The position numbers and the translations under genes were made by a program. DNA of 64,000 bases from Rhizaria sp. SCN 62-66 (taxonomy: Eukaryota), in NCBI GenBank assembly GCA_001724265.1, contig MEDY01000079.1, positions 62,001 through 126,000 of the forward strand, written 5' to 3'. Positions 1 through 64,000 of the stretch are shown here, in pieces. Position 1 is the first letter of the stretch, and each line of letters opens with the position of its first letter. A model generated the notes under the pieces. That model ran no database searches, had not been told where the DNA came from, and saw only the letters and a list, made by a program, of their open reading frames with translations.

Positions 1-1
1 C

Positions 2-3000
2 GAACCGCCCGCGTCGCAGCGCGGCGTGGCGCCCTTCGCGCGCCCGCCCAGCGACCTCGGCCAGCAACCTCAGCAGTCCCAGCCTCAACAACAGTTTGAC
101 TTGTTCGCTGCGCAGAACTCCCGCCCCGGCTCTGCACGCCCGCCCGCGGATAAGTCCGCCGGCGACACGTTGGCCAGAGACGAGCCCCCCGGCTCCGCGC
201 GCGCCCCCGCGTCGTCAGCGCGCCTGACCGGCCAGCCCGTCCTCATTATCGACAGCAACAACAATGACAGCAACGGCAACAACAGCAATCAGTCCGCCGG
301 ACGCGCCCCCGAGCTCCCCACTGGCGACGGCGAGGAAGAAGAGGACGGTGCCATCCCGAGCGACAACAAGCCCAGCTCCAGCGCCGGCGCCGCCTCCGAT
401 CCTGCTTCGCCCGCTTTACTCGCCGCTTCGGCTTCCGCAACAACCGCTGCTGCGACGACCGAGCCCGCGCCGGCACCGGCGCCCGCGCCTACAGCGCGCG
501 TCGCCGCGCCGGCCAAGACCAAGACCGGCGCCAAGAGCAACGGCAACGGCGGCAAGGCGGTCTCGGTGGCGTCGGCCGAGCAACTCCTCGCGCACGGCCC
601 CGTGTCGTCGGGCATGCACCGCGCGACGCTGCGCTTCACCGACCGCGCCGTCGAGGCTGGCTTCTGGTCGCACCGCCTGGAGGACCTCTCGGCGCGCCTC
701 TGGCACATCTTCTGGGCCGGGCTCCTGCTCGCCGTTGGCGTGCTAGCGTGGGATGTCGTCTTCTACCTCACGACGTGGAAGGACGCGCAGTTCTGCGGCG
801 ACCTCTTCGACCCGGCGTGCCGCTCGCTCGGCTTCCGCATCGTCGTCACAGCCTTCTTCGTCCCCGCGCTGGGCGTTGCGCTACTGCTGCACACGTCGTA
901 CGCGCGCGCGCTGTACGACCCGCTGCGCCGCCGCCACTGCCTCGCCTGCGCGCGCGCCGTGCCCGTCGACCTGGCGTTCCTCGCTCTGCTGGCCATCGCG
1001 CTCGCCGTGCTGGGCCGCACGATCTCGGACAAGTTCTCCTCGATGCCCGTCGATTACGGCGTTGTTGTGCTCATGTTCCTCTACTTCAACGTCGCCGCCG
1101 CCTACCTCGCCATGTCTTTCCCCGTCGCGCTCCTGTCTGGCTTCGTGCTCATCTGCTACATCATCCTCACGCTCGTCTTCGCGTCGCTGTCCGGCGACTT
1201 CCTGTACTCGGCCGACTACGCGCTGGCGTCGCCCCTTGCGCGCTGGTCCTCCAACTCGCTCTTCTCGCAGACGGACCGCGCACACGAGGTCGCTTGGGCG
1301 CTCTTCTGGCCCATCTGCGGCTGGTTGCTTGCCGTGTACCTCGCGCGCATGGTCGAGGTCTCGCAGCGCAAGGCCTACGCGCTGCTGCGCAACTACGCCG
1401 CGATGGTGCAGCAGCGTGTCATTGTGCAGCGCCAGCGCAACGAGCTCTGGAACGAGCTCCGCAATCTTTCCCTGCGCCGCCTTGGCGTCGACCCGGCATC
1501 CGTGGCGCGCGGCGCGGGCGCGCGGTCGCCACAGGAGATGGGCTTCGACGACGACGACGAGCTCTACGCGGCCGCGGGTGGCGGCGCGGGCGGGATCGAC
1601 TTCACGTCGCCGGCCGAGCGCGCGATGCAGCTGCTGGGCGACATCCAGGGCGACCAGTCCATCTCCAACGAGGTCCTGCTTAAGGCGCGCCAGGTCGGCG
1701 AGATCCTCATGCACCCCACGGAGCTCTTCACGCCGCCGCTCAAGTCCTCCTCGGGCCGCACCGAGGCGAACCCCGAGGTGGCGCGGTGGGTCGCCGGGCT
1801 GGTGGATCCCGCGCATAACAAGGCGGGCGCCGCGGCAGGCGGGGCCAACAACGGTGAGGACGATGAAGAGGAGCCCGCTGACGGGCTCGCCGTTCGCGGC
1901 ATTGTCGACGACGACGGCAGCGCGCTGCTTGTGCCCGCGCTCGCAGCGCGCCTTGGCGATTCCGTCACTGAGCCGGACCTCAAGTACGTCGCGCAGCAGC
2001 TCGACATGTGGGAGGGCGATATTGTGAGCGACTCGCGCGTGCTGGGCGGTGACGGACTCGTCTTTACAGGCGTCACGCTCTTCCGCAAGCATGATCTGCT
2101 GAACCGGTTCCAGATCGACCCTACCAAGCTCACGAGCTTCCTCGTGCAAATCCAGGGCTCGTACCTCGACAAGCCGTTCCACAACTCGCTGCGCGCGGCT
2201 GACGTGATGCGCAACGTGCACGTGCTGCTCACGGCCACGCCGCTAGGCGCCGTGCTGACCGACTCGTACGTGCTCGCGCTGTTCCTCGCCGCGGCCTGCA
2301 TCGATGTCGGCCACCCCGGCATCGACTCGTCGTTCCACATCGAGGCCAAGCACGAGCTCGCGCTGCTGTACAACGACAACTGCGTGCTCGAGAACTACCA
2401 CGCCGCGATGGCTTTCCGCACGCTCATGGCGCCCAAGAACAACGTGCTGTCGTCGCTGACGCGCACCGAGGCCGCGCGCGTGCGCCGCATCGTGATCGAG
2501 CTTATCCTCGCTACGGACGTGTCGGTGCACTTCGACGTGCTGGGCCAGCACAAGAGCGTTATGGCCGGCACGACCTCGGCCGCGTCCGCCAACGCCGCGG
2601 GCCCGCTGGACCCCAGCACGGTGGCCGACGCGACGGCGCACAAGATGCGCATCTCGCTGTGCAAGCTCGCGCTCAAGGCCTCCGACGTGGGGTACTTCGC
2701 CAAGCCGACGCACATCCACAACCGGTGGGCGGTGAAGCTGTACGAAGAGTACTTTAAGCAGGGCGACCAGGAGCGCAAGCGCGGGCTTGCCATCTCGCCT
2801 TTCATGGACCGCGAGACGACGTCGATCGCCGCCGCGCAGCTTGCGCTGGTCGACTACATCGTCGAGCCGCTCTACGACGCGCTTTTTTCGGCCATCGGCG
2901 AGCAGCCCCCCGAGGCTGCGGCAGAGGGCGCGCCGCCCGCGCCGGACTGCCTGGGCTACATCGCGGCTAACCGCGCGCACTGGGCGCTCAAGCTCGACGA

Positions 3001-3067
3001 GGAGAAAGCCGCACAGCGCCGCCAGGAGCAGGAGGAACAGCAGCTGCGCCAGCTCAGCAACGATTGA
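2..3067 (+). CDS. Multi-pass membrane protein with C-terminal class I cyclic-nucleotide phosphodiesterase domain (degenerate active site); 5'-partial
   Basis: Frame is open from the window edge; about 6 hydrophobic segments at ~690-1350; PDEase_I-like motifs PFHNSLRAADV, IDVGHPG, LYND.CVLENYH, ILATD, EEYFKQGDQERKRGL.ISPFMDR; ends TGA. Confidence 0.85.
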   Translation, partial: EPPASQRGVAPFARPPSDLGQQPQQSQPQQQFDLFAAQNSRPGSARPPADKSAGDTLARDEPPGSARAPASSARLTGQPVLIIDSNNNDSNGNNSNQSAGRAPELPTGDGEEEEDGAIPSDNKPSSSAGAASDPASPALLAASASATTAAATTEPAPAPAPAPTARVAAPAKTKTGAKSNGNGGKAVSVASAEQLLAHGPVSSGMHRATLRFTDRAVEAGFWSHRLEDLSARLWHIFWAGLLLAVGVLAWDVVFYLTTWKDAQFCGDLFDPACRSLGFRIVVTAFFVPALGVALLLHTSYARALYDPLRRRHCLACARAVPVDLAFLALLAIALAVLGRTISDKFSSMPVDYGVVVLMFLYFNVAAAYLAMSFPVALLSGFVLICYIILTLVFASLSGDFLYSADYALASPLARWSSNSLFSQTDRAHEVAWALFWPICGWLLAVYLARMVEVSQRKAYALLRNYAAMVQQRVIVQRQRNELWNELRNLSLRRLGVDPASVARGAGARSPQEMGFDDDDELYAAAGGGAGGIDFTSPAERAMQLLGDIQGDQSISNEVLLKARQVGEILMHPTELFTPPLKSSSGRTEANPEVARWVAGLVDPAHNKAGAAAGGANNGEDDEEEPADGLAVRGIVDDDGSALLVPALAARLGDSVTEPDLKYVAQQLDMWEGDIVSDSRVLGGDGLVFTGVTLFRKHDLLNRFQIDPTKLTSFLVQIQGSYLDKPFHNSLRAADVMRNVHVLLTATPLGAVLTDSYVLALFLAAACIDVGHPGIDSSFHIEAKHELALLYNDNCVLENYHAAMAFRTLMAPKNNVLSSLTRTEAARVRRIVIELILATDVSVHFDVLGQHKSVMAGTTSAASANAAGPLDPSTVADATAHKMRISLCKLALKASDVGYFAKPTHIHNRWAVKLYEEYFKQGDQERKRGLAISPFMDRETTSIAAAQLALVDYIVEPLYDALFSAIGEQPPEAAAEGAPPAPDCLGYIAANRAHWALKLDEEKAAQRRQEQEEQQLRQLSND

Positions 3068-3832
3068 GCACCCCTTTGAGTCCCTGCTTGATTGATTCAA
3101 TGATTGATTGATTGCGAGACCGGGCTGCTGTCAACTTTGGTCAGCGCGATGGACGGCCAACACATGTGTGATTTTACTGTCCTACTGTGCTGCAAGTCGC
3201 GTCTGATTCATGCTTTCTTCCCAGTGTGTGTTTGTTTTGTTTTGTATTTGTTCCCGTCACTCACTTCTTTGCCCGCATGGCTGGCCCCGTGCCTGCCGCG
3301 ACTTTCCTACTCACACGGAGCACTTTACCCTGTCGCCTTCACCAAGTAGGCGCGAGGCTGTGCTGCTCCTCTCGTCTCTCTATCATTGCTGCGCACAAAC
3401 ACGCGTTGCTTGCTCGTGAACTCATCTTAAGTGTTCATAGTGTGTGCATCATGTATGGACGAGGTTGATCATGTTTCGCTGCTATTTTATTTTGTGTTTT
3501 AAGTTTAACCAAGACACAATAAACCAAACATTATTTGTATTTAAATCTAGAGAAATACAAGGATACCGGCGAAGCGCCCCCCGCTGCCTGTCAGTTGTTA
3601 TTCTTGGTGACCTCACAAGTCTTGTAAGTCGTATCCGCTCTTTTGGTCAATCCATGCTAAATTCTTCTGATATTATGTTGCTTCATGTCCACACAGTTCA
3701 CGACGACGTCACACTGGGTTCAATGAAGACACAATAAAACAATATTGTTTGTATTCAAACCTAATCGAGGTCCATCTCTGCAGTAAGTTACCGGTTACTT
3801 TATAATACCAGTTACGGGCCGAGCTGCAAGGC

Positions 3833-6800
3833 TTACTCAGCCTCAGAGTCGGAGTCGTCGCCAATGGGGTCGCCCAACATTGCTGCCGGCGGGCCAACGG
3901 CGCCAGCGCGCTGCCGCAGCACGGCGGCCATCGTCAGCGCTGCGCCCCATGAAGGCACGAACACCTCTGCTGGCCGCTCCCACGCCAGTGGCGCGCCCTC
4001 GCACACAGGCTCCGAACTTGCGTTCACATTTTCGTTCTCGGAGTCGTTTTCCCCCTGTGCACCTGTCACAGTGCTAACGGTGTCAGCAGGGACATCGGTG
4101 GCATCATCCAGAGATTGTTGCACGGCGACAACATCGATTCCCGTGCCAAGGCCCTCACGCAATAGAGCGCGCGGGGCTGTTGCACGCGTGGGGCGCGGAG
4201 GCGAGCGCGGGCGCAGCACAGGCGGAACGCGCGCAACATCAGGCCGGTAGCGCAGCACGCCGTGCAGCTCGGACAGCATCGCGCGTGCGGCTGCGAGCGC
4301 CGCGGCGCCGGGCTCTGATGCGGGGAGCGGTGCTGACGGGCGCGGGCGTGCGTGCTCCCCCAGGCCCTCGAGCAGAGTGCCGCCATCTGATGAAAGTAAC
4401 ACAAAATACGATGTGTGAGAAGAGCATTGTGAGCGACGGAAAACGCGGAGAAACCAATAATAAACAAGAAAATACAGTCTCAGAGCAACAAGCATCAGAA
4501 TAGCGCAAGCGTACCAATATCACGACCCAGAGACACATTGAGGGAGCTCATGGCGCGCCCACCGAGATTGCCATTTGGAGAGACGTCGGCATCGCCGAGA
4601 GGTAGTGGCTGCGCACGTGTCGGTGCAGCCATCGCGGCCAGCGCCGCCCGGAGCGCAGCCAGCGCGACAGCGGGGACGTCCCGCGCGGCAGCCGCCGCAG
4701 CGAGGCGTTCGCACGCAGCCACCGCGGCTTCCGTGGCGGCGCGCGCGTTCGCTTCGGCAGCCGCTGCGGCGCGCGAGGCGGCGTCCGCGGCGCGCGCAGT
4801 AGCAGCGCGCGCGTAGATCATGTGGCCCTCCCAGCGCTGCTGCGCCGCAGCGGTCTGACTCACAGTCGCCAATGCGCGCACCGCGGCCGCCAGGCCGTCG
4901 TTGGCGTCAGTGGCCGCGCCCTCAACAGCGCCGACTGCTGGGCGCGCGGCGAGAGCCAGCTGCGCACCTGCAGCAAGCACCGCGGCACTGCTGCCCGTTT
5001 GCCCCTGCTCGCAAGCAGAGGCGGCAAGCGCTGCCAGCCCCGCGAAGTGCGAATCCGCGTTTTTGTCGTCATCCTCAGCGTTTAGTGGAATCGAGGGCAG
5101 CGCGGTGGCGATGCGCGTCCACAGAGATGCCGCGTCTGAGAGCAAGCGCAGCGCATCGGTCCGCGGCGCGGGCTCTGCGCCTGCGCACATGGCCGCTGCC
5201 TCACAGCCACCAGCGGCGGATACTAGGGCCGCCGAGCCCACGCCGCGCACGGCGATGCGCAGCGCGCTGGCCCGCGTGTGCGCGCAACGGAACGGCGCCT
5301 CGAGCGCGGGGCCCGCGACGGCGGCCGCGGCGCGCGGGACGTCCTGCCACAGCGCACGTACAGCCGAAAACAGACCCAACTGCATGTGCGCGCCGTCAGC
5401 GCCCATTAGCGCGGCGGCCGCGGCGTCGGCAGCGTCGGCAGCACGTGCAAGCGTGTCTGCGAGCGCAGAGGCGTGCGCGGCGCGGTGTGCGGCGAAGGCC
5501 AATACAGCCGTGTGGGCGCGCCGCAGCGTCGCATGCGCGCCTGCCGTCGCCGTCGCAGCGCCGCGTGGGTCACTTGTCGTGCGAGGCGCGGGTTCCCCAC
5601 TGTGACTCACAGACGCAGACGCGAGCCCTGAAGCGGCGGCAGCGGCGCCCAGCGCGAAGGCAGTCTTGTCGAGGTAGGCGGTAGCCGCGGCGGCCAGCGC
5701 GCACGGAGAGCGGTCCGACAGCAAACCACCCACCGACCGCAAAGAGTCAATGAAGTCCTCGCTGGTGTCCCTGTCAGATCCAGTGTTGACGTTTGCGCCG
5801 TTTGCGCCGTTTGCGCAGGAAGCGTCGTTTGCGCCGTTGTCGGTGTCGTTGTCGGCCCAGCGCAGTGGCGCACGCGGGGCGGCCGCGAGGTGCGCGCGCC
5901 ACAGCGGGGCGTTAAGCGCGGCGGGCAGCACTGGCGCGACTGCCGAGCTCGCGGTGGCACCAAGGCGCTGTGGCAGTGGCGGGAGCGGCGGGAGTGCAGT
6001 GGGGGCGAGCGCGTAGCCCTGGCCCACCAGTAGCGCGCGCGCCAGGTGGGCCGTGGCGGCTGCGGCAGCCTCGTGCAGCGCGCCAAGCGGCGCCAGCAGC
6101 ACCGCCAGCGTCGACACAGCAGCAGCGGGCTAACTCGATGTCGATGTCGATGACGATGACGATGCTGCTGCTAGAGATAAGCGGGGGGGTGATAGGAGCG
6201 CTTGAGCAGGGTTTGGGGCGCGCAGGCATAGCACCAATACAGCGAGACGCGGAAGTGCTGTGGCAAGTGCGGCGGCGCCCAGTAGCGCGGGACCAATGAC
6301 GGCGGGACGCCAGAGCCTTGGATGAAGTTCTGTAGGCAATGCTTGCGACACTGGCGCCACGGCAGCGGCAAGCGCGGCGGCGAGCAGCGATCCGCCAAGC
6401 AGCGCCACACACACGCAGGCGGCGCACGCAGCGGTGACGAGCAGCCGGTCAGCCTTGTCGCGCGGGCCATCTGCGGCCGGGGCCGACTCTGCGACAGCGG
6501 GCGCATTCGTCGCATCGAGGGACAGCGACCGTGCGTGCTGCGACAGGGCGCGGGCTGCAGTGCGGAGCGGGCCGCTCGCAGCGCGCCGCGCCGCAAGGGC
6601 AACAGATTCAGGCAGCACAAGAAACGTGCGCGAAAGGTACCCACGTGAACTGAGTGCGTTTGCCGACTTGGATGTGTCGTTGTTTGCTGTCGACTTTGGT
6701 GTGCTGGACGGGTCTTCGTCTGCTCCAGAGGCCGGGTTTGACGCAGAGTGGGTTTCAGCCAACGCGGCACGCAACGACAGACCGGGAATCAGCGCACGTG

Positions 6801-7029
6801 GGCCGTACGTAAGTTTAGTTGGTTGAGCAGTTGATATACTAGCCCCATCGATGGCACTTGCAGCCGCCACAGCGTTAGGAGTTGAACCTACGCAAGGTGA
6901 AAAAGTGGGTGGAGTGAGATAATCGAAGATACCCGAACATAAAATAAACGAGACCTAAATATAATACGTACTCGGTATCTGTTTACTGGCTGGGAATCCG
7001 GCAGGTCGCCCAATGCTGATGCGGGGCAT
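3833..7029 (-). CDS. Hypothetical Ala-rich protein with hydrophobic segments, ~990 aa, 3 exons (7029-6972, 6887-4515, 4386-3833), in-frame TAG at 6132-6130
   Basis: ATG 7029; GTACGT..TAG and GTACGC..CAG introns keep the frame; ORFs 6130..6870, 4495..6117 and 3833..4495 join into one frame if the TAG is read; ends TAA. Confidence 0.6.
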
Positions 7030-7240
7030 GTGATAAGTATGCGAAGTGGGCAATGAACACTGACGTGCGGTGCTCCACGTTTTGAGCGACTCGTGTTACG
7101 ACGCTTAGCACAAGTGTTTGATCGTCAAATCGGACTCTGACAAGTTACGGAAACGAAGCTTATCTCGATTCGTTTGAGTTCAAATTAGCAGACCAGGGGG
7201 TGCGATCTAAGTCTATATTTACTCGACGCAGTTCGGGTGA

Positions 7241-8938
7241 ATGTCCAAGAGGGAAACATCGTACGGCCTCTTGGCTGACGAGCATGAAACCTATGGAACC
7301 GAAAGCGGTACGTGACAGTAACACGATATTATTCCCGAGTTTTTCGAACTCCAACATTGCATTTTTCTTAATCCACCATGTTTTACTTTGTGAACCCTTT
7401 TTGTAACTCACTGCGCAGGTGTTGTCTACGCGGCTCCTGACTACCGAAAAGACGACGTCGTCCGCGGAGTCCCCAACGTGCACAGCCTGAACGTGTCCCC
7501 AGTGGGCGCCGACGACTTTGTCGATGACGACGAAGGCGACGCCGCTGCCGCAGCCCTCTCAGACACACCCCCGACGTTTCCGTCGCTGATCTACATCCCG
7601 TCGTGGCCTTTCCTGCTCTTGTTCGCGCTCTTCGTAACGCTGGTGGCGTTGTCCTACACCGTGCTGCGGCCCTTCATCGAGGATGAGCTGGGCGTGGACA
7701 TGTGCGTCGTTACCGAGGTCGGCTCGCTGCCGCTGATCAGCATCGCCTTCACGTACGTGCACGTGTACTTTGCGCTGTGGCTGACCTTCTACCCCGTCGC
7801 CTACGTCGGCTGCCTCCGCATCCCCGGCACCAACGTCGGGCTTGGCTGGCAGGGCGTCGTGCCCTTCAAGGCGCCACAGCTGGCGCAGCGCGCGCTGGAC
7901 CTTATGACGCGCCGACTTATCCGCGTCGACGAGATGTTCGCGCGTGTCGACCCCGCCTAGGTCTCCGCGACGCTGGCGCCGCTGGTCAAGCCCGTCGTCG
8001 CCGACGCCGCGCGCACTGCCGCGCGTCGCGTCGCGCCCACACTCTGGGCCGCACTGCCCGAGGACGCGCGCGCTGAGGTCTGCGCGCGCGCGGCGGCCGA
8101 GGCGCCCGCGATTGTCGAGGCCTTCTTCCACGAGCTGCGCCGTGACGTGCGCGTCGTGTTCGATCTCGACGCATACTTCGTCGGCGCTATGGTGCGCGAC
8201 AAGGAGCTACTGAACCAGATCTTCATCCGATGTGGCCACCGCGAGCTTCGCGTTATCCGCAGCCTTGGCGCCTGGCTGGGCGGCTTCTTCGGACTGCTGC
8301 AGGCCATTCTGTACGTCTTCTACGATTCGTTCTGGGTGCTGCCTGTATCGGGGCTGATCGTCGGCTGCTTCACCAACTGGCTCGCGCTCAAGGTGATCTT
8401 TGCGCCCGTGGACCCCGTGCCACTGTGCGGCGGCTGCTGTGTGCTGCACGGGCTCTTCCTGGCGCGGCAGAAGGGCGTCGCGGCCGAGTACGGCCGCACA
8501 GTCGCCGGTGAGGTGCTCACGGCGCGCAACATCACTGGCGCCATGCTGACCGGCCCGCGCGCCGCCGCGCTGCACGCCATCCTTGCGCGCCACTGCGCCG
8601 CCGCTGTCGACGCCACGCTCGCCAAGAGCGCGCAGCTCCACGCGCTCGTCGCCTCCGCCGCTGGGCCCGGGCCGGCGGCGGAGGTCGCGGCTGTGGTGAC
8701 TGAGGCTGTGGCGACCGCGCTGCCCGAGCTGCTCCGCGAGCTGTGCCCGCTGCTCGACCGCTCGCTGCAGATCGAGCGCACGCTGCGGCAGCGGCTCGGC
8801 GCGCTGAGCTCGCGCGAGTTCGAGCGCATGCTGCACCCCGTCTTTGAGGAGGACGAGTGGAAACTTGTGCTGCTCGGCGGCGTCCTCGCCGTCGGCATCG
8901 GCATCCTCCAGACCACGCTCATCAACACTGGCTGCTGA
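7241..8938 (+). CDS. DUF445-like membrane protein, 2 exons (7241-7307, 7419-8938), in-frame TAG at 7958-7960
   Basis: Motifs LGWQGVVPFKA, EMFARVDP, PTLWAALP, TNWLALKVIF.P, LSSREFERMLHPVFEEDEWKLVLLGG; ORFs 7478..7960 and 8147..8938 share a frame with only one TAG between them. Confidence 0.8.
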
Positions 8939-9301
8939 TGAGCGAGCAGACGCGCGCGTAGTCATGCGCTATGTCTTGTCACGGTTTGCTTCTGACAGTG
9001 CTGTGTGCACCCGATCATAGGCTGATATCGAGTTGTTTTGTCCGATAAATATCGAGTGTCTATTATAGTTTCCCTGGCAAACAATCATCCAGGTTTGTCC
9101 GCACAGCGTTCGCGGTGAGGCTCAGCGTTGAGTCAACGTTTATCTAGTATTCAAGTTCGGAGAACAGTTGTAGTGCGATCATTCAAATTTTTACTTAAGC
9201 TTAATATCCTTTAATACAGTGTTATTACATCGTTGCAACGTCCTCGTGTTATCAAATCTATACATGTTGTTCGATTTATCTTCATGATAATCATTTTTAT
9301 C

Positions 9302-12300
9302 TTAAAGCGGCACGGCCTTGTGCGCGCGCATCGCGGCCGAGGCGTGGAGCTCGTTGTAGCAGTCGTTGACCATACAGTAGTGCTCGTTACACTCTGCGCA
9401 GAACACCTCCGCTTCGGCCTCCTCGCAGAGCTGACACATCGGTCGCGCCTTCTTCGCCGCAGCCTCCGCCGGTGCAGCGGTAGCAGCGGGCCTGGCTGCG
9501 GCAGCGGGCTTCACGGCCGGCGCGGGCGTGGGCGTCGGCGGCGTGGCAGGTGCAGCTGCAGACGCGGCACCGCCACCGGAGTGCTCGGCCCAAGAGACGC
9601 GCTTGTGCGTCTTAGTGGCGTTACCCTGGTGCATCTCCGAGTCGCAGCCGTTGGTCGTGCAGTACGCTTGCTGGCACGACGTGCACCAGACCGCCGCAAC
9701 CTCCTCCTCACACAGCTGGCACATCGGCGCCGGCGCGGCGGCCTTGGCGGCCGCGGGCGCGGCGGCAGCAGCAGCGGCGGCGGGTGGACTGGCGGCGCGC
9801 GAGGGCACGCCCGGCGTGGCCGCGCGCGACGGCAGCGCCGAGTCGACCGTGGCGCCCGCCAGCGGCGACTGCGCAAGCGGCACGCGGCGGTGCGTCGACG
9901 AGCTCTTGTGCATTTCGGTGTCGCACATCGGGCAGAAGTAGTCTTTGCACTGCGCGCAGTACAGCGTCGCGTCGGCTTCTTCGCAAAACGTGCACAGCGG
10001 AGCCTTGATGCCGCCACCGTCGCCAGCGCTTGCATCGGCAGCATCGGCAGCAGCGGCAGCAGCGGCGGCGGCTTCAGCTTCAGCCCGTGCCTCTTCTTCC
10101 TCCGCCTTGGCGCGCGCAGCCTCCGCCTTGCGCTTCACCTCCTCGGCGCGTGCAACGGCCTCATCGCGCAAGCGCTGTGCCTCCGCTTCCGCGGCCTTCT
10201 CCACAGCGGCCTCGTCGGCCTTCGCCTTGGCCTCGGCAGCGGCCTTGGCCTCGGCCGCGGCTTTTGCGTCAGCTGCTGCTTTGGTGTCCGCCGCAGCTTT
10301 CGCCTCGGCAGCAGCTTGGGCGTCCGCAGCAGCCTTCGCGTCCGCAGCAGCCTTCGCGGCAGCGGCCGCCTTAGCATCCGCGGCTGCTTTAGCATCGGCC
10401 ACAACCTTTGCTTCAGCAGCTGCCTTAGCGTCTGCAGCAGCCTTGGCCTCAGCCGCAGCGCGGACGGCAGCCGCAGCCATTGCATCTGCTGCAGCCTTGG
10501 CATCAGCAGCGGCCCTCACGTCGACAGCAGCCTGAGCCTCCGCAGCTGTTGCGGCTGCTGCGGCGGCAGCCTGGTTCTGGCGGTCGCGCTCCGCGGCCTC
10601 GTCCGCCTCTCTCTGCGCCGCGGCCACCGCTTCTGCCGCCGCGACGGCCGCTGCCGACAGCGCGGGCACAGGCACGCGCGGCGCCGCCACGGGCGCAGGC
10701 ACATCGTCGTCATCGCCGTCAGCGTCGGCCGCGGCGTCGGCCACGAACGCAATGCCGCGCGTCGCCGCGGGGGCCGGCGCAGGCGACGCCGCGTGTGCAT
10801 AGGGCGTTTGTGCGTACGGCGCGTGCGTTGCTAACACGGGCGTGTGCGCGTGGGAAACGTACTCCGAGCGGTGCGTCTCGGCAAGCGTCACCACGGGTGG
10901 AGCCATCGCGGTCAGCGACGCTGTCGCATACGCGGGCGCCGGAACGCGCGTTAACTGGCTCGCAGCGGCGGATGCAGCCACCGGCAAAGTGTGCGAGTGT
11001 GCCGGTGTGGCCGCCGCTGCCGCGCCGCCGCGCATGAGCGTCTCGACAAGCGTTTGCGAGCGCACGACCTCGCGCTCCAGCGCGGCAATGCGGGCGGCCT
11101 GCTCGGCCGACGCTGCTGCGTGCGCCGCGGCCACGGCTGCCTGCGCCGCAGCGGCCTGCTCTGTCACCACGACCACCTGCTCCTGCGCGGCTGCCGCGGC
11201 GGCCGTGGCGGCAACTGCGCGCTCCTGCTCGCGCGCGCGCTGCTCGATCACGGCCGCCGTAAGCACTTGCCGCGACACGCTGCCGCTGCCGGCTCCGGTC
11301 AGCGTTCCACCAGGCTGCGTCGCGCCCGCGCCCGCGCCAGCGCCTGCGCCTGGGGACCCGCCCGCGCCGCCGCCGCGCCGCTGCGCCGCCGCCCAGCCGG
11401 GCCCCGCGGCCCAGCCGTGCGATGTAGGCGACCCCGCGCCGGGCGCGCGCGCGCCGCCACGGCCGCGTCGCGGGACCAGTCCACTGCCGCGCGGTCGCGC
11501 GTTTGCGGGCGAGATAGCGCTGACGGGGGCGGGCGTGACGGGCGGCACGGGCGTGCGCTGCACCGGCGTCTGCGACTGCGCCTGCGAAGACGCGGGCGCG
11601 GGCGTGGCGGGCGCGGGCGAGAGCGGTGCGCGCAGCGACGGCGCGGGAGACAGCCGCATGGGCGACAGCGTGTGCGCGCGCGTCGACGCGGGGCCGCTGC
11701 GCAGGCCGCTACCAGTCGCGCTCGAGCGCGGCAACAGCGTGCCGCGCGCCAGGAAGGGCGACGCGGCCGCAAGCGCGAGCGGAGACGTGCCCGGTGGCAG
11801 TGTCGCATAGAGCGGCGCGCGCGGCGGCGTGCCAAACGCGGGCGCGGCGTCGAAGTCCGCGCTCAGGTCTTTGGCTGCCGCGCTGGCGCCCGGTCTCGCG
11901 CCCAGGCTGCCGCGTGGCGACGCGCCGCGCTCCGCGGCTGCGTCGGCATGGTCCTCGTGCTCGTGCTCGAACGACGTATCGGCGGTTGCGGCGGCCGCTG
12001 CGTCATCCTCGTCGCTCTCGCGCTGTGTCGGGCTGGGCACGCGCAGCGGACTGCGGTCGCCGCGCGAGTGCGGGTGCGGGTGCAAGTCGCGGGCCGAAGA
12101 CGGCCGCGGCGACTGCGCGAGCCGCGGCGAGAGCGCGAGCGCGATGTCGCGGATCGCAAGCACCGCGTCCTTGAGCGCCTCTGTCGCCGCTGTAGTGCTG
12201 TCAGGCACGCTAGGCGCGGACGCCGCAGCGGGCGCTGTCGTGGAGGCCGAGGACGGAGTCACCGGGACAAGCGCGTGCTCCGCCGCAGCGTCATTACGCG

Positions 12301-14947
12301 CACTCGCGTGATGTTGCGGCAGCGACTGCGGCTGCTGACGGTGCCGCGGCCAGCCCCGCTGCCAGTGCTGCGGCGAGTCCGCGGTGGCACCGGGATCCAG
12401 CGTCAGCGACTGCGCCAACGCCTGCTGGTGATGCTGCTGCTGCTGCTGCTGGCCCACATGCGTGAGTGCGGGTGCGGACGCAGGCACGATGGCGAGCGTG
12501 GTTGCCGCCCAGTCTGCGTCGCGGCGGCCCGTGCGCCGGCGCCCGTGCAGCGCCTCGGCGTACGGCCGCAGCATCGCGGGCACGGCGGCGACGTGCGCGA
12601 GCGCTGACGGCGGGAGACCTGCCGCAGCGGCCACAGCAACGGCAGCTTGGGGCGTGAGCTCGCCGCCGGGCGCGACAATCAGGATCGTCGGCGCGCCGTC
12701 GCGGCCAGCGTTGTGCGTCAGCCGCAACGGTTGCTCTGTGTCACCGTACCCGTCGTAAGGCTCGTCCAGCGCAGCCACGTTGTCGCCGTCGTCGTCGCCG
12801 TCGTTGCTGCCGACGTTCAGCCCCGTGGCCCGCCCCGGTGCAAGCTGCACCGCGCGCGCAGGCCCGCGTGCGTAGAGGTCCTCACGCAGCGCGTGCGGCG
12901 CGCGCGCGGCCTGCGCGGCGAGCGGGACGAACCCGCGCTAGCCCGCGCGCGCGCCGGCGCCGCCCACGGCTGCGTTGCTGCCAGGTGGCGCCCAAGCCAC
13001 AGGAACGTCGTCCGCCGCGTTCAGCGCGGGCGCGAACGGCGGCGGCAGCGGCGGCGCGCCGCCAGGGAAGCCGTGTTGCATCTGAGGAGGATGGTGTTGC
13101 ACGCGCAGCTGCTGCTGCTGTTGCCACTGCTGCTGCTGCTGCGGGCGTTGTTGCTGCCACGGTGGCGACTGCGGCCACTGGCGCGGCGGCGAGCCCGGCC
13201 AACCGCCGGTCCCGGCGTCGCCACCAAACATCCCGTTCTGATGTCCATTATAAGGCCCGCTGTAAGGCGCATTGTGAGGTGCGCCATATGGAGCGCCGTA
13301 GGAGGCATGAGGCTCTGCGACGGCGCCGGGCCAAGCTGCGGCGCGGAGATGCTGCTGCCGCTGGTGCTCATGCCACAGCCGCTGCTGCTCCTGCTGGCGG
13401 CGCTGATGCTCGCGTTGCTGCTCCTGCTGGCGCTCCTGCTGCAGCTGCTGCTGCGCGCGCTCGCGCTCCTGCCGCGCGCGCTCGAGCTCCTGTGCCAGCG
13501 TTTGCTGTTGCTGTTGCTGTTCGCGCTCACGCTCTTCTCGTTCCGCGCGTTCGTGCTCGTCGCGCTGGGCTTGCTGCTGAGCCTGCTGCTGCGCTTGCCG
13601 CTGCGCCTGCTGCTGCAGCGCGGCCGCCACGGCGTCCTGCACCAGTGCCTGCAGCGCGCGCGGGGACGGCTCGCTGTCGCCGCTGCCGTTGCCGTTGCCG
13701 TTGCTGCTGTGGCGCAGGCGCGAGCCGCTGCGGCCGCGGCTGCTGCGGCGGCGCCGGCGGTGCGCGCGGCCCCAGGCGCTGGCGGCGTCGCTGCCCGCGG
13801 CCTCGTCGTCGCTGGTGCTGCCGCCGTAGCCGTCGCTGCTGTCGTTGCGCGGTGACCGCGGCGTCCGCATCGGTCCTTGCTGTTGCTGCTGTTGCTGTTG
13901 CTGTTGATGGGGCCACTGTGGCTGCCGAGACGGAGACTGGTGGGCGTGCGGGTGCGGCTGCTGCGGCGGCGGGAAAAAAGGCCACGTCCCGAGCGGCGCA
14001 TGTTGCTGTGCCAGCGGCGGCGGCGGCTGCGCGTGCGCAAACGGCGGCCCCATTCCGGGCGGCCACCCCACGCCCCACGCGACCTCCTCCCGCGACGGTC
14101 CCGCGGCGGCCGCGGACGCGGGTCGGGGCTGCTTCTGCGCGGCGCCGGCAACCGGCGCGGGGGCGCGGATGATCGTGCCCGCCAGAGACACGCCGACGAC
14201 CTTGCGCCGCGTGGGCGCCGCCGCGCCAGACACGGGTGTTGCGCTAGTTGAGCTGGTCGTGGCGGCGGCGGTCGCGGGACGGCTGGGCCCGGCGTACGGT
14301 CCCAGCGAGAGGTCCGCGGCAGCGGGGCGGAAGGGCTCGCGCGGCGCGCGCGCGGGCTGCGAAAAGGTCGCGCGCGGCGACCCCGCGGCGGAGCCCGCCA
14401 CGAAGGGCGGCTTGACATTCTTGCCCCGGCCTTTGCCCTGCGCCCCGTGGGTCGCGTGGGTCGCCGCGGATGCGGGGCGGCGCGGAGAGCTCCCCGCGCG
14501 CGCTTGCGGATGCGCGTACGACGGTGTGTGTGCGGGCGAGTGCGTGAATGAAGGTGAGCGGTCAGCGGCCGGTTGTGTGGCGGCAGCAGCGGCGGCGGCA
14601 GCAGGCGCGGGGGCGTACTGCGGCCACATTTGGAGCGGAAACGGCATGGGCGGGTACCCATACGATGGCGGCACAAAGAACGGCATGTACGGCGGCATGG
14701 GCGCCGAGTGCGGCGCGCCATGCGGCGGCACGGGGTGAGTGCCTGAGACAGGGCCAGAGCCGGCAGCGGGAGCACTGTCTGCCGGCGGGGCGGAGCCAGG
14801 GCGCAGGTGGGCCAGCCACGCCGCAAAGTCGGGCGGCGCGTGGCCATTAAACGCGGCCCCATTGCTGGCGGAGTCCGTCGGGTTTGAGGGCGGCAACGCG
14901 GGGCGCGCTGCCGGTGGCTCCGGTCCAAAGCCGTTAGTTGCTGACAT
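9302..14947 (-). CDS. Large low-complexity protein (~1880 aa) with Pro/Gln-rich N-terminus, coiled coils, Ala-Lys repeats and three C-terminal B-box zinc fingers; in-frame TAG at 12940-12938
   Basis: ORFs 12938..14956 and 9302..12850 are in frame, separated by TAG plus 29 sense codons; three CxxC..CxxC..C..C..H..H units (e.g. CTFCEEADATLYCAQCKDYFCPMCDTEMH); ends TAA. Confidence 0.7.
10215..10510 (-). repeat. Coding tandem repeat, ~18-nt units encoding AAA(D/E)AK
   Basis: About a dozen or more AAADAK/AAAEAK-type units in translation; degenerate at nucleotide level. Confidence 0.75.
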
Positions 14948-15872
14948 CGATGTCAAGTGGTGCGTTTACAGTGTCTAACAGTCGCCTGTTAGAAAGAATT
15001 GAAACAAATTATGAATGATACGCATGTTAGTTTCATTGCACAGTGTGGCAGTCTTGTTGCTATGCTGTGGCAAGCATATCAGGAGTGCGGTTTCTTATTA
15101 TTCCAGTGAGAGCTTCGGGAGGGCTAGCAGCAACCTATCAGAGACACCCACGCCATGAGATTACCATTTGAGAAAAAAACGATAATAAAATCACAGTAAA
15201 CATTACAAGAAATACATCCACATTGACCCGGCACTCTGTTGACGGTCCCCCTGCATCACAGGCAGTAGATTTCAAAACATGATAACCGCCGCCTATGGTT
15301 TTGCAGTCTCCGAGCCACCAGTCAACATTTGAAAATATCAGTCCAGTAGGAGAGTCAACCGAAGCATTTCATCAAAGGGAATGAGAAAAATAGTATGTTT
15401 GATGTGTAAATATATCAAATTAAGTGTATAATGTCTATGAAACTCGTGTTGCCGTCCGACATTTCGGACGATCTAAATTTGAGCGCATGCGCCCGCTGCC
15501 GCCTTTCGACCGAGCGGCAGCGCCACGCGCCACATCCCCATCCTCCCTTCCAGTCACAGCTGCACCCGCAGCGCGGGGCCGCAAACTCATCCCTCGCGCC
15601 TGCAGACGCAGATCAGTCCAGGGCCGCGAGAGAGCGGCGAGACAGCAGCAGCAGCAGCAGCAGCAGCAGTACAGCACAGCATCGCACTTCAAGTTGGCCT
15701 CGTCTGCTGGTCGCCCCTGCGCTGTCCCACGGCGCACCGCGTCATCATAGCTGAAGTGTAACGCAGCGCCGTGTGTGAGCGCGCAACGCTGTGGGTTGTG
15801 ATGTTTTCGTACTGTTGTGTTGGTTTGTACTGTTTTGTTATGTTTGCATGTTGCGTTTGCCTATCTAGTCGC

Positions 15873-16867
15873 TTAATCGGCGCGCGCCTTGAGCTCGCGC
15901 GTGGTAACACCCTCGGGTGTGATGACGTGCACGACGCCGCCCCAGCCGGCGAGCGAGTCGCGGTCCATGGCGGCGAGCAGCACCTGCGAGAGCGTCTCGA
16001 ACAGGTCCTCGGGTGCCATGTCAGGACGGAACATGGCCTCGCAAACGCCGTGCAGCTGGTCACTCGTCGTGCCAGCGACCATGAAGTTGTCCGTGTACAC
16101 CGGCGCGCCCAGCAGGTCCATGCCGCACAGGAACGGGCGATACTCGGTCGTGGGGGCCGCGCCCGCGGCGGCGGCGGGCACGGCGACCTCCTCGAGGCCC
16201 GCAACGACGGGCTCCATGAAATAGGGCCCGAAGCGGCGCTCGTACAACAGCGACGACACCATGTTGGCAAAAACGCGCACCTTCATCGGGCGGCCCTCGC
16301 GCAGCTCGTACATGTTCTGGCGGAATTTGAACTTGTTGATGAGCGTCTGCACGTCCGACACGAGGCCAGTCATGCCGATCATGGCAGTGTCAGAGACCTG
16401 GTAGATCTTCTTCATGTCCATCGCGACCGTCTGGTGCTGCACGCCGAAGCGCGTGTCGCTCGCAATCGCCACGCAGTTCTTCCCAACCATGGCGACCATG
16501 GCCGCGCCGTTGTACTCCATAATACTCTGTGTGGCGTGAAAGAGGGGGCGAAATTGGGGTGAGAGATGTACGTTGGGGAGAGGGCAAGGTTCACAAGAGT
16601 ATCCCTGGTGGCATGAAGCCAATGTCACATGTGAAGATGGAACACTGATTTAAAAGGCAAGATACAAAGAATTTTCTAAAATAGCGCTTCCAGTTCACCC
16701 TAGAGTGATCTTGGGAACGATCGGCGCGTCTGATCATTTGGACCATAGATTGAGTTGGAGTCCCCGAACGGTTGTTGACCCAAGCCGATCTGAGGCTGAT
16801 CTTGATGTTGGAACAAATGTATCGCTGATGTCTAGGTGTAATTCGTTAAAATAAATTCACGTACCAT
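15873..16867 (-). CDS. PSMB3: Proteasome subunit beta type-3; coding part of exon 1 is ATG only (16867-16865), exon 2 16526-15873
   Basis: ATG|GTACGT donor and CAG acceptor give MSIMEYNGAAMVAMVGKNCVAIASD; SSLLYERRFGPYF; DRDSLAGWG; conserved C-terminus LKARAD then TAA. Confidence 0.93.
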
Positions 16868-17211
16868 CTTGTGATGCGATTCTACGGCTCTTTCGGCTGA
16901 TATCGACACCCTTTTTGTCCGAGCTCACTGGTCGAGACAGAGTTCATCGGCGAGTGCTTGCAGAGTCTTAAGCCGCGCTCACGGTCACAGCTCGATCGAA
17001 CTCGTTTGTGGTCGAGAGAAAACCACAATTGAGATATCTGTATTACCGACGTCAAATTCAGAGTTCGGCCCTGTTTCCATTAATAACACACTTGATACTA
17101 TTTTATATTTTTCTTATACCCGCTGTGGCATTCATTTTCTTTGCCAAACCTGTCCTGACATCTTCCCCTTTTCCTCACCACAAACCGCTCGCTGCCTGCC
17201 GCGCCCGCAGC

Positions 17212-18317
17212 ATGAGCGCCCCGGACACTGACGACTACGAGGTCAACGGGCTCAAGATCACGTCGAAGCCAAAGCGCTTCCGCGCGGGGCGCCGCAACAA
17301 CCTGGGTTTCGAGTTCGCGGCCGTGGACCCGTCGGAGCTGGCGCCCGTGATGTTGCCCGACGATTCCGACCTTGCCTTCCACGCGGCTGGGAACAACGAG
17401 GCCGCCGCGGGGGACGATGCCGCGGCTGCCGGCTCCAGCGCGGCCCGCCGCAGTGCTGCAGCCGCGGCCATGACTGCATCTGGGGCCGCTACCGCGCCCG
17501 ACGGCACCCCTCTGAAGCGCAACTTTGAGTGTACGGCCTCGCTCCTCTGTTCTCCTTACTCGTCTTAGTTTCTCTCGTCTCTTCTTCTATCTTGTGCTCA
17601 CCCACAACAGCTCACACCACGATTCCTCGTGTTGACATATATTTTGACTCTAGACCGCGACCATACTGCGGACATCCAGCTGCACGCGTGGGGCGCCGAC
17701 TTCCCCTCTGCGCTAGAGCACCTAGCTCTGTCTATGTTCGGCTACATGACCGACCTGGGCGGGGTCGCGCCGGATCCCGCGCACGCGCAGACCGTGTGCG
17801 TCGTTGCTGACGACCAGACGCAGCTTGTCTTCCGCTTTCTCGACGAGCTCCTCTACAAGTACGTCACTGAACAGCCTGTTGCATCATCAGATCATTTCTC
17901 TAATATCATCACGTTCCTTTGTAGCGTCTGCGCTTGCACACTGCTTGCGTTGTTTTGATACATTTTATGACGATCTTTTTATGTTTTCCCAAGTGTTTTC
18001 CTGATTGTGCTCACATCCTTATCGATCTAACTCTTTTTTGCTATTCATCTGTTGCTCGTTTTCGCGTGTGTTCGTGTGTGTTGCTTTGCTGTTTGGTTTT
18101 CAGCTTTCTGGAGGGCCCGCGCACGGTGTGCTGCGACGTATCGACGCTGTCGCTGCGGCGCGGCCCGCGCTGGGAGCTCCGCGCAGCGATCCAGGGCGAG
18201 CGCTTCGACGCGACGCGCCATAAGCGCGGCACGGAAGTCAAGGCCATCACTTACTCCGCTGCGGAGGTCGTCGAGACGCCCGACCGCTGCGACATTTACG
18301 TCATTGTCGACATCTGA
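17212..18317 (+). CDS. Archease (RtcB tRNA-ligase cofactor) with N-terminal extension; exons 17212-17530, 17654-17858, 18104-18317
   Basis: Spliced translation gives FEYRDHTADIQLHAWG, FLDELLY, GTEVKAITYS and terminal VIVDI; ends TGA. Confidence 0.9.
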
Positions 18318-18906
18318 GAGGACTCGCCGGAGCATCGCCAATTCGTGCCAATGGGCAGCCGTCGCACACACACGCACCAGCGGAAGAAGAACACAGGCCA
18401 AGCACAGGCCGCGTCGCAACACGTGGTTCGGGCGTAAAAAGCTTTATAGACTCAGAGTAATACACAAGTGGGCCATGATTTTTTCACCAATTCATCGTTT
18501 CTGTCATTTTGATGAACGTGTCTATAAAGACAGCCGATTTAAGCCGACAAATTCTTCCCCCACCACAAACGCATTTTGCACATGTTCGTGTGGTGAGCCA
18601 CCACAAAAGGCTTTAATGTGAAAGGCGTGAAGTTGTGAGATGAAATCTAGTCATTCACGCCTGAGTTATTAGCTTCGTTGTTGTGTGTTTGTGTAAATGT
18701 GTGTGCCTTGCGACTAATTGTAGATGCCATTTATATTATCTTATTTACACTTTGGAAATGAAAGAATAGACATGGAAGCGTTCTCGCACTAACAGCCTCT
18801 CACTTACACATGATTTGTACGATGTCCTTATGCTGATCGCCTGGAAAATCGTGATCTGAACGTGCTCTTGTACGGTTTTATTTGATGACGTTGGGCTTAG
18901 AGTCGT

Positions 18907-20122
18907 ATGAGCAGCAACTTCTTGGCCAATCAGATGAAGAAGCGCGCCGCTGCGGCTGCGATTGCGAAGGTGGCGAACGAGGGGAAGACGTATCTCGCAG
19001 AGGAGTAGCACTTCAAGAAAGTGCTGGCCGAGGTCGCCAGCAACATCCCCAATATGACTCATACGCGTGATCGTGATGGCAACGAGCACGCCGTCAAATG
19101 CCAGAGCATTATCCGTCGTCTGCTGTCTGAGATGGTTCCCTTTGCCAACGGCGAGGCCACATCTGAGGGCGTCTACCTCTGGCCCAGCGTTTAGTCTGTT
19201 GTACGTAAATATACCTCTTTGCGACTGCTGTTTCCCCTTCATATCTATTTTTTCTTTGAACAACAACGAACATGCTTTAAGGTGTAGTCTGTATACCTCT
19301 ATCTCCTCTAATTGCCCTTGTTCTGTCTGTTTGTTCATTTCACGCTTCGCAACAATAGATGCTGTGGCACGGCGCGATCTGCGGCCCCGCCGACTCGGTC
19401 TACGAGGGCGCTATCTTCAGCGTGGAGGTCTCCATTCCCAGCGACTTCCCGCTCGCGCCGCCGCGCCTCAAGTTTACCAACTTTGTGCCGATGCACCCCA
19501 ACATCTCGGCCGACTCTGTGTGTCTGAGCCTCTTCAACCACGACTGGTCACCCGCGTACACGCTCTTCTCTATGATGGTTGCCGTGCGCTCGCTCCTTAC
19601 GGACCTGAACTGGGTACGCACAGCACATGCAATGGACACGCGATGTACATGCAGCCGCACAGCACTCGCAATAGTAGCGGCTGCTGCAAACGTGATGCCA
19701 CTTGCCAGTTTGTCAACGTGAGTTGCACGTGACAACTAAGTCGGTCAATCGAAACCTATGTGCTCCTTCACATCTTAACGAAGTTGATCCTTGTGACTCA
19801 CGAATTAGGTCTTCTTATTTCTTGCTATTTTCCGCATCTTTGTCCATCACAGGATTCACCGCTGAACAGGGAGGCGTACTCGCTCTACTGCAAGGAGGGC
19901 CTCGACGTTTTCGAGGCGGAAGCGCGTCAGCACTCACAGCAAGTGCGCGCGCCGACGGCCGCCGCCACGGACGCGCCACCCGCGCTGCTGATGCGATACA
20001 TCGAGGCGCGCGACCAGCTGGAGGCCGCCAAGGTGCGCGCCGCAGTCGACAACGCTGCGCTGCCCGGCGACAAGACGCCAGAAGTCGCTGACGCGTTGAT
20101 GAAGCGCGCGAACAACAAGTGA
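18907..20122 (+). CDS. Ubiquitin-conjugating enzyme E2 family; exons 18907-19200, 19359-19613, 19853-20122; two in-frame TAGs in exon 1
   Basis: IIRRLLSE helix 1, WHGAICGPADSVYEGAIF, FPLAPP, HPNISADSVCL (catalytic Cys), DSPLNREA; phase-0 GTACG..AG introns; ends TGA. Confidence 0.88.
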
Positions 20123-20486
20123 ACGAGCGAGTGCGAGTGCGAGCGCGAGTTGCAGCGAGCGCCAGGGTCGACATAGCCTTGCAAGCTGCCCAACTAACGC
20201 GACATAGACAGGTCCTGTTGCCTTCAACGTCGTTAACTTAGTAAGGCTTACGACACCAGTCAACATGTAGTTCGATAGACGTGGTGATATGAGCACGTCG
20301 TGTCAAACAAATAGATTACGTGTTTATTAACAACAAAAATAAAGCAATCACAACACTCAAAATAAGTAGGTCCCAAAATAGATCCGCATCACATACACAG
20401 TGAAAGGTCAGAATACGTCACTTGGCGGCCTGATTGTCGGACGCGGCGCGCCGTTATCTGCGCCGTATTGCCTGCATACACTGCGT

Positions 20487-21776
20487 TTACTGCTTCAGGT
20501 GGTCGCGCAGCTTGAGGAGGCGCTCGGCGGCCTGATCGAGCACAGCATCGTCCTGCGCAAAGGCAAAGCGGCACAGCGAGCGCGCGGCCTCACGGTTGGC
20601 CTCGCTGTAAAAGGGCGACGGTGGGATGCACGCCACGCCCAGCTCGGCCGTAAGCCAGCACGCAAAGGCCCAGTCGGCGCCCTCTGCGCGGTAGCGGTCG
20701 ACCCACTCCTGCGGCACGGCCACGCGTGAGGTGTCGGCCATGACGAAGAAGGAGCCCTCGGGCGCGATGGGCTCCAGCCCGGCGGCCGCGAGCGCCGTGC
20801 ACAGCTTCTCACGCTTGCGCGTGTATTCGCCGCGCAGGTACGCGTAGTATGACTCGGCGCCTTGGAACGGCCGCTCAGCCTCCTCCAGACAGCGCGAAAG
20901 GGCGACCTGCGCGGGCGTGTTGACCGAGAACGAGACCCAGGAGCCGACGATGCCGAGCGGCTGCGTCAGGTGCGCGGGCCCCACGGCCCATCCGACCTTC
21001 CACCCCGTGCACGAGAAGGTCTTGCCCGCCGAGGACACGGTGAGCGTGCGCTCCCACATGTCGGGCAGCGCGGCGAAAGAGCAGTGCGTGCGGCCGTCAA
21101 AGAGCAGGTGCTCGTACACCTCGTCCGAGAGCACCACGACGTCGGGGAAGTCGCGCACCACGGCCGCAATAGCCTCCTGCTCGGCGCGCGTGAAGACCTT
21201 GCCCGTCGGGTTGTGCGGCGTGTTAAAGACGAGCATGCGCGTGCGGGACGTGAAGGCCGCGCGGAAGGCGTCGATGTCGAACTCCCAACGGCGCTCCGCA
21301 GACAGCGCCAGCGGGACGGGGCGCACCGTCGCGCCACACATCTCGGCCTGCGCCGTGTAGATGTCGAACGTGGGCTCGAACGTGACGACTTCGTCGCCCG
21401 GGTTGAGGAAGGCCTGTGTGGCGTTGAAGATGACGCCCGTGGCGCCGTTGCACACCATGACCTCAGTCAGCGGGTCCACCGTGCGGTCTAGGTTCTTACC
21501 CACTTTCTTGGCCAGCGCCTCCACCAGCAACAGGTTGCCTGCCGCGCGCGCGTACTGATTCGCCATGTAGTTGAGGCCGTTCTCCTCACGAGCCACGCTC
21601 ACCAGCGCTTCCCGCACGAACTGCGGCGGCGAGAAGCCCGGGAAGCCCTGGCCCAGGTTCACTGCCTTGTGCTTAATCGCAAGGGGCGTCATGTGGTGCC
21701 ACACAGTCGGCTTAGTCAGTGAACTAATGCGCTGCGCGGGGTTGAACCCCAGAGCAAGCTTAGAGGCCACGGACAT
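20487..21776 (-). CDS. Kynurenine/glutamine aminotransferase-like class I PLP aminotransferase
   Basis: AVNLGQGFP, NTPHNPTGKVF, SDEVYE, SAGKTFSCTGWKVGW (PLP Lys), RFAFA; ends TAA. Confidence 0.9.
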   Translation of the reverse strand: MSVASKLALGFNPAQRISSLTKPTVWHHMTPLAIKHKAVNLGQGFPGFSPPQFVREALVSVAREENGLNYMANQYARAAGNLLLVEALAKKVGKNLDRTVDPLTEVMVCNGATGVIFNATQAFLNPGDEVVTFEPTFDIYTAQAEMCGATVRPVPLALSAERRWEFDIDAFRAAFTSRTRMLVFNTPHNPTGKVFTRAEQEAIAAVVRDFPDVVVLSDEVYEHLLFDGRTHCSFAALPDMWERTLTVSSAGKTFSCTGWKVGWAVGPAHLTQPLGIVGSWVSFSVNTPAQVALSRCLEEAERPFQGAESYYAYLRGEYTRKREKLCTALAAAGLEPIAPEGSFFVMADTSRVAVPQEWVDRYRAEGADWAFACWLTAELGVACIPPSPFYSEANREAARSLCRFAFAQDDAVLDQAAERLLKLRDHLKQ

Positions 21777-22324
21777 CTGCCAGAAAAGAAAATGTTCAGT
21801 GTGGAGGGCCCCGTTAGCGTGGGTGCATTTCGACACAGATATAACAAGTATAATGAGTGTTTCCCTGGAATTCGTTTAGTAATCACGCAATTTACATTAG
21901 AAATCCATCAGTAGTATCAAATCAGAACAGAGCGACGATGTGATTATAGAGCTAAGTCGTTTTCAAATATGAGCGATGACACCATTCGATCATTGGCTCT
22001 GCGACCGTGGCTGGTTGGTGGTACTAGCAGCGGTTCGCGCGCTGCACAGCTCGCCGCAACCTTCACAACCCCAGCCACCGCAGCCTCCGCCGCTGCCTCG
22101 TCGGTATCACCGTCGTCACAGATGACTTGAGTTTTGTCTCTCACAACACGGTACATCGCTGCTGCATAAAGCGCACGAGGCTATTCGTAGTCACATCTCC
22201 GCGAACCGCACCAACCAAAGTGGCACGTGCTCTAGCCTTCTTCTTCGCGGAGCTCTCGAACCTGCCACCGCTGTCGTGCGATTTGACTGTCTCTTCGCCA
22301 CTGATGGCGTTTCAGCGTGTTGTA

Positions 22325-22327
<3 letters not shown>

Positions 22328-22389
<62 letters not shown>
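22328..22389. repeat. (GT)31 microsatellite
   Basis: Perfect dinucleotide run read directly. Confidence 0.95.
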
Positions 22390-22390
<1 letters not shown>

Positions 22391-22477
22391 TCAGCGCGTG
22401 CCTTTACCACTGTGTCCAGCTCTGCAAACACCTAGTGTTCAGACGGCATAGCCGCGGCCGAGCCAGAACCCCGGCTC

Positions 22478-23014
22478 GTGTCGATCGCCAAAAAGTCTGT
22501 TGTTGCTGCTGAGGAGACTCTTAAGCTGAAGGAAAATGAGCACGAGTCCATGCAGAGGCGGGGACTCTCCAGTAAACATGTCGAGGCCGCAGTTACTGCG
22601 GCTGCGGCTGCACTTCACAGAGCTAATGCGGATGTCGTCAGCGCCGAGGCTGCGGCTGAGTTTAACTCGGTGCAGAAGCGGGCTGAAGACGTCAAGAAGC
22701 GTCGTCTGAATGGATTTCGAGGAAAACGTGTGTCTACCAGGATCACGAAGCTCAGGGCTTTGTCACACCTAAATGAGTCAAGACCCCTTAAAGATGCAGC
22801 AGGCATCGCCGCCTTTGTGGCGTTTGCGAAGACGATCAAGGCGTGGCCGCCAGTGGATCAGAGTTGTGATGCTGAGGAGAACCGCAAGCATATCACGGTC
22901 ATCCCGTTTCCCTAGGGTATCTAGCTTCCCTTTGGTGCCCACCCCCCACTACGCAATAATGTGATTTTATTCCTCTACGACATCGTCTCTCTGCGTAGCG
23001 ATGCATCCAAGTGA
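22478..23014 (+). other. Possible small coiled-coil-like ORF or gene fragment; extends to TGA 23012-23014 if TAGs at 22913 and 22922 are read
   Basis: Charged helical translation (AEETLKLKENEHESMQRR); no recognisable domain, start not defined. Confidence 0.25.
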
Positions 23015-23811
23015 CTGCTCTACAATTAACTACAGTAGTACTATGTGATTTTGATACACGTACAATTATCGAACCGTAGTGTTTCCATTTCGAGCAAGAA
23101 TATCTGTGTTACGCTCATATTAATACTAGTATCGCCGTTGGCTTTCGTTCCAAAGTGTGCCTCCCAGAGCCCAATAATCTTCAAACCATATTAATACATC
23201 AAAAAAAGCTAATTCATGTTGGGAGCCGATATAAGGTATACGGGGATCTACGCAGACTGTGTGTTCTGGAATCCCGGAAACTCGAACACGAACTGCACGC
23301 GCTGGTGTCATTGCCCAACAAAGTTACACATGTGGAGCCACAGACAAAGAAGAAAAGTAGTACTGTATTAAGCAGGTCATAGGGTCGCTTGGATGACGAC
23401 TAGCGAACAGCCACTTTGTAACGTGATATCTTCAAACAGTGATCGTTGATACAACATCAGGCTTCATTTTATTGTAGACCCATCGGTTTACAATAATTTA
23501 CTTTTATTAAGCCTTCCTAAGATCTCTCCATCTGCCTGGAGAGCGACTGCTGTTTTCCAACCACATCTGCGTCAGCAGACCGCCGTTCCATGCATATTCC
23601 CTTCATCTGTGCATGGCAATCGCGTTACTCTATGATTCTATCAATAGGTGATGATTGTTGCTCACCATATGTACCTGTTTTCTTTGGTCGAAGTCCTTAG
23701 CAGCTTTTCTACAACTCGTGCACCCCTGCGACAGTATCCGGGCTCCCTTCCCCTCTCTTGGTCGGTGTTGCAGTTTCACGAGCCGCTTCGTGACTTCCTT
23801 GTGCGCGCGTG

Positions 23812-26733
23812 ATGGTGTCCCTGTTCCGGTTGTACATCGGCGCGTCAGTGATGCTTACGTTGTGGGTGGTGCTGCATGCGTGGGTGTCCAACGTCTACTT
23901 GTACCGCACGCTGGCCTTCCTGAGTTCGAACCAGCTCTGTCTGCGCACTATTGTGCATGCGCTCCTGTGGCTGTGCTATGGACTGGCCGAGTTCGCGCGC
24001 CGCGTCTTCGTGCGCAACAAGCACCCTGGCGAGGCCGTGTCGTTTGTCGACGAGGCACGGTTCGCCGCGATCGAGGCCGCGATGGCCGCAATCATCCACT
24101 CGGGCGAGTTCTCTATGCGCGTCTGCCTACACATGGCCGTCGTGCTCGCGTGCAAGTACCTCCGCGCCGCCGTCGCCACGCGCATCGAGTACCAGAACGT
24201 CGACGACGAGGCTGCCGCACGTCCCGGCGACCGCGCGCGCATCTACGTCCTTTGCCTGGGCCTCGTCGTGGCCAACATGTTCGCCGTACGTCGCGCCGCC
24301 GCATCAGTCGCGTGGGGCCAGGTCGCCGCCGCGCCCTCGCGCGTCGGCGGCTTCGGCGCGCGCGCCGAGGTTTTTCCCGTATACTTTATGTTTGAGCACA
24401 CGTGCCTCTGTGCCGGCTTCCTGCACTGCGCGGCGCTCATGACGGCCGCAGACCGCGCCCGCGCGCGCGGCGTGCGCCGTCCCAGCTGGCCCGAGCTGCT
24501 GCTCGACGTCATGCACGCCACGATGATTTTCCTGCTTCACGTCACCTGCGCCGGCGTGCTCCTCGTGCGCGCCTCCGCGCTCACCTTTCTGCTCCGCGGG
24601 CTCATTGTGTCGGCGTCGGACCTCGCGCGCGCGCTGCAGGCCGCACTGGGCGCGCTTGCACACTCGCGGAACCTCGCCGCGCTGCCCGATGCCGCCGCCG
24701 AGGACCTCGCGGACCCCGACGCTGCCGCGGGGGGCGCGCCGCGCATGTGCCTCATCTGCCGCTACGACGTCGCGCTGCCCGCCAAGCGTCTGCGCTGCGG
24801 ACACGTCTTTCACACGGACTGCGTCGTCTCGTGGCTGCGCACGCGCACCGAGTGCCCCACCTGCCGCGAGCCCGCGTTCGCGCCCAAACAGCCCGCCGCG
24901 GCTGCCGTAGCCGCCGCTGCGCCCGCCGTCGCTGCTGCTGCGCCTGCTGCGGCGGCACCGGTGGACGATGCGGCTCGTGCGCTGGAACGCGAACGCGCGC
25001 GCACTGAGCGCCGCAACCAGCGCCGCCTCGAACGCATGCGCAACGCGGACGCCGCCGCCGCCGCTGGTTCTGTCGCTGTTCCTGCCGTGACGGGTTCGGA
25101 CGCGACGACGGCTGCTGCTGCTTCTGCTGCGGGAGACACTGGCGCAAAGAAGGAGAAGCGTGAAAAGAAAAGCAAGAAGCCGGCGACAGCCTCCGAGTCT
25201 GTCTCCACTGAAGCTGCCTTGACTGCTGCACAGCCGGCCGTTGTCGCGGCCGCTGCTGCGCCTGCAACGACCGGCGACCCGTGGCTGGCACTGCTGCACG
25301 CGCACCTCGGCGCCGCCGCCGCTGCCACCGCGGCCGCGCCCGCCACCGCCCCCGTGCTGCCTTCTCTGCCGCTGCCCCTGCCCTTCGCCGCTGCTGCTGA
25401 CGCCTCCACCACTCATCACTCCTCGAGCGCGGGTGCGAACGCTGTGGGTGCCATGCTGGCACAGCAGGTTTCTCTGCTGCAGGCGCACCTCGAGTCGATG
25501 CAGGCGCAGCGCGCGGCGGCCGAGGCGCACGCGCGGCTGCTAGCGCGCCACGCCGCCGCCGCCGCGGTCCTGCTCGACCGCGCCGTCGCCGCGCAGGCGC
25601 GCTACGCAGCGGCGGTGGCAGCGGCGACCGCGCGCGCGCGCAGCCAGACGTCGCGTCGGCAGACTCCCCACAGTCAAACCCCGCACCGCACGCCCGCGCG
25701 CGGCACGCGCTCCGGCGTTGCCGCAGAAGAAGAAGAGAATCCCGGCTCCGACGCCGGCGCCGGCCCCGATGCCTCTAGCTCCACAGCATCCGCCGCCGCA
25801 GTGCCCCACGCTGCAGCGGCTGCGACGAGTCCTGCGAGTGCCGCGGCGTCTGCGCCGTCGCTGTCTGCCGTGGTATCGCTGGGCTCGATCCGTCTCGCGC
25901 TGCCAGACTTTGCCACGCCGTCAGCGTCGCTGGCGCCGCCGCTGTCCGCTGCCGCGTCTACGCTCGCACCCGTCGCCGCCAACGCCGCCGTGCCCGCGCC
26001 CGCGCCCGCGCCCGCGCTCGTAGCCTCCGCCCTCCCCGCCGCCCCCGCCCCCGCCGCCGCCGTTGCCGCCGCTGTCGAGCCCATTGCCGGGCCGGCCGCC
26101 GCGTCAGCAGCAGCTGCGGCGGCGGCGCCTGCAGTCAGCGGTGTGGGCCGCGCCCCGCAGACGCGCGTGCCGCACTCATCCGCGCTCGACACCCCCGTGC
26201 CTCTCGCCAAAGCACCCTCAGGCACAATCCTTTCTTCTTCCTCCACCTCTGCAGCTGCTGCGCCTGCGTCTGCGCCGGCAGTTGCGCCTGCCGCGCCGTC
26301 CGGCGGCTTAACTTCGAACGGATTCACTGCAGGTCCCTCTGACTCCTCAGGCCGCCGACTCAGCGCCGGCCTATCTTCTGGTCTATCCGCCGGTCTCTCT
26401 GCCGGTCTGACATCTGGGCTGAGCGCCACGGGTTCCGGCTCCGCGGCTGGCACCCCGGCGCGTGTTCCCAGCCTCAGCGGCGCGGGCTCCCTCTCCGCAG
26501 GCTCCGGCTCCGCGCTGGGCTCGTCCGCAGCCCCGGCCGCCTCCGCCGCCGCCTCCGCCGCCGCGCGCACCGCGGCCGCCGCAACTGCCGGTCCGCAGAG
26601 CCCGGGGTCGCCGCTGGCCGAAGCGCTGCGCCAGACGGCCGCGAGGCGCATGCTTGCTGAGGCGGAGCGCGATGTTGCCGAGGCTGCCGTGGCCGCCGCG
26701 GCGACGCAGGCGGAGCCGGAGGAGAGCTGGTGA
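23812..26733 (+). CDS. HRD1/synoviolin-like membrane RING-H2 E3 ubiquitin ligase with long Ala-rich tail
   Basis: N-terminal multi-TM region, then CLICRYDVALPAKRLRCGHVFHTDCVVSWLRTRTECPTCR; ends TGA. Confidence 0.75.
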   Translation: MVSLFRLYIGASVMLTLWVVLHAWVSNVYLYRTLAFLSSNQLCLRTIVHALLWLCYGLAEFARRVFVRNKHPGEAVSFVDEARFAAIEAAMAAIIHSGEFSMRVCLHMAVVLACKYLRAAVATRIEYQNVDDEAAARPGDRARIYVLCLGLVVANMFAVRRAAASVAWGQVAAAPSRVGGFGARAEVFPVYFMFEHTCLCAGFLHCAALMTAADRARARGVRRPSWPELLLDVMHATMIFLLHVTCAGVLLVRASALTFLLRGLIVSASDLARALQAALGALAHSRNLAALPDAAAEDLADPDAAAGGAPRMCLICRYDVALPAKRLRCGHVFHTDCVVSWLRTRTECPTCREPAFAPKQPAAAAVAAAAPAVAAAAPAAAAPVDDAARALERERARTERRNQRRLERMRNADAAAAAGSVAVPAVTGSDATTAAAASAAGDTGAKKEKREKKSKKPATASESVSTEAALTAAQPAVVAAAAAPATTGDPWLALLHAHLGAAAAATAAAPATAPVLPSLPLPLPFAAAADASTTHHSSSAGANAVGAMLAQQVSLLQAHLESMQAQRAAAEAHARLLARHAAAAAVLLDRAVAAQARYAAAVAAATARARSQTSRRQTPHSQTPHRTPARGTRSGVAAEEEENPGSDAGAGPDASSSTASAAAVPHAAAAATSPASAAASAPSLSAVVSLGSIRLALPDFATPSASLAPPLSAAASTLAPVAANAAVPAPAPAPALVASALPAAPAPAAAVAAAVEPIAGPAAASAAAAAAAPAVSGVGRAPQTRVPHSSALDTPVPLAKAPSGTILSSSSTSAAAAPASAPAVAPAAPSGGLTSNGFTAGPSDSSGRRLSAGLSSGLSAGLSAGLTSGLSATGSGSAAGTPARVPSLSGAGSLSAGSGSALGSSAAPAASAAASAAARTAAAATAGPQSPGSPLAEALRQTAARRMLAEAERDVAEAAVAAAATQAEPEESW

Positions 26734-26969
26734 AGGACGCATTGCAGCTGAATTGCGGTGTGGGGTCGGTGGTCGTGGTCTGGAGCCGCCTTGATAATGC
26801 GCACTATGATTGATGTCGAACTTCACATGTTGATTATTATATTCATACAAGCAGACTTGTTCATTCATCGCGAGTTGTCGTTCATAGATCGTAAACTATT
26901 CACTGTATTCTTATATAACATTCATATGTAATCGCTAGTTGACCGATGGCTGACAGATTCAATGAATTC

Positions 26970-27662
26970 TCACTCGCATCTAGACACGCTGCTGATTTCC
27001 GCTTGGACCTGGGGTGCTGTTTCCGAGCTGGGCGCCGCGGCGGCGTGCAACGAAGGTGTCGCCGCATACTGCACTTCCTACTGCTGCGCCGTCTGCTGCT
27101 GCTGTTGCTGTTGCTGTGAGCCATACTGCGAACCGTACTGCGCACGATGTTGCGCACCGTACTGCTGCGTGCTGTGCTGAGGCGTGGCCGCGTGCAGAGG
27201 CGTGGTGCAGTCGGGGTACACGACGTCGGGCGGGGCGTCGTCGACGCGGAGCGTGGAGCGGCGCTGCAGCCCCTGTGCGAGCGTCTCCACTTTGACCGGG
27301 TTGGTGAGCACGTAGGTGTGGCAGAAACGGCACGCGCGCACGCTCTTGTGCTCGCGCCGCGGGTCCGCCAGGTTGAACGCTGAGCATGTTTCGCAGAACA
27401 CAAAGCCGCACGCGCGGCAATGGCTGCGCGGGGGGTGGCGAAGAGGATGGGAGAGCAGGGTGAGCGAGAATGAGTGAGCGCGAGTAAAAGGAGGGGCTGG
27501 GCGTGAAGTCAAGTAACGATGTTGAGAGAGTGAGGTGACGTACTGGCGACGAAAGGTTAGGGAGAAAGGCTTGTCGCAGCCGTTGCATTGGTGAGCCTGC
27601 TCATCTGGCTGCCAGGCAGAAGTGCCCGGCCAGGTCACGATTCCCGCCTTTGGGGTGGTCAT
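26970..27662 (-). CDS. FYVE zinc-finger protein; exons 27662-27544, 27423-26970; in-frame TAG at 27080-27078
   Basis: WQPD..CNGC..F; splicing restores RRHHCRACG; VRACRFC; frame continues 35 codons past the TAG to a TGA. Confidence 0.85.
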
Positions 27663-28304
27663 GTGTTGACAGAGCGAGATGCAGGAGCTTATTGCGGTGT
27701 GTCGATCAATCGAATGCTCCTCCGGGAGCTGTGAGATAAAGCCAAGAAGGGTTATTACGTAAAACTACGGTGTGAGTGGTGATGGTGAATACATTCAACT
27801 CAGTCACAGTGTCATAGACAACTGTAGACTCAGTAATACCGCCGCGATTGACTTGCACTTTAACTGACGTGACCTTGGCAAAAGTAGTTGTCACACCAGT
27901 CGGCGAGCTTGCGGGAAGAAGAAACATGCAATCCAGTCGTCATTTACTGGCACCATTATAGTCAAATTGTTTATATGCTAATTAAATCTTAATCTATAAA
28001 TTATACGTTCTCAATTCATCATCATATTGTCAAAAGGCCTTGCCAATCACGAACCGTGAAGGAGGGCTTGGCTCACGCCACCAACGAAAGCGTTGAACGC
28101 GCATCCTATGGTATCGTATATTTCCTTGACAACATCGCACGTGGAATGTGGCTATCATGCACGCATGCACTTCATATTTTGCCTTTATTCTCACACAACA
28201 TCAGCTTCCATTCATATCTTCCCGCTTCCCCGCTCGCTCTGTGCTCTCCTTGAATCTCGCCTCGCGCCTCGCGCCTCCTCTGCGTGCAGCCGCGTCCCAC
28301 TGCG

Positions 28305-28979
28305 ATGTCTTCCCAGGTCGACGCCGCGAGCGCGCAGCACATGTTGAACCGGATCAGCGCGCTGGAGCTGTTGGTCTCCTACACGTCGCGCAGCCTGGAT
28401 GGTTCCTCTGCGCCCGGCCTCGACGTCGACGCGGTCCAGGCGCAGTTCCGCTCGGCCTCGCGCGTGCCCCGCGGCGCCGCGCCCGCGCCGCTGGTCTCAC
28501 TGCTGGAGCGCTTTAAGACAGTCAGCGAGGCCTTCGCGCGCCTTAAGGACGACCATCCGGACATCCAGCTGCTGCTGCAGCACCAGGCCGCGCACCCGGC
28601 GATCTTCGCCGCGCCCGCCTCGGCCGCCTCGGCCGCGGCGCCTCTGCCCGCCTCGGCGCTGGAGCCTCTGCTGCTGGAGAGCGCCGATGACGTTTCCGCG
28701 GCCGCGCGCGCGTTGGAACAGCTCTCTGCGCTGACGCCGCTGCTCGACGCGCCCCTGGGCGGCGCCGCGGGGGGTGGGCTCGCGGCGCTGACTGGACGGA
28801 TCGCGGCGGCCGAGACGGCCGTGGCGGCGCTCGCGGCCGAGGCCGAGGACGCGCACGCGCGCGTGGACGCCGCGGCCCGCGCGTACGGTGCGGCGGTGCA
28901 CGCGGTGAGCGCGCAACTGCTCGCGTGGTCCGCGGAGCTAGACCGACTCGAGGCAATCATCGATAAGCTCAGCAACTGA
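28305..28979 (+). CDS. Dynactin subunit 3 (p22/p24)-like
   Basis: Small helical protein with LEQLSALTPLLD and Y...V..VSAQLLAW..EL.RLE, resembling the DCTN3 C-terminus as I recall it; ends TGA. Confidence 0.65.
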   Translation: MSSQVDAASAQHMLNRISALELLVSYTSRSLDGSSAPGLDVDAVQAQFRSASRVPRGAAPAPLVSLLERFKTVSEAFARLKDDHPDIQLLLQHQAAHPAIFAAPASAASAAAPLPASALEPLLLESADDVSAAARALEQLSALTPLLDAPLGGAAGGGLAALTGRIAAAETAVAALAAEAEDAHARVDAAARAYGAAVHAVSAQLLAWSAELDRLEAIIDKLSN

Positions 28980-29327
28980 ACTGAACTGCTTCTGACTCGA
29001 GTGCTTGAGTTGAGGCTAGAACGAGTTTGATGAGATAACGATGTGGGGCCAGTTGATACAGGTCGTGGTTAGGCTCTGTATGTCGATGTGTTCTGTGCCT
29101 CCTCACATGATGTTACTTTGCTTGTCGATGATATGAACATCTTGGATTCATGTGAATACAAACAACTTTACTTAGCATTCTAGAGGTCGAATCATTCGTA
29201 TTGATCAAACAAGCGTGTTCGTTTGTGTATTTCTGATTTTGATGTTCTTGAATTTGCATTCGAGTTGTCTATCTTCGTGTGTTCTAAGGTAAGTAACATT
29301 GTTATTGTTGTTGGTGCGTAAGAAGCC

Positions 29328-29663
29328 TTACGCCTTCTTATCGGCGGCGGCCGCAGCGGCCTCCTCGGCCTCGCGGCGCGCGCGCTCAAGCTTGCGCTGC
29401 TGCTGCGCCTCCTCCTGCTTGCGCGCGCGCGTGGTGACGTCGCGGTCAACGCGCGCCTGCAGCGCGGCGCGGCGCGCCGCCACAGCGTCGATGAGCCACT
29501 CGAGCGCGTGTGCCAGCGCCGCCGCGGCCGCGGGCTCAGGCTTGCCCTGCGCCAACAGCTTTGCAGAGCACGGCACCACGTGGAACAGGTCCGAGTGCGC
29601 GGACTAAAACGAGTGGAGCAAAAATGAATAACAAAAGTGGTCTTGTGAGTCAATATAGCTATA

Positions 29664-29698
<35 letters not shown>

Positions 29699-31212
29699 AA
29701 ATGCGTGACTTTCAATAGAGAAGACGAGTTCATGATTAGATAATAGATGATAGAGCGTACCTTAATCTTGAGCTTGACAATAACCTCGTGAGGCGTGATG
29801 TACCCCTTGGCGTCGTCATCATCGTCGGTCTTATTGAGCAGCACCAGCACGGGCTTGTCCGTCACTGACTCGTGAGCGAGCAGTGCCGCCCAGTCCGCCG
29901 CTGCGGTGTCCAGCGCACCGCGGTCACGCGCGTCGAGCACGAAAACGACGCCGTGCACGTCGGCGTAGTAGTGCGGCCAGATGCCTTTAATCTTGGCGCC
30001 GCCGCCGAGCCCGAACGCGCGCACCGGCCGCGCGCGCGCGCCGACCGGGAACACGTCCAGCTCGAAGCCGTTGGTCGGCGCCACGCTGGCTTCGGGTTCG
30101 TTCTTGAGTACGTTGACAATGGACGTCTTGCCCGCGCCCTGCGGACCGACCACGGCCACCGTCGTCTCGAACGCAGCCTTCCTCTTGCCGCCGCGGCGCT
30201 GCTGCTCCTGCTGCTGCTGACTGGCGTTACTGCCGCCGTTCTTGCGGAGCGCGCCGCGGTCGGGCTCGGGGCTCTCGTCGTCGGTGGGCGCGGGGGGTGC
30301 AAAGGCGCCGCAGGCGGTAATAAGCACGGGCTGCACGGGCCGCTCCATGCGCAGTGGCACGGCGTTGAGAGCGGTGAGCGCCTCCATGCCCAGCACGATG
30401 CGGCCGAATACGACGCGCTTGCCGTCGAGCGCGGGCAGCGCCTTGAGCGTGACGTAGAACTGCGAGTTGTTGGTGTGGGGCGAGCCGGCGGAGGCCATGG
30501 CAAGCACGCCGGGCCCGTCGTGGCCGCACTCGAGTGACTCGTCGGGGAAAAAGGGCCCGAAGATGGACTCACCGCCGTTGCCGCGGCCGGACACGACGTC
30601 GCCGAACTGCAGCCACGCGTCGCGTACCACGCGGTGCATCGGCGTGTTAAGGAAATGGAGCGCCGCGCCAGAGGGCGCCACGCCGCGCTCGCCCGAGCAC
30701 AGCGCAAGAAAGTTCTCCACCGTCTTGGGGCACCGCGCGGCGAATAGCTCGACGACTATGCGGTGTACGGTCGGCGCCGAGGAGCCCTCGGAGGCGGGGA
30801 TCGTGAACTCCAGAAACGCAAACTTGCTCTGGCCCTGCTTAGCGGCAACGTACGTGGCCAGCTGGTGCTCGGCGATGGCGGCGAACTGACCCTGCAGCTG
30901 CGCGTACGTCTTGCGGTCGGACCGCGGGTCGCCGGTCTGGTAGAGCTGGTCTGCCCATGCCACCAGCTCGTCTGTCGCGCCCACGTAGCCCACCACGCTA
31001 TGCGAGACCAGCGGCAGGTCCGTCGTGTGGTCATATGCGCGCCCGCCCAGCTCCTCCTTGGCGCGCGCGAGGTATTCGAGCCACTCGGCCTCGACCAGCC
31101 CGACCACGCGAAGCTTGAGCCCGGGATCCTCGGTCACGATGTCCTCCGCCACCAGCCGCGCCTCGTGGAACAGAGGGGAGCTCAGCGACCCTGAGACTGT
31201 CAGAATCGGCAT
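29328..31212 (-). CDS. Fusion of PPIL6-like cyclophilin and ARL13-like small GTPase with coiled coil; exons 31212-29761, 29603-29328
   Basis: CPKTVENFLALCSGE, HRVVRDAWLQFGD, GGESIFG, NNSQFYVT; then GPQGAGKTS, PTNGF, GLGGG..IKGIWPHYY, LLNKTD, LEWL plus coiled coil; ends TAA. Confidence 0.85.
29663..29701. repeat. (AC)7 followed by a ~25-nt A run, inside intron 29760-29604
   Basis: Read directly. Confidence 0.85.
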
Positions 31213-32910
31213 CTGTAGTATAGTTAAAACACAAATCAAGGCAACATGTCGCGAAACTGTGAACTTGTCGCGTGCTAATCCTTCTTGAAAGGCAAACTCG
31301 AACCCTTGCGCTCAATCGTTCAAAACAGTCAAGAAAAACAGCCATAAAACTGACAGATAACCGTCAATTGAAATGTGAATAAGAATATCTAAAAACAATA
31401 AAAGCAATTAACATGGTGATATAATTATGTTTCATGTGATGTCTTCTGTAGCTCACTATGTTGGATACAAATTCGACTCGTTGGTAGCCGTTACGTCCAC
31501 ACTCGGAGCAGCCGCTCAGTCATCGCCAAGAACCAGAGTATGAATGGCATATCTGTGTATATAAGTGTTTGAACCAAAGAATGTGCATCTTTACATCAAC
31601 ACATTGTTTTATAACCTATATCACAGAAATTATTCCTGAATCCGTCATTGTCGCGAGAAATGACTCGTGATTCTTTCCGAAGTCTAACGGTTGCCTCTAT
31701 ATCGTACGCCTCTCTGCGCGACATCCATAAATCAAACTACCAATCACTTCAAACTCGGTGCGTGGTGCAGTTTGGCTTCTAATAATAGCGCGCGCGCAAC
31801 TATGAATATCTGCAATGTTTGGACTCTCTTCGACTCGTAGCATCGGTCAATCAGTAACTTCAAGTTGCGCACACTTCGCCGCATGTTCAGTTGAAAGTCG
31901 TAACGCTCTGGATTGCAAGAATAATGCAACAGCAGGCCTGCGGCATATAGAAACCCGCTGACAAAGCACGATGCGCTGGATATCGAGGGGTTTTCACGAC
32001 CGTATGAGAACGAGATCGCACGCCACACAGAGTATAGGATAACACGAAATGCGCACCCACCAATTATCGTCGTATATTCACTTGAAGTGAGATCCTAGAC
32101 ATGATGTCTCTCTCCCGGATATAAAAGCCAATTGCTAAGGCAAGACTATTGCTGCAACGTTGCCGAACGCAGGGTATCAACGACTTGAAGCGGTGTATGA
32201 CTTGAAGTTCGCAACGATGTACGTTTGTGGTTGTGACAGAATCGAACTGCAATAGTTGCACTGCTGATTATAACTTCGTATGTCGTGGAATTTTAAATAA
32301 ACCACTAAATACACAGTGCGATCACTGTGTCGACTGTGGGCGTTGATGCGACGGCACTCTCACCTGGCAGGAGGGCGGCCTGACTTTTCGCCACGACACC
32401 CTAGACCCTGTTGATGTGACCCGCCAGAAACCTGCCTTCGACGTGCGAAACAAACATCTGCAGTATGGGGTTGCTAGACCGTTGTTGCTATGAAAACCGA
32501 TAATCCATAACTTAAGTATACTGAATCATTTGGGCATTTAATAATATTCTCTTGAACTGAGTTCTTGCTTGTGAATTCACTTGATCACAGTAGTGGGTCT
32601 CTCAGTTCACTTAAAGCTTGCGCTGCACTCCTATCAAGTTGCTCATGCTATGAATCATGCGTTCTTCGACTAGGATTACGCGTTTTTGCAACGAAATTGT
32701 GCTTGTACAGCGGATTATAGCTGTTCTATCGCGTTATGACTTTTTCCTGCTTGCGTAGAATGATGATGTCTTTAAGACCCTGCTCCTGACCCTCGCTGCC
32801 TCTTCTTTCTCTCACATCTCTCTGTCCAACTCTTTCTCTGCACTATTTTTTGCCAATCGCATTGTCTTGCCCGTTTTTAACGCGTTGACTCTTTGTAGCC
32901 CCCGCTTGAA

Positions 32911-35900
32911 ATGGCTTCAAAGCAGTTTCAAGTGCTGTCGATGACGACGCAGGGCATCCAGGACGCCATCAAGGCGTCTCTGCAGAACCCACCGGATGTG
33001 GAGGACTACACCTTCGAGGAGCGCTACTGCCGCGGTGTCAACCGCGTTGTCCGTCCCAAGCAAGACGAGGTACGCACCCCTGCCCCCGCCCCGCACCCGC
33101 TTCAAGTTGATATCGTTTGCACTTAAATCTGCTTTGTATTGACTCGTATTCTTCGACACTCGTTCACTCTCTCACTTGATTGTTCTTGAAACTCTACACC
33201 CCTGTCCCTGTCCTCCCGATCTATTACTCTGTCGCTCTGCCGCGGTGCACGCCGTGTTCAGCTGGACCGGCTGCACTTCACGCGTCTGGAGAGCACCATC
33301 ACGCGCCGCGCCAACGTGTTCGAAGCCTTCCGCATGAACTGCGTTGCGCACCCGCGCAAGGTCATGGCCGTGTGGTACGAGGACGCCACGGCCGAGACGG
33401 TGCGCTGGACCTACGGCGACCTGTGGGCGCGCGCGCGCGCGATCGCGGCCGTGCTCGAGCGCCAGCACGGAGTGCGCCGCGGCGACCGCGTGCTCATGGT
33501 GTACGAGCCCTGCGTCGACTTCTTCACCGCGTTCTGGGCGCTGGTGGGGCTGGGCGCGATCGCAGTGCCCGTGTGCCCGCCGGATCCGTTCTCGCCGACG
33601 GCGGACGCCACGGACAAGCTGCTGGCCGTGACCAAGGACGCCGAGCCAAAGCTCATCCTGACCTCGCGTAAGTACAAGGACACGCTCGCGGCCGCGCGCA
33701 CCTTCCTAGGCGCCGAGTTCCAGGCCGTGCTGGAGGAGAAGGAGCACATCCTCGACTTCAGCCGCCGCGTCTGGGTGTCGACCGACGACATTCCGGTCTC
33801 GGCCGCGGGCAGCTGGACTTTCCCGTCCTCCGAGCTCACCAAGGAGGACGACGTCGTGTTCCTGCAGTACACCTCCGGCTCCACTGGCGGCGCCAAGGGC
33901 GTCATGGTGCAGCACAAGACGCTCATGGCCAACTGCATGAACTGCGCACTGCTCACGCAGGGCCTCGGCTCGATCTACACGTACCAGTTCTCGCTCGGCG
34001 TGTCGTGGCTCCCGACGTTCCACGACATGGGGCTCATCGGCTTCCACGTCGCGCCCGTCGTCATCGGCGGCACCATGATCTACTTCTCCCCCATCACCTT
34101 CATCCAAAACCCCGTGATGTGGCTCCAGGTCATCTCCAAGTTCCGCCACGTCTCCTCTGGTGCGCCGCCCTTCGCGCTCGACCTCTGCGCGCGCCGCGTC
34201 ACGCCCAAGGAGCTGCAGGCGCTCGACCTCTCCGGGCTAGAGATCCTCGTGCTCGGCGCCGAGCCAATCCGCGCGAGCTACATGGAGGAGTTCGGCCGCC
34301 GCTTCGCGCCCTACGGCTTCAACCCGCGCGCGTACATGACGTGCTACGGCATGGCCGAGAACGTGCTCCACGTCGCCGGCAAGTGGTCCAACCAGTACGA
34401 GGCGCGCAAGATCCTAGTCGACTCGGCGCTGCTCAATCGCAACCGCCTCGCGGTGTACCGGGACGAGATCGTCGCGCTGCCCGCGCAAGCCGGCCGGCCC
34501 TACCTCACCGCACGCGCCGAGCTGCTGGCCCCGCTCGCCGCGGGTGCCGACAAAGACGCGCAGTGGCTCGTGTCGTCCGGCGAGCTCATCAACTTCGACG
34601 ACCCGGTGACTGTTGACCCCGAAAACCACGCGGACCTGCGCGCGCGCGCGCCGCACTTCTACCGCCGCGAAGTCGCGTCGTACATCGTTATCGTGAACCC
34701 TGACTCGCAGGAGGAAGTGGCCGACGGCACGGTGGGCGAGATCTGGATCGCGTCGCCGTCGCGCACGGCTGGGTACTGGAACAAGCCCGAGCTCAACGAG
34801 CGCAACTTCCGCGCCTTGCTGCGCCGCGCCGTCAAGGGCGAGACGCAGGCGCTGCTGACCTGGGCGCAGACCAAGGGCCGCTACCTCACGGGCACCGTCG
34901 ACCCGGACACGGTCAAGCTCGAGGACGTGAAGCGCTCGCGCGAGCCCGTCGTGGGGTTCCTGGAGAACTGCGTGGACAAGCGAACTGGCGACGTGCACTG
35001 GATGCGCTCGGGTGACATGGGCGTCGTGTTCGACAACAACATCTTCATCACGGGCCGCATCAAGGACATGATCATCATCCGCGGCCAGAACTTCTACGCC
35101 GACGACCTGGAGCACTGTATCACGTCGGGCAACTTCCGCGGCGCAGACGTCTCCGCGGGCGCCAAGACGACGGCGCTGACGCGCGACCCCTCGCTGCAGG
35201 CGCTGTCGGCGCTGCGGCCGGGCTCCGCAATCGCGTACTCGATCACGATCCCCTCGGACGGCACGGCCACCTGCGCGGCAACGCAGACGCGAACCGAAGG
35301 CGAGCACCTCGCCGTCGTCGTCGAGCTGCGCGCGGACCCCAACGAGGACGACGACGACGAGTCTGACGGCGACGACGCCTCCGCGTCGGCCTCGGCCTCG
35401 GCGGGTGCGAATAGCGACAGCGACGACGACAACGGCGATGCGGCCGTCAGCGCGTCGGCCAAGTCCGTCGCAGGCATCGCCGACGGCGGCCGCGTGCGCC
35501 GCAAGCGTAAGTCGGGCAACCAGATGCCGCTGTGGCAGCGCGTGCTGATGCGCTACGGCGGGCCCATCGTCAGCGGTATGTCTGCGCTGTACGAGCGCAA
35601 CGAGCAGGCCGTGCACGCACAGACGGCGCACGAGCAGCAGCAGTCTGGCGCGAGTGGGCGCCGCGGCATGGGCTGTGCGGCGCGCGCGAAGCTCATCGCG
35701 CAGCACAGCATGGTGCTGGCCGTGAAGCGCGGCATCGACACCGCCAAGTACATCTCGGCGTACCTGAACCCGCAGCAGGCCACGCGCGACGCCGTCGCCA
35801 GCCGCGACGCCTCAGCCGCGGCCGCCGCCAACGGCGCGCTCTCCGCGGGCGCTGTCGGCGACGGGGAAAGCAAGAACAAGGCGGCACGGCGCCACCTGCC

Positions 35901-38900
35901 GATGGACGCGGACACGCAGCGCGTGCGCGCGCGGTACACGGACGCGCAGCTGGAGCAGGTCGCGAGCGCAGTACGGCGCGCGATCTCGATTAAGTTCATG
36001 CTCGTGGTGGGGCAGATCATCTTCATCTCGCCCAAGACGATCAAGAAGACCTCCTCAGGCAAGAAACGCCGCAGCGACACGACCAAGGCCATCGGCGAGG
36101 GACTGCTCGACCACCGCATCGTCAAGCGGTGCTACTCCAAGAGCATCGAGGCATACCTCAAGCTCAAGGGCGGGCTCGCGCTGGGACTCAAGCGCACCGA
36201 GGACGTCACCGCAGCCGCCATCTCTGCGTCGACTGTCGCCGCGCCTGCCGGCGGACCGGCCTCACACACCGCCGGTTCGTACCACAATGCCCAGCTCGCG
36301 CGCTCTACCAACGCTACCGGCGCTGTCGTTAGCAACACCGCCGTCGGTACCAACGCGCGCGCCGCGCCTGCGTCATCGTCGACGTCGTCGTCCATCAGCA
36401 ACCACGGCAGCATCAACCAGCAGCAGCAGCAGCAGCAGGGTCACTTCGGCGGTACCGTGGGCGTGTCTCTTGGCGGCGCTGACGGCGCGTACCTGCAGCC
36501 GGGAACTTACGTGCCCGGCGCACACGGTGCCCACGGCGCGCACCACGGCGGCGGCGCGGGCGGCGCAGTGCCGGGCGTGGTGTACAACTCCGGCGACCGC
36601 TACCAGCTCGCGCCCATGGAGCTGCTGCCGCCGCGCGCGAGCACGGCCGCAGGCGTCTCGGGCGCGGTCAGCCGCGAGGAGGCGTGGGCCGCGGTCGAGG
36701 CCGTGAAGCGCAAGGCCGCGGCGACGCGCTTCGACGACGCCAAGCGCCGCATCCTCGGCATCGTCGTCGCCGAGCTCAAGGAGGCTCAGGCGGGCAGCGC
36801 GGCGGCCGACGGCGAGGACGAGGAGACGGCGCGCCAAACGCGCGCCTTCACCCGCGGCGACGGCGCGCCGCGTGAGGACGCGAGCGGCGTCACGGTGGAA
36901 TACCTCGAGCAGATGGCGCGGCTGCCGGCCGACTCGCAGCAGCGCAAGCTGGACGAGTACGGGCTCGACTCGATGACGGGCTTCAAGCTCGCCAAGTCTC
37001 TTGCGCGCGAGTTCGACCTGCCGGCTTCGATGATGGGCCCGCACCTCTTCCTTCAGGACCCGACCATCGACGGCATGGTGCAGGTCATGGTCAACCTCGT
37101 CCACCTCCAGGCCACGCGCGCCGAGGAGGACTTCAAGCGTGAGTTCGACACCCCCAAGCCCTCCGCAGTCTCCTCTGCCGCCGCTGCCGCGGCTGGCAGC
37201 GCGAACAGTGCGCAGACGGTGCATGAGAGCGCGGCGGCGCAGGCGTACCGCTCGACGCCCGACGCGGACCGCGTGCCGTACGTGCTTGCGATTGGCACAG
37301 CCGTCCCGCGCACGTGCGCGCCGCAGTCCGAGCTGCTGGGCGCGATGATCCCGCCCATGCGGCTCGACGCGCGCGCGCAGGAGCGCTTCATGAAGATCGG
37401 CAACAACTCGGGTGTGCACACGCGCTACAGCGTGCTCGACTCGCTCGACGACATCTTCTGGGGCAAGGAAGGCGTAAACACCGACAGCGACGAGTACATC
37501 GACGCGCGCCAGGAGGTGTACAAGCGCGAGTCGGTGCGGCTGTCGGTGCAGTCGTCGATCGACTGTCTGCACGACTGGCTGGGCGCGCGCAAGCTCAAGA
37601 CGGACGATGAGCGCAGCGCCGAGCGCCTCGACGCCTTCCTCGACCTCGAGCGCCGCCACACCGAGGCCCAGCAGAAGAAAGCCGAGAAGAAGTGCCAGGC
37701 CGACGCCGACGCCGCCTCCGCCGCAGCGGCGGCCGCGAGCACCGGCACCAACGCGGGCGCCAGCGCGAGCGCCGCGGGCAAGAAGGGCGGCAAGCGCGGC
37801 GGCAAGCACTCCGCGTCCGCCGCTGCGACCGCGGCCGACGAGGAAGAAGAGGAGGAGGCCAAGTGCGCCCCCGGCGCCGCCAGTGCCGCTGCGTCCTCTG
37901 CATCCGCGTCGGCCGCCGCGCCGCGGTGCGCGCCGGAGCGCCCGCTGGCCGGCAACGGCATCGACAAGGAGGACCACAGCTACCTGAGCAACTTGGCGCA
38001 GACGCGGCTGGGGCGTACCATCACGCACGTCGTCGCCGTGACGTGTACGGGCGTCATCGTGCCGGGGCTCGAGTTCTACATCATGCAGGCGCTGGGGCTG
38101 CCCACCGGCACGCAACGGCTCTCGATCCAGTTCATGGGGTGCTTCGGCGCTATCTCGGGCATCCGGTGCGCGTCAGCGCTGGCGGCGGAGAACCCGCGCA
38201 ACCGCGTGCTGGTAGTGTGCACGGAGCTGTGCACGCTGCACATGCAGCTCAACGACCGCGTCGACAACCTCATCGCCACGGCGCTCTTCGCCGACGGGTC
38301 CGGCGCGTTCATCGTCGGCTGCGCGCCGACCCCGGCGGAGCGGCCGCTGTTCTCGGTGCAGTCGTGCTCTTCGTACGTTATCCCGGGCACGCTGGACCAG
38401 ATGGCGTGGGAGATGACCAAGACGGGGCTCCACATCGGGCTCGCCAAGGAGATCGCGGGCGAGATCTTCACGTGCATCGGAGACTTCCTCAACGACATGC
38501 TCAAGTACTCGGCCGACCCCAAGGCACCGCAGCACCGCGTGCGCGCGGCAGACTGCAACTGCGCCGTGCACCCTGGCGGCCCGCTCATCATCAACACAAT
38601 CCAGAACGTGTTAGGCATCGAGCAGGTTGGCGACGGCCACGGCGGCGGCGAAATCGACCCCGCGGGCCCCACAGCCGAGACGTGGACAATCCTGCGCGAC
38701 TATGGCAACATGTCCTCGGCAACGCTCGTGTTCGTGCTGGACCGGATCCGCGAGAACGACGAGAAGCGCGCCAAGTGGACGCCCACCATCGCCTTCGGAC
38801 CAGGGCTCAACATCGAGGGCGCGCTGCTCAAGGCCTGCTTCCCGGGCCGCGCGGGCACAGAGCAGTGGCAGCGCGCGCACGGCGCGGAGCTCACGCGCGC

Positions 38901-39087
38901 CATCGATGACGCCAAGAAGGCCCACCTCGCCCGCAAGGCCGCCATCACCTCAGCCTCCGCTGTCACCTCAGCCTCCGCGGCCGCCGCTGCTGCGGTCACC
39001 ACGAGCGCGGGCTCCACTGGCAGCGGCACTGCAATCACGGCTGCGCTTGCAACCGCCGTGACTGCGGCCGGCGGCAAGCGCCAGTGA
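32911..39087 (+). CDS. Fatty acyl-AMP ligase - acyl carrier protein - type III polyketide synthase fusion (~1990 aa); exons 32911-33069, 33262-39087
   Basis: FLQYTSGSTGGAKG, SWLPTFHDMGLIG, GAEPI, CYGMAE, GEIWI, RSGDMG, GRIKDMIIIRGQNFY, KTSSGK; YGLDSM; AIGTAVP, VTCTG, FMGCFGA, ALFADG, HPGG, YGNMSSAT, FGPGL; ends TGA. Confidence 0.92.
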
Positions 39088-39841
39088 GCGCAGCGTGCGA
39101 CGCAGAGGTCGCTACTAGACAGCGTGTGCTTGCTTGCTGCGAGCAGACAGTTTGTTAGGCTCTTGCGCGCAAATGGAAGGGGGGCCAGCTGTCTGCTGGC
39201 GGCGTCGTTGCAACGACAGCGGGCGGGCCACTCGGCAGCAGCATCGGAGACTGCAGCGGCTGCGGTGTTGCGCTGCGACTGCTGCGCCGCGACTCTCTCT
39301 TTTATTCTCTTATTAGACCGCGCTGCGTGCGCGGGACTAATGTTTTGTACTGGACTACGGGGCTATTCAGTGATCCATGCGGAGATAGCTTTGGGAAAAA
39401 TGTAGATTTGATCACAGTAAAAGATACGGTGTGTGTTTTTAAGCTTAGAATTTTGATGGTGGAGCAGGATACGATGACTCAATGACTTTTGTTTGAAATT
39501 GCGTTGAAGAACAAGACCGCTGGTAGGCGGCGATACGAGGGATATAGGCAAGGTGCTGGTGTGGAAGTAAGATGTCTCACATTAACAATGTGTGATTTGC
39601 CGTAAAACAATACAGAATGTGAAATAAACAAACATAAGTACGTCAGAAAATGGTAAAATAGCTGTCTTCGAAGAGCTGCGAGGCGGTCCCTCGACGTGCA
39701 AAAGCGTCAGTGGGGTTTCTTATATTGTCCTGAAAACCGTTCAGTGTCCGTTGAACCCGGTATGAATATCAACACAAAACGTGAAATGTGTGCTTATATA
39801 TATTCACGCAATTATACTTTCTAAAAATGACTCTGTATAGA

Positions 39842-42800
39842 ATGAACCGCTTGTACGGTCCGGCAGTCCCGCCCGCGTTTGCGCGGCGGATGGCCGAGGC
39901 CTACGGCCCCGTAGAAGGTGCGCGGTTGGCTGAGGCGATCGGCGCCTAGCCGCAAGTGACGGCCGTGCGCGTGAACCCGCGCCGTGCGGCGGCCGCGGTG
40001 CTTCCGCTGCGGCGCCTGCCCGGCGCGCAGCCCCCGTTCCGCGGCATTGCGGACGCGAGCGAATTTGTGGCTGGACGCTTCGCACGCAATGCGCTCATCA
40101 CGCGCGTGCACCGGCAGACCCAGCTTGAGCGCAGGGGTGGCAAGGGCGTGACGCCAGACGCTCCGCCCGAGCCCCGCGCCAGGCCGCGCTTCGACCCCGT
40201 TCCGTGGAACGCGCGTTGGGGTGTCTACCTCCCGGGCCCGAGCAATCCTTCGTGCGCCGCCATCGCTATCAGCGACACAGCGCAGCCGGACGCGCTACTT
40301 GGTACCGGCGGCGCTGCGACCACAGCCTCTATGCTCTCTGGCGGCGCAACGGACAGCGTTGTCCTCGTCTCATCGAACTTCGCGAACGCAGCGGTCGCCC
40401 CGTACTCAGGCCCCCGCATCAATGTCAGCACTGCCAGCAGCAACAGCAACAACAGCGGCGGCTCCGCGATGGCAATGCACGCGGACCCGCTGTACACAGC
40501 CGCAGGGCTGTACTACTCGCAGGACGCCGCCTCTCAGCTGCTCGCAGCGCTGATCGAAACAGATGCAGACTCAGCCGCTTCTGTCGCAGACAGCTACACA
40601 GCCCATTCAGCGCAGTCGGCGCTCGAGCTTGGCTCTGGCTTCCTCAGCGGTGGCCGCGGCAACGACGTCACCCTGGGCAGCGCAAGCGGGCTAACAGAGC
40701 ACTTGAACGCGAGCAGCGCTGTCACTGGCGCGGGCGCAGTCGCTGGTCGTCCGCTGCGAGTGCTCGACCTGTGTGCCGCGCCGGGCGGCAAGAGCACGCT
40801 TCTCGCTGCGACGCTCGCGCCGGGCTCGCTGCTCATCTCGAACGAGATCGACCCGCGGCGCGCGCGCGTGCTGGTCGAGAACATGCTTCGCCACGCAGCT
40901 CTGCCCGCCGGCGCCGCTCTTATCGTCACAAACGCGGCCGTCGAGGCCTTCACGGCGCGCCGCGCGCTCACGGACGCCGCGGCCGCCGACGCCACCGACG
41001 CGGCGCACCGCAGCGGCGGCGCGCCCGGCGGCAGGCTTACACTTGCCAGCGTTGCTGCGCTCCGCGCGCACCCGCCGCGCCAGACCGAGCTCCCCTCGCT
41101 CGCCGCTTTGCACAGCTGTGGCGGCGGTGCTGCGCAGAGCAGGCGCGAGGCTGCCGCTGCGCCGGTGCGCTCGCTGGCGGGGTCGGCGGCGCTGGTGTCG
41201 TCGCTGGGCGCGCGGGGCCCGCTCGCGGCCGCGGGTGTGGCGGCCGACGCGCCCGGTCTGCGGCGCTACGCGCGCGGGTCCACTGCGCTCGCGCTGCCTG
41301 GCACGCCCCGCGGCGCCGAAACCGTGCTTATGACCCCCCTAGGCGGCCCCGCCGCAGTGCTGTCACGGTCGCAGTCCTCAGGCGGCGGTGGTGGCCCGTG
41401 GCGGCCGTTCGCGCCGCCCGCGGCCGCGCTGGGCGAGCCGGCCGGCCTGGAATCGTTCTTCGACCTGGTCATTCTCGACGCGCCGTGCTCGGGGTCGGCC
41501 ATGTTCCGCCGCGAACCCGCCGCAGCGGCGGCGTGGACGCCCTCGATGCCACGCGAGCGCGCTGAGCTGCAGCACGCGTTGCTGGGCGCCGCGCTGCCGC
41601 TCGCGCAGCGCCTCGGCGGGCGGCTGCTCTACATGACGTGCTCGCTCGATCCGGTCGAGAACCAGCACGTCGTCGCGCGCGCGCACCGCGCCGGGCTCCG
41701 CGCCGCGCCCGCGATTGTTACCACCACAGCGGGGTCCGGCGACGGCGGCAATGCGCTCCGGCAAGGCGTCCCGCTGCGCATGGCCTGCCCCGAACCCGTG
41801 CCGCTGCCGCTGCCGCTGTCCCCGCGCGCCGCTGCGTCTGCACCCGATATGTTTGCGACGGCGCAAGGGCGCGCAGTGGCGGATCTGGGCCCGTGGCGCG
41901 GTCCGGAGCCGCCCGTGGGGCGCGCCGTAGCCGATGCGCCCGTCGCGCCGGTGTCCACCGCCGTGGCGCGCGGCGCGGCAGCGGACCTGCTGCCGCTCGA
42001 CTTCCCGGCCCTCAAGCGCGCGCCCGCCGCGTGGGGACTGGTCGAGACCGTGCTCACGGCCGTAGAGGACCCCGATGATGAGGACGCGGCGGCGCTGCGG
42101 GCCGCGCTTGCGGCACCCGCACGTACACTACTCAGCGCCAGCTCTAGCTCTAGCTCAAGTGCTGACTCGACGGACGACGTGGAGAGCGCTGATCTGCCGA
42201 AGCTCCCCGTGCGCGCGCACAACGGCCCCGCGCACGGCGGCAGTTCGGCTTCGTCGGCGCGCGGACTCTTGCAGCACGGCGCGCTGTCTCTGTTCGGCTC
42301 GGTCCCCGGCAGCAGCGGCGCGGTGGCCGCCTCGCCAGCGGAGCGGCTGTCGCGCGCGCTGTGGCTCGATCACGCGACGTACCTCGCGCTGCCCTCGCGC
42401 GCGCGCCTCGAGGGCTCCTTTGCGGCGGGCTTTGTCCGCGGCGACCGCGCGCAGGTGCTGGCGGCCGCGGCGGCCGCGCTCGAGGCCAACAGCAGCGCCG
42501 TCGGCGCCGCGCTGGCGAACACCGCCAGCGCGCGCGAGGCGGTGTGGCGGCTGCGCGCGGCAGCCACGCCCACGTCGTCGTTCCGTCCCACGGCCGCCGC
42601 GGAGGTCACGGCGGCCGCGGTCACAGCCGCCGACGCCGGCTCGCCCGTCGCCGCCGCGGTTGCCGCCGCGCGCCGCGCGCTCAGTGCCGGCGGCCGCGGC
42701 GCGCCACCGCTGCTGCTGGGCGACCCCCGCGCGGCGGTTGTGAGTGGCGCGGCGGCGGGCAGTGGCGCGAGCAGCGCTGCTGGCGGGCTTGCGGGGGCGC

Positions 42801-44155
42801 TGCCGCCCGGCGTGGTGGAGGCCGAGGTGCTGCTGCCGCACGGCGCCGAGGGCCCCGCCGCGGGCGAGGCGCGCGCCCGGTCCGAGGACGATCCAGACTG
42901 CAACAGCGCTGGCGGCGATGACGAGGCGGAGACGGTGTGGCTCGCACTGGGGCCCGGCGCGCGCGTGGGCGGCTTTCTGCGCGCGTCGCCGGCCTTGGTG
43001 CGCGCGCTGGCGAGCTGGGTGCGCGTGCCCGCTGGCCACTGCCTGCTCCTGCGCGTGCGCGCTGACGACGACGCGCGCGACATCGCCGCCGCCGCCGCCG
43101 CTGGCTCCGAGTCCGCGGCGGCGGGGAGGATGCCCGCGTCGCACGCGGTTAAGAGCAACGCGAACCTGCGCCCGTCCGCCAACGCCAAGCGGCGGCGCGA
43201 AGGCCGTGACAGCCGCGACGGGCGTGGCGGTGGTGACGGGCGCGGCGGCGATGCTGGCAGCATTATGAGCGCGTCGCACGAGTCGTCGCTGTACTCCCCG
43301 CTGCGGTCCGGCCCCGGCGCGCGGCGGTTGGACGAAGACGGCGCGTTTGCGGCCGAGATCGCGCTCTTCCCCGAGGCGCACCTGCCCGTGCTGCAGTGGC
43401 TGACCTCGCGCGTTCTGCCGGCGCGCGGCGCGGGCTGCGCGCCGGTCCCCGTGCTCGCCGCGGGCGTCCCCGTCGGCACACTGCGGTTTGCGCTACCCGC
43501 AGTCGCTGCAGGGCTGCTTGAGGACGCCGTCGGTGCGGCCGCGTCCGCGGTGCCGCACGGCTCGCCCGCGCTGTCGTCGCCGCGCGCCGGCGTGCGGCTC
43601 CCGCTCGACACGGCGCGGTTTACGCCAGCGCACACGCTCGCGCTGGCCGCCGCCGAGCTGCTGCCGCCACGCCGCCTGCGCCGGGTTGTTGCGCTGACCG
43701 AGGCCGAGGCCGTGGCCTTCACCACGGCGACCGGCGCCGTGCCGCTGTGGCTGCTAGCCGCCACGGGCGCCGCGTCGCCGCTGCCGCTGGGTGCGCGCGA
43801 CGCTGAGCGCTCCTCCGCCACGCTCGTCCCGCCCGCCGCAGACGACATGGGCGTCCCGCTGCGCGCTGCCGCGGGCGCTACTGATGCCGCCGCGCTGGCC
43901 GGCGGCACGGGGTGGACGATGGCGGAGCCGCTGAGCGTTGCGGCGCCCGCGCGCGCCGGTGCATCTGGCGAGCTACGGCTCGCAGTCAGCCCGGAGGGCG
44001 TGCCGCTCGGGTGGATGCAGTGGCGCCGCGACCGGGCCTCTAAGGCAGGCGATCGCAAGTGGCACAGTCTCTTCCCCGAGAAGTGGCGGCTTGTCAAGGT
44101 GCAGCCGTTCGGCGACCATGCAAGCGACGAGAACGGCACCGACGTCGTTGCGTAA
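39842..44155 (+). CDS. RsmF-type (NOL1/NOP2/Sun) RNA m5C methyltransferase with large insertions; in-frame TAG at 39947-39949
   Basis: PPAFARRM..AVRVNP N-domain, YYSQDAAS, VLDLCAAPGGKS, SNEID, FDLVILDAPCSG, YMTCS...EN, RFTPAHTLA, PLGW..FPEKWR; ends TAA. Alternative in-frame ATG at 39827. Confidence 0.85.
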
Positions 44156-44544
44156 CAGTCACGCATCACATATCTCCCTGCATTTTTACTCGAGCATGAT
44201 CTCAATATGATATATAGAATGTGTTATATAGTTTATTTATTAGTCCTCCAATACATCTCTGTGTTTTGATGCTAGTTGGTTCAAGTTTGTATTCTTAATC
44301 CTGCGCTTATTCATGGTTTTGACACAAACGACCACGAATCGTTTTTGAGCGGACAGCTTGTGCCTGACTGCCATGATAATCTTGATCATTGATGTGTGTG
44401 ACCCTGTCGTCATGTTGCTCTGATGAGATAATGTCTACATTTAATCATTGTTTTAGTATTCACTTTATACTTGAACTCTCCTTAATTCTTCGTCATCCTT
44501 TCAGAAACCACTACATCTTATCGCACGAGTCAGATCTTTCACTC

Positions 44545-46686
44545 ATGAGCCTGCCCAACTACAATCCGGATGAGCTGGCGCGCCAAGAGCGCGAAGTTCA
44601 GGAGAAGATTGATAAGTTTTCGTCGCTTGCTTTGGAACCGACCGTGCCTGACACTGGTGGCGATGCAGGTGGCGATGACAACGACGACGACCTGGATATG
44701 GCTGCACTCGAGCACAGCGACAACGACGACACGATGCTCAAGATGTTCGAGGGAGGGGGCGACGACGACGATGCCATCTTAAAGAGCTTTAACCGCGCAG
44801 AAGCCGGTGATGACCACGGCGGTGCGGAGATGAACGACGCAATGTTGGTCCGCCTTGAGAAGGAAATCGCGGCCGAAGACGAAGCCGAGAACGCCATCAT
44901 CAACGGCACAGCTGGCAAGAAGCCCGCAGCAGCTGCGTCCAAGCCCGCCGCCACAGCCGCGCCCCCGCGCCCCGCGGCTGCGAAGCCCGCGCCCGCCGCG
45001 CCCCCGCATTCTTCTGTTGCAAAGCCCGCGTCCGCATCTGCGCCTGCGTCCGCTCCCAAGCCATCGACCGCTACGGCGACTGCGATGACTGCGACGAAGC
45101 ACACGGGCCCGCCCGTGCCTCCCGTGCGCATCGCCGACGGCGGGAGCAAGTTGGCCACGGCGGCGCCCGCGAGCAGCGCGGCTGCTGCCGCTGCTGCGGC
45201 CTCCGCGAGCGCGTTTGCGGAGCTCTCCGCGCGTCTGACTGGCAACATCGCCTCGCTGAGCGCGCATATCAAGGCGCTGCTCGTCCAGAAGCAGCTCGCC
45301 GAGACCGCGGCCAAGTCGGGCAAGTCCTCCGCTGCGCCGGCCCCCGCGGCGGGCTCGTTTGAGGCGGAGGCGTCGCGCGCGCTGGCGCTGCGGCGTTCGC
45401 TGGAGCACGCGCTGGCGCGCGTGGCTCAGCTGCAGCGCGCGGCGGCGGGCCCGGCCCCTGGGTGGTCGCTGCGCAGCGTGCCGCTGCAGCGCGAGGTCGC
45501 GCTCGAGGAGGTCGCCGCGGACACCGTCGAGGTCTGCGTTGACTGCTTCGCGCCCGCGCGCCGCGACTCGAGCGGTGGCGATACGCTCACGGCGCACGTC
45601 GCGCTCGACCTGGGCGCGGGCGCGCCGCCCGAGGTGCACACGGGGTGGGCCAAGCAGGACACTGCGGGCAACGCGCGGTGGGCGGCGACGCTGCCCGTGG
45701 CGCTGCCGGCCAACTGGGCGCGTTCCACGGCCGTCACGCGCGCGCTGCGCGCCCTGCGCGCGCGCGTCGTACTCAAGAAGAAGGGCGTGCTGTGGGGCAC
45801 GAAGGATCTGGGCGCGGGCGACTGGCGCGTCGGCGCGGCGCTCACTACCGCATGCGAGGCTGCCGAGGCTGTCAAGGTGCGCGATACCGACGACCAGGTG
45901 CTGGGGACGGTCGCGCTCAGGCTGCGTGTGCGGCGGCCGCTCGCGCGCAGGCTCTTTGTCACCGAGGCGGTGCTCATCGCCACCGTCGAGTTCGACGATG
46001 AAGTCGAGCTAGCACCCGCGGCAGCTAAGTCTGTCGCTGCTGCTGCTGCTGCGCGCACTCCGCGCCAGGCTGTCTCGACCGCCGAGCTTCTCGGTTCCGC
46101 GCCTGCTGCTAGCGCTGGCACGGGCACTGGCGTTGGCGCGGCAGCAGCAGCGAAGTCCACGCCCGCGCCCGCCGAAGCTGCTGCCGCAGCGAAGGAAGCG
46201 GAGGGCGAGCTTGAGGGCGACGCGCTACTGCGCGCGGCGGGCGCGCCGGCGGGGGTAACGTGGGCCGAGCTTGAAGTCGCGGGCACTCCGCAGGCGACGC
46301 CGTCATTCGACGCGCTCAACGCGATCAAGGCCGCCGCGGAGGCCGCGGGCAAGGCCGCCGCGACCGCGGGGCGCACGCGCGAGGCCGCAGCGCAGCAGGA
46401 GATTGTGGGCGAGTGCGATCGCATGGTGATGTTCTTCGAAGTTGCCGTGGGTTCCGGTAAGTTATCACTCGACGACTACCTCGATGCGCTTAAGGCCGCC
46501 GTGGCGCGAGAGCGCAAACACATGCAGACGCTCGTTGCGCTCGCTAAGTTCTATCATGGCCGCGGGGACAGCGCCAAGTTCAAGGAGTTCGGCGCCAAGG
46601 CCAAGGCGCTCGCAGGCACCGTGCAGATCATGGAGCAGGAGATCAAGACGGCTGAAGAGAACCGCGACGAACTCGACCAGGAGTAA
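44545..46686 (+). CDS. CC2D1/Lgd-like coiled-coil and C2-domain protein
   Basis: C2-like segment KKKGVLWGTKDLG..TACE..LRLRVRRPL and C-terminal helical region (LDDYL..IMEQEI) resemble CC2D1A/B; ends TAA. Confidence 0.6.
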   Translation: MSLPNYNPDELARQEREVQEKIDKFSSLALEPTVPDTGGDAGGDDNDDDLDMAALEHSDNDDTMLKMFEGGGDDDDAILKSFNRAEAGDDHGGAEMNDAMLVRLEKEIAAEDEAENAIINGTAGKKPAAAASKPAATAAPPRPAAAKPAPAAPPHSSVAKPASASAPASAPKPSTATATAMTATKHTGPPVPPVRIADGGSKLATAAPASSAAAAAAAASASAFAELSARLTGNIASLSAHIKALLVQKQLAETAAKSGKSSAAPAPAAGSFEAEASRALALRRSLEHALARVAQLQRAAAGPAPGWSLRSVPLQREVALEEVAADTVEVCVDCFAPARRDSSGGDTLTAHVALDLGAGAPPEVHTGWAKQDTAGNARWAATLPVALPANWARSTAVTRALRALRARVVLKKKGVLWGTKDLGAGDWRVGAALTTACEAAEAVKVRDTDDQVLGTVALRLRVRRPLARRLFVTEAVLIATVEFDDEVELAPAAAKSVAAAAAARTPRQAVSTAELLGSAPAASAGTGTGVGAAAAAKSTPAPAEAAAAAKEAEGELEGDALLRAAGAPAGVTWAELEVAGTPQATPSFDALNAIKAAAEAAGKAAATAGRTREAAAQQEIVGECDRMVMFFEVAVGSGKLSLDDYLDALKAAVARERKHMQTLVALAKFYHGRGDSAKFKEFGAKAKALAGTVQIMEQEIKTAEENRDELDQE

Positions 46687-47107
46687 GAGGACCTGGCGAA
46701 TAATAACCCTGCATCTGGCAACTATCTAGTTTACACCATACATTTTTCATTTTGATATTCACAAAATTCACTAAGAGCACACTGAAAAGGCTTGAAATGT
46801 CACTTTTTGTTTGCTGTGCTGTCACAGCGTTCCTAACATCACCACTCGGGACAGGGGAAAAACGAAGACTGATTGAGTCATTTTGATCGTCAGCTGAACT
46901 ATATCTCGCGTATGATATTTTAACTGTCACATTCTGTACGAACTGTTTTTTCGGATAAATCTCACTCTCTGTTTGTATGTTGTTCTGAACCTTTTGATTC
47001 TAAACAGTCGCAGACGATCCTGAACTCAACTTCTTTGCCAATACGACACGTGCACAGTGGCCCTTGGGAGTGCATCCAAGCGATTGGACGTGTTTTCGTG
47101 GCGTCCC

Positions 47108-49892
47108 ATGTAGTACCCACCTTCCAGTGCTATTGAATGTTTCTTGGCAGCGTATTCTGAAGCGCGAGCTAAACTTTTGCAAGGTACATCTCAACAACCA
47201 CGAAACCGTGGTCTTCCTTCGCCACTACTATCAGCTGGATTTATCGTTCACAAGCCCTTATCACTAACAACTTGCCATTTTTCCCTTTACAGACGATGCG
47301 CTTGGTGCTATCGCTATTGTGACGAACGTTATCTCCGCCGTGGAGGCGCGCCTGGAGGCGACAAAAGACCCCTTCGCCACCTCGACCACCTCATCCGTCT
47401 TGCGGGACCTGGTGATTGGCGCCGGCTCCTCGACTGCGCCTGTGACCACGCACACCACGCGCGCGTACGACTTACTCGCGTCGCTGCAGCCGTTTCTGTG
47501 CCCGCTGCTCGCGCTACGCGCGTGGGCGCGCTCGCGTGAGGACGACTTCATCGGCGTCATTCAAGACGCCTCCCTCGCTTTGCGGCTCGCAGAAGAGCCC
47601 ACGCCGCGCTCGCCGGCGCCTGTCTACTCGTGGTGCACCGCGGACTGCGTGCCCTCGTGCCTGGCGCTTCGCGCGCTGGCGCTTGCGTTTGTGGGCTCGT
47701 CGTCCAACGCTGCGCGCGACCGCGACGCCTTGCCCCTCGCACTGCCCGCGCCGCCGCTGCTGACTCTGCGCGAAGGTCGCGAGCTCGCAGTCGCGCTCGG
47801 CGTCCCAACAGCGACCGCCGAGGACGGCACTGCGACCGCTGTTGCGGATGCGCAGGCGGGGCGCGCGCTGGCGGCCGCTCTTGAGGCGCTCGATGCGCTC
47901 GCACTCGCAGCCTCCGCAGCCGCCGCGGCGCGCGCCGGCCGCGGGCGCGGACGCGCGACGGGCACCGCCGCGCTCACCGCCGTGCTGCGACCGCTGCGGC
48001 TTGCCGTGGAGACGCTCTGTAGCAGCGCGGATAGCGGCAGTGGCGGACGCGCCGCGCTGGTGGCCGCGCTGCAGGATGCGATGCACGACTCGGCCGAGGC
48101 CTCGCGGCGCGAGCGCGAGCGCGAGCCCACTCCAGACCGTAGCGGCGCGGGCGCAGCCGACCTCGCCGCGGCGACGATCCGTGTCGTGGGCCACGCGGAC
48201 GACGCGGCGGCCGCGGGCGGCGGCGCGGGCGCTCCCGCCCTGCTGATCGCGTCCCGCGAGCTTGAGGCTGGCGTGCGCGCCAAGCGCCGCGAGATGCGCG
48301 ACGCGCTGCGCCGCCAGCGCGCCGAACGCGACGCCGATGCGCCACTGCGCAGCGCTGCCGCGCGTGTGTGCGCCACGCTGCTCGTGCACCTCTGGCCGCT
48401 GGAGCTGCCCGCGGACGCCGGCGACGCCGCGCGGGCCGCGGCGGCGGGCGGCACCGTGGATCTGCTGCTCGACGACCGGCTCGTGCTGGGGCTGCCTGAC
48501 GCCGCGCGCTGCTACCACGTGCTCGTGCGCGCGCTCTGCCGCGAGCTGCCCGCGCCGCCCCGTACCCCGCGCTCCGCCGCGCTCGCCGCGCTCGCCGCGT
48601 CATCTCCATCTAGGTCTAACTCTGCATCTGCATCTGCGTCTGTGAGCGCGATGCACGCTTCGTCGCCAAACACGTCGGCGTGCCGCGAGATCGCGCAGCG
48701 GCAGCTCGCTGCGTGGCTTTCTGCCTGGGCGGCGGCCCACGCGCCCCCGCGCGTGCTCGCCGCGGCCTCCCGCGTCGCCCCCGCGCGCTCTAACAACTCC
48801 GCCGGCGGCGATGGCGGCGGTGGCGGCGGGTGGGAACGCGACTATAGTGCGCTGGTCGACCGCGGACGCATCCTCTTTCCGTCGGGACTTACCGCGCTGC
48901 TGTCGGTTGACGCCGCCGTGGACGCGCTCGACGGCCTGCGCCGCAGATAGGAGCGCAAGGAGTTTGCCGTCGCGCGGACCTTCGTGCGCGCGCGCTGTGA
49001 CCCGCGGATCCCACCGCCGCCGCCAGTCATCAAGACCATCCCCGCTGTTGCGCCGCCGCAGTGCACACCGGCGTCCGCAGCGCCGCTCTACGCCACGCAG
49101 ACGCTGACGCCTGCTGAGGCTCAGACCCAGCCTCTTCTGCAGCCGCTGCATCAGCTGGTACAGCAGCAGGCGCCGCAGTCTGCGCGGCGCGCGCGGCTGG
49201 AGGCGCAAATCGAGCTTGCGCGCAACAACGGCCCCTCACTCACTGCGGCCTCCCGCTCTTGGTTCCGCGCGCGCCCCCAGAACGCCGCGTTATTTTACAC
49301 TGCAGACGTTGCGACAATGCAGCCGGCGCTGCGGCGCGGCTTCACCGTGCGCGCAGCGGGCGCGCCGCCGCTGGTGCCGTCGCCGCCGCCGCGCCGCCGC
49401 GGCGTGCTGGCCGATTGCGTGTCATACGCGGCTGTGGGACGCCACGGCGGCGGCGTCAGCAGCGGCGGCGATGAAGTTTCGGATGACGCAGCGCGCGAGT
49501 CCACGGGCGCTGGGTTCAGTGGCGCTATGTTCAGCGGTAACGGGCCCACTGGCCTTGGCGCCGGCACTGGGGCTGGCACTGGCATAGGTGCTGGTTTGGG
49601 CACATTTCTCACCGAGGCAAGCGAGGGCAACGCGGCACACGGTGTGGCACAGCACAGAACTACAGAGGCGACGGCGTCAGTGACGGCGACGAAGACTGGG
49701 TTGCCATCGCTGTATGTGCGCAGCCTGGCGCGCACACGCGCGGGGGCGCGTGGCCGCAGACGCGGCACGGCGCCCGTCCTGCTGCAGGACGACGACGCGA
49801 GCATGATCCACACTGAAGCAGGGCTCCGCGTCTTCAGCATCTTCCACAAGAACCAGGTCCCTCCGCACGAGCATGACCAAGATCCGTTTTAA
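47108..49892 (+). CDS. Hypothetical protein; exons 47108-47183, 47293-49892; in-frame TAGs at 47111-47113 and 48948-48950
   Basis: ORFs 47319..48950 and 48984..49892 share a frame across one TAG; a GTACAT..CAG intron links an upstream exon beginning ATG TAG TAC; ends TAA. Confidence 0.6.
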
Positions 49893-50337
49893 AACACTTT
49901 GTTTATCATTACTTAGCATCCTTCGATTATTATTGCTCTCTGAGCAGTATTATTTTACACTAGTTCTTCTGAAATATTGTCACAATAAAAATACATGTAC
50001 TGTAGTACTTGTTTAATCTGTCAATATGATCTAAAATCGCTGCGCATGTTGTTAAAATATGATGTCTATTCTTACCCGGGGAGTTCCCGGAAGCGTTAAG
50101 TAGTAGCAAAGAATACACGATGTGTTTTGTTATAAACGGATAAAAAATTACGAGATACGAGTGTGAAGCTATTGTAGGCCAAGCCTTGACGAGCGCGCGC
50201 GCGCGCCACGGCACACGGCATCATGCCGCGAAGACGACGGCGAGAAGTCGACAGATACAGACAGACGCTGCGGCTGATCGTAAGCTGAGAGCGTAAGCTG
50301 AGAGCGGAGGCTGCGAGCGTTGCAGCGAGCGCGGTGC

Positions 50338-53277
50338 TTAGGCCTTGACGAGCTCGGCAACGACCTTAAAGGCAACGCTGACGGGTACGCCCAGCTTGAG
50401 CACTGCGGAGCGCGTTGCGGCGTTGTTGATCACCACAACCTCGGCCGCAGCCTCGGGCTTCGAGGCCAGGATGAGCTTGGCGGAGCGGACCTTAAAGCCC
50501 TCGGGGACGCCCGCAAAGCTGAGAGTGTCGACGTTGTTGGCGGCCACGGCGCCGTCGAGCGCGGGCGCCACTGGCACGATGCTCGGCAGCGGCGCGCGGT
50601 CCGAGGTAAAGACGATCGTATCGCCCTCCGCGTGTGCGGCGAAGCGCACGTAGACATAGTGGCCCTGCTGGTATTTGTGCGACGCGCCGTCGTCGATGTA
50701 GAGCGAGCCCGCGGCCGCGCGGTCCGCGTCGAGCGCGGCCACGAGCGAGAATGGGTCCAGCGTCATGGCGTTGGTCGAGCGGCGCGGGCGGCGCTGCAGC
50801 GGGACAACGTGGCCGCCGCGGTACAGCACGGGCACGTAGTCAGCCGGCGCGGGCAGAGTGACCTCGCCATCGCTGTCGACGGCCGGGGACGCCACGGGCG
50901 CGAGCGTGGCCGCGTGGAACCACTGCGAGCGCACCACAGCGCCTGCGGCGTTAGTGGTGAGCGGGATGTAGGCCACGACCTCGGTCTTGCCGGGCGCGGT
51001 CACGGGCACGACCATCACGGCGGGGCCAGTCAGGTACGCGCCGTCGCGCGCAAACGTCGCCGGGTCGGCCGGGAACTCATACACGAGCGGGCGCATCGGC
51101 GGCACGCCCGTGGTGTTGGAGAGACGCATCTCGGTGTAGAGGTACGGCAGGTGCGCGTAGCGCTGGCGCACGGCGGCCCGCAGGCGTGACGTGTGCGGCT
51201 CGCCGAAGAGCCATGGCTCGCGCCGCTTGGTCTCGATGTGCGCGTGTGCGCGGAAGAAAGGCGTGAGCACGGCGGCTTGGTACCAGCGCTCGAGCAGCTC
51301 GGCGGTCGGGTTCCCAAAAAAGCCGCCCACGTCGGCGCCGGCGAAAGAGATGCCGCCGACCGAGAGCGAGAGCAGCATCGCCGTCGTGTCGTGCAGGAAT
51401 TCCCACGTGGCGAAGTTGTCGCCGGTCCAGATCGCGCCGACGCGCTGCGTGCCCGCGAAGAGTGCGCGAGAGAGCACGAACGTGCGGTGCGTGGGGATCG
51501 CGGCTCCGGGCACGGGCGAGACCGACACCGCGCCCGCGGGCGCCCAGTCGGGCAGCACCGTGGTGGGCGGCGTCACAACGGCGGCCTGGCGCGCGGCGAG
51601 CCCGTCCTTGTTGGCCATGTGGTAGTAGAGCCCGTAGACGTTATGCACGTCGCGGTGCTCGGCCGCGCCACCGAAGTGCAGCACGTCCTTGGGCATCGTC
51701 ACCTCGGGCCCGCTGAACACGGAGGGCTCGTTCATGTCGTTCCACACGTGCAGCGTGGCGCTGCTGCCCGGGTAGCGGTCCAGCGCGTAGTTCGCCGCCC
51801 ACTCGCTGCGGACCTCGGCGCGCGCGAAGTCGGGGTACACGGACCGGCCGGCCCAGCAGTCGCCCTCGTAGACGTCGCCGCCGGCCACGCGCGTGAGCAG
51901 GTCCTTGTCGCGCAGCTGGCGGTACACGCCGTAGTTGTCGTCCTTCTTGACGTGCGGGTCAATGATGGTGACGAGGTGGCGGCCGTGCTGCGCCAGCTCG
52001 GCCTGCATCGCCACCGGGTCCGGGAACAGCTTGTCGTCCCACGTGAAGTACCGCTTGCCGTCCGTGTGCTCGATGTCGAGCCAGAGAATGTCGTACGGGA
52101 TGTCGTGCGCCTCGAAGCCGGCGTTGACAGCCAGCACGTCCTCGTGCGACTTGTAGTTCCAGCGGCATTGGTGGTACGCCATCGCGAACCGCGGCGGCAG
52201 CGCGGGCAGACCGGTAAGCTTGTGATACTGCGCGGCGAGCGCGGCGGGCGAGGCCGTGGCGAAGAGGAACAAGTCCATCACACCCGTCTCGGCCACCCAG
52301 TGCGTCGCCTCACCAGAGCTCTTAGCTGCGGGCGCCATGACGTCGACCCACATCTCTGACGGGTTCATGAAAAACGCGCCCGCGGTGAGCGGCCGGCGCG
52401 TCGCGCCCTCGCCAACGAGCCCGTGCGCGACGGCCAGCGGCACGGCGCCGTAGAGCGCCATCGGCGAGTCGAGCTTGTGCTCGAACACATCGAGGTTGAA
52501 GAGGCGGTACGGCTCGGTGTACTTGGCGCCGTCGCCGCGCGTGCGCTTGAGCGCGAGCGACGTCGCGTGCTCGGGCAGACCGTAGAGCGCGTCCGCAGCC
52601 GGAAACGTCACGTCGAGCGACACGGCCGTGGGGCCCGAGCGCTTCTTGTCGGTGTGGCCGTCGAAGCGCTCGCTCCACATCTCTTCGGCGTCGCTGGGTA
52701 GGCGCTCGCGACGCTGCTCGAAGCCCAGGAGCTGCTCGCCGTTAACCACGGCCGCAACGACGCCGCCCGACGTAAGCTCCACGCGGAACGGCGCAAAGTG
52801 CACTGTGGCGCAGAGCTGTTGCTGTGCGTCGCAGAGCGTGGCGCTGGCGGCGTCGGTCTTGGTCGTGACGCCCTCGGCCAGGTCTAGCGCGGTCGGGATC
52901 AGCACGTCGCCCAGCGGGACCTCCCAGCGCTTGCCCTTGGCGGCCACCACGGCATCGCCCTCCTCAGCGCGCAGGCGCACGACGCCCGCGGCAAGGAACG
53001 TCAGCGAGGCCTTGAGCGGCGCTACAAACGTCTCGGGCGACTCGCCCTCGTTGACGAGCTCGAACGTCACGCCCGAAGCAGTCTGCATCACAGCGCTACC
53101 CTTAACGGTGTAGTTACTCGGCGCGCGCTCGCGGTTGCGCTTGCAGTAGGCCGTCTGCTGGCACGTGCGGAACTTCTTCTCGTCGACTGCGGCGGAGAAA
53201 CCGAGCAGCATGCTGCAGACGAGAACGAAGAGCGCCAGCCGGCGGGCGCCCATCATCGGTGCGATCTTCAGGGGCAT
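50338..53277 (-). CDS. GANAB: Glucosidase II alpha subunit (GH31)
   Basis: Signal peptide then AVDEKKFRTCQQTAYCKRNR; PYRLFNLDVFE; HQCRWNY; WLDIEHTDGKRYFTWD; WNDMNEPSVF; WTGDN; ends TAA. Confidence 0.93.
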   Translation of the reverse strand: MPLKIAPMMGARRLALFVLVCSMLLGFSAAVDEKKFRTCQQTAYCKRNRERAPSNYTVKGSAVMQTASGVTFELVNEGESPETFVAPLKASLTFLAAGVVRLRAEEGDAVVAAKGKRWEVPLGDVLIPTALDLAEGVTTKTDAASATLCDAQQQLCATVHFAPFRVELTSGGVVAAVVNGEQLLGFEQRRERLPSDAEEMWSERFDGHTDKKRSGPTAVSLDVTFPAADALYGLPEHATSLALKRTRGDGAKYTEPYRLFNLDVFEHKLDSPMALYGAVPLAVAHGLVGEGATRRPLTAGAFFMNPSEMWVDVMAPAAKSSGEATHWVAETGVMDLFLFATASPAALAAQYHKLTGLPALPPRFAMAYHQCRWNYKSHEDVLAVNAGFEAHDIPYDILWLDIEHTDGKRYFTWDDKLFPDPVAMQAELAQHGRHLVTIIDPHVKKDDNYGVYRQLRDKDLLTRVAGGDVYEGDCWAGRSVYPDFARAEVRSEWAANYALDRYPGSSATLHVWNDMNEPSVFSGPEVTMPKDVLHFGGAAEHRDVHNVYGLYYHMANKDGLAARQAAVVTPPTTVLPDWAPAGAVSVSPVPGAAIPTHRTFVLSRALFAGTQRVGAIWTGDNFATWEFLHDTTAMLLSLSVGGISFAGADVGGFFGNPTAELLERWYQAAVLTPFFRAHAHIETKRREPWLFGEPHTSRLRAAVRQRYAHLPYLYTEMRLSNTTGVPPMRPLVYEFPADPATFARDGAYLTGPAVMVVPVTAPGKTEVVAYIPLTTNAAGAVVRSQWFHAATLAPVASPAVDSDGEVTLPAPADYVPVLYRGGHVVPLQRRPRRSTNAMTLDPFSLVAALDADRAAAGSLYIDDGASHKYQQGHYVYVRFAAHAEGDTIVFTSDRAPLPSIVPVAPALDGAVAANNVDTLSFAGVPEGFKVRSAKLILASKPEAAAEVVVINNAATRSAVLKLGVPVSVAFKVVAELVKA

Positions 53278-54141
53278 TAGAACCCTGGCTCGCGTCTATG
53301 CAAAAGAAAGAAAGGGAGCGGGGACATGTAGAATAGAGGTTAAAAGAGTAAAAGAGTCACATTTCGGAGCAACTCAAGTGGAAGAAGAAGGTGGCCGCGT
53401 CACCTGGATCTACTCCACCGCTTTAGCATGCATGAAATAAGGGCAACTCAGATAGATATGCAACATTTCTAAAATATGTCGTATGATATGACGACCACTC
53501 TGTCTCAAAATACCATTTCTTCACGTATATCTCGATGAGCTTAATTGGAAATCAAAGACTTTAACATGCCCTCGATTCGTCAAAGTCGACTCGAAGGGCC
53601 GGCCGAGTGCGCACGGTCACTTTGTGACTCAGCGACTCCCAAAAACACATCTACAGCGGTCTAAACGACACACATAGAAGTTATGATTTGATATTATATC
53701 TGTCCAGCACTATTTTTGTTTGTTTATAGGTTTTAACACGATCTTGACAATCACGGAACGCCCCGTCGTCGGCCACCTAAGCGCTGAAGAGCTCGTCGAG
53801 ATGTCGTCAATCGTATCTCGTTCAAATTCCGGTGGGATACTGGCCGCGTCGAGAGCTTTCTGAGTCACATCGCTGCTTTCTAATACTAAGGCTTTGCTGT
53901 GGCGCTGCTCAACTCTTCTCTCGGCTTTGCTCAGTCGCCCTCTCGAGATCTTCGTTACCTTTCGCTCGTTGCGCCATGGCAAGTCCACTAGCGGCCGAAT
54001 CTATCACCCTTGTCTCATTTGTCTCGACTCCCACAACGTTGTTTCCCTTCTTGCCACGCAGGGCAGTTTTCTTTTTTATTTAACCTCTCGACGCGTGGAT
54101 TGGTTTGGCCCGACTACTTAGTGGTTTCCGTCGCAGCCAAC

Positions 54142-57100
54142 ATGTGGTCCGCCCTCCGTAGCCTCCTGTGGAGCCGGCTCGTGCTGCGCAAGAGGAACTG
54201 GGTCACCAGCGTCCTCGAACTCGTCGTCCCTATGCTAGCCTTCGTCGTCATCTTGTACCCGTTCGCCGTTGACGTGTCGTCCCCGCTGGAGCGCGCGATC
54301 ATCCCCACGGAGCCCATCGACCGCCTAGTGTACCAACAGCGCAGCGTCCTGTCGGTGTTTGTGGAGCCCGAGGCGTTCGCCAAGCCGCTCGCCACGTACC
54401 TCAAGGCCTTCAACATCACGCTGCTCGACGCGCCCAGCCGGAGCGGCTACCTTATCACGCTCGACGTCACTGGCAACAGCGGCTGGACCGCCATCAAGCA
54501 CCCCGATGCCGACGTCCTCGGCCCGACGAGCACCAACGCCCGCGCCAGCGCACACGCCGATCCCATCCGCGCCGCCTTCGCCGCGCGCGCCGTGCGGGCC
54601 TCGCGCCACCGCGCATTGGCACTGCGCAAGTCGACGGCGACTGCGACCGCTGCGACCGCTGCGACCGGTGCAGCCGGTCGCAGCAATGCGGTTCGTCGCG
54701 GCAGCACCGTGCCTCGCGGTGACCTGGCGCCGCGCGACGACGACGCCGAGGACGACAGCGGCAGCAGCGACAGCGGCGGCAGTGACGGCGACAGCGACAG
54801 CGAGAGCGACAGCGGCAGCGGCAGTGGTGACGAGAGCGACAGCGGCAGCGGGGGCGGCAGCGGCGGCGACGACGACGACGACGGCGATGCGGCCGAGAAG
54901 GAGGTCGAAGAGTTCCCGTGGCGCCCCACGTACGCGTACTCGGTGCGTCCGCAGGCGCGCTCGCCGCTGCTCTTCTCGTGGTGGAACGAGCCCTCGTCGC
55001 TCTTCTCCATCTTCCCGCGCACGTACATGGACGCCGACGCGTGCTCAGCGTTCCTGGACTGCGGCAAGGACGCGCGCGGGCCCGGCGTCGAGACGCCCGA
55101 CGCGGCCGCGCGCGGACTCGTCATGTTGCAGCACCTCGTCAACTCGTTTGTGCTCGAGCTCCAGGGCGCGACCGCGCGCGGGCCGTCGTCCACCGCGGCG
55201 CCGGCGGTAAAGCTGAGCAAAGACCAGAAGCTTTCGTTCGTGCCCATGGCGCGCGCCGCGGGCACCGTGCTGCCGTCGACGGCGGGCGAGACTTCTCTGC
55301 TAGCCGCCGTCGCCGTCTTTGTCGCCGTGCTCTGTCTGGCGTCGATGCGGCTCAGCGCGGACCTGTTCAAGTTCCGCCACTCGCGCGGCTTCGACGCGCT
55401 GCGCCTCATGGGCACTGGCCCCGGCCTCGTGTGGTTCGCGACGGCGGCCGTCGCGCTCGTCGTAGTTCTGGGCTCGTCGTTGCTGCTTGCGCTCGCCGCC
55501 ACGGCGCGCGTGTTCCCGCGCACGTCGCTGCTGCACGCCTGGGTCATGTTTCTCGCCATGTGCAGCGCAATCACTGCCTACCTCGCCTGCGGGTCGGTCC
55601 TCGCGCAGCGCTCCAGTCTGCGCCTGCTCGTCGGCGTGCTGGTCAACGCCGTGCTCGTCGCCGCCGTGGGCATCTACAACGCGACCACGCCGACCGCGCG
55701 GCTGTTCGAGAACGTGCCTGACACCGTCACGGCCATGCTGGCCGTGCTGTGGCCGTCCATGGCCGCCGTGCAGATGCTGTCCGCGCTCGTCCGCCTCGAG
55801 GGCTCCGGCGTGGGGCTTATCCTCGAGGCGATCAACACCAACACGCTCGGCGTGTCTTACCTCGTCTACGTGCCCTGCTCTTTCTTCGCCGCGTGGATGT
55901 ACATCGTGCTGGGCGTGTACTGCGACAACGTCTACACGCTCGACCGCAGCATCGCACTGTCGTGGTTCTTCTGCCTCTCGCCCTCGTACTGGTGCGGCAC
56001 GCGCAACAACCGCGCGTCGGGCGTCATCACCAGTCTCTTCGTGGACCGCAACTCGCACGCCATGGTCGGATATCTCGAGGCCGGTGATGACGACGGCGCC
56101 CGCTCCCGCGGCGGCGCCCCGCTCAGCGCCATCGACGACGTCAACCTTGCCACCGGGCCCGGCGCTCCGCAACAGAGCGCAGGCGGTACAGGTGCAGACG
56201 CAGGCGCAGCGGCGGCGGCGGCGCAGGCGGCGAGCCGGGTGGAGCCCGCGCCGCCCGCGCCCGCGGTGCCCGGCTCCAGCGGCGGGCGCCCGTCGACGAC
56301 GGCGGCGACGGCATTCGTGCAGGTCTCCCAGCTGACGTACGTGCCGCCGACGCGCCAGTCTGCGGCGCCCGTGCTGGCGCTGTCCGAAGTGAGCGCCGAC
56401 TTCTACCACGGGCAGATCACGGCCGTGGTCGGCGACAGCGGCGCGGGCAAGACGACGCTGCTCAACGCCGTGGCCGCGCGCATTATGCCGACGAGCGGCA
56501 GCGTGCGAGTGATGGGCACGTCGACGCAGGCCGACGCCGAGAGCGTGCGTGCGACCGTGGGCATCTGCCCGCCCTGGAGCGCGCTCGACCCCGAGCTCAC
56601 CGTCGAGCAGACGCTCGTGCTCTTCGGCGGCATCAAGGGCATCTCGCGCTGGGAGCTGGGCGGCGCGATCGAGTTCATCCTGCAGCTGTACGCGCCCGCG
56701 GCCGGCGGCGCGCCCGCGGACACGGCGCTGCTGCGCGCGACGCCCGTGCGCGCTCTGCGCCACTCGCAGCGCCAGCGCCTCGCAGTCGCCATCGCCCTGC
56801 TGGGCCCCGCGCAGGTGATCCTGCTGGACGAGCCCGCTGAGGGACTCACGGCGCGCGACCGCGCCGGCATGTGGCAGCTGCTGCGCCGCGTCAAGGAGGA
56901 CAAGACGGTGCTGGTGGCCACGCGCCATGTGTCGCAGGCGCTCGAGATCGCGGACCGCGTGCTGGTGCTCTCGCACGGCCAGCTCAGCGTGTGCGGCTCC
57001 CCGCGCTGGCTCGCCGCCAAGCTACACACCGGATACACCATCTCGCTCCGCTACGCCGCCCATAACGCCGCTGCTGCGATTGCTGCTGCTGTCAATGACA

Positions 57101-60100
57101 CTGCCGAGACTGAGAGCAAGGCCGCCACCGCTATTGTTGCGGCGAGCTCGGCGGCGTCTGCGCAGGCGGACATGGCCGCGCTCGTGGCGCAGCTGCGCGA
57201 GAAGTTTCCTGACGTCATCGTCGAGCACGCGCCCGCACCTGCCACTGCTTCCGCCGTTTCTGCCGCTGCTGACGCCGCCGCTGCACCCCCGGGCACTGCC
57301 GCCCAAGAGGAGTCTGCCTCGGCCTCGGCCCCAGCCTCGGCGACGGGGTCGGCGACTGCGCTGGCGCGGCTGTACCTGCCGAGCGCGGCGGCGGGCGACC
57401 TTAACAGCCTGCTGGGCGCCGTTGAGGCCGCGGAGCCGCCCGTGGAGCTGGCGCTGGCGCACCGGTCGCTGCTGCAAGCGGTCCGCGAGACGGCTGCGCT
57501 CGTGCCCGTGGTCACCGACAAGCAGGTCCGCGAGGCGCGCCGCAAGATCCGCATCCGCTCGCTGCTGCTGCGCCGCTCGGAGCACAGCCGCAGCCGCAGC
57601 CGCAGCGAGGCGGCCGCGCGCAAGAAGCCCGGCAAGCCCGCGCGCGGCGCCCACGGCGTGCGCGGCGATGACAACGCCGACGGCGATGACGATGACGAGG
57701 CTGGTAGCGACGGCGCCGACCTCGACCTCGACTACGACTCGGTTGGTAACGGCGACGACTACGATGATGATGATGATGATGACGAGGTCGTGTTCCGCAG
57801 CGGCACCATCCTGCCAGACTCCGACGCCGTCTCCTCGTCATCTGCCTCCGCCGCTGCTGCCGGTGGTGCCGCTGTCCCCGCGCTGCCGGCGCTGCCCGCG
57901 CTGCCGGCGCTGCCCGCGCTGCCGGCGCTGCCCGCGCCGTCGACGCTGTCGTGGCGCATCCCCGGCGCGCGCGCCGCGCCGCAGGCGTACGGGCACTTCG
58001 TCGAGGACGCGGGCGAGGCCAAGGTAGCCACGGCGTGCGCGTCGCCGCCCGCGCACGTGCGCGTGCTGCTGAGCAAACGCGTCAAGACGGGCTGGCGCCT
58101 GGCCCCGCCGGAGCACTTGCTGCTGCTGCTCGTAGGGATCGCCGTGTGCGTGGCCGCCGTGATCATGGGCACGGTGCGTTACCGCAACTTCACCACGCCC
58201 GGGCTGCCGCCGATGCCCAACTCGCTGGCCGAGTCTGTGGGGTCTGACCTGGTGACAGGCCGCTCGCCCGTGCTCGCCATGGGGCCCGCCAACTACCCCG
58301 TGTACACGGCCGTGGACTTCGTCGACTACGCCAACTCGACGGCCACGCGCCCGCTCGTGCGCGGCTTCGCGCTGGGCGAGGAGATGGCCGACGCCGAGGC
58401 CGTCGCCGAGCCCGACGCGCTGGGCATGCAGCCTACGCGCGTGCTCTTCCCTGGCCCGCCCAGCGTGGATGGCATGCAGGACTACCTGCTCGTCAGCGGC
58501 GAGGACCGCCCGTTTGCGCACCAGCGCCTCTTCAGCTACGTCGTCAACAGCGCCGCGGCGTTCCCGGCGCACGAGCAGGAAGACGTCATCCAGACGCAGT
58601 TCGACGTCACAGTCTTTTTCAACACTTCGTCGGTGCTGTCGGTGCCCGCTGCGATCGAGTACTTCGACAACATGCTGCTCAAGGCGTCGCACGCGGCGCG
58701 GCTCGACTCGCGCGTGACGCTGCTGGGCGACGACGCCGCGGGCGCCGACTCGGTGCGCGACGTCGACACGCTGCTGCTGCTGCTTAAGGCGACCAAGGAG
58801 GGCGACACGGTGGCGATGAACCGCGCCGAGCTTGCGACCGTCGTGGACGCGACGGCGCCCGTGCTCATCGGGCTCGCCAACATCCGCTGGTCCGGCATGA
58901 ACGTGCTGGGCAAGACGTGGCACCGCGAGCTGGCCTTCGTCCTGGGGCTGGGGCTCGTGCTGGGCGTGCTGACCAGCTTCACTGCAAACTGGCTCATCCG
59001 CGAACGCGTGTCGGGGCTCAAGGCACGCCAGTACCTCGGCTTCGGCGTCACGCCGCTGGCCTACTGGGCGCCAGTAGTCATGGTCGACGCCGCGTTCCTG
59101 GCCCTTGTCGTCGTGGTGAACCTCTTCCTGCAGACGCTGAGCTACTGGACCGAGAACGCGGTCGGCGTGCTGGCCGTCGTGGGCGTCATCACCGGCACCT
59201 ACCTGCGCAGCTTCATCTCGGCCGCGCCCATGGGCGGGCTGGGGTTCATCTTCCACGTTGCCGCCACCACGTGCTGGATGGCCATGTCCTTCTTCCTCGT
59301 TGACGTGGCCTGGATCGTGCTCGCCGCCGTCGTCGCCGCCGTCTTTGCCGTCGCCGCCGTCGTCTGCGAGCTCATCTCACCCTTCGACACCGTCTCCGCC
59401 AAGAACTGGTGCCCCTACTTCTGCGCCTCGTTCGAAGACACCACGCGCAAGGCTTCCGGTCGCGTCGCCCGCGTCATCGCCGGCGGCGAGGCTTCCCCTG
59501 CTCCCCTCGGCGCTCCCGGCGCTGGCTCTGGCGCTGTTGGCGCTGTGGAGATGACCGCGCTTGGCGAGTCCGCCGCCACCGCTGAGGTGTGGGTGGACCC
59601 GGCTGTGGCGGCCGAGCAGTCGCGTATCGAGCGCTCGCAGTGCGCGGACCCCGTGCGGTTCCCGCTCGTCGTGCGCGACGTACGCATGCGCTCGCGCCGC
59701 GGGCAGCCCGCCGCGCTGAACCACGTCTCGGTTGCCGTGCCGTCGGGCGAGATCCTCGTCGTCGTCGGCTCCGAGGGCTCGGGCAAGACCGCGCTCACCG
59801 AGGTGCTCAGCGGCCACACGTCGCCCAGTGGCGGTGAGGTCTACGTGCGCGGACACGCGCTTAACACGGAGCTGCGCGCGCAAAACTCGTGCGTGTCGAC
59901 CTACGGCAACAAAGACGTCGTCGTGCGCCACGTCGGCTCGCTGCTGCACAGGTCCACCGCGCGCCTAGGCGCGGCCGCCAACGCGTCCTTTGCGGCACGC
60001 TCCCCCGCGGCGGCGGCGCACCGCGACGGGCTGTTCGACGTGCTCACCGGCCGCGAACACGTCGTCATGATCGCGCGGCTGCGCGGCGCGCCCGCCAACG

Positions 60101-60816
60101 CCGAGACGTTCCTCTTCGCCGAGGAAGTGCTCGCGCACATGGGGCTGCTGGGCGTGGCTGACAGCAAGCTGGTCGACTGGTCGCCCGCGTCGCGGCGCCG
60201 CCTTGCGCTTGCGCTCGCGCTGGTAGGCGACCCCGACGTGCTGGTGCTGGACCAGCCCACGCGCGACATGGACGCAGACACCCGCCGCTTCATCTGGCAG
60301 CAGGTGTTGCTTAACCACGGCAGCGGGAGCGGCGGCGCCGAGGAGCGCTCGACGGTGCTGACCACGGACTCGGTCGAGGAGGCCGCGCTCGTCGGTGACC
60401 GGATTGCGCTCATGCACGGCGGCAAGATCCGCGCGCTGGGCACGCCCGCGCGGCTGGCCAAGCTCGCCGCCGCGCTGCTGTGCCTCACGCTGCGGGTCAA
60501 ACCGGGCACGAGCGCGCAGGCCGTGCGCTGGGTCAAGACCGCGTTCCCGGGCGCGAGCGTGATTGAGGACGGATCGGACGCGAGTCTCTCGCCGCGGCTC
60601 GTCTTTACGATCCCCAAGCGCGCCGACGGGCTGTACACGCCCGTGCTGGACGCGCTCGAGGCCAAGCTCGCCAAGCCAGGCGCCGGGACCGACGCGTTCA
60701 TCGTCATCTTCACGCTCTGCGACGCCACGCTCGAGACGCTACTTATGCGCGTTAACACAAGCACCGATGAGGACAACGCCGCGGCCGCCGCAGATGACTT
60801 TGACGACGACGCGTGA
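54142..60816 (+). CDS. ABCA-family full transporter (TMD-NBD-TMD-NBD) with degenerate NBD motifs
   Basis: N-terminal L..RLVLRKRN..LELVVP; GDSGAGKTT / ILLDEP; second half ERVSGLKARQ, GSEGSGKT / LVLDQP; terminal TLETL; ends TGA. Confidence 0.87.
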   Translation: MWSALRSLLWSRLVLRKRNWVTSVLELVVPMLAFVVILYPFAVDVSSPLERAIIPTEPIDRLVYQQRSVLSVFVEPEAFAKPLATYLKAFNITLLDAPSRSGYLITLDVTGNSGWTAIKHPDADVLGPTSTNARASAHADPIRAAFAARAVRASRHRALALRKSTATATAATAATGAAGRSNAVRRGSTVPRGDLAPRDDDAEDDSGSSDSGGSDGDSDSESDSGSGSGDESDSGSGGGSGGDDDDDGDAAEKEVEEFPWRPTYAYSVRPQARSPLLFSWWNEPSSLFSIFPRTYMDADACSAFLDCGKDARGPGVETPDAAARGLVMLQHLVNSFVLELQGATARGPSSTAAPAVKLSKDQKLSFVPMARAAGTVLPSTAGETSLLAAVAVFVAVLCLASMRLSADLFKFRHSRGFDALRLMGTGPGLVWFATAAVALVVVLGSSLLLALAATARVFPRTSLLHAWVMFLAMCSAITAYLACGSVLAQRSSLRLLVGVLVNAVLVAAVGIYNATTPTARLFENVPDTVTAMLAVLWPSMAAVQMLSALVRLEGSGVGLILEAINTNTLGVSYLVYVPCSFFAAWMYIVLGVYCDNVYTLDRSIALSWFFCLSPSYWCGTRNNRASGVITSLFVDRNSHAMVGYLEAGDDDGARSRGGAPLSAIDDVNLATGPGAPQQSAGGTGADAGAAAAAAQAASRVEPAPPAPAVPGSSGGRPSTTAATAFVQVSQLTYVPPTRQSAAPVLALSEVSADFYHGQITAVVGDSGAGKTTLLNAVAARIMPTSGSVRVMGTSTQADAESVRATVGICPPWSALDPELTVEQTLVLFGGIKGISRWELGGAIEFILQLYAPAAGGAPADTALLRATPVRALRHSQRQRLAVAIALLGPAQVILLDEPAEGLTARDRAGMWQLLRRVKEDKTVLVATRHVSQALEIADRVLVLSHGQLSVCGSPRWLAAKLHTGYTISLRYAAHNAAAAIAAAVNDTAETESKAATAIVAASSAASAQADMAALVAQLREKFPDVIVEHAPAPATASAVSAAADAAAAPPGTAAQEESASASAPASATGSATALARLYLPSAAAGDLNSLLGAVEAAEPPVELALAHRSLLQAVRETAALVPVVTDKQVREARRKIRIRSLLLRRSEHSRSRSRSEAAARKKPGKPARGAHGVRGDDNADGDDDDEAGSDGADLDLDYDSVGNGDDYDDDDDDDEVVFRSGTILPDSDAVSSSSASAAAAGGAAVPALPALPALPALPALPALPAPSTLSWRIPGARAAPQAYGHFVEDAGEAKVATACASPPAHVRVLLSKRVKTGWRLAPPEHLLLLLVGIAVCVAAVIMGTVRYRNFTTPGLPPMPNSLAESVGSDLVTGRSPVLAMGPANYPVYTAVDFVDYANSTATRPLVRGFALGEEMADAEAVAEPDALGMQPTRVLFPGPPSVDGMQDYLLVSGEDRPFAHQRLFSYVVNSAAAFPAHEQEDVIQTQFDVTVFFNTSSVLSVPAAIEYFDNMLLKASHAARLDSRVTLLGDDAAGADSVRDVDTLLLLLKATKEGDTVAMNRAELATVVDATAPVLIGLANIRWSGMNVLGKTWHRELAFVLGLGLVLGVLTSFTANWLIRERVSGLKARQYLGFGVTPLAYWAPVVMVDAAFLALVVVVNLFLQTLSYWTENAVGVLAVVGVITGTYLRSFISAAPMGGLGFIFHVAATTCWMAMSFFLVDVAWIVLAAVVAAVFAVAAVVCELISPFDTVSAKNWCPYFCASFEDTTRKASGRVARVIAGGEASPAPLGAPGAGSGAVGAVEMTALGESAATAEVWVDPAVAAEQSRIERSQCADPVRFPLVVRDVRMRSRRGQPAALNHVSVAVPSGEILVVVGSEGSGKTALTEVLSGHTSPSGGEVYVRGHALNTELRAQNSCVSTYGNKDVVVRHVGSLLHRSTARLGAAANASFAARSPAAAAHRDGLFDVLTGREHVVMIARLRGAPANAETFLFAEEVLAHMGLLGVADSKLVDWSPASRRRLALALALVGDPDVLVLDQPTRDMDADTRRFIWQQVLLNHGSGSGGAEERSTVLTTDSVEEAALVGDRIALMHGGKIRALGTPARLAKLAAALLCLTLRVKPGTSAQAVRWVKTAFPGASVIEDGSDASLSPRLVFTIPKRADGLYTPVLDALEAKLAKPGAGTDAFIVIFTLCDATLETLLMRVNTSTDEDNAAAAADDFDDDA
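57877..57936 (+). repeat. Coding 9-nt tandem repeat (CCSGCGCTG), encoding (PAL)6 in the ABCA linker
   Basis: Read directly. Confidence 0.85.
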
Positions 60817-60990
60817 ACGAACGAACGGGTTAAATGTTATTGATGTGTGTCGTCGACTAGTAAACAGCTGTCTTTGTTCTGTGTAATAGCCCTTATCAGA
60901 TGCTTATGTTGTGTTCGTGTGATGAACTGTCCGTCACAGCTGTTGTCATTGATGTTATTGTTTTAAAAAAGCACAGATCCACGAGCCTCA

Positions 60991-61017
60991 ACAAGGCTGT
61001 GTCTGACACAGCCTTGT
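60991..61017. repeat. Perfect 13-bp inverted repeat with 1-nt spacer
   Basis: ACAAGGCTGTGTC-T-GACACAGCCTTGT, ~175 nt downstream of the ABCA stop. Confidence 0.85.
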
Positions 61018-61567
61018 GTCTGTACTAGCTCAGGTTATTGCTCACTGACCGGCAACGTTTTGTTTCTCTGTTTCAAATTCTACTTGTTGTATTACGAATA
61101 AACTTTTAAGTTAAGATATCGTGTGTTACTAATGAATATCAAGTTTTGTATGCTTCGCTGCAATTGTATCTGACATACCTTCTTAAAATTACAATTGTAA
61201 CCGCAGTCCACGCTCACTCACCACAACTCGTGTCCACACATGACGTGAGGTAAGAAAATAGAGAGAACCTTCTGATGTTGAAAGATCTTCAATGTGTTGT
61301 CGACATGGTTCATAGTAATTCATCTTTTGATTTGAACTCAAATCTGTAATTATACCATACGAATTGCTGATCTCCTGTCATAATCACACTTCAAAGGCGA
61401 CCTAACACCTCGTCAAACCGAAGCCTCGCGAAGGTTCACATTTCGCAGGTCGGTGGAGTCATATCTCGTTACAACGCGTTGCGTTTTAAAGTGCGACTGT
61501 ATGCGTATTTTATACGTGTTTTTACATTGCTTATAGTTGATATCTACCTTGTTTCCTTTGTGTTTAG

Positions 61568-64000
61568 ATGCCTGCTAAAGCACGACGACCTGCGTCAACG
61601 AGCAGCCAGTCGTCGCAAGCCACCTCTGGTCCTCCAGAGAGTCGCCAATTGCAACTCAACCTTCCGCGAATGTCGAGTATTGGTACATTAAGTGTGTCGC
61701 CTAACTTAGCGGTGACCAACGCCAACAATACCATTTCCGACGTGATTGATATCAGTGACGACTCCAGCTCAGTCAGCACCACGACAACAGCTGCCCCTGA
61801 TGTGGAGACGATGGATGTCATCAGGCAGTCCACGCAGACTACCAACGCTGCGGACGCGATCGAAAAGCCCGCTCCATTGACTCGCACACTAGGTGGCGTC
61901 GGCCTGAACCAGTTTGGCGTCTTCAAGCTCGCCAGCAAGACCCCCGCGGCCACGGCTCCAGCAGCTGCGGCCCCTGCACACGGCCCGCAGCTCCCGCCCG
62001 CGCGTTCCGTGTCCACCGCACGCCCGCCGCCGGCGCCCGCCGTGGCGTCTGCCGCCGTGTTGCCGGCCGCGATTCCCGCTCAGGTGCGCCAGGCGTCGGT
62101 GCCGGCCTTCACCGTCGAGCCGGTCTCGGCCAGCGCACTGCGCGTCTCCGCCAGCTCGCTGCGCGCCGCGGCCGCCGCTGTCACGCCGCGGCGCTCGCCG
62201 CGCGCCGCGCTGGGTGACCCGCTCGACGGCGGCAGCGCCCTCAGCCTCATGTCTGCGCTACCGCCGCCGCCACCACCGCCGCCGCAGGCGCCCGTGGTGC
62301 TGGCTGCGCCGGCGCCGCTGCACCGCGAGGCGTCGGCGGTCGGCGGCCGCTACGGGCTCAAGCGCGCCAACGCGTACACCCTCGGCGATTCCATCAGCTC
62401 TGCAACAAGCGCCGCTACAGGCGCAGGCGCCGCTACAGGCGCAGGCGCCGCTGCGGCGCGCTTGCGGCGCGCGGGCAGCGTCCTGCCATTCGACGGCACC
62501 GCTCAGCAGCAGTCCCGCTCGGCGGTCTCGTGGGGGGAAGCCGGCGACGGCGGCGGCGCTGGTGGTGGCGATATAGCGGCGACGCAGCGCGACGTGTTAG
62601 CGACGCAGCGCGATGTGGTGGCGACACAACGCGACGGGCTGCGGCTGCTGGTCACGCAGTCGGGCGTTGCGGTCTCACAGCAGCACGGCGGCGGCGGCGG
62701 TGGCGGGTTCGGACTGCACTCGGTGTCGCAGTGGGACGGCGCGTGCACGCCGTCTGACCAGCCCGTGCGCGCGCGCAGCGACTTTGAGGTCGCCGAGGAG
62801 CTCCACAACCAGCGCGAGGTGCGGCTCGCCACCGCCGCCGCCGTGCAGCCGCCGGGTCTGCGCGCGCTCCGCGGCCCGCCCGTGCCGCCGCAGCGCGGCC
62901 GGCTTACCAGCGGCGTGTCGGCGCTGCGCCGCTTCGACCTCGACTCGAGTGACAGCGCGCCCGCAGCGTCTGCGCCTGCGTTCGGCAACGCGGGCCTGCC
63001 GCCGCGTGCGCCGCTTAAGACCGCGGCGGCTCCGGCGGCTGCGGCCGGAGCGGGGCGCGGGCTACTGAGCCAAACCGTGACGTCGATTGACCCTTTTGGG
63101 CTCGGTACACAGGGAACTCAGGCTACGCAGAGCGGTGCGGGTGATGACGCGGACAACGGCGGCGCGGGCAGCGGCCGCCGCAGCAGCAAGCGGAGCCGGC
63201 GCGCGTCGGACGGCCCGCCCGTGCCCGCGCTGCCCACGCTCACGTTCGGCGACGACGGCGACGGGGACGACGACGCCGCAGTGGAGGGCGATGTTGCGCT
63301 TACGCCGTTTGTGCCGCCCCTTTCGGGCGAGACGGCGGCGCACGACGACGCGCTCGGGGCCCAGACGGCCCAGATGACCCAGATAGCCCGCGACGCGCGC
63401 AAGGACAGCCCTGTGATGTACGCCAGCTCGGGACGCTCGGGCCGCCCCAGGCCCAGGTCCTCGACGAGCGCCGGCGCTAGTGCCGGTGCGGGTCCCTCCG
63501 CGCTACTGGCGCCGAGCGCGCGCGCCGCGACGGCGGCCCGGCAGTGGACAACGAACCCGTTCGTGCAGTGCGTGGAGGCCTCGGCAGAGCTTGCGGCGCT
63601 GGTCGCGGCCCAGGTCCGCGCCGCGCTTGGCTCCGGGCTCGACTGGGAGCTCCCGCGTGGCGGCGCGGCGCGGACTCTTGTCGCACCGTCGGACCGCCTC
63701 AAGGCGTTGCTTGCATCCACGGTGACGAGCTTCAACCTTGAATCAGTCCCGCTTATTTCCTCCGTCTACGAGACCATTAACAATGACCGCGCAAAAGGTT
63801 TGTGCACTTGACTGACATGTTGATCATTTTTTTACTCTGTTCATTGATTTCTCCTATATTTGTCTTAACTCACGCCGTCATGTGTATCATCTCTATCGTT
63901 TTCATTTACCTCTTGTGTTATAGGTCACTTCGGTGAAATTTTCAAAGTCATTGACAAGCGCAACGGTTGTCCTTTCGCCGTCAAGCGTCTGCGGCGCGCT
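61568..64000 (+). CDS. Protein kinase, probably Wee1/Myt1-like, 3'-partial; exons 61568-63797, 63924->64000
   Basis: Long disordered N-terminus with an NPF motif; after intron 63798-63923 the frame reads GHFGEIFKVIDKRNGCPFAVKR (kinase subdomains I-II). Confidence 0.65.

Follow-up and report, generated by a model that had tools for sequence, protein, structure and literature searches.

In-frame TAG codons and a probable sense reading of UAG in a 64-kb window from an uncultured wastewater eukaryote

The analysis covers one 64-kb stretch of DNA (the window), probably from the nuclear genome of an uncultured eukaryote that is rich in GC, has introns, and lives in wastewater and bioreactor communities. 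Coding GC is 65-75% and introns measure 123-245 nt. The original prediction had placed nine in-frame TAGs in seven otherwise intact genes. The coordinates and frames were exact for all nine, and six of the TAGs, in five genes, were supported as internal to coding sequence. The TAGs at 6130, 27078, and 47111 were unsupported as coding, and with them two of the seven genes.

Genes that carry in-frame TAG codons

Homology spans the TAG in two genes. The first of these encodes a DUF445 protein.

7394..8938, plus strand: DUF445 (UPF0754-like) ORF, Pfam PF04286, with its TGA end at 8936-8938
7958..7960, plus strand: in-frame TAG at residue 189 of this ORF, within an ungapped stretch of conserved sequence

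When the protein is aligned with 20 homologues, the closest at 48-53% identity, this TAG falls within the ungapped motif F-x-R-[LV]-D-P-x-TAG-[VI]-A. The alignment has 24 invariant columns, all of them downstream of the TAG and all of them kept; the near-invariant columns upstream are kept as well. The invariant W218 and the near-invariant D257 fall between the TAG and the next ATG, 77 codons on, and the codon score over 60 codons was 0.61 bits per codon on the upstream side and 0.51 on the downstream side. A DNA run from a different study than the window's assembly (X3) matched 7664-9654, TAG included, with 0 mismatches. A search for the 5' exon and start codon of this gene did not find them. 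Homology on both sides strongly supports the reading of TAG 7958 as a codon internal to coding sequence.

The second gene is predicted to encode a methyltransferase.

39827-44155, plus strand: RsmF-like methyltransferase gene, starting at ATG 39827
39947..39949, plus strand: in-frame TAG, residue 41 counted from ATG 39827, spanned by the profile alignment

In an HMM built from 104 RsmF homologues, positions 3-45 align with residues 13-57 and span the TAG (15.7 bits, E 6e-7), with the TAG itself in an insert column of the profile. The next in-frame ATG lies 128 codons downstream of the TAG, past the conserved RVN motif. When the N-terminus was searched alone, it had no match among NCBIfam models and matched only our home-built profile. 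Judged from the alignment, an internal coding position is strongly supported for TAG 39947 as well. The public-database copy of this protein (P0029) begins at a GTG just after the TAG; because public protein sets cut genes at TAG in this way, the annotation of such metagenomic eukaryotes would be systematically wrong.

Two further TAGs lie in the first exon of a gene for an E2 ubiquitin-conjugating enzyme, for which cDNA was available.

18907..19200, plus strand: E2 exon 1, containing TAGs 19006-19008 and 19192-19194 (cDNA contig X5 record 12)
19201..19358, plus strand: E2 intron 1, 158 nt, GT..AG, delimited by the matching pieces of cDNA contigs X5 record 12 and X7 record 27
19359..19613, plus strand: E2 exon 2 (UBC core), with a UQ_con match; X7 record 27 lies over 19359-19612

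X5 record 12 matched 18899-19200 with 0 mismatches and ended its match exactly at 19200, with 130 more letters. The donor at 19201 is GTACGT, and GTACG was found at all five introns examined. Both TAGs of the E2 gene, and of this gene only, are therefore present unedited and unspliced in a spliced cDNA contig; none of the contigs listed gave spliced cDNA over any other site, 7958 included. Residues 2-82 of exon 2 correspond to positions 29-110 of the 140 in the UQ_con profile (E 7e-22), and W34 of Ubc4 in the PDB aligns to exon 2 residue 3. Because the match in exon 2 begins at position 29, positions 1-28 must be in exon 1, through TAG 19192. Exon 1 alone had no E2 match in PDB or Pfam, and a homologue search for an exon 1 profile returned only the window's own ORF, P0179. 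Upstream of TAG 19192 the codon score was 0.46 bits per codon. As cDNA fixes the exon end and the exon continues in frame into the UBC fold encoded by exon 2, the internal coding position of TAG 19192 is strongly supported. That of TAG 19006 is moderately supported: its flanks are coding-like and it is present in mature mRNA, but with an ATG 16 codons further on it may instead belong to the 5'-UTR.

Two long genes each contain one more supported TAG.

12938..12940, minus strand: in-frame TAG in a B-box zinc-finger gene (9302-14965), joining ORFs of 675 and ~1,211 codons
48948..48950, plus strand: in-frame TAG in an unnamed gene (47293-49892), joining ORFs of 560 and ~313 codons

The two halves of the B-box gene agree in frame and in GC1/2/3 pattern. 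At TAG 12938, codon scores over 30 codons were 0.25 and 0.23, the downstream score over 60 codons was 0.40, and the next in-frame ATG is 122 codons away. Run X3 matched 11224-13444, this TAG included, with 0 mismatches. A contig of X6, a poly-A RNA run, is continuous through 12721-13097, which speaks to continuity only; because X6 also covers the archease intron described below, it cannot separate RNA from DNA. Around TAG 48948 the codon scores were 0.29 upstream and 0.26 downstream, and the next ATG and the next stop (TAA) follow at 123 and 314 codons. An internal coding position is moderately supported for both, suggested at 12938 by coding-like flanks, the long downstream ORF, and the distant ATG, and at 48948 by codon scores, ORF length, and ATG distance.

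Unsupported TAGs, introns and gene ends

The remaining three TAGs and two intronic controls are as follows.

6130..6132, minus strand: unsupported TAG in a low-complexity Ala/Ser-rich ORF with no Pfam family
27078..27080, minus strand: TAG that follows a stretch of poly-Gln close to where a FYVE gene ends; could equally be a terminator
47111..47113, plus strand: unsupported TAG that immediately follows the sole ATG in a putative first exon; the exon is not coding-like
17531..17653, plus strand: archease intron 1 with in-frame TAG 17566, joint 17530>17654, GT..AG
29602..29763, minus strand: intron of a cyclophilin-Arf gene with TAG 29659-29661, boundaries read from sequence

The upstream flank of TAG 6130 scored as non-coding-like (-0.73 and -0.50 bits per codon). 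TAG 27078 stands just 36 codons before a TGA, with a negative codon score; the CAG CAG TAG context belongs to this unsupported site. The exon at 47111 has low GC3 and a frame compatible with phase-1 splicing into the 47293 ORF. The archease joint 17530>17654 was seen in cDNA runs X5 and X7 and was absent from DNA run X3. Because the intronic TAG 17566 was thus seen to be removed in cDNA, splicing is detectable with these data. In the cyclophilin-Arf gene the intron has the donor GTACGC after AAG ATT AAG and the acceptor ttttag, and the gene ends at TAA 29328. The sole apparent TAG gene end (29659) lies inside this intron and was rejected.

A recount gave 19 gene ends in the window, 8 TAA, 11 TGA and 0 TAG, a small sample in which TAG 27078 is ambiguous. 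The absence of TAG ends in the original prediction thus stood, and its tally of 18 ends (9 TAA and 9 TGA) was replaced. Three ends could be placed against conserved C-termini or profiles.

15873..15875, minus strand: TAA terminator of proteasome beta-3, with the C-terminus aligned to mouse beta-3

The last residue of beta-3 aligns to the last residue (205) of the mouse protein (3unb_I, E 3e-71); as had been claimed, TAA directly follows the conserved C-terminus, so TAA terminates. A TGA directly follows the conserved C-terminal LINTGC of the DUF445 protein, and in archease a TGA stands at the profile end (136/136). No coding frame in the window is broken by TAA or TGA, as predicted. Two weak internal-stop candidates were rejected, TAA 47265 as intronic and TGA 62080 as antisense.

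If TAG made up 20% of stops, a share assumed from general knowledge, 0 TAG ends in 19 would have p ~0.014. With the genome's codon usage, 70% of the single-base changes that turn a codon into a stop produce TAG, and for this reason finding TAG at all six interruptions is weak evidence alone (p ~0.12). In-frame UAG accounts for 6 of 15,198 codons (~0.04%), a rarity equally expected if UAG were still harmful. The base 3' of the nine TAGs is C in four, G in three, and T in two cases. Searches within the window for paralogues of the TAG flanks gave low-complexity matches only, and no misbinned contig of the same organism turned up when prokaryote genome contigs were scanned. A metagenome scan with beta-3 found L001 (2.5 kb, from the same organism and inside the window) and L002, a 69% relative that is uninformative on the code because it is without an in-frame TAG.

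The reading of UAG and its alternatives

The most likely explanation for these data is that UAG is translated as an amino acid and that UAA and UGA still terminate, and we hold this to be very probable. It is well supported by TAG-spanning homology in two genes, spliced cDNA with two unedited TAGs, an independent DNA run, and the lack of TAG ends, and on the same grounds the central claim of the original prediction held up. A check of the TAGs in reads, proposed at that time, was borne out for part of the sites: run X3 has TAGs 7958, 12938, 19006, and 19192, and cDNA keeps 19006 and 19192. At least three genes have UAG within coding sequence that is conserved and under selection. By analogy with known cases, a cognate tRNA with the anticodon CUA would decode it and eRF1 would no longer recognize it; in the 64-kb window, ARAGORN and Rfam found no tRNA gene, and an eRF1 gene is absent.

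One alternative is that the meaning of UAG is dual or depends on context, or that a near-cognate tRNA reads through UAG only at certain sites, and that UAG is still a terminator in other parts of the genome. The great rarity of in-frame UAG (6/15,198 codons), the small sample of 19 gene ends, and the possibility that TAG 27078 is a real terminator would fit this. However, those 19 ends include no unambiguous TAG, the base after the TAGs varies (C 4, G 3, T 2), and two essential-looking enzymes would require readthrough to make their conserved cores (DUF445 and E2), so that we consider it unlikely. It is very unlikely that the standard code applies and that the TAGs are nonsense mutations fixed in pseudogenes, or polymorphisms among strains. 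Such mutations could account for interruptions by TAG alone (p ~0.12), as 70% of single-base stop routes give TAG, but 5 of ~19 genes would have to be affected, each TAG is followed by 314 to 1,402 open, codon-biased codons without a frameshift, and DUF445 has every invariant residue downstream of its TAG. In addition, the E2 gene is transcribed and spliced, identical TAGs occur in the DNA of another study, and the lack of TAG terminators would be left unexplained.

Even less probable is A-to-I mRNA editing of UAG to UGG (Trp), a process of certain filamentous fungi during their sexual stage. Fungal editing of this kind also corrects premature in-frame UAGs. On the other hand, about one quarter of the genes would be affected here, and the edited share of genes in Fusarium is far below this. 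In Fusarium, A-to-I editing removes a UAG stop codon, as described in part of PMC13123824. Against it, the X5 cDNA contig has 0 mismatches over 19006 and 19192, with no G for the middle A, Trp occurs in none of the 20 DUF445 homologues at the aligned column, and the 0 of 19 TAG terminators would again be unexplained. Logan contigs drop minor variants, so that a minor edited fraction may have gone unseen. We give next to no weight to the TAGs being artefacts, that is, assembly or sequencing errors or really intronic, even though two other in-frame TAGs (17566 and 29659) are intronic. Independent DNA contigs match exactly at 7958, 12938, 19006, and 19192, where this explanation is largely refuted; the alignment at 7958 is ungapped, cDNA fixes the exon end at 19200, and the five donors examined are all GTACG.

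If UAG is a sense codon, Gln is our best guess for its meaning, at about even odds, on the grounds of precedent, of polar site contexts, and of TAG being one transition from the dominant Gln codon CAG. A code with UAG as Gln is of the NCBI table 15 type. The single usable column, that at TAG 7958, is variable among the 20 DUF445 homologues (E4, A4, V3, R3, Q2, D2, K, T, I), with Q in 2 of the 20.

The organism is probably not a ciliate, as judged by its coding GC and intron lengths, which we take to be unlike those of ciliate genomes. There may be an even chance that the window records an undescribed, independent change of UAG from stop to sense in a free-living, GC-rich, non-ciliate wastewater eukaryote, perhaps an amoebozoan and perhaps at an early stage. 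Amoebozoa would thereby gain its first variant nuclear code, if the organism belongs there. The low use of UAG fits a young or weakly decoded codon, and at such an early stage gene ends may already be without UAG and sense use still very rare. A literature search (supplements aside) found no paper that describes a reassigned UAG, either for Amoebozoa or for a wastewater eukaryote.

Relation to known codes

UAA and UAG almost always change meaning jointly and their uncoupling is rare, according to the parts of PMC5304391 and PMC11687900 that treat it. A further case would give independent evidence on the way in which eRF1 and a tRNA(CUA) tell these codons apart. Reassignment of UAG alone itself has precedents in a fornicate, in a rhizarian, and in some ciliates, and the present case looks like a further example. 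If true, it would come from a different type of organism, one whose GC is high and whose use of UAG is very low, and may show early codon capture.

The fornicate is Iotanema spirale, in which UAG encodes Gln and the stops are UAA and UGA, as given in part of PMC5304391. It shares with the window the reassignment of UAG alone and the two remaining stops. I. spirale is an anaerobic gut flagellate, whereas the window would come from a GC-rich wastewater eukaryote with GTACG-donor introns. In the rhizarian exLh, a sainouroid (Sainouroidea) treated in the same paper (PMC5304391), UAG encodes Leu and genes end in UAA (56), UGA (15), and UAG (0). UAG is the only reassigned stop in both exLh and the window. 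However, exLh is reported to have 384 in-frame UAGs in 71 genes, where UAG is a major Leu codon, as compared to ~6 in ~19 genes in the window, and the alignment contexts of the window's TAGs are polar or variable, not conserved Leu.

Among ciliates, phyllopharyngeans read UAG as Leu or Gln and prefer UAA as the stop, according to part of PMC11687900. They resemble the window in reassigning only UAG and in still terminating at UAA; in contrast, UAG is described as common as a sense codon in these ciliates and is rare in the window. In the oligohymenophorean ciliate PL0344, UAA and UAG encode different amino acids, as outlined in part of PMC10553269. The meanings of UAA and UAG are thus uncoupled in PL0344 as they appear to be in the window, but in PL0344 both codons are sense codons while in the window UAA is a stop.

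Source organism and gene content

The window has a G+C content of 65%, with GC-rich ORFs alternating with AT-richer spacers. Its genes are clearly of eukaryotic type: they encode proteasome beta-3, an E2 ubiquitin-conjugating enzyme, archease, FYVE, RING and B-box proteins, an ABC transporter, a GH31 glucosidase and a cyclic-nucleotide phosphodiesterase. A search for tRNA genes and other Rfam RNAs found none in the 64-kb window. Metagenomes of wastewater, bioreactors and activated sludge contain near-identical DNA, in several studies dated 2015 to 2025. The source is therefore an uncultured eukaryote, assembled out of a metagenome. A 1,243-base metagenome contig comes from a related species: its beta-3, 69% identical to that of the window, shares the Ala-rich insertion and ends in TAA, and the contig's GC content is 60%.

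An affinity to Amorphea or Amoebozoa is suggested by three weak leads. One ORF has a type III PKS domain that is far nearer to Steely1 (PDB 2h84), a Dictyostelium protein, than to any other solved structure (E 2e-56 versus 1e-37); the top match of the DUF445 protein is Asn-rich; and one ORF resembles CC2D1/Lgd proteins. The first and last leads come from the following ORFs:

33190-39087, + strand: hybrid of 1,965 residues with an AMP-binding domain, a carrier (weak PP-binding match) and a C-terminal type III PKS
44386-46686, + strand: ORF of 766 residues in no Pfam family, with language-model look-alikes that include CC2D1/Lgd-type DM14 + C2 proteins

The hybrid is a fusion of the Steely type in which the N-terminal loading part differs and, as such, a lead to an amoebozoan affinity. 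The CC2D1/Lgd-type look-alikes of the second ORF are mostly opisthokont (scores 0.91-0.92), a lead only.

In-frame TAGs and the genes that span them

The nine TAGs that the original prediction had listed are all at the coordinates and in the frames it gave. To survey the window in all six reading frames, we scored each in-frame stop by codon usage, after training on six long unambiguous ORFs. When 60-codon flanks without other stops were used, TAG 7958 (window position) was the only stop in a real gene with strongly coding sequence on either side; three other matches were antisense to genes on the plus strand. TAGs 12938, 19006 and 48948 passed too when the flanks were shortened to 30 codons. 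No comparable internal TAA or TGA had been predicted, and the scan passed none except an intronic TAA at 47265 and one antisense TGA. Six of the nine TAGs (7958, 12938, 19006, 19192, 39947 and 48948) are supported as coding. The other three are unsupported: 6130 has a non-coding-like upstream flank, 47111 comes after the single ATG of a putative first exon with low GC3, and 27078 in the FYVE gene could be taken as a terminator because just 36 weakly coding codons follow. Among 15,198 codons, 6 are UAG. TAGs just 5' of the ABC-transporter, GH31 and 61568 ORFs precede those start codons.

TAG 7958 lies in the DUF445 gene. Its 20 homologues, the nearest of them 48-53% identical, align gap-free across the TAG, where the block reads F-x-R-[LV]-D-P-x-TAG-[VI]-A. 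The window protein keeps 24 of 24 invariant columns, all downstream of the TAG, and the near-invariant upstream columns as well, and it ends in LINTGC, as in its relatives, before a TGA. The downstream half could not be made alone, because the next in-frame ATG comes 77 codons after the TAG, past both W218 and D257. DNA contigs from another study (run X3) match 7664-9654 with 0 mismatches. In the stretch 7394-7700 (+ strand) of the DUF445 ORF, no ATG occurs upstream of the conserved PPxFP motif; the first exon and start codon are therefore probably further upstream.

In the archease gene, contigs of runs X5 and X7 join 17530 to 17654 and 17858 to 18104 (GT..AG), while X3 DNA contigs are continuous there. 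X5 and X7 therefore hold real cDNA of the window's organism. This splicing takes out an in-frame TAG at 17566, which serves as a control. Two records of the poly-A run X6 (20 and 21) cross the archease intron 17531-17653 unspliced where X5 and X7 are spliced, so that X6 must contain DNA or unspliced RNA of the organism.

For the E2 gene, record 12 of X5 matches 18899-19200 with 0 mismatches, halts exactly before GTACGT at 19201 and has another 130 letters; record 27 of X7 spans exactly 19359-19612 and has extra letters at both ends. The 19200 to 19359 joint itself was not found among the contig matches listed. Three introns have cDNA support (123, 245 and 158 nt). An alternative donor, GTTTAG, which would bypass the TAG, does not fit, because GTACG was present at all five donors examined:

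17531, + strand: GTACGG
17859, + strand: GTACGT
19201, + strand: GTACGT
19614, + strand: GTACGC
29763, - strand: GTACGC

Exon 2 aligns with UQ_con profile positions 29-110 of 140, and Ubc4 in the PDB is matched from W34 onward. Because exon 2 begins at position 29, positions 1-28 must come from exon 1, in the frame through TAG 19192. TAG 19006 is in the same mRNA, and its flanks score as coding-like (0.69 and 0.37 bits per codon); because an ATG follows 16 codons on, it may lie in the 5'-UTR instead. Over the roughly 15 kb of contigs listed, the window and X3 differ only by T>C at 19436, in E2 exon 2.

For the RsmF-like gene, an HMMER search gave 16,013 relatives, and a profile was made from 104 of 149 among the best 150 listed (own protein excluded; 420-500 residues). 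Profile positions 3-45 align with residues 13-57, counted from ATG 39827, across TAG 39947 at residue 41 (15.7 bits, E 6e-7); the TAG occupies an insert column. Another in-frame ATG follows only after 128 codons, past the conserved RVN motif. In a public library, the protein of the window (P0029, 39956-44155) begins at a GTG three codons past the TAG, a start cut by a standard-code gene caller. Public protein collections hold the organism's genes as fragments, cut in this way at TAG or at introns; the E2 exon 2 ORF (P0179) is known from 6 contigs of up to 84,336 bases.

TAGs 12938 (B-box gene, - strand) and 48948 (unnamed gene, + strand) each link two long ORFs in the same frame and with the same codon-position GC pattern. 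The codons to the next ATG are coding-like (122 and 123, respectively), and the next TAA or TGA is 1,212 and 314 codons away. X3 DNA confirms TAG 12938. That both are internal to coding sequence is moderately supported by these patterns.

Terminators and alternative readings

None of the 19 gene ends in the window is TAG (8 TAA, 11 TGA). The original prediction was right that TAG is absent from this position, and the recount replaces its 18 ends with nine each of TAA and TGA. TAA comes right after the conserved C-terminus of proteasome beta-3, as it had claimed. If TAG provided 20% of stops, a typical share, 0 of 19 would have p ~0.014. The fact that TAG accounts for all six interruptions carries little weight, because with this codon usage 70% of the single-base changes that create a stop create TAG (p ~0.12 for six of six). 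One apparent TAG gene end, at 29659 (- strand), was rejected: the ORF enters an intron (donor GTACGC, acceptor ttttag), and the true end is TAA 29328.

29328-31311, - strand: cyclophilin and Arf-family GTPase domains in one ORF

Its intron holds 25 T in a row as well as a (TG)n microsatellite, and the last exon, which follows, is short and rich in Ala and Glu.

One possibility is that the TAGs are nonsense mutations in pseudogenes. However, five of ~19 genes would need to be hit, and each retains hundreds of open, codon-biased, conserved codons past its TAG; even together with strain polymorphisms, this explanation is very unlikely. A-to-I editing, which would turn UAG into UGG, is very unlikely too, as the E2 cDNA contig is unedited (the contigs are compatible with a minor edited fraction) and Trp is absent from the aligned DUF445 column. 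It could also be speculated that the meaning of UAG is dual or site-specific, as our view covers only 64 kb, and this we consider improbable. Very probably, UAG is a sense codon here, with UAA and UGA as stops.

Amino acid identity and known cases

Gln is our best guess for UAG, with about an even chance of being correct; the grounds include precedent and the single C>T change that turns CAG into TAG. Gln codons number 448 CAG versus 58 CAA. The DUF445 homologues are variable at the column of TAG 7958 (E4, A4, V3, R3, Q2, D2, K, T, I). Searches for E2 homologues returned only the window's own ORF. We found no report of UAG reassignment in a wastewater eukaryote or an amoebozoan in the literature searched. 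UAG-only reassignment is described for Iotanema spirale, to Gln, and for the rhizarian exLh, to Leu (PMC5304391), and also for phyllopharyngean ciliates (PMC11687900), while in one ciliate UAA and UAG encode different amino acids (PMC10553269).

What the first reader, a model, noticed from the sequence alone, without database searches (positions are those of the whole stretch)
32911..39087. Single-chain FAAL-ACP-type III PKS: a self-contained lipid-polyketide assembly line in a protist
Seen: one stop-free frame joins an adenylation domain with FAAL-type motifs (~33316-36130), a carrier domain with GLDS Ser (36970-36972) and a chalcone-synthase-like domain with Cys (38140), His (38569) and Asn (38707). 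Established: FAALs load fatty acids onto ACPs without a CoA thioester; type III PKSs primed with long acyl chains make alkylresorcinols or alkylpyrones; type III PKSs are normally stand-alone, the known eukaryotic fusion being the Dictyostelium Steely type I FAS/PKS-type III hybrids. Inference: this protein activates a fatty acid, tethers it and extends/cyclises it in cis, perhaps making phenolic lipids for cyst wall, defence or signalling. I do not recall this three-domain architecture being characterised.
Basis: partly seen in the sequence, partly recalled or inferred. Interest (0 to 1): 0.85.

Follow-up and report, generated by a model that had tools for sequence, protein, structure and literature searches.

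The report
Fused fatty-acid loader and polyketide synthase
An unidentified single-celled eukaryote carries one expressed gene that joins a fatty-acid-activating enzyme, a carrier domain and a chalcone-synthase-type polyketide synthase, a natural fusion that recurs in other uncultured microbes and that I could not find described in print.

Summary
A two-exon gene on the + strand (32911-33069 and 33262-39087) encodes about 1,994 residues. It has an adenylation domain that scores best against fatty acyl-AMP ligase (FAAL) models, a carrier domain (Ser at 36970-36972) and a C-terminal type III PKS. One spliced, gene-sized contig from a cDNA-labelled run covers all three domains, so this is one transcript, not three genes. 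Thirteen other proteins share the architecture: twelve unnamed metagenome or Logan proteins and one Physarum transcript. The carrier Ser, the A10 Lys and the PKS Cys and His are invariant in 14 of 14.

The PKS domain is closest to Dictyostelium Steely1 among solved structures. It falls in one clade with all carrier-fused type III PKSs. Bacteria encode the same logic as adjacent genes.

The likely mechanism is fatty acid → acyl-AMP → acyl-S-ACP → PKS cysteine, then malonyl-CoA extension to an alkylresorcinol, acylphloroglucinol or pyrone. The product is unknown. Nine literature searches found no description of the fusion. I rate it a new variant of a known kind, interest about 0.62.

The parts
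32897..39400 (+). Transcribed span seen in one contig. The contig runs about 125 nt beyond 39400, to roughly 39525.
   Evidence: run X1, record 1 (6,461 nt, 2 other letters). It covers 32897-33067, skips 192 nt with GT..AG ends, then covers 33260-39400.
32911..33069 (+). Exon 1: ATG plus 53 codons.
   Evidence: The exon 1/exon 2 junction peptide is read straight through in homologues P0004 and P0020.
33070..33261 (+). Spliceosomal intron: 192 nt, GT..AG, phase 0. It holds the two in-frame stops.
   Evidence: It is skipped in the X1 contig and retained in an X5 contig covering 33003-33403.
33262..39087 (+). Exon 2: 1,941 codons plus the stop.
33334..34452 (+). FAAL-like adenylation domain, N-terminal part (P0001 residues 48-420). 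It includes YTSGSTG (33868) and the WLPxxHDM / SPxxFxxxP / PPF elements.
34990..36087 (+). Adenylation C-terminal subdomain: the TGRIKD (A8) motif at 35050 and the A10 Lys957 at 36061-36063. It is interrupted by the insert listed next.
   Evidence: blocks aligned to chain positions 430-473 and 501-556 of 7r7e.
35122..35910 (+). Low-complexity insert of about 260 residues (Ala/Ser/Gly/Asp-rich) inside the C-terminal subdomain.
   Evidence: query 621-883 against chain 473-501. Composition.
36907..37083 (+). Carrier (ACP / PP-binding) domain. The phosphopantetheine Ser1260 is at 36970-36972, in the LDEYGLDS motif.
   Evidence: 19.9 bits; 9 of 14 relatives match PP-binding; Ser 14 of 14; weak matches to carrier proteins.
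37270..38841 (+). Type III PKS domain (P0001 residues 1360-1883). Cys1650 at 38140-38142, His1793 at 38569-38571, Asn1839 at 38707-38709.
37615..38007 (+). Low-complexity insert of about 130 residues in a loop of the PKS N-terminal half. Only the closest relatives share it.
   Evidence: The HMM envelope is split in two in P0001, P0003, P0004, P0005, P0020, P0021 and P0024.
38845..39084 (+). Ala/Thr-rich C-terminal tail of 80 residues.

Best explanation
This is one eukaryotic gene for a three-domain enzyme, FAAL-ACP-type III PKS.

Inferred mechanism:
1. The N-terminal domain adenylates a free fatty acid. It passes the acyl group to the phosphopantetheine arm on Ser1260 of its own carrier domain, not to CoA.
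2. The C-terminal type III PKS, presumably a homodimer like its relatives, takes the acyl starter from the carrier onto Cys1650.
3. It extends the chain with malonyl-CoA and cyclises it to an alkylresorcinol, acylphloroglucinol or alkylpyrone.

It works like a Steely enzyme whose type I fatty-acid-synthase loader has been replaced by a ligase. It also works like a bacterial FAAL-ACP plus type III PKS gene pair fused into one chain.

Shown here: the gene structure, one spliced transcript contig, the domain identities, and conservation of the catalytic and carrier residues across a family.

Inferred, not shown: every chemical step, the chain length of the starter, the product and its role.
For: **Gene and transcript**
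- One 6,461-nt contig of run X1 skips exactly the 192-nt GT..AG intron and covers 32897 to beyond 39400.
- A contig of X5 keeps the intron, so that is the DNA form.
- A polyA RNA run (X3) has 8 listed small contigs spread from 33918 to 37922.
- Homologues P0004 and P0020 read straight through the exon junction.

**FAAL**
- The best five NCBIfam models after a generic NRPS/PKS one are all FAAL. FadD32 scores 287.9 bits; the best CoA-ligase model scores 197.
- All 14 PDB sequences with E ≤ 1e-40 are FAAL-type. Their depositor names vary.
- The domain aligns in four blocks along a whole 572-residue FAAL chain.
- The CoA-rejecting positions given for EcFAAL (W224, P226, M231, F279, helix 251-259; PMC8460268, passages) fall at a constant +48 on W272, P274, M279, F327 and S299-P307.
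- Those positions are kept in 14, 14, 13 and 13 of 14 relatives.

**Carrier**
- The PP-binding match is at E 8.8e-4.
- 9 of 14 relatives match at E ≤ 1e-3, the best at 1.7e-13.
- The Ser is invariant in 14 of 14 and the preceding Asp in 13 of 14.

**PKS**
- The Pfam N and C domains score above their cut-offs.
- Cys and His are kept in 14 of 14 and Asn in 12 of 14. The two exceptions have aberrant C-termini.
- Steely1 (2h84) is the best solved match at 2.8e-57; the best chalcone synthase is at 6.5e-42.

**Precedent for carrier-primed type III PKSs**
- ArsB and ArsC take acyl groups from the ACP of ArsA, and germicidin synthase uses acyl-ACP (PMC6274091, passages).
- In cylindrocyclophane synthesis a FAAL loads decanoate on an ACP ahead of a type III PKS (PMC11837247, passage).

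**Bacterial split form**
- In L070 a 683-residue FAAL-ACP gene is followed after 5 nt by a 386-residue type III PKS gene.

**Co-descent of the domains**
- The FAAL and PKS trees give the same inner groupings for the main clade.
Against: - No biochemistry exists for any family member that I could find.
- The carrier domain of this protein scores just below Pfam's cut-off (19.9 against 20.8 bits). Its single-sequence fold was too poor to use (pLDDT 56.8). Its PDB matches are weak (E 0.18-1.5).
- All FAAL NCBIfam scores lie far below the family cut-offs, because three inserts break the domain.
- The mapping onto the EcFAAL residues rests on a constant offset. I did not see the EcFAAL sequence.
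- No phosphopantetheinyl transferase or tailoring gene is visible among the neighbours, which are housekeeping genes. No genome is held for the window.
- Run X1 is labelled by the tool 'RNA? (probably DNA)'. The spliced contig argues for cDNA, but an intron-less DNA allele is not excluded. The 'joined form in other runs' table was not given.
Confidence: 0.8

Rival explanations
1. The architecture is the same, but the starter is not an ordinary fatty acid. The adenylation domain would load a short, branched, hydroxylated, dicarboxylic or aromatic acid. The product would then not be a phenolic lipid.
For: No specificity-determining residues were analysed. Similarity to FAALs gives the class, not the substrate. 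In the PKS, the position of CHS Gly256 is a Trp and that of Phe265 an Ile, as in Steely1 (Trp and Leu). Steely enzymes use medium-chain (C6-type) starters by my recollection.
Against: Every close solved relative of the adenylation domain is a fatty-acid-activating enzyme.
Confidence: 0.12
2. The carrier-bound acyl chain is not handed directly to the PKS domain. It would first be modified in trans (desaturated, halogenated, or extended by another synthase), or the carrier would serve another enzyme altogether.
For: Relatives P0157 and P0164 place KS and methyltransferase domains and a second carrier between the ligase and the type III PKS. In cylindrocyclophane synthesis, type I modules act between the FAAL-loaded ACP and the type III PKS (PMC11837247, passage).
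Against: No such domain lies in this protein and no such gene among its neighbours. The three-domain order is kept in 14 proteins.
Confidence: 0.06
3. The adenylation domain acts as an acyl-CoA ligase, the PKS uses acyl-CoA as ordinary type III PKSs do, and the carrier-like stretch is a linker.
For: The PP-binding score is below Pfam's cut-off. Most type III PKSs use CoA esters.
Against: The Ser is invariant in 14 of 14 inside a DS motif. 9 of 14 relatives match PP-binding. FAAL models outscore CoA-ligase models. The CoA-rejecting residues are conserved.
Confidence: 0.03
4. It is a gene-model or assembly artefact, a pseudogene, or a bacterial contaminant.
For: The window appears to come from a metagenome. 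The database protein P0002 was called from an internal GTG by a prokaryotic-style caller.
Against: There are 1,941 uninterrupted codons and a spliceosomal intron. A gene-sized spliced contig and an independent intron-containing contig come from another study. The neighbours are eukaryotic genes. The catalytic residues are conserved.
Confidence: 0.02

Closest known systems
Dictyostelium Steely enzymes (StlA/StlB): type I fatty-acid-synthase-like PKS fused to a C-terminal type III PKS
   Same: A eukaryotic single chain in which a carrier domain directly precedes a C-terminal type III PKS that it primes. Steely1 is the best solved match of the PKS domain (2.8e-57). Steely-like proteins and the FAAL-fused proteins share one 99*-supported clade of 46 rows. 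The active-site positions look alike: Trp at CHS Gly256, Ile or Leu at CHS Phe265, Thr at CHS Ser133 (the CHS numbering is recalled).
   Different: No KS, AT, DH, ER or KR domain is present. The starter is taken up as a ready-made acid by an ATP-dependent ligase instead of being built in situ. Identity to Steely-like PKS domains is 37-40%.
Bacterial FAAL + ACP + type III PKS systems encoded as separate genes (Myxococcus xanthus alkylresorcylic acid system, Hayashi et al. 2011; the cyanobacterial cyl/mks clusters; metagenome locus L070)
   Same: The same three functions in the same order of action. L070 has a FAAL-ACP didomain gene immediately followed by a type III PKS gene. mksC is an AMP-binding-ACP didomain in a cluster with a type III PKS (PMC8086630, passage).
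   Different: The proteins are separate, and in the cyl pathway type I modules intervene. L070's match is only 28% identical in its best segment. The Myxococcus paper was seen only as a title in a reference list; its details are recalled.
Azotobacter ArsA-D: a type I FAS whose ACP hands C22-C26 acyl chains to the type III PKSs ArsB and ArsC for cyst-coat phenolic lipids
   Same: Direct ACP-to-type III PKS transfer of a fatty acyl starter. The products are alkylresorcinols and alkylpyrones (PMC6274091, passages).
   Different: The proteins are separate, with a FAS rather than a ligase as loader. Whether ArsB Trp281, the resorcinol/pyrone switch, corresponds to Trp1739 here could not be tested. 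ArsB and ArsC were not among the listed PDB matches.
FAAL-ACP loading didomains at the head of type I PKS/NRPS lines (7r7e 'Polyketide synthase', the best solved match; by recollection the olefin synthase loader)
   Same: The FAAL domain aligns over its whole length at E 2e-86. The ligase-then-carrier order is the same.
   Different: The downstream partner is a type III, not a type I, ketosynthase. Three inserts totalling about 370 residues lie in the ligase.

Membership tests
Fatty acyl-AMP ligase (FAAL) branch of the ANL adenylating superfamily | ANL core motifs, including the A3 P-loop-like YTSGSTG, A8 GRxKD and the A10 catalytic Lys | tested here: met
   YTSGSTG at 33868, TGRIKD at 35050, TSSGKK with Lys957 at 36061. 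The Lys is kept in 14 of 14 relatives. AMP-binding scores E 3.4e-57.
Fatty acyl-AMP ligase (FAAL) branch of the ANL adenylating superfamily | Closer to FAALs than to acyl-CoA ligases | tested here: met
   FAAL NCBIfam models score 234-288 bits; the best CoA-ligase model scores 197. All 14 PDB sequences at E ≤ 1e-40 are FAAL-type. All scores are below the models' own whole-protein cut-offs.
Fatty acyl-AMP ligase (FAAL) branch of the ANL adenylating superfamily | CoA-rejecting elements: bulky Trp, Met and Phe in the canonical pocket, the FAAL-specific helix, and Pro-lined alternative pocket (EcFAAL W224, P226, M231, F279, 251-259; PMC8460268) | tested here: met
   W272, P274, M279, F327 and S299-P307 fit at a constant +48 offset. 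They are conserved in 14, 14, 13 and 13 of 14 relatives, and P300 and P307 in 14 of 14. Caveat: the EcFAAL sequence itself was not seen. The offset agrees with the alignment ends reported.
Fatty acyl-AMP ligase (FAAL) branch of the ANL adenylating superfamily | FAAL-specific insertion in the N-terminal domain | tested here: inconclusive
   The stretch after YGMAENVL aligns with the matching stretch of FAAL 7r7e up to chain position 356, and is followed by about 55 extra residues. No CoA-ligase comparator could be fetched (one search failed), and the insertion's limits are recalled, not read.
Fatty acyl-AMP ligase (FAAL) branch of the ANL adenylating superfamily | Makes acyl-AMP and transfers it to holo-ACP, not to CoA | not testable with these tools
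   This needs an enzyme assay.
Acyl/peptidyl carrier protein (PP-binding) | Match to the PP-binding profile at or above its cut-off | tested here: not met
   19.9 bits against a 20.8-bit cut-off (E 8.8e-4) for this protein. Aligned relatives do pass, for example P0147 at 51.0 and P0146 at 38.7 bits. 9 of 14 match at E ≤ 1e-3.
Acyl/peptidyl carrier protein (PP-binding) | Conserved Ser in a (D)S motif for phosphopantetheine attachment | tested here: met
   GLDS, with Ser1260 at 36970-36972. The Ser is kept in 14 of 14 and the Asp in 13 of 14 relatives. It aligns with the Ser of carrier proteins in PDB (weak E-values).
Acyl/peptidyl carrier protein (PP-binding) | Four-helix bundle fold | tested here: inconclusive
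   The single-sequence AlphaFold2 model is all-helical, with the Ser at the first residue of a helix. Its mean pLDDT is 56.8, which is too low to rely on.
Type III polyketide synthase (chalcone/stilbene synthase family) | Both Pfam halves above their cut-offs | tested here: met
   Chal_sti_synt_N scores 114.2 bits and Chal_sti_synt_C 59 bits, each against a 27-bit cut-off.
Type III polyketide synthase (chalcone/stilbene synthase family) | Cys-His-Asn catalytic triad | tested here: met
   Cys1650, His1793 and Asn1839 align with the triad of Steely1 and chalcone synthase. They are kept in 14, 14 and 12 of 14 relatives.
Type III polyketide synthase (chalcone/stilbene synthase family) | Iterative malonyl-CoA condensation and cyclisation; homodimer | not testable with these tools
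   This needs enzyme assays and structural work.
Steely-type hybrid (type I FAS/PKS fused to type III PKS) | N-terminal type I domains (KS, AT, DH, ER, KR) | tested here: not met
   None is found in the 1,964-residue frame at E ≤ 0.01. The Steely-like hits P0013-P0018 carry them.
Steely-type hybrid (type I FAS/PKS fused to type III PKS) | Carrier domain followed by a C-terminal type III PKS of the Steely clade | tested here: met
   In the tree, one 99* clade of 46 rows holds the FAAL-fused, Steely-like and KS-MT-fused PKS domains (quick search, SH-aLRT support only).

The most novel reading that the evidence does not exclude
FAAL-ACP-type III PKS proteins are an uncharacterised family of single-chain enzymes, old within one group of uncultured eukaryotes. 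They would be a second natural solution, alongside Steely, for feeding a tethered starter to a type III PKS.

Carrier-fused type III PKSs as a whole (ligase-, FAS- and KS-MT-loaded) would descend from one ancestral ACP-type III PKS unit whose loading module has been swapped repeatedly. By analogy with DIF-1 and MPBD in Dictyostelium and the cyst lipids of Azotobacter, the products may be differentiation signals or encystment lipids of free-living protists.
Probability: 0.45. Interest if true: 0.75.

Novelty: new variant of a known kind. Interest (0 to 1): 0.62.

Why it matters
Type III PKSs are textbook stand-alone enzymes that take CoA-linked starters. Steely has been called unique as a natural fusion (PMC9489281, abstract as listed).

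This gene adds a second, simpler fusion. It turns a free fatty acid directly into a polyketide starter without CoA, in one polypeptide. Trees of both domains suggest the fusion is old and that loading modules have been exchanged in front of a conserved ACP-type III PKS unit.

For enzymology, it offers a compact natural scaffold for making alkyl-phenolic compounds from fed fatty acids. It is also a test case for how a carrier domain docks on a type III PKS.

For protist biology, it points to unexplored phenolic-lipid or signalling chemistry in uncultured eukaryotes. The runs holding this gene are labelled wastewater and activated sludge.

Tried and rejected
- **Whole genome:** none is held for the window. 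I could not look for a phosphopantetheinyl transferase, paralogues or rRNA.
- **CoA-ligase comparator:** The genome search by handle failed. The FAAL-specific insertion therefore could not be measured against a CoA ligase.
- **Carrier-domain fold:** the single-sequence AlphaFold2 model had mean pLDDT 56.8. It is not used as evidence.
- **Carrier domain against PDB:** 8 matches at E 0.18-1.5, of which 5 are carrier proteins. This is a weak hint only.
- **Organism identity:**
  - The neighbouring glucosidase II alpha gene gave one unnamed relative at 67% identity. Named relatives (green algae, plants, Mortierella-like fungi, MMETSP protists) reach only 40-52%, mostly 41-47%.
  - The protein atlas said only 'Eukaryota'.
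  - No lineage can be named.
- **ArsB/ArsC switch:** ArsB and ArsC were not among the PDB matches listed. The Trp281/Gly284 cyclisation switch could not be mapped.
- **Metagenome scan with the family alignment:**
  - It returned mainly bacterial FAAL genes, because one search pattern was FAAL-specific.
  - Only 2 of the 80 loci kept (L051, L070) matched through to the PKS, and both are split bacterial arrangements.
- **Runs X3 and X4:** they hold small shares of the stretch. Several X4 pieces are 21-25-nt matches inside long unrelated contigs and mean nothing.
- **Biosynthetic cluster:** rejected. The neighbours are a phosphodiesterase, a B-box protein, an aminotransferase, a synoviolin-like RING ligase, cyclophilin/Arf, an RsmB/NOP2-type methyltransferase, GH31 and an ABC ATPase.
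- **Literature:**
  - Nine searches found no description of an adenylation/FAAL-ACP-type III PKS single chain.
  - Neither did passages read in PMC8460268, PMC11837247, PMC8086630, PMC6985275, PMC7284882, PMC10366177, PMC10794256 and bioRxiv 10.1101/2024.02.19.579948.
  - Subscription papers and supplements were not visible. These include Supplementary file 4 of PMC8460268 on eukaryotic FAAL architectures and Shimizu et al. 2017. They might mention the fusion.
Full report
**1. Observation**

The frame that starts at 32911 carries two stops before 33190 and is then open to 39087, a run of 1,965 codons. The sequence shows a GT at 33070 and an AG at 33260-33261. These bound a 192-nt, phase-0 intron that contains both stops.

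Pfam finds three domains in the frame (P0001 numbering, residue 1 = window 33193):
- AMP-binding at residues 48-396, E 3.4e-57.
- PP-binding at residues 1239-1297, 19.9 bits, just under the 20.8-bit cut-off.
- Both halves of the chalcone/stilbene synthase fold, at residues 1609-1712 and 1723-1881.

**2. One gene, one transcript**

I laid Logan contigs of four runs on 32600-39400.
- Run X1 is labelled as a cDNA library, although the tool guesses DNA. It holds a single 6,461-nt contig that covers 32897-33067, skips exactly 192 nt with GT..AG ends, and continues from 33260 to beyond 39400, with two other letters. It starts 14 nt before the ATG and ends roughly 440 nt after the stop, so it is gene-sized.
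- Run X5, from a different study, has a contig covering 33003-33403 that keeps the intron. That is the genomic form.
- A polyA metatranscriptome (X3) has 8 listed small contigs between 33918 and 37922, including one across the carrier serine.

Homologues P0004 and P0020 read '...EDYTFEERYCRG...LQDQLDYLHF...' straight across the position of the window's exon junction. This supports the splice at the protein level.

The spliced product is 53 + 1,941 = 1,994 residues. Contigs cannot prove a single mRNA molecule. Even so, an uninterrupted ORF, a removed intron and a gene-sized contig leave little room for separate genes.

**3. The adenylation domain is FAAL-like**

- NCBIfam ranks FAAL models first after one generic NRPS/PKS model: FadD32 287.9 bits, PRK05850 270.1, PRK12476 259.6, PRK09192 258. 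The best CoA-ligase model scores 197. All scores are below the models' own cut-offs.
- Against PDB, all 14 sequences at E ≤ 1e-40 are FAAL-type: 7r7e/f/g, 3kxw, FadD32, 3pbk, FadD23 and FadD28.
- The alignment to 7r7e runs in four blocks over chain positions 6-356, 381-424, 430-473 and 501-556. The whole fold is therefore present.
- It is broken by three inserts of about 55, 54 and 235-260 residues. The last is Ala/Ser/Gly/Asp-rich.
- PMC8460268 (passages) names the elements that make FAALs reject CoA in EcFAAL: W224, P226, M231, F279 and a helix at 251-259.
- At a constant offset of +48, these fall on W272, P274, M279, F327 and S299-P307 of P0001. They are conserved in 14, 14, 13 and 13 of 14 fused relatives, and P300 and P307 in 14 of 14.
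- I did not see the EcFAAL sequence. The offset agrees with the alignment ends reported for 3pbk.
- The classical FAAL-specific insertion could not be delimited for lack of a CoA-ligase comparator (one search failed).

**4. The carrier domain**

- The window's own PP-binding score is marginal.
- 9 of 14 aligned relatives match PP-binding at E ≤ 1e-3, the best at 1.7e-13.
- The Ser is invariant in 14 of 14 and the preceding Asp in 13 of 14.
- Of 8 weak PDB matches, 5 are carrier proteins aligned on the Ser.
- A single-sequence fold was too poor to use.

**5. The PKS domain**

- Steely1 (2h84) is the best solved match at 2.8e-57. The best chalcone synthase is at 6.5e-42 and PKS18 at 2.7e-31.
- The triad aligns with that of Steely1 and chalcone synthase.
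- Using alfalfa CHS numbering, which I recall and which is consistent with the offsets seen against 6dx8:

| CHS position | This protein | Steely1 |
|---|---|---|
| Thr132 | Cys | Ser |
| Ser133 | Thr | Thr |
| Thr194 | Cys | Cys |
| Gly256 | Trp | Trp |
| Phe265 | Ile | Leu |
| Ser338 | Ser | Ser |

- Cys1618, Thr1619, Cys1680 and Trp1739 are each invariant in 14 of 14 relatives.
- The pocket is therefore Steely-like rather than chalcone-synthase-like. This fits an aliphatic starter but does not fix the product.
- In ArsB and ArsC a Trp/Gly exchange flips resorcinol and pyrone formation (PMC6274091, passage). Whether that position is Trp1739 could not be tested.
- A low-complexity insert of about 130 residues sits in a loop before the ITH motif. 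Only the closest relatives share it.

**6. The family**

- I searched the PKS part among proteins of 1,080-3,437 residues. This gave 18 proteins at E ≤ 1e-3 out of the 8,000 candidates scored:
  - the window's own protein;
  - 11 with AMP-binding plus chalcone-synthase domains (P0003-P0012, unnamed JGI or Logan proteins, and P0019, a Physarum polycephalum transcript in EukProt);
  - 6 Steely-like type I/type III hybrids, among them one from Cavenderia fasciculata.
- The exhaustive representative search added P0146 and P0147.
- It also added other layouts: AMP-binding-carrier-KS-methyltransferase-carrier-type III PKS (P0157, P0164), methyltransferase-carrier-type III PKS (P0150), and carrier-type III PKS pieces (P0148, P0104, P0041, P0042).
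- Fourteen fused proteins align at 28-59% identity to the window's protein.
- The only names attached to them are machine annotations.

**7. Trees (quick searches, SH-aLRT support only)**

PKS domains, 92 rows:
- All carrier-fused forms fall in one clade of 46 rows (99*). Its neighbours are stand-alone enzymes.
- The nearest named stand-alone enzymes are from Protochlamydia, Waddliaceae and Babeliales MAGs, at 40-42% identity.
- The window sits in a 24-row clade (98*) made of 13 FAAL-fused proteins plus shorter rows, several of which are on 1-2-kb contigs and are probably fragments.
- The Physarum protein lies in a separate 100* clade.

FAAL domains, 49 rows:
- 11 of 13 fused proteins form one 98* clade with the same inner groupings as in the PKS tree.
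- P0147 attaches next to it (support 89).
- The Physarum FAAL, a long branch, falls among bacterial-like sequences.

My reading is that the two domains have travelled together through the main clade, and that the Physarum-type fusion may be independent. Neither point was tested by an AU test.

**8. Bacterial counterpart**

The metagenome scan kept 80 loci. Only 2 matched through to the PKS.
- L070 has a 683-residue FAAL-ACP gene, followed after 5 nt by a 386-residue type III PKS gene. Sulfotransferase genes flank the pair, on a contig with T9SS-tail proteins.
- L051 has a type III PKS, an ICMT-family methyltransferase and, 3.5 kb on, a FAAL.

The window's gene is therefore the fused form of a gene pair that bacteria keep adjacent.

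**9. Host and context**

- The neighbours are ordinary eukaryotic genes, so there is no biosynthetic cluster.
- The neighbouring glucosidase II alpha has one unnamed relative at 67% identity. Named relatives reach only 40-52%, mostly 41-47%, across green algae, plants, fungi and assorted protists.
- The organism is a eukaryote without a close named genome. 'Protist' is likely but not shown.
- The runs that hold the stretch are labelled wastewater and activated sludge.

**10. Mechanism and novelty**

The best-supported mechanism is ligase-to-carrier-to-PKS priming in cis, followed by malonyl-CoA extension and cyclisation.

The precedents are carrier-primed type III PKSs: ArsA with ArsB/C, germicidin synthase, and the cyl pathway, together with Steely.

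Nine literature searches and the passages read in eight papers gave no description of this single-chain form. Supplements and subscription papers could not be seen.

I file it as a new variant of a known kind. It is not a Steely member, because it has no type I domains. It works like one, with a different loader.

Noticed in passing
P0144 (unnamed representative protein, 4,818 aa): It has twelve Chal_sti_synt_N and twelve Chal_sti_synt_C stretches, apparently twelve type III PKS domains head to tail in one predicted protein. It could be a real poly-PKS or a gene call that runs through a tandem array.
   Followed up: no
P0157 (1,768 aa) and P0164 (1,756 aa); These have a further hybrid layout: AMP-binding (C-terminal part, N-terminus cut), carrier, KS, methyltransferase, carrier, type III PKS. 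They form their own 100* clade within the carrier-fused PKS clade.
   Followed up: partly
L070 8268-14320 (metagenome contig): A bacterial operon-like row: arylsulfotransferase, FAAL-ACP, type III PKS, sulfotransferase, next to proteins with T9SS sorting tails. This suggests a sulfated alkyl-phenolic product in a Bacteroidota-like organism.
   Followed up: partly
P0025 (249 aa): This fragment is 74% identical to the window's PKS C-half but is filed in UniRef under the insect Lygus hesperus. It is more likely a transcript of an associated microbe than an insect gene.
   Followed up: no
window 29659-31311 (- strand): One stop-free frame carries a cyclophilin domain (residues 184-335) followed by an Arf-family GTPase domain (residues 382-502). 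It is either a fusion or two exons or genes in the same frame.
   Followed up: no
window 32897 (5' end of the X1 contig): The spliced contig begins with sequencing-adapter letters, then six letters (GTTTTA) that do not match the genome, then the window from 32897, which is 14 nt before the ATG. The stretch is too short to say whether it is a spliced-leader remnant or a library artefact.
   Followed up: no
window 53992-60816 (+ strand): A 2,274-codon open frame with two ABC-transporter ATPase stretches lies 15 kb downstream. There is no evidence that it is linked to the PKS gene.
   Followed up: no
window 50338-53295 (- strand): A glucosidase II alpha-like GH31 gene. Its best named relatives are only 40-52% identical, mostly 41-47%, and spread over several eukaryotic supergroups. 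The host lineage therefore lacks a close named genome.
   Followed up: partly
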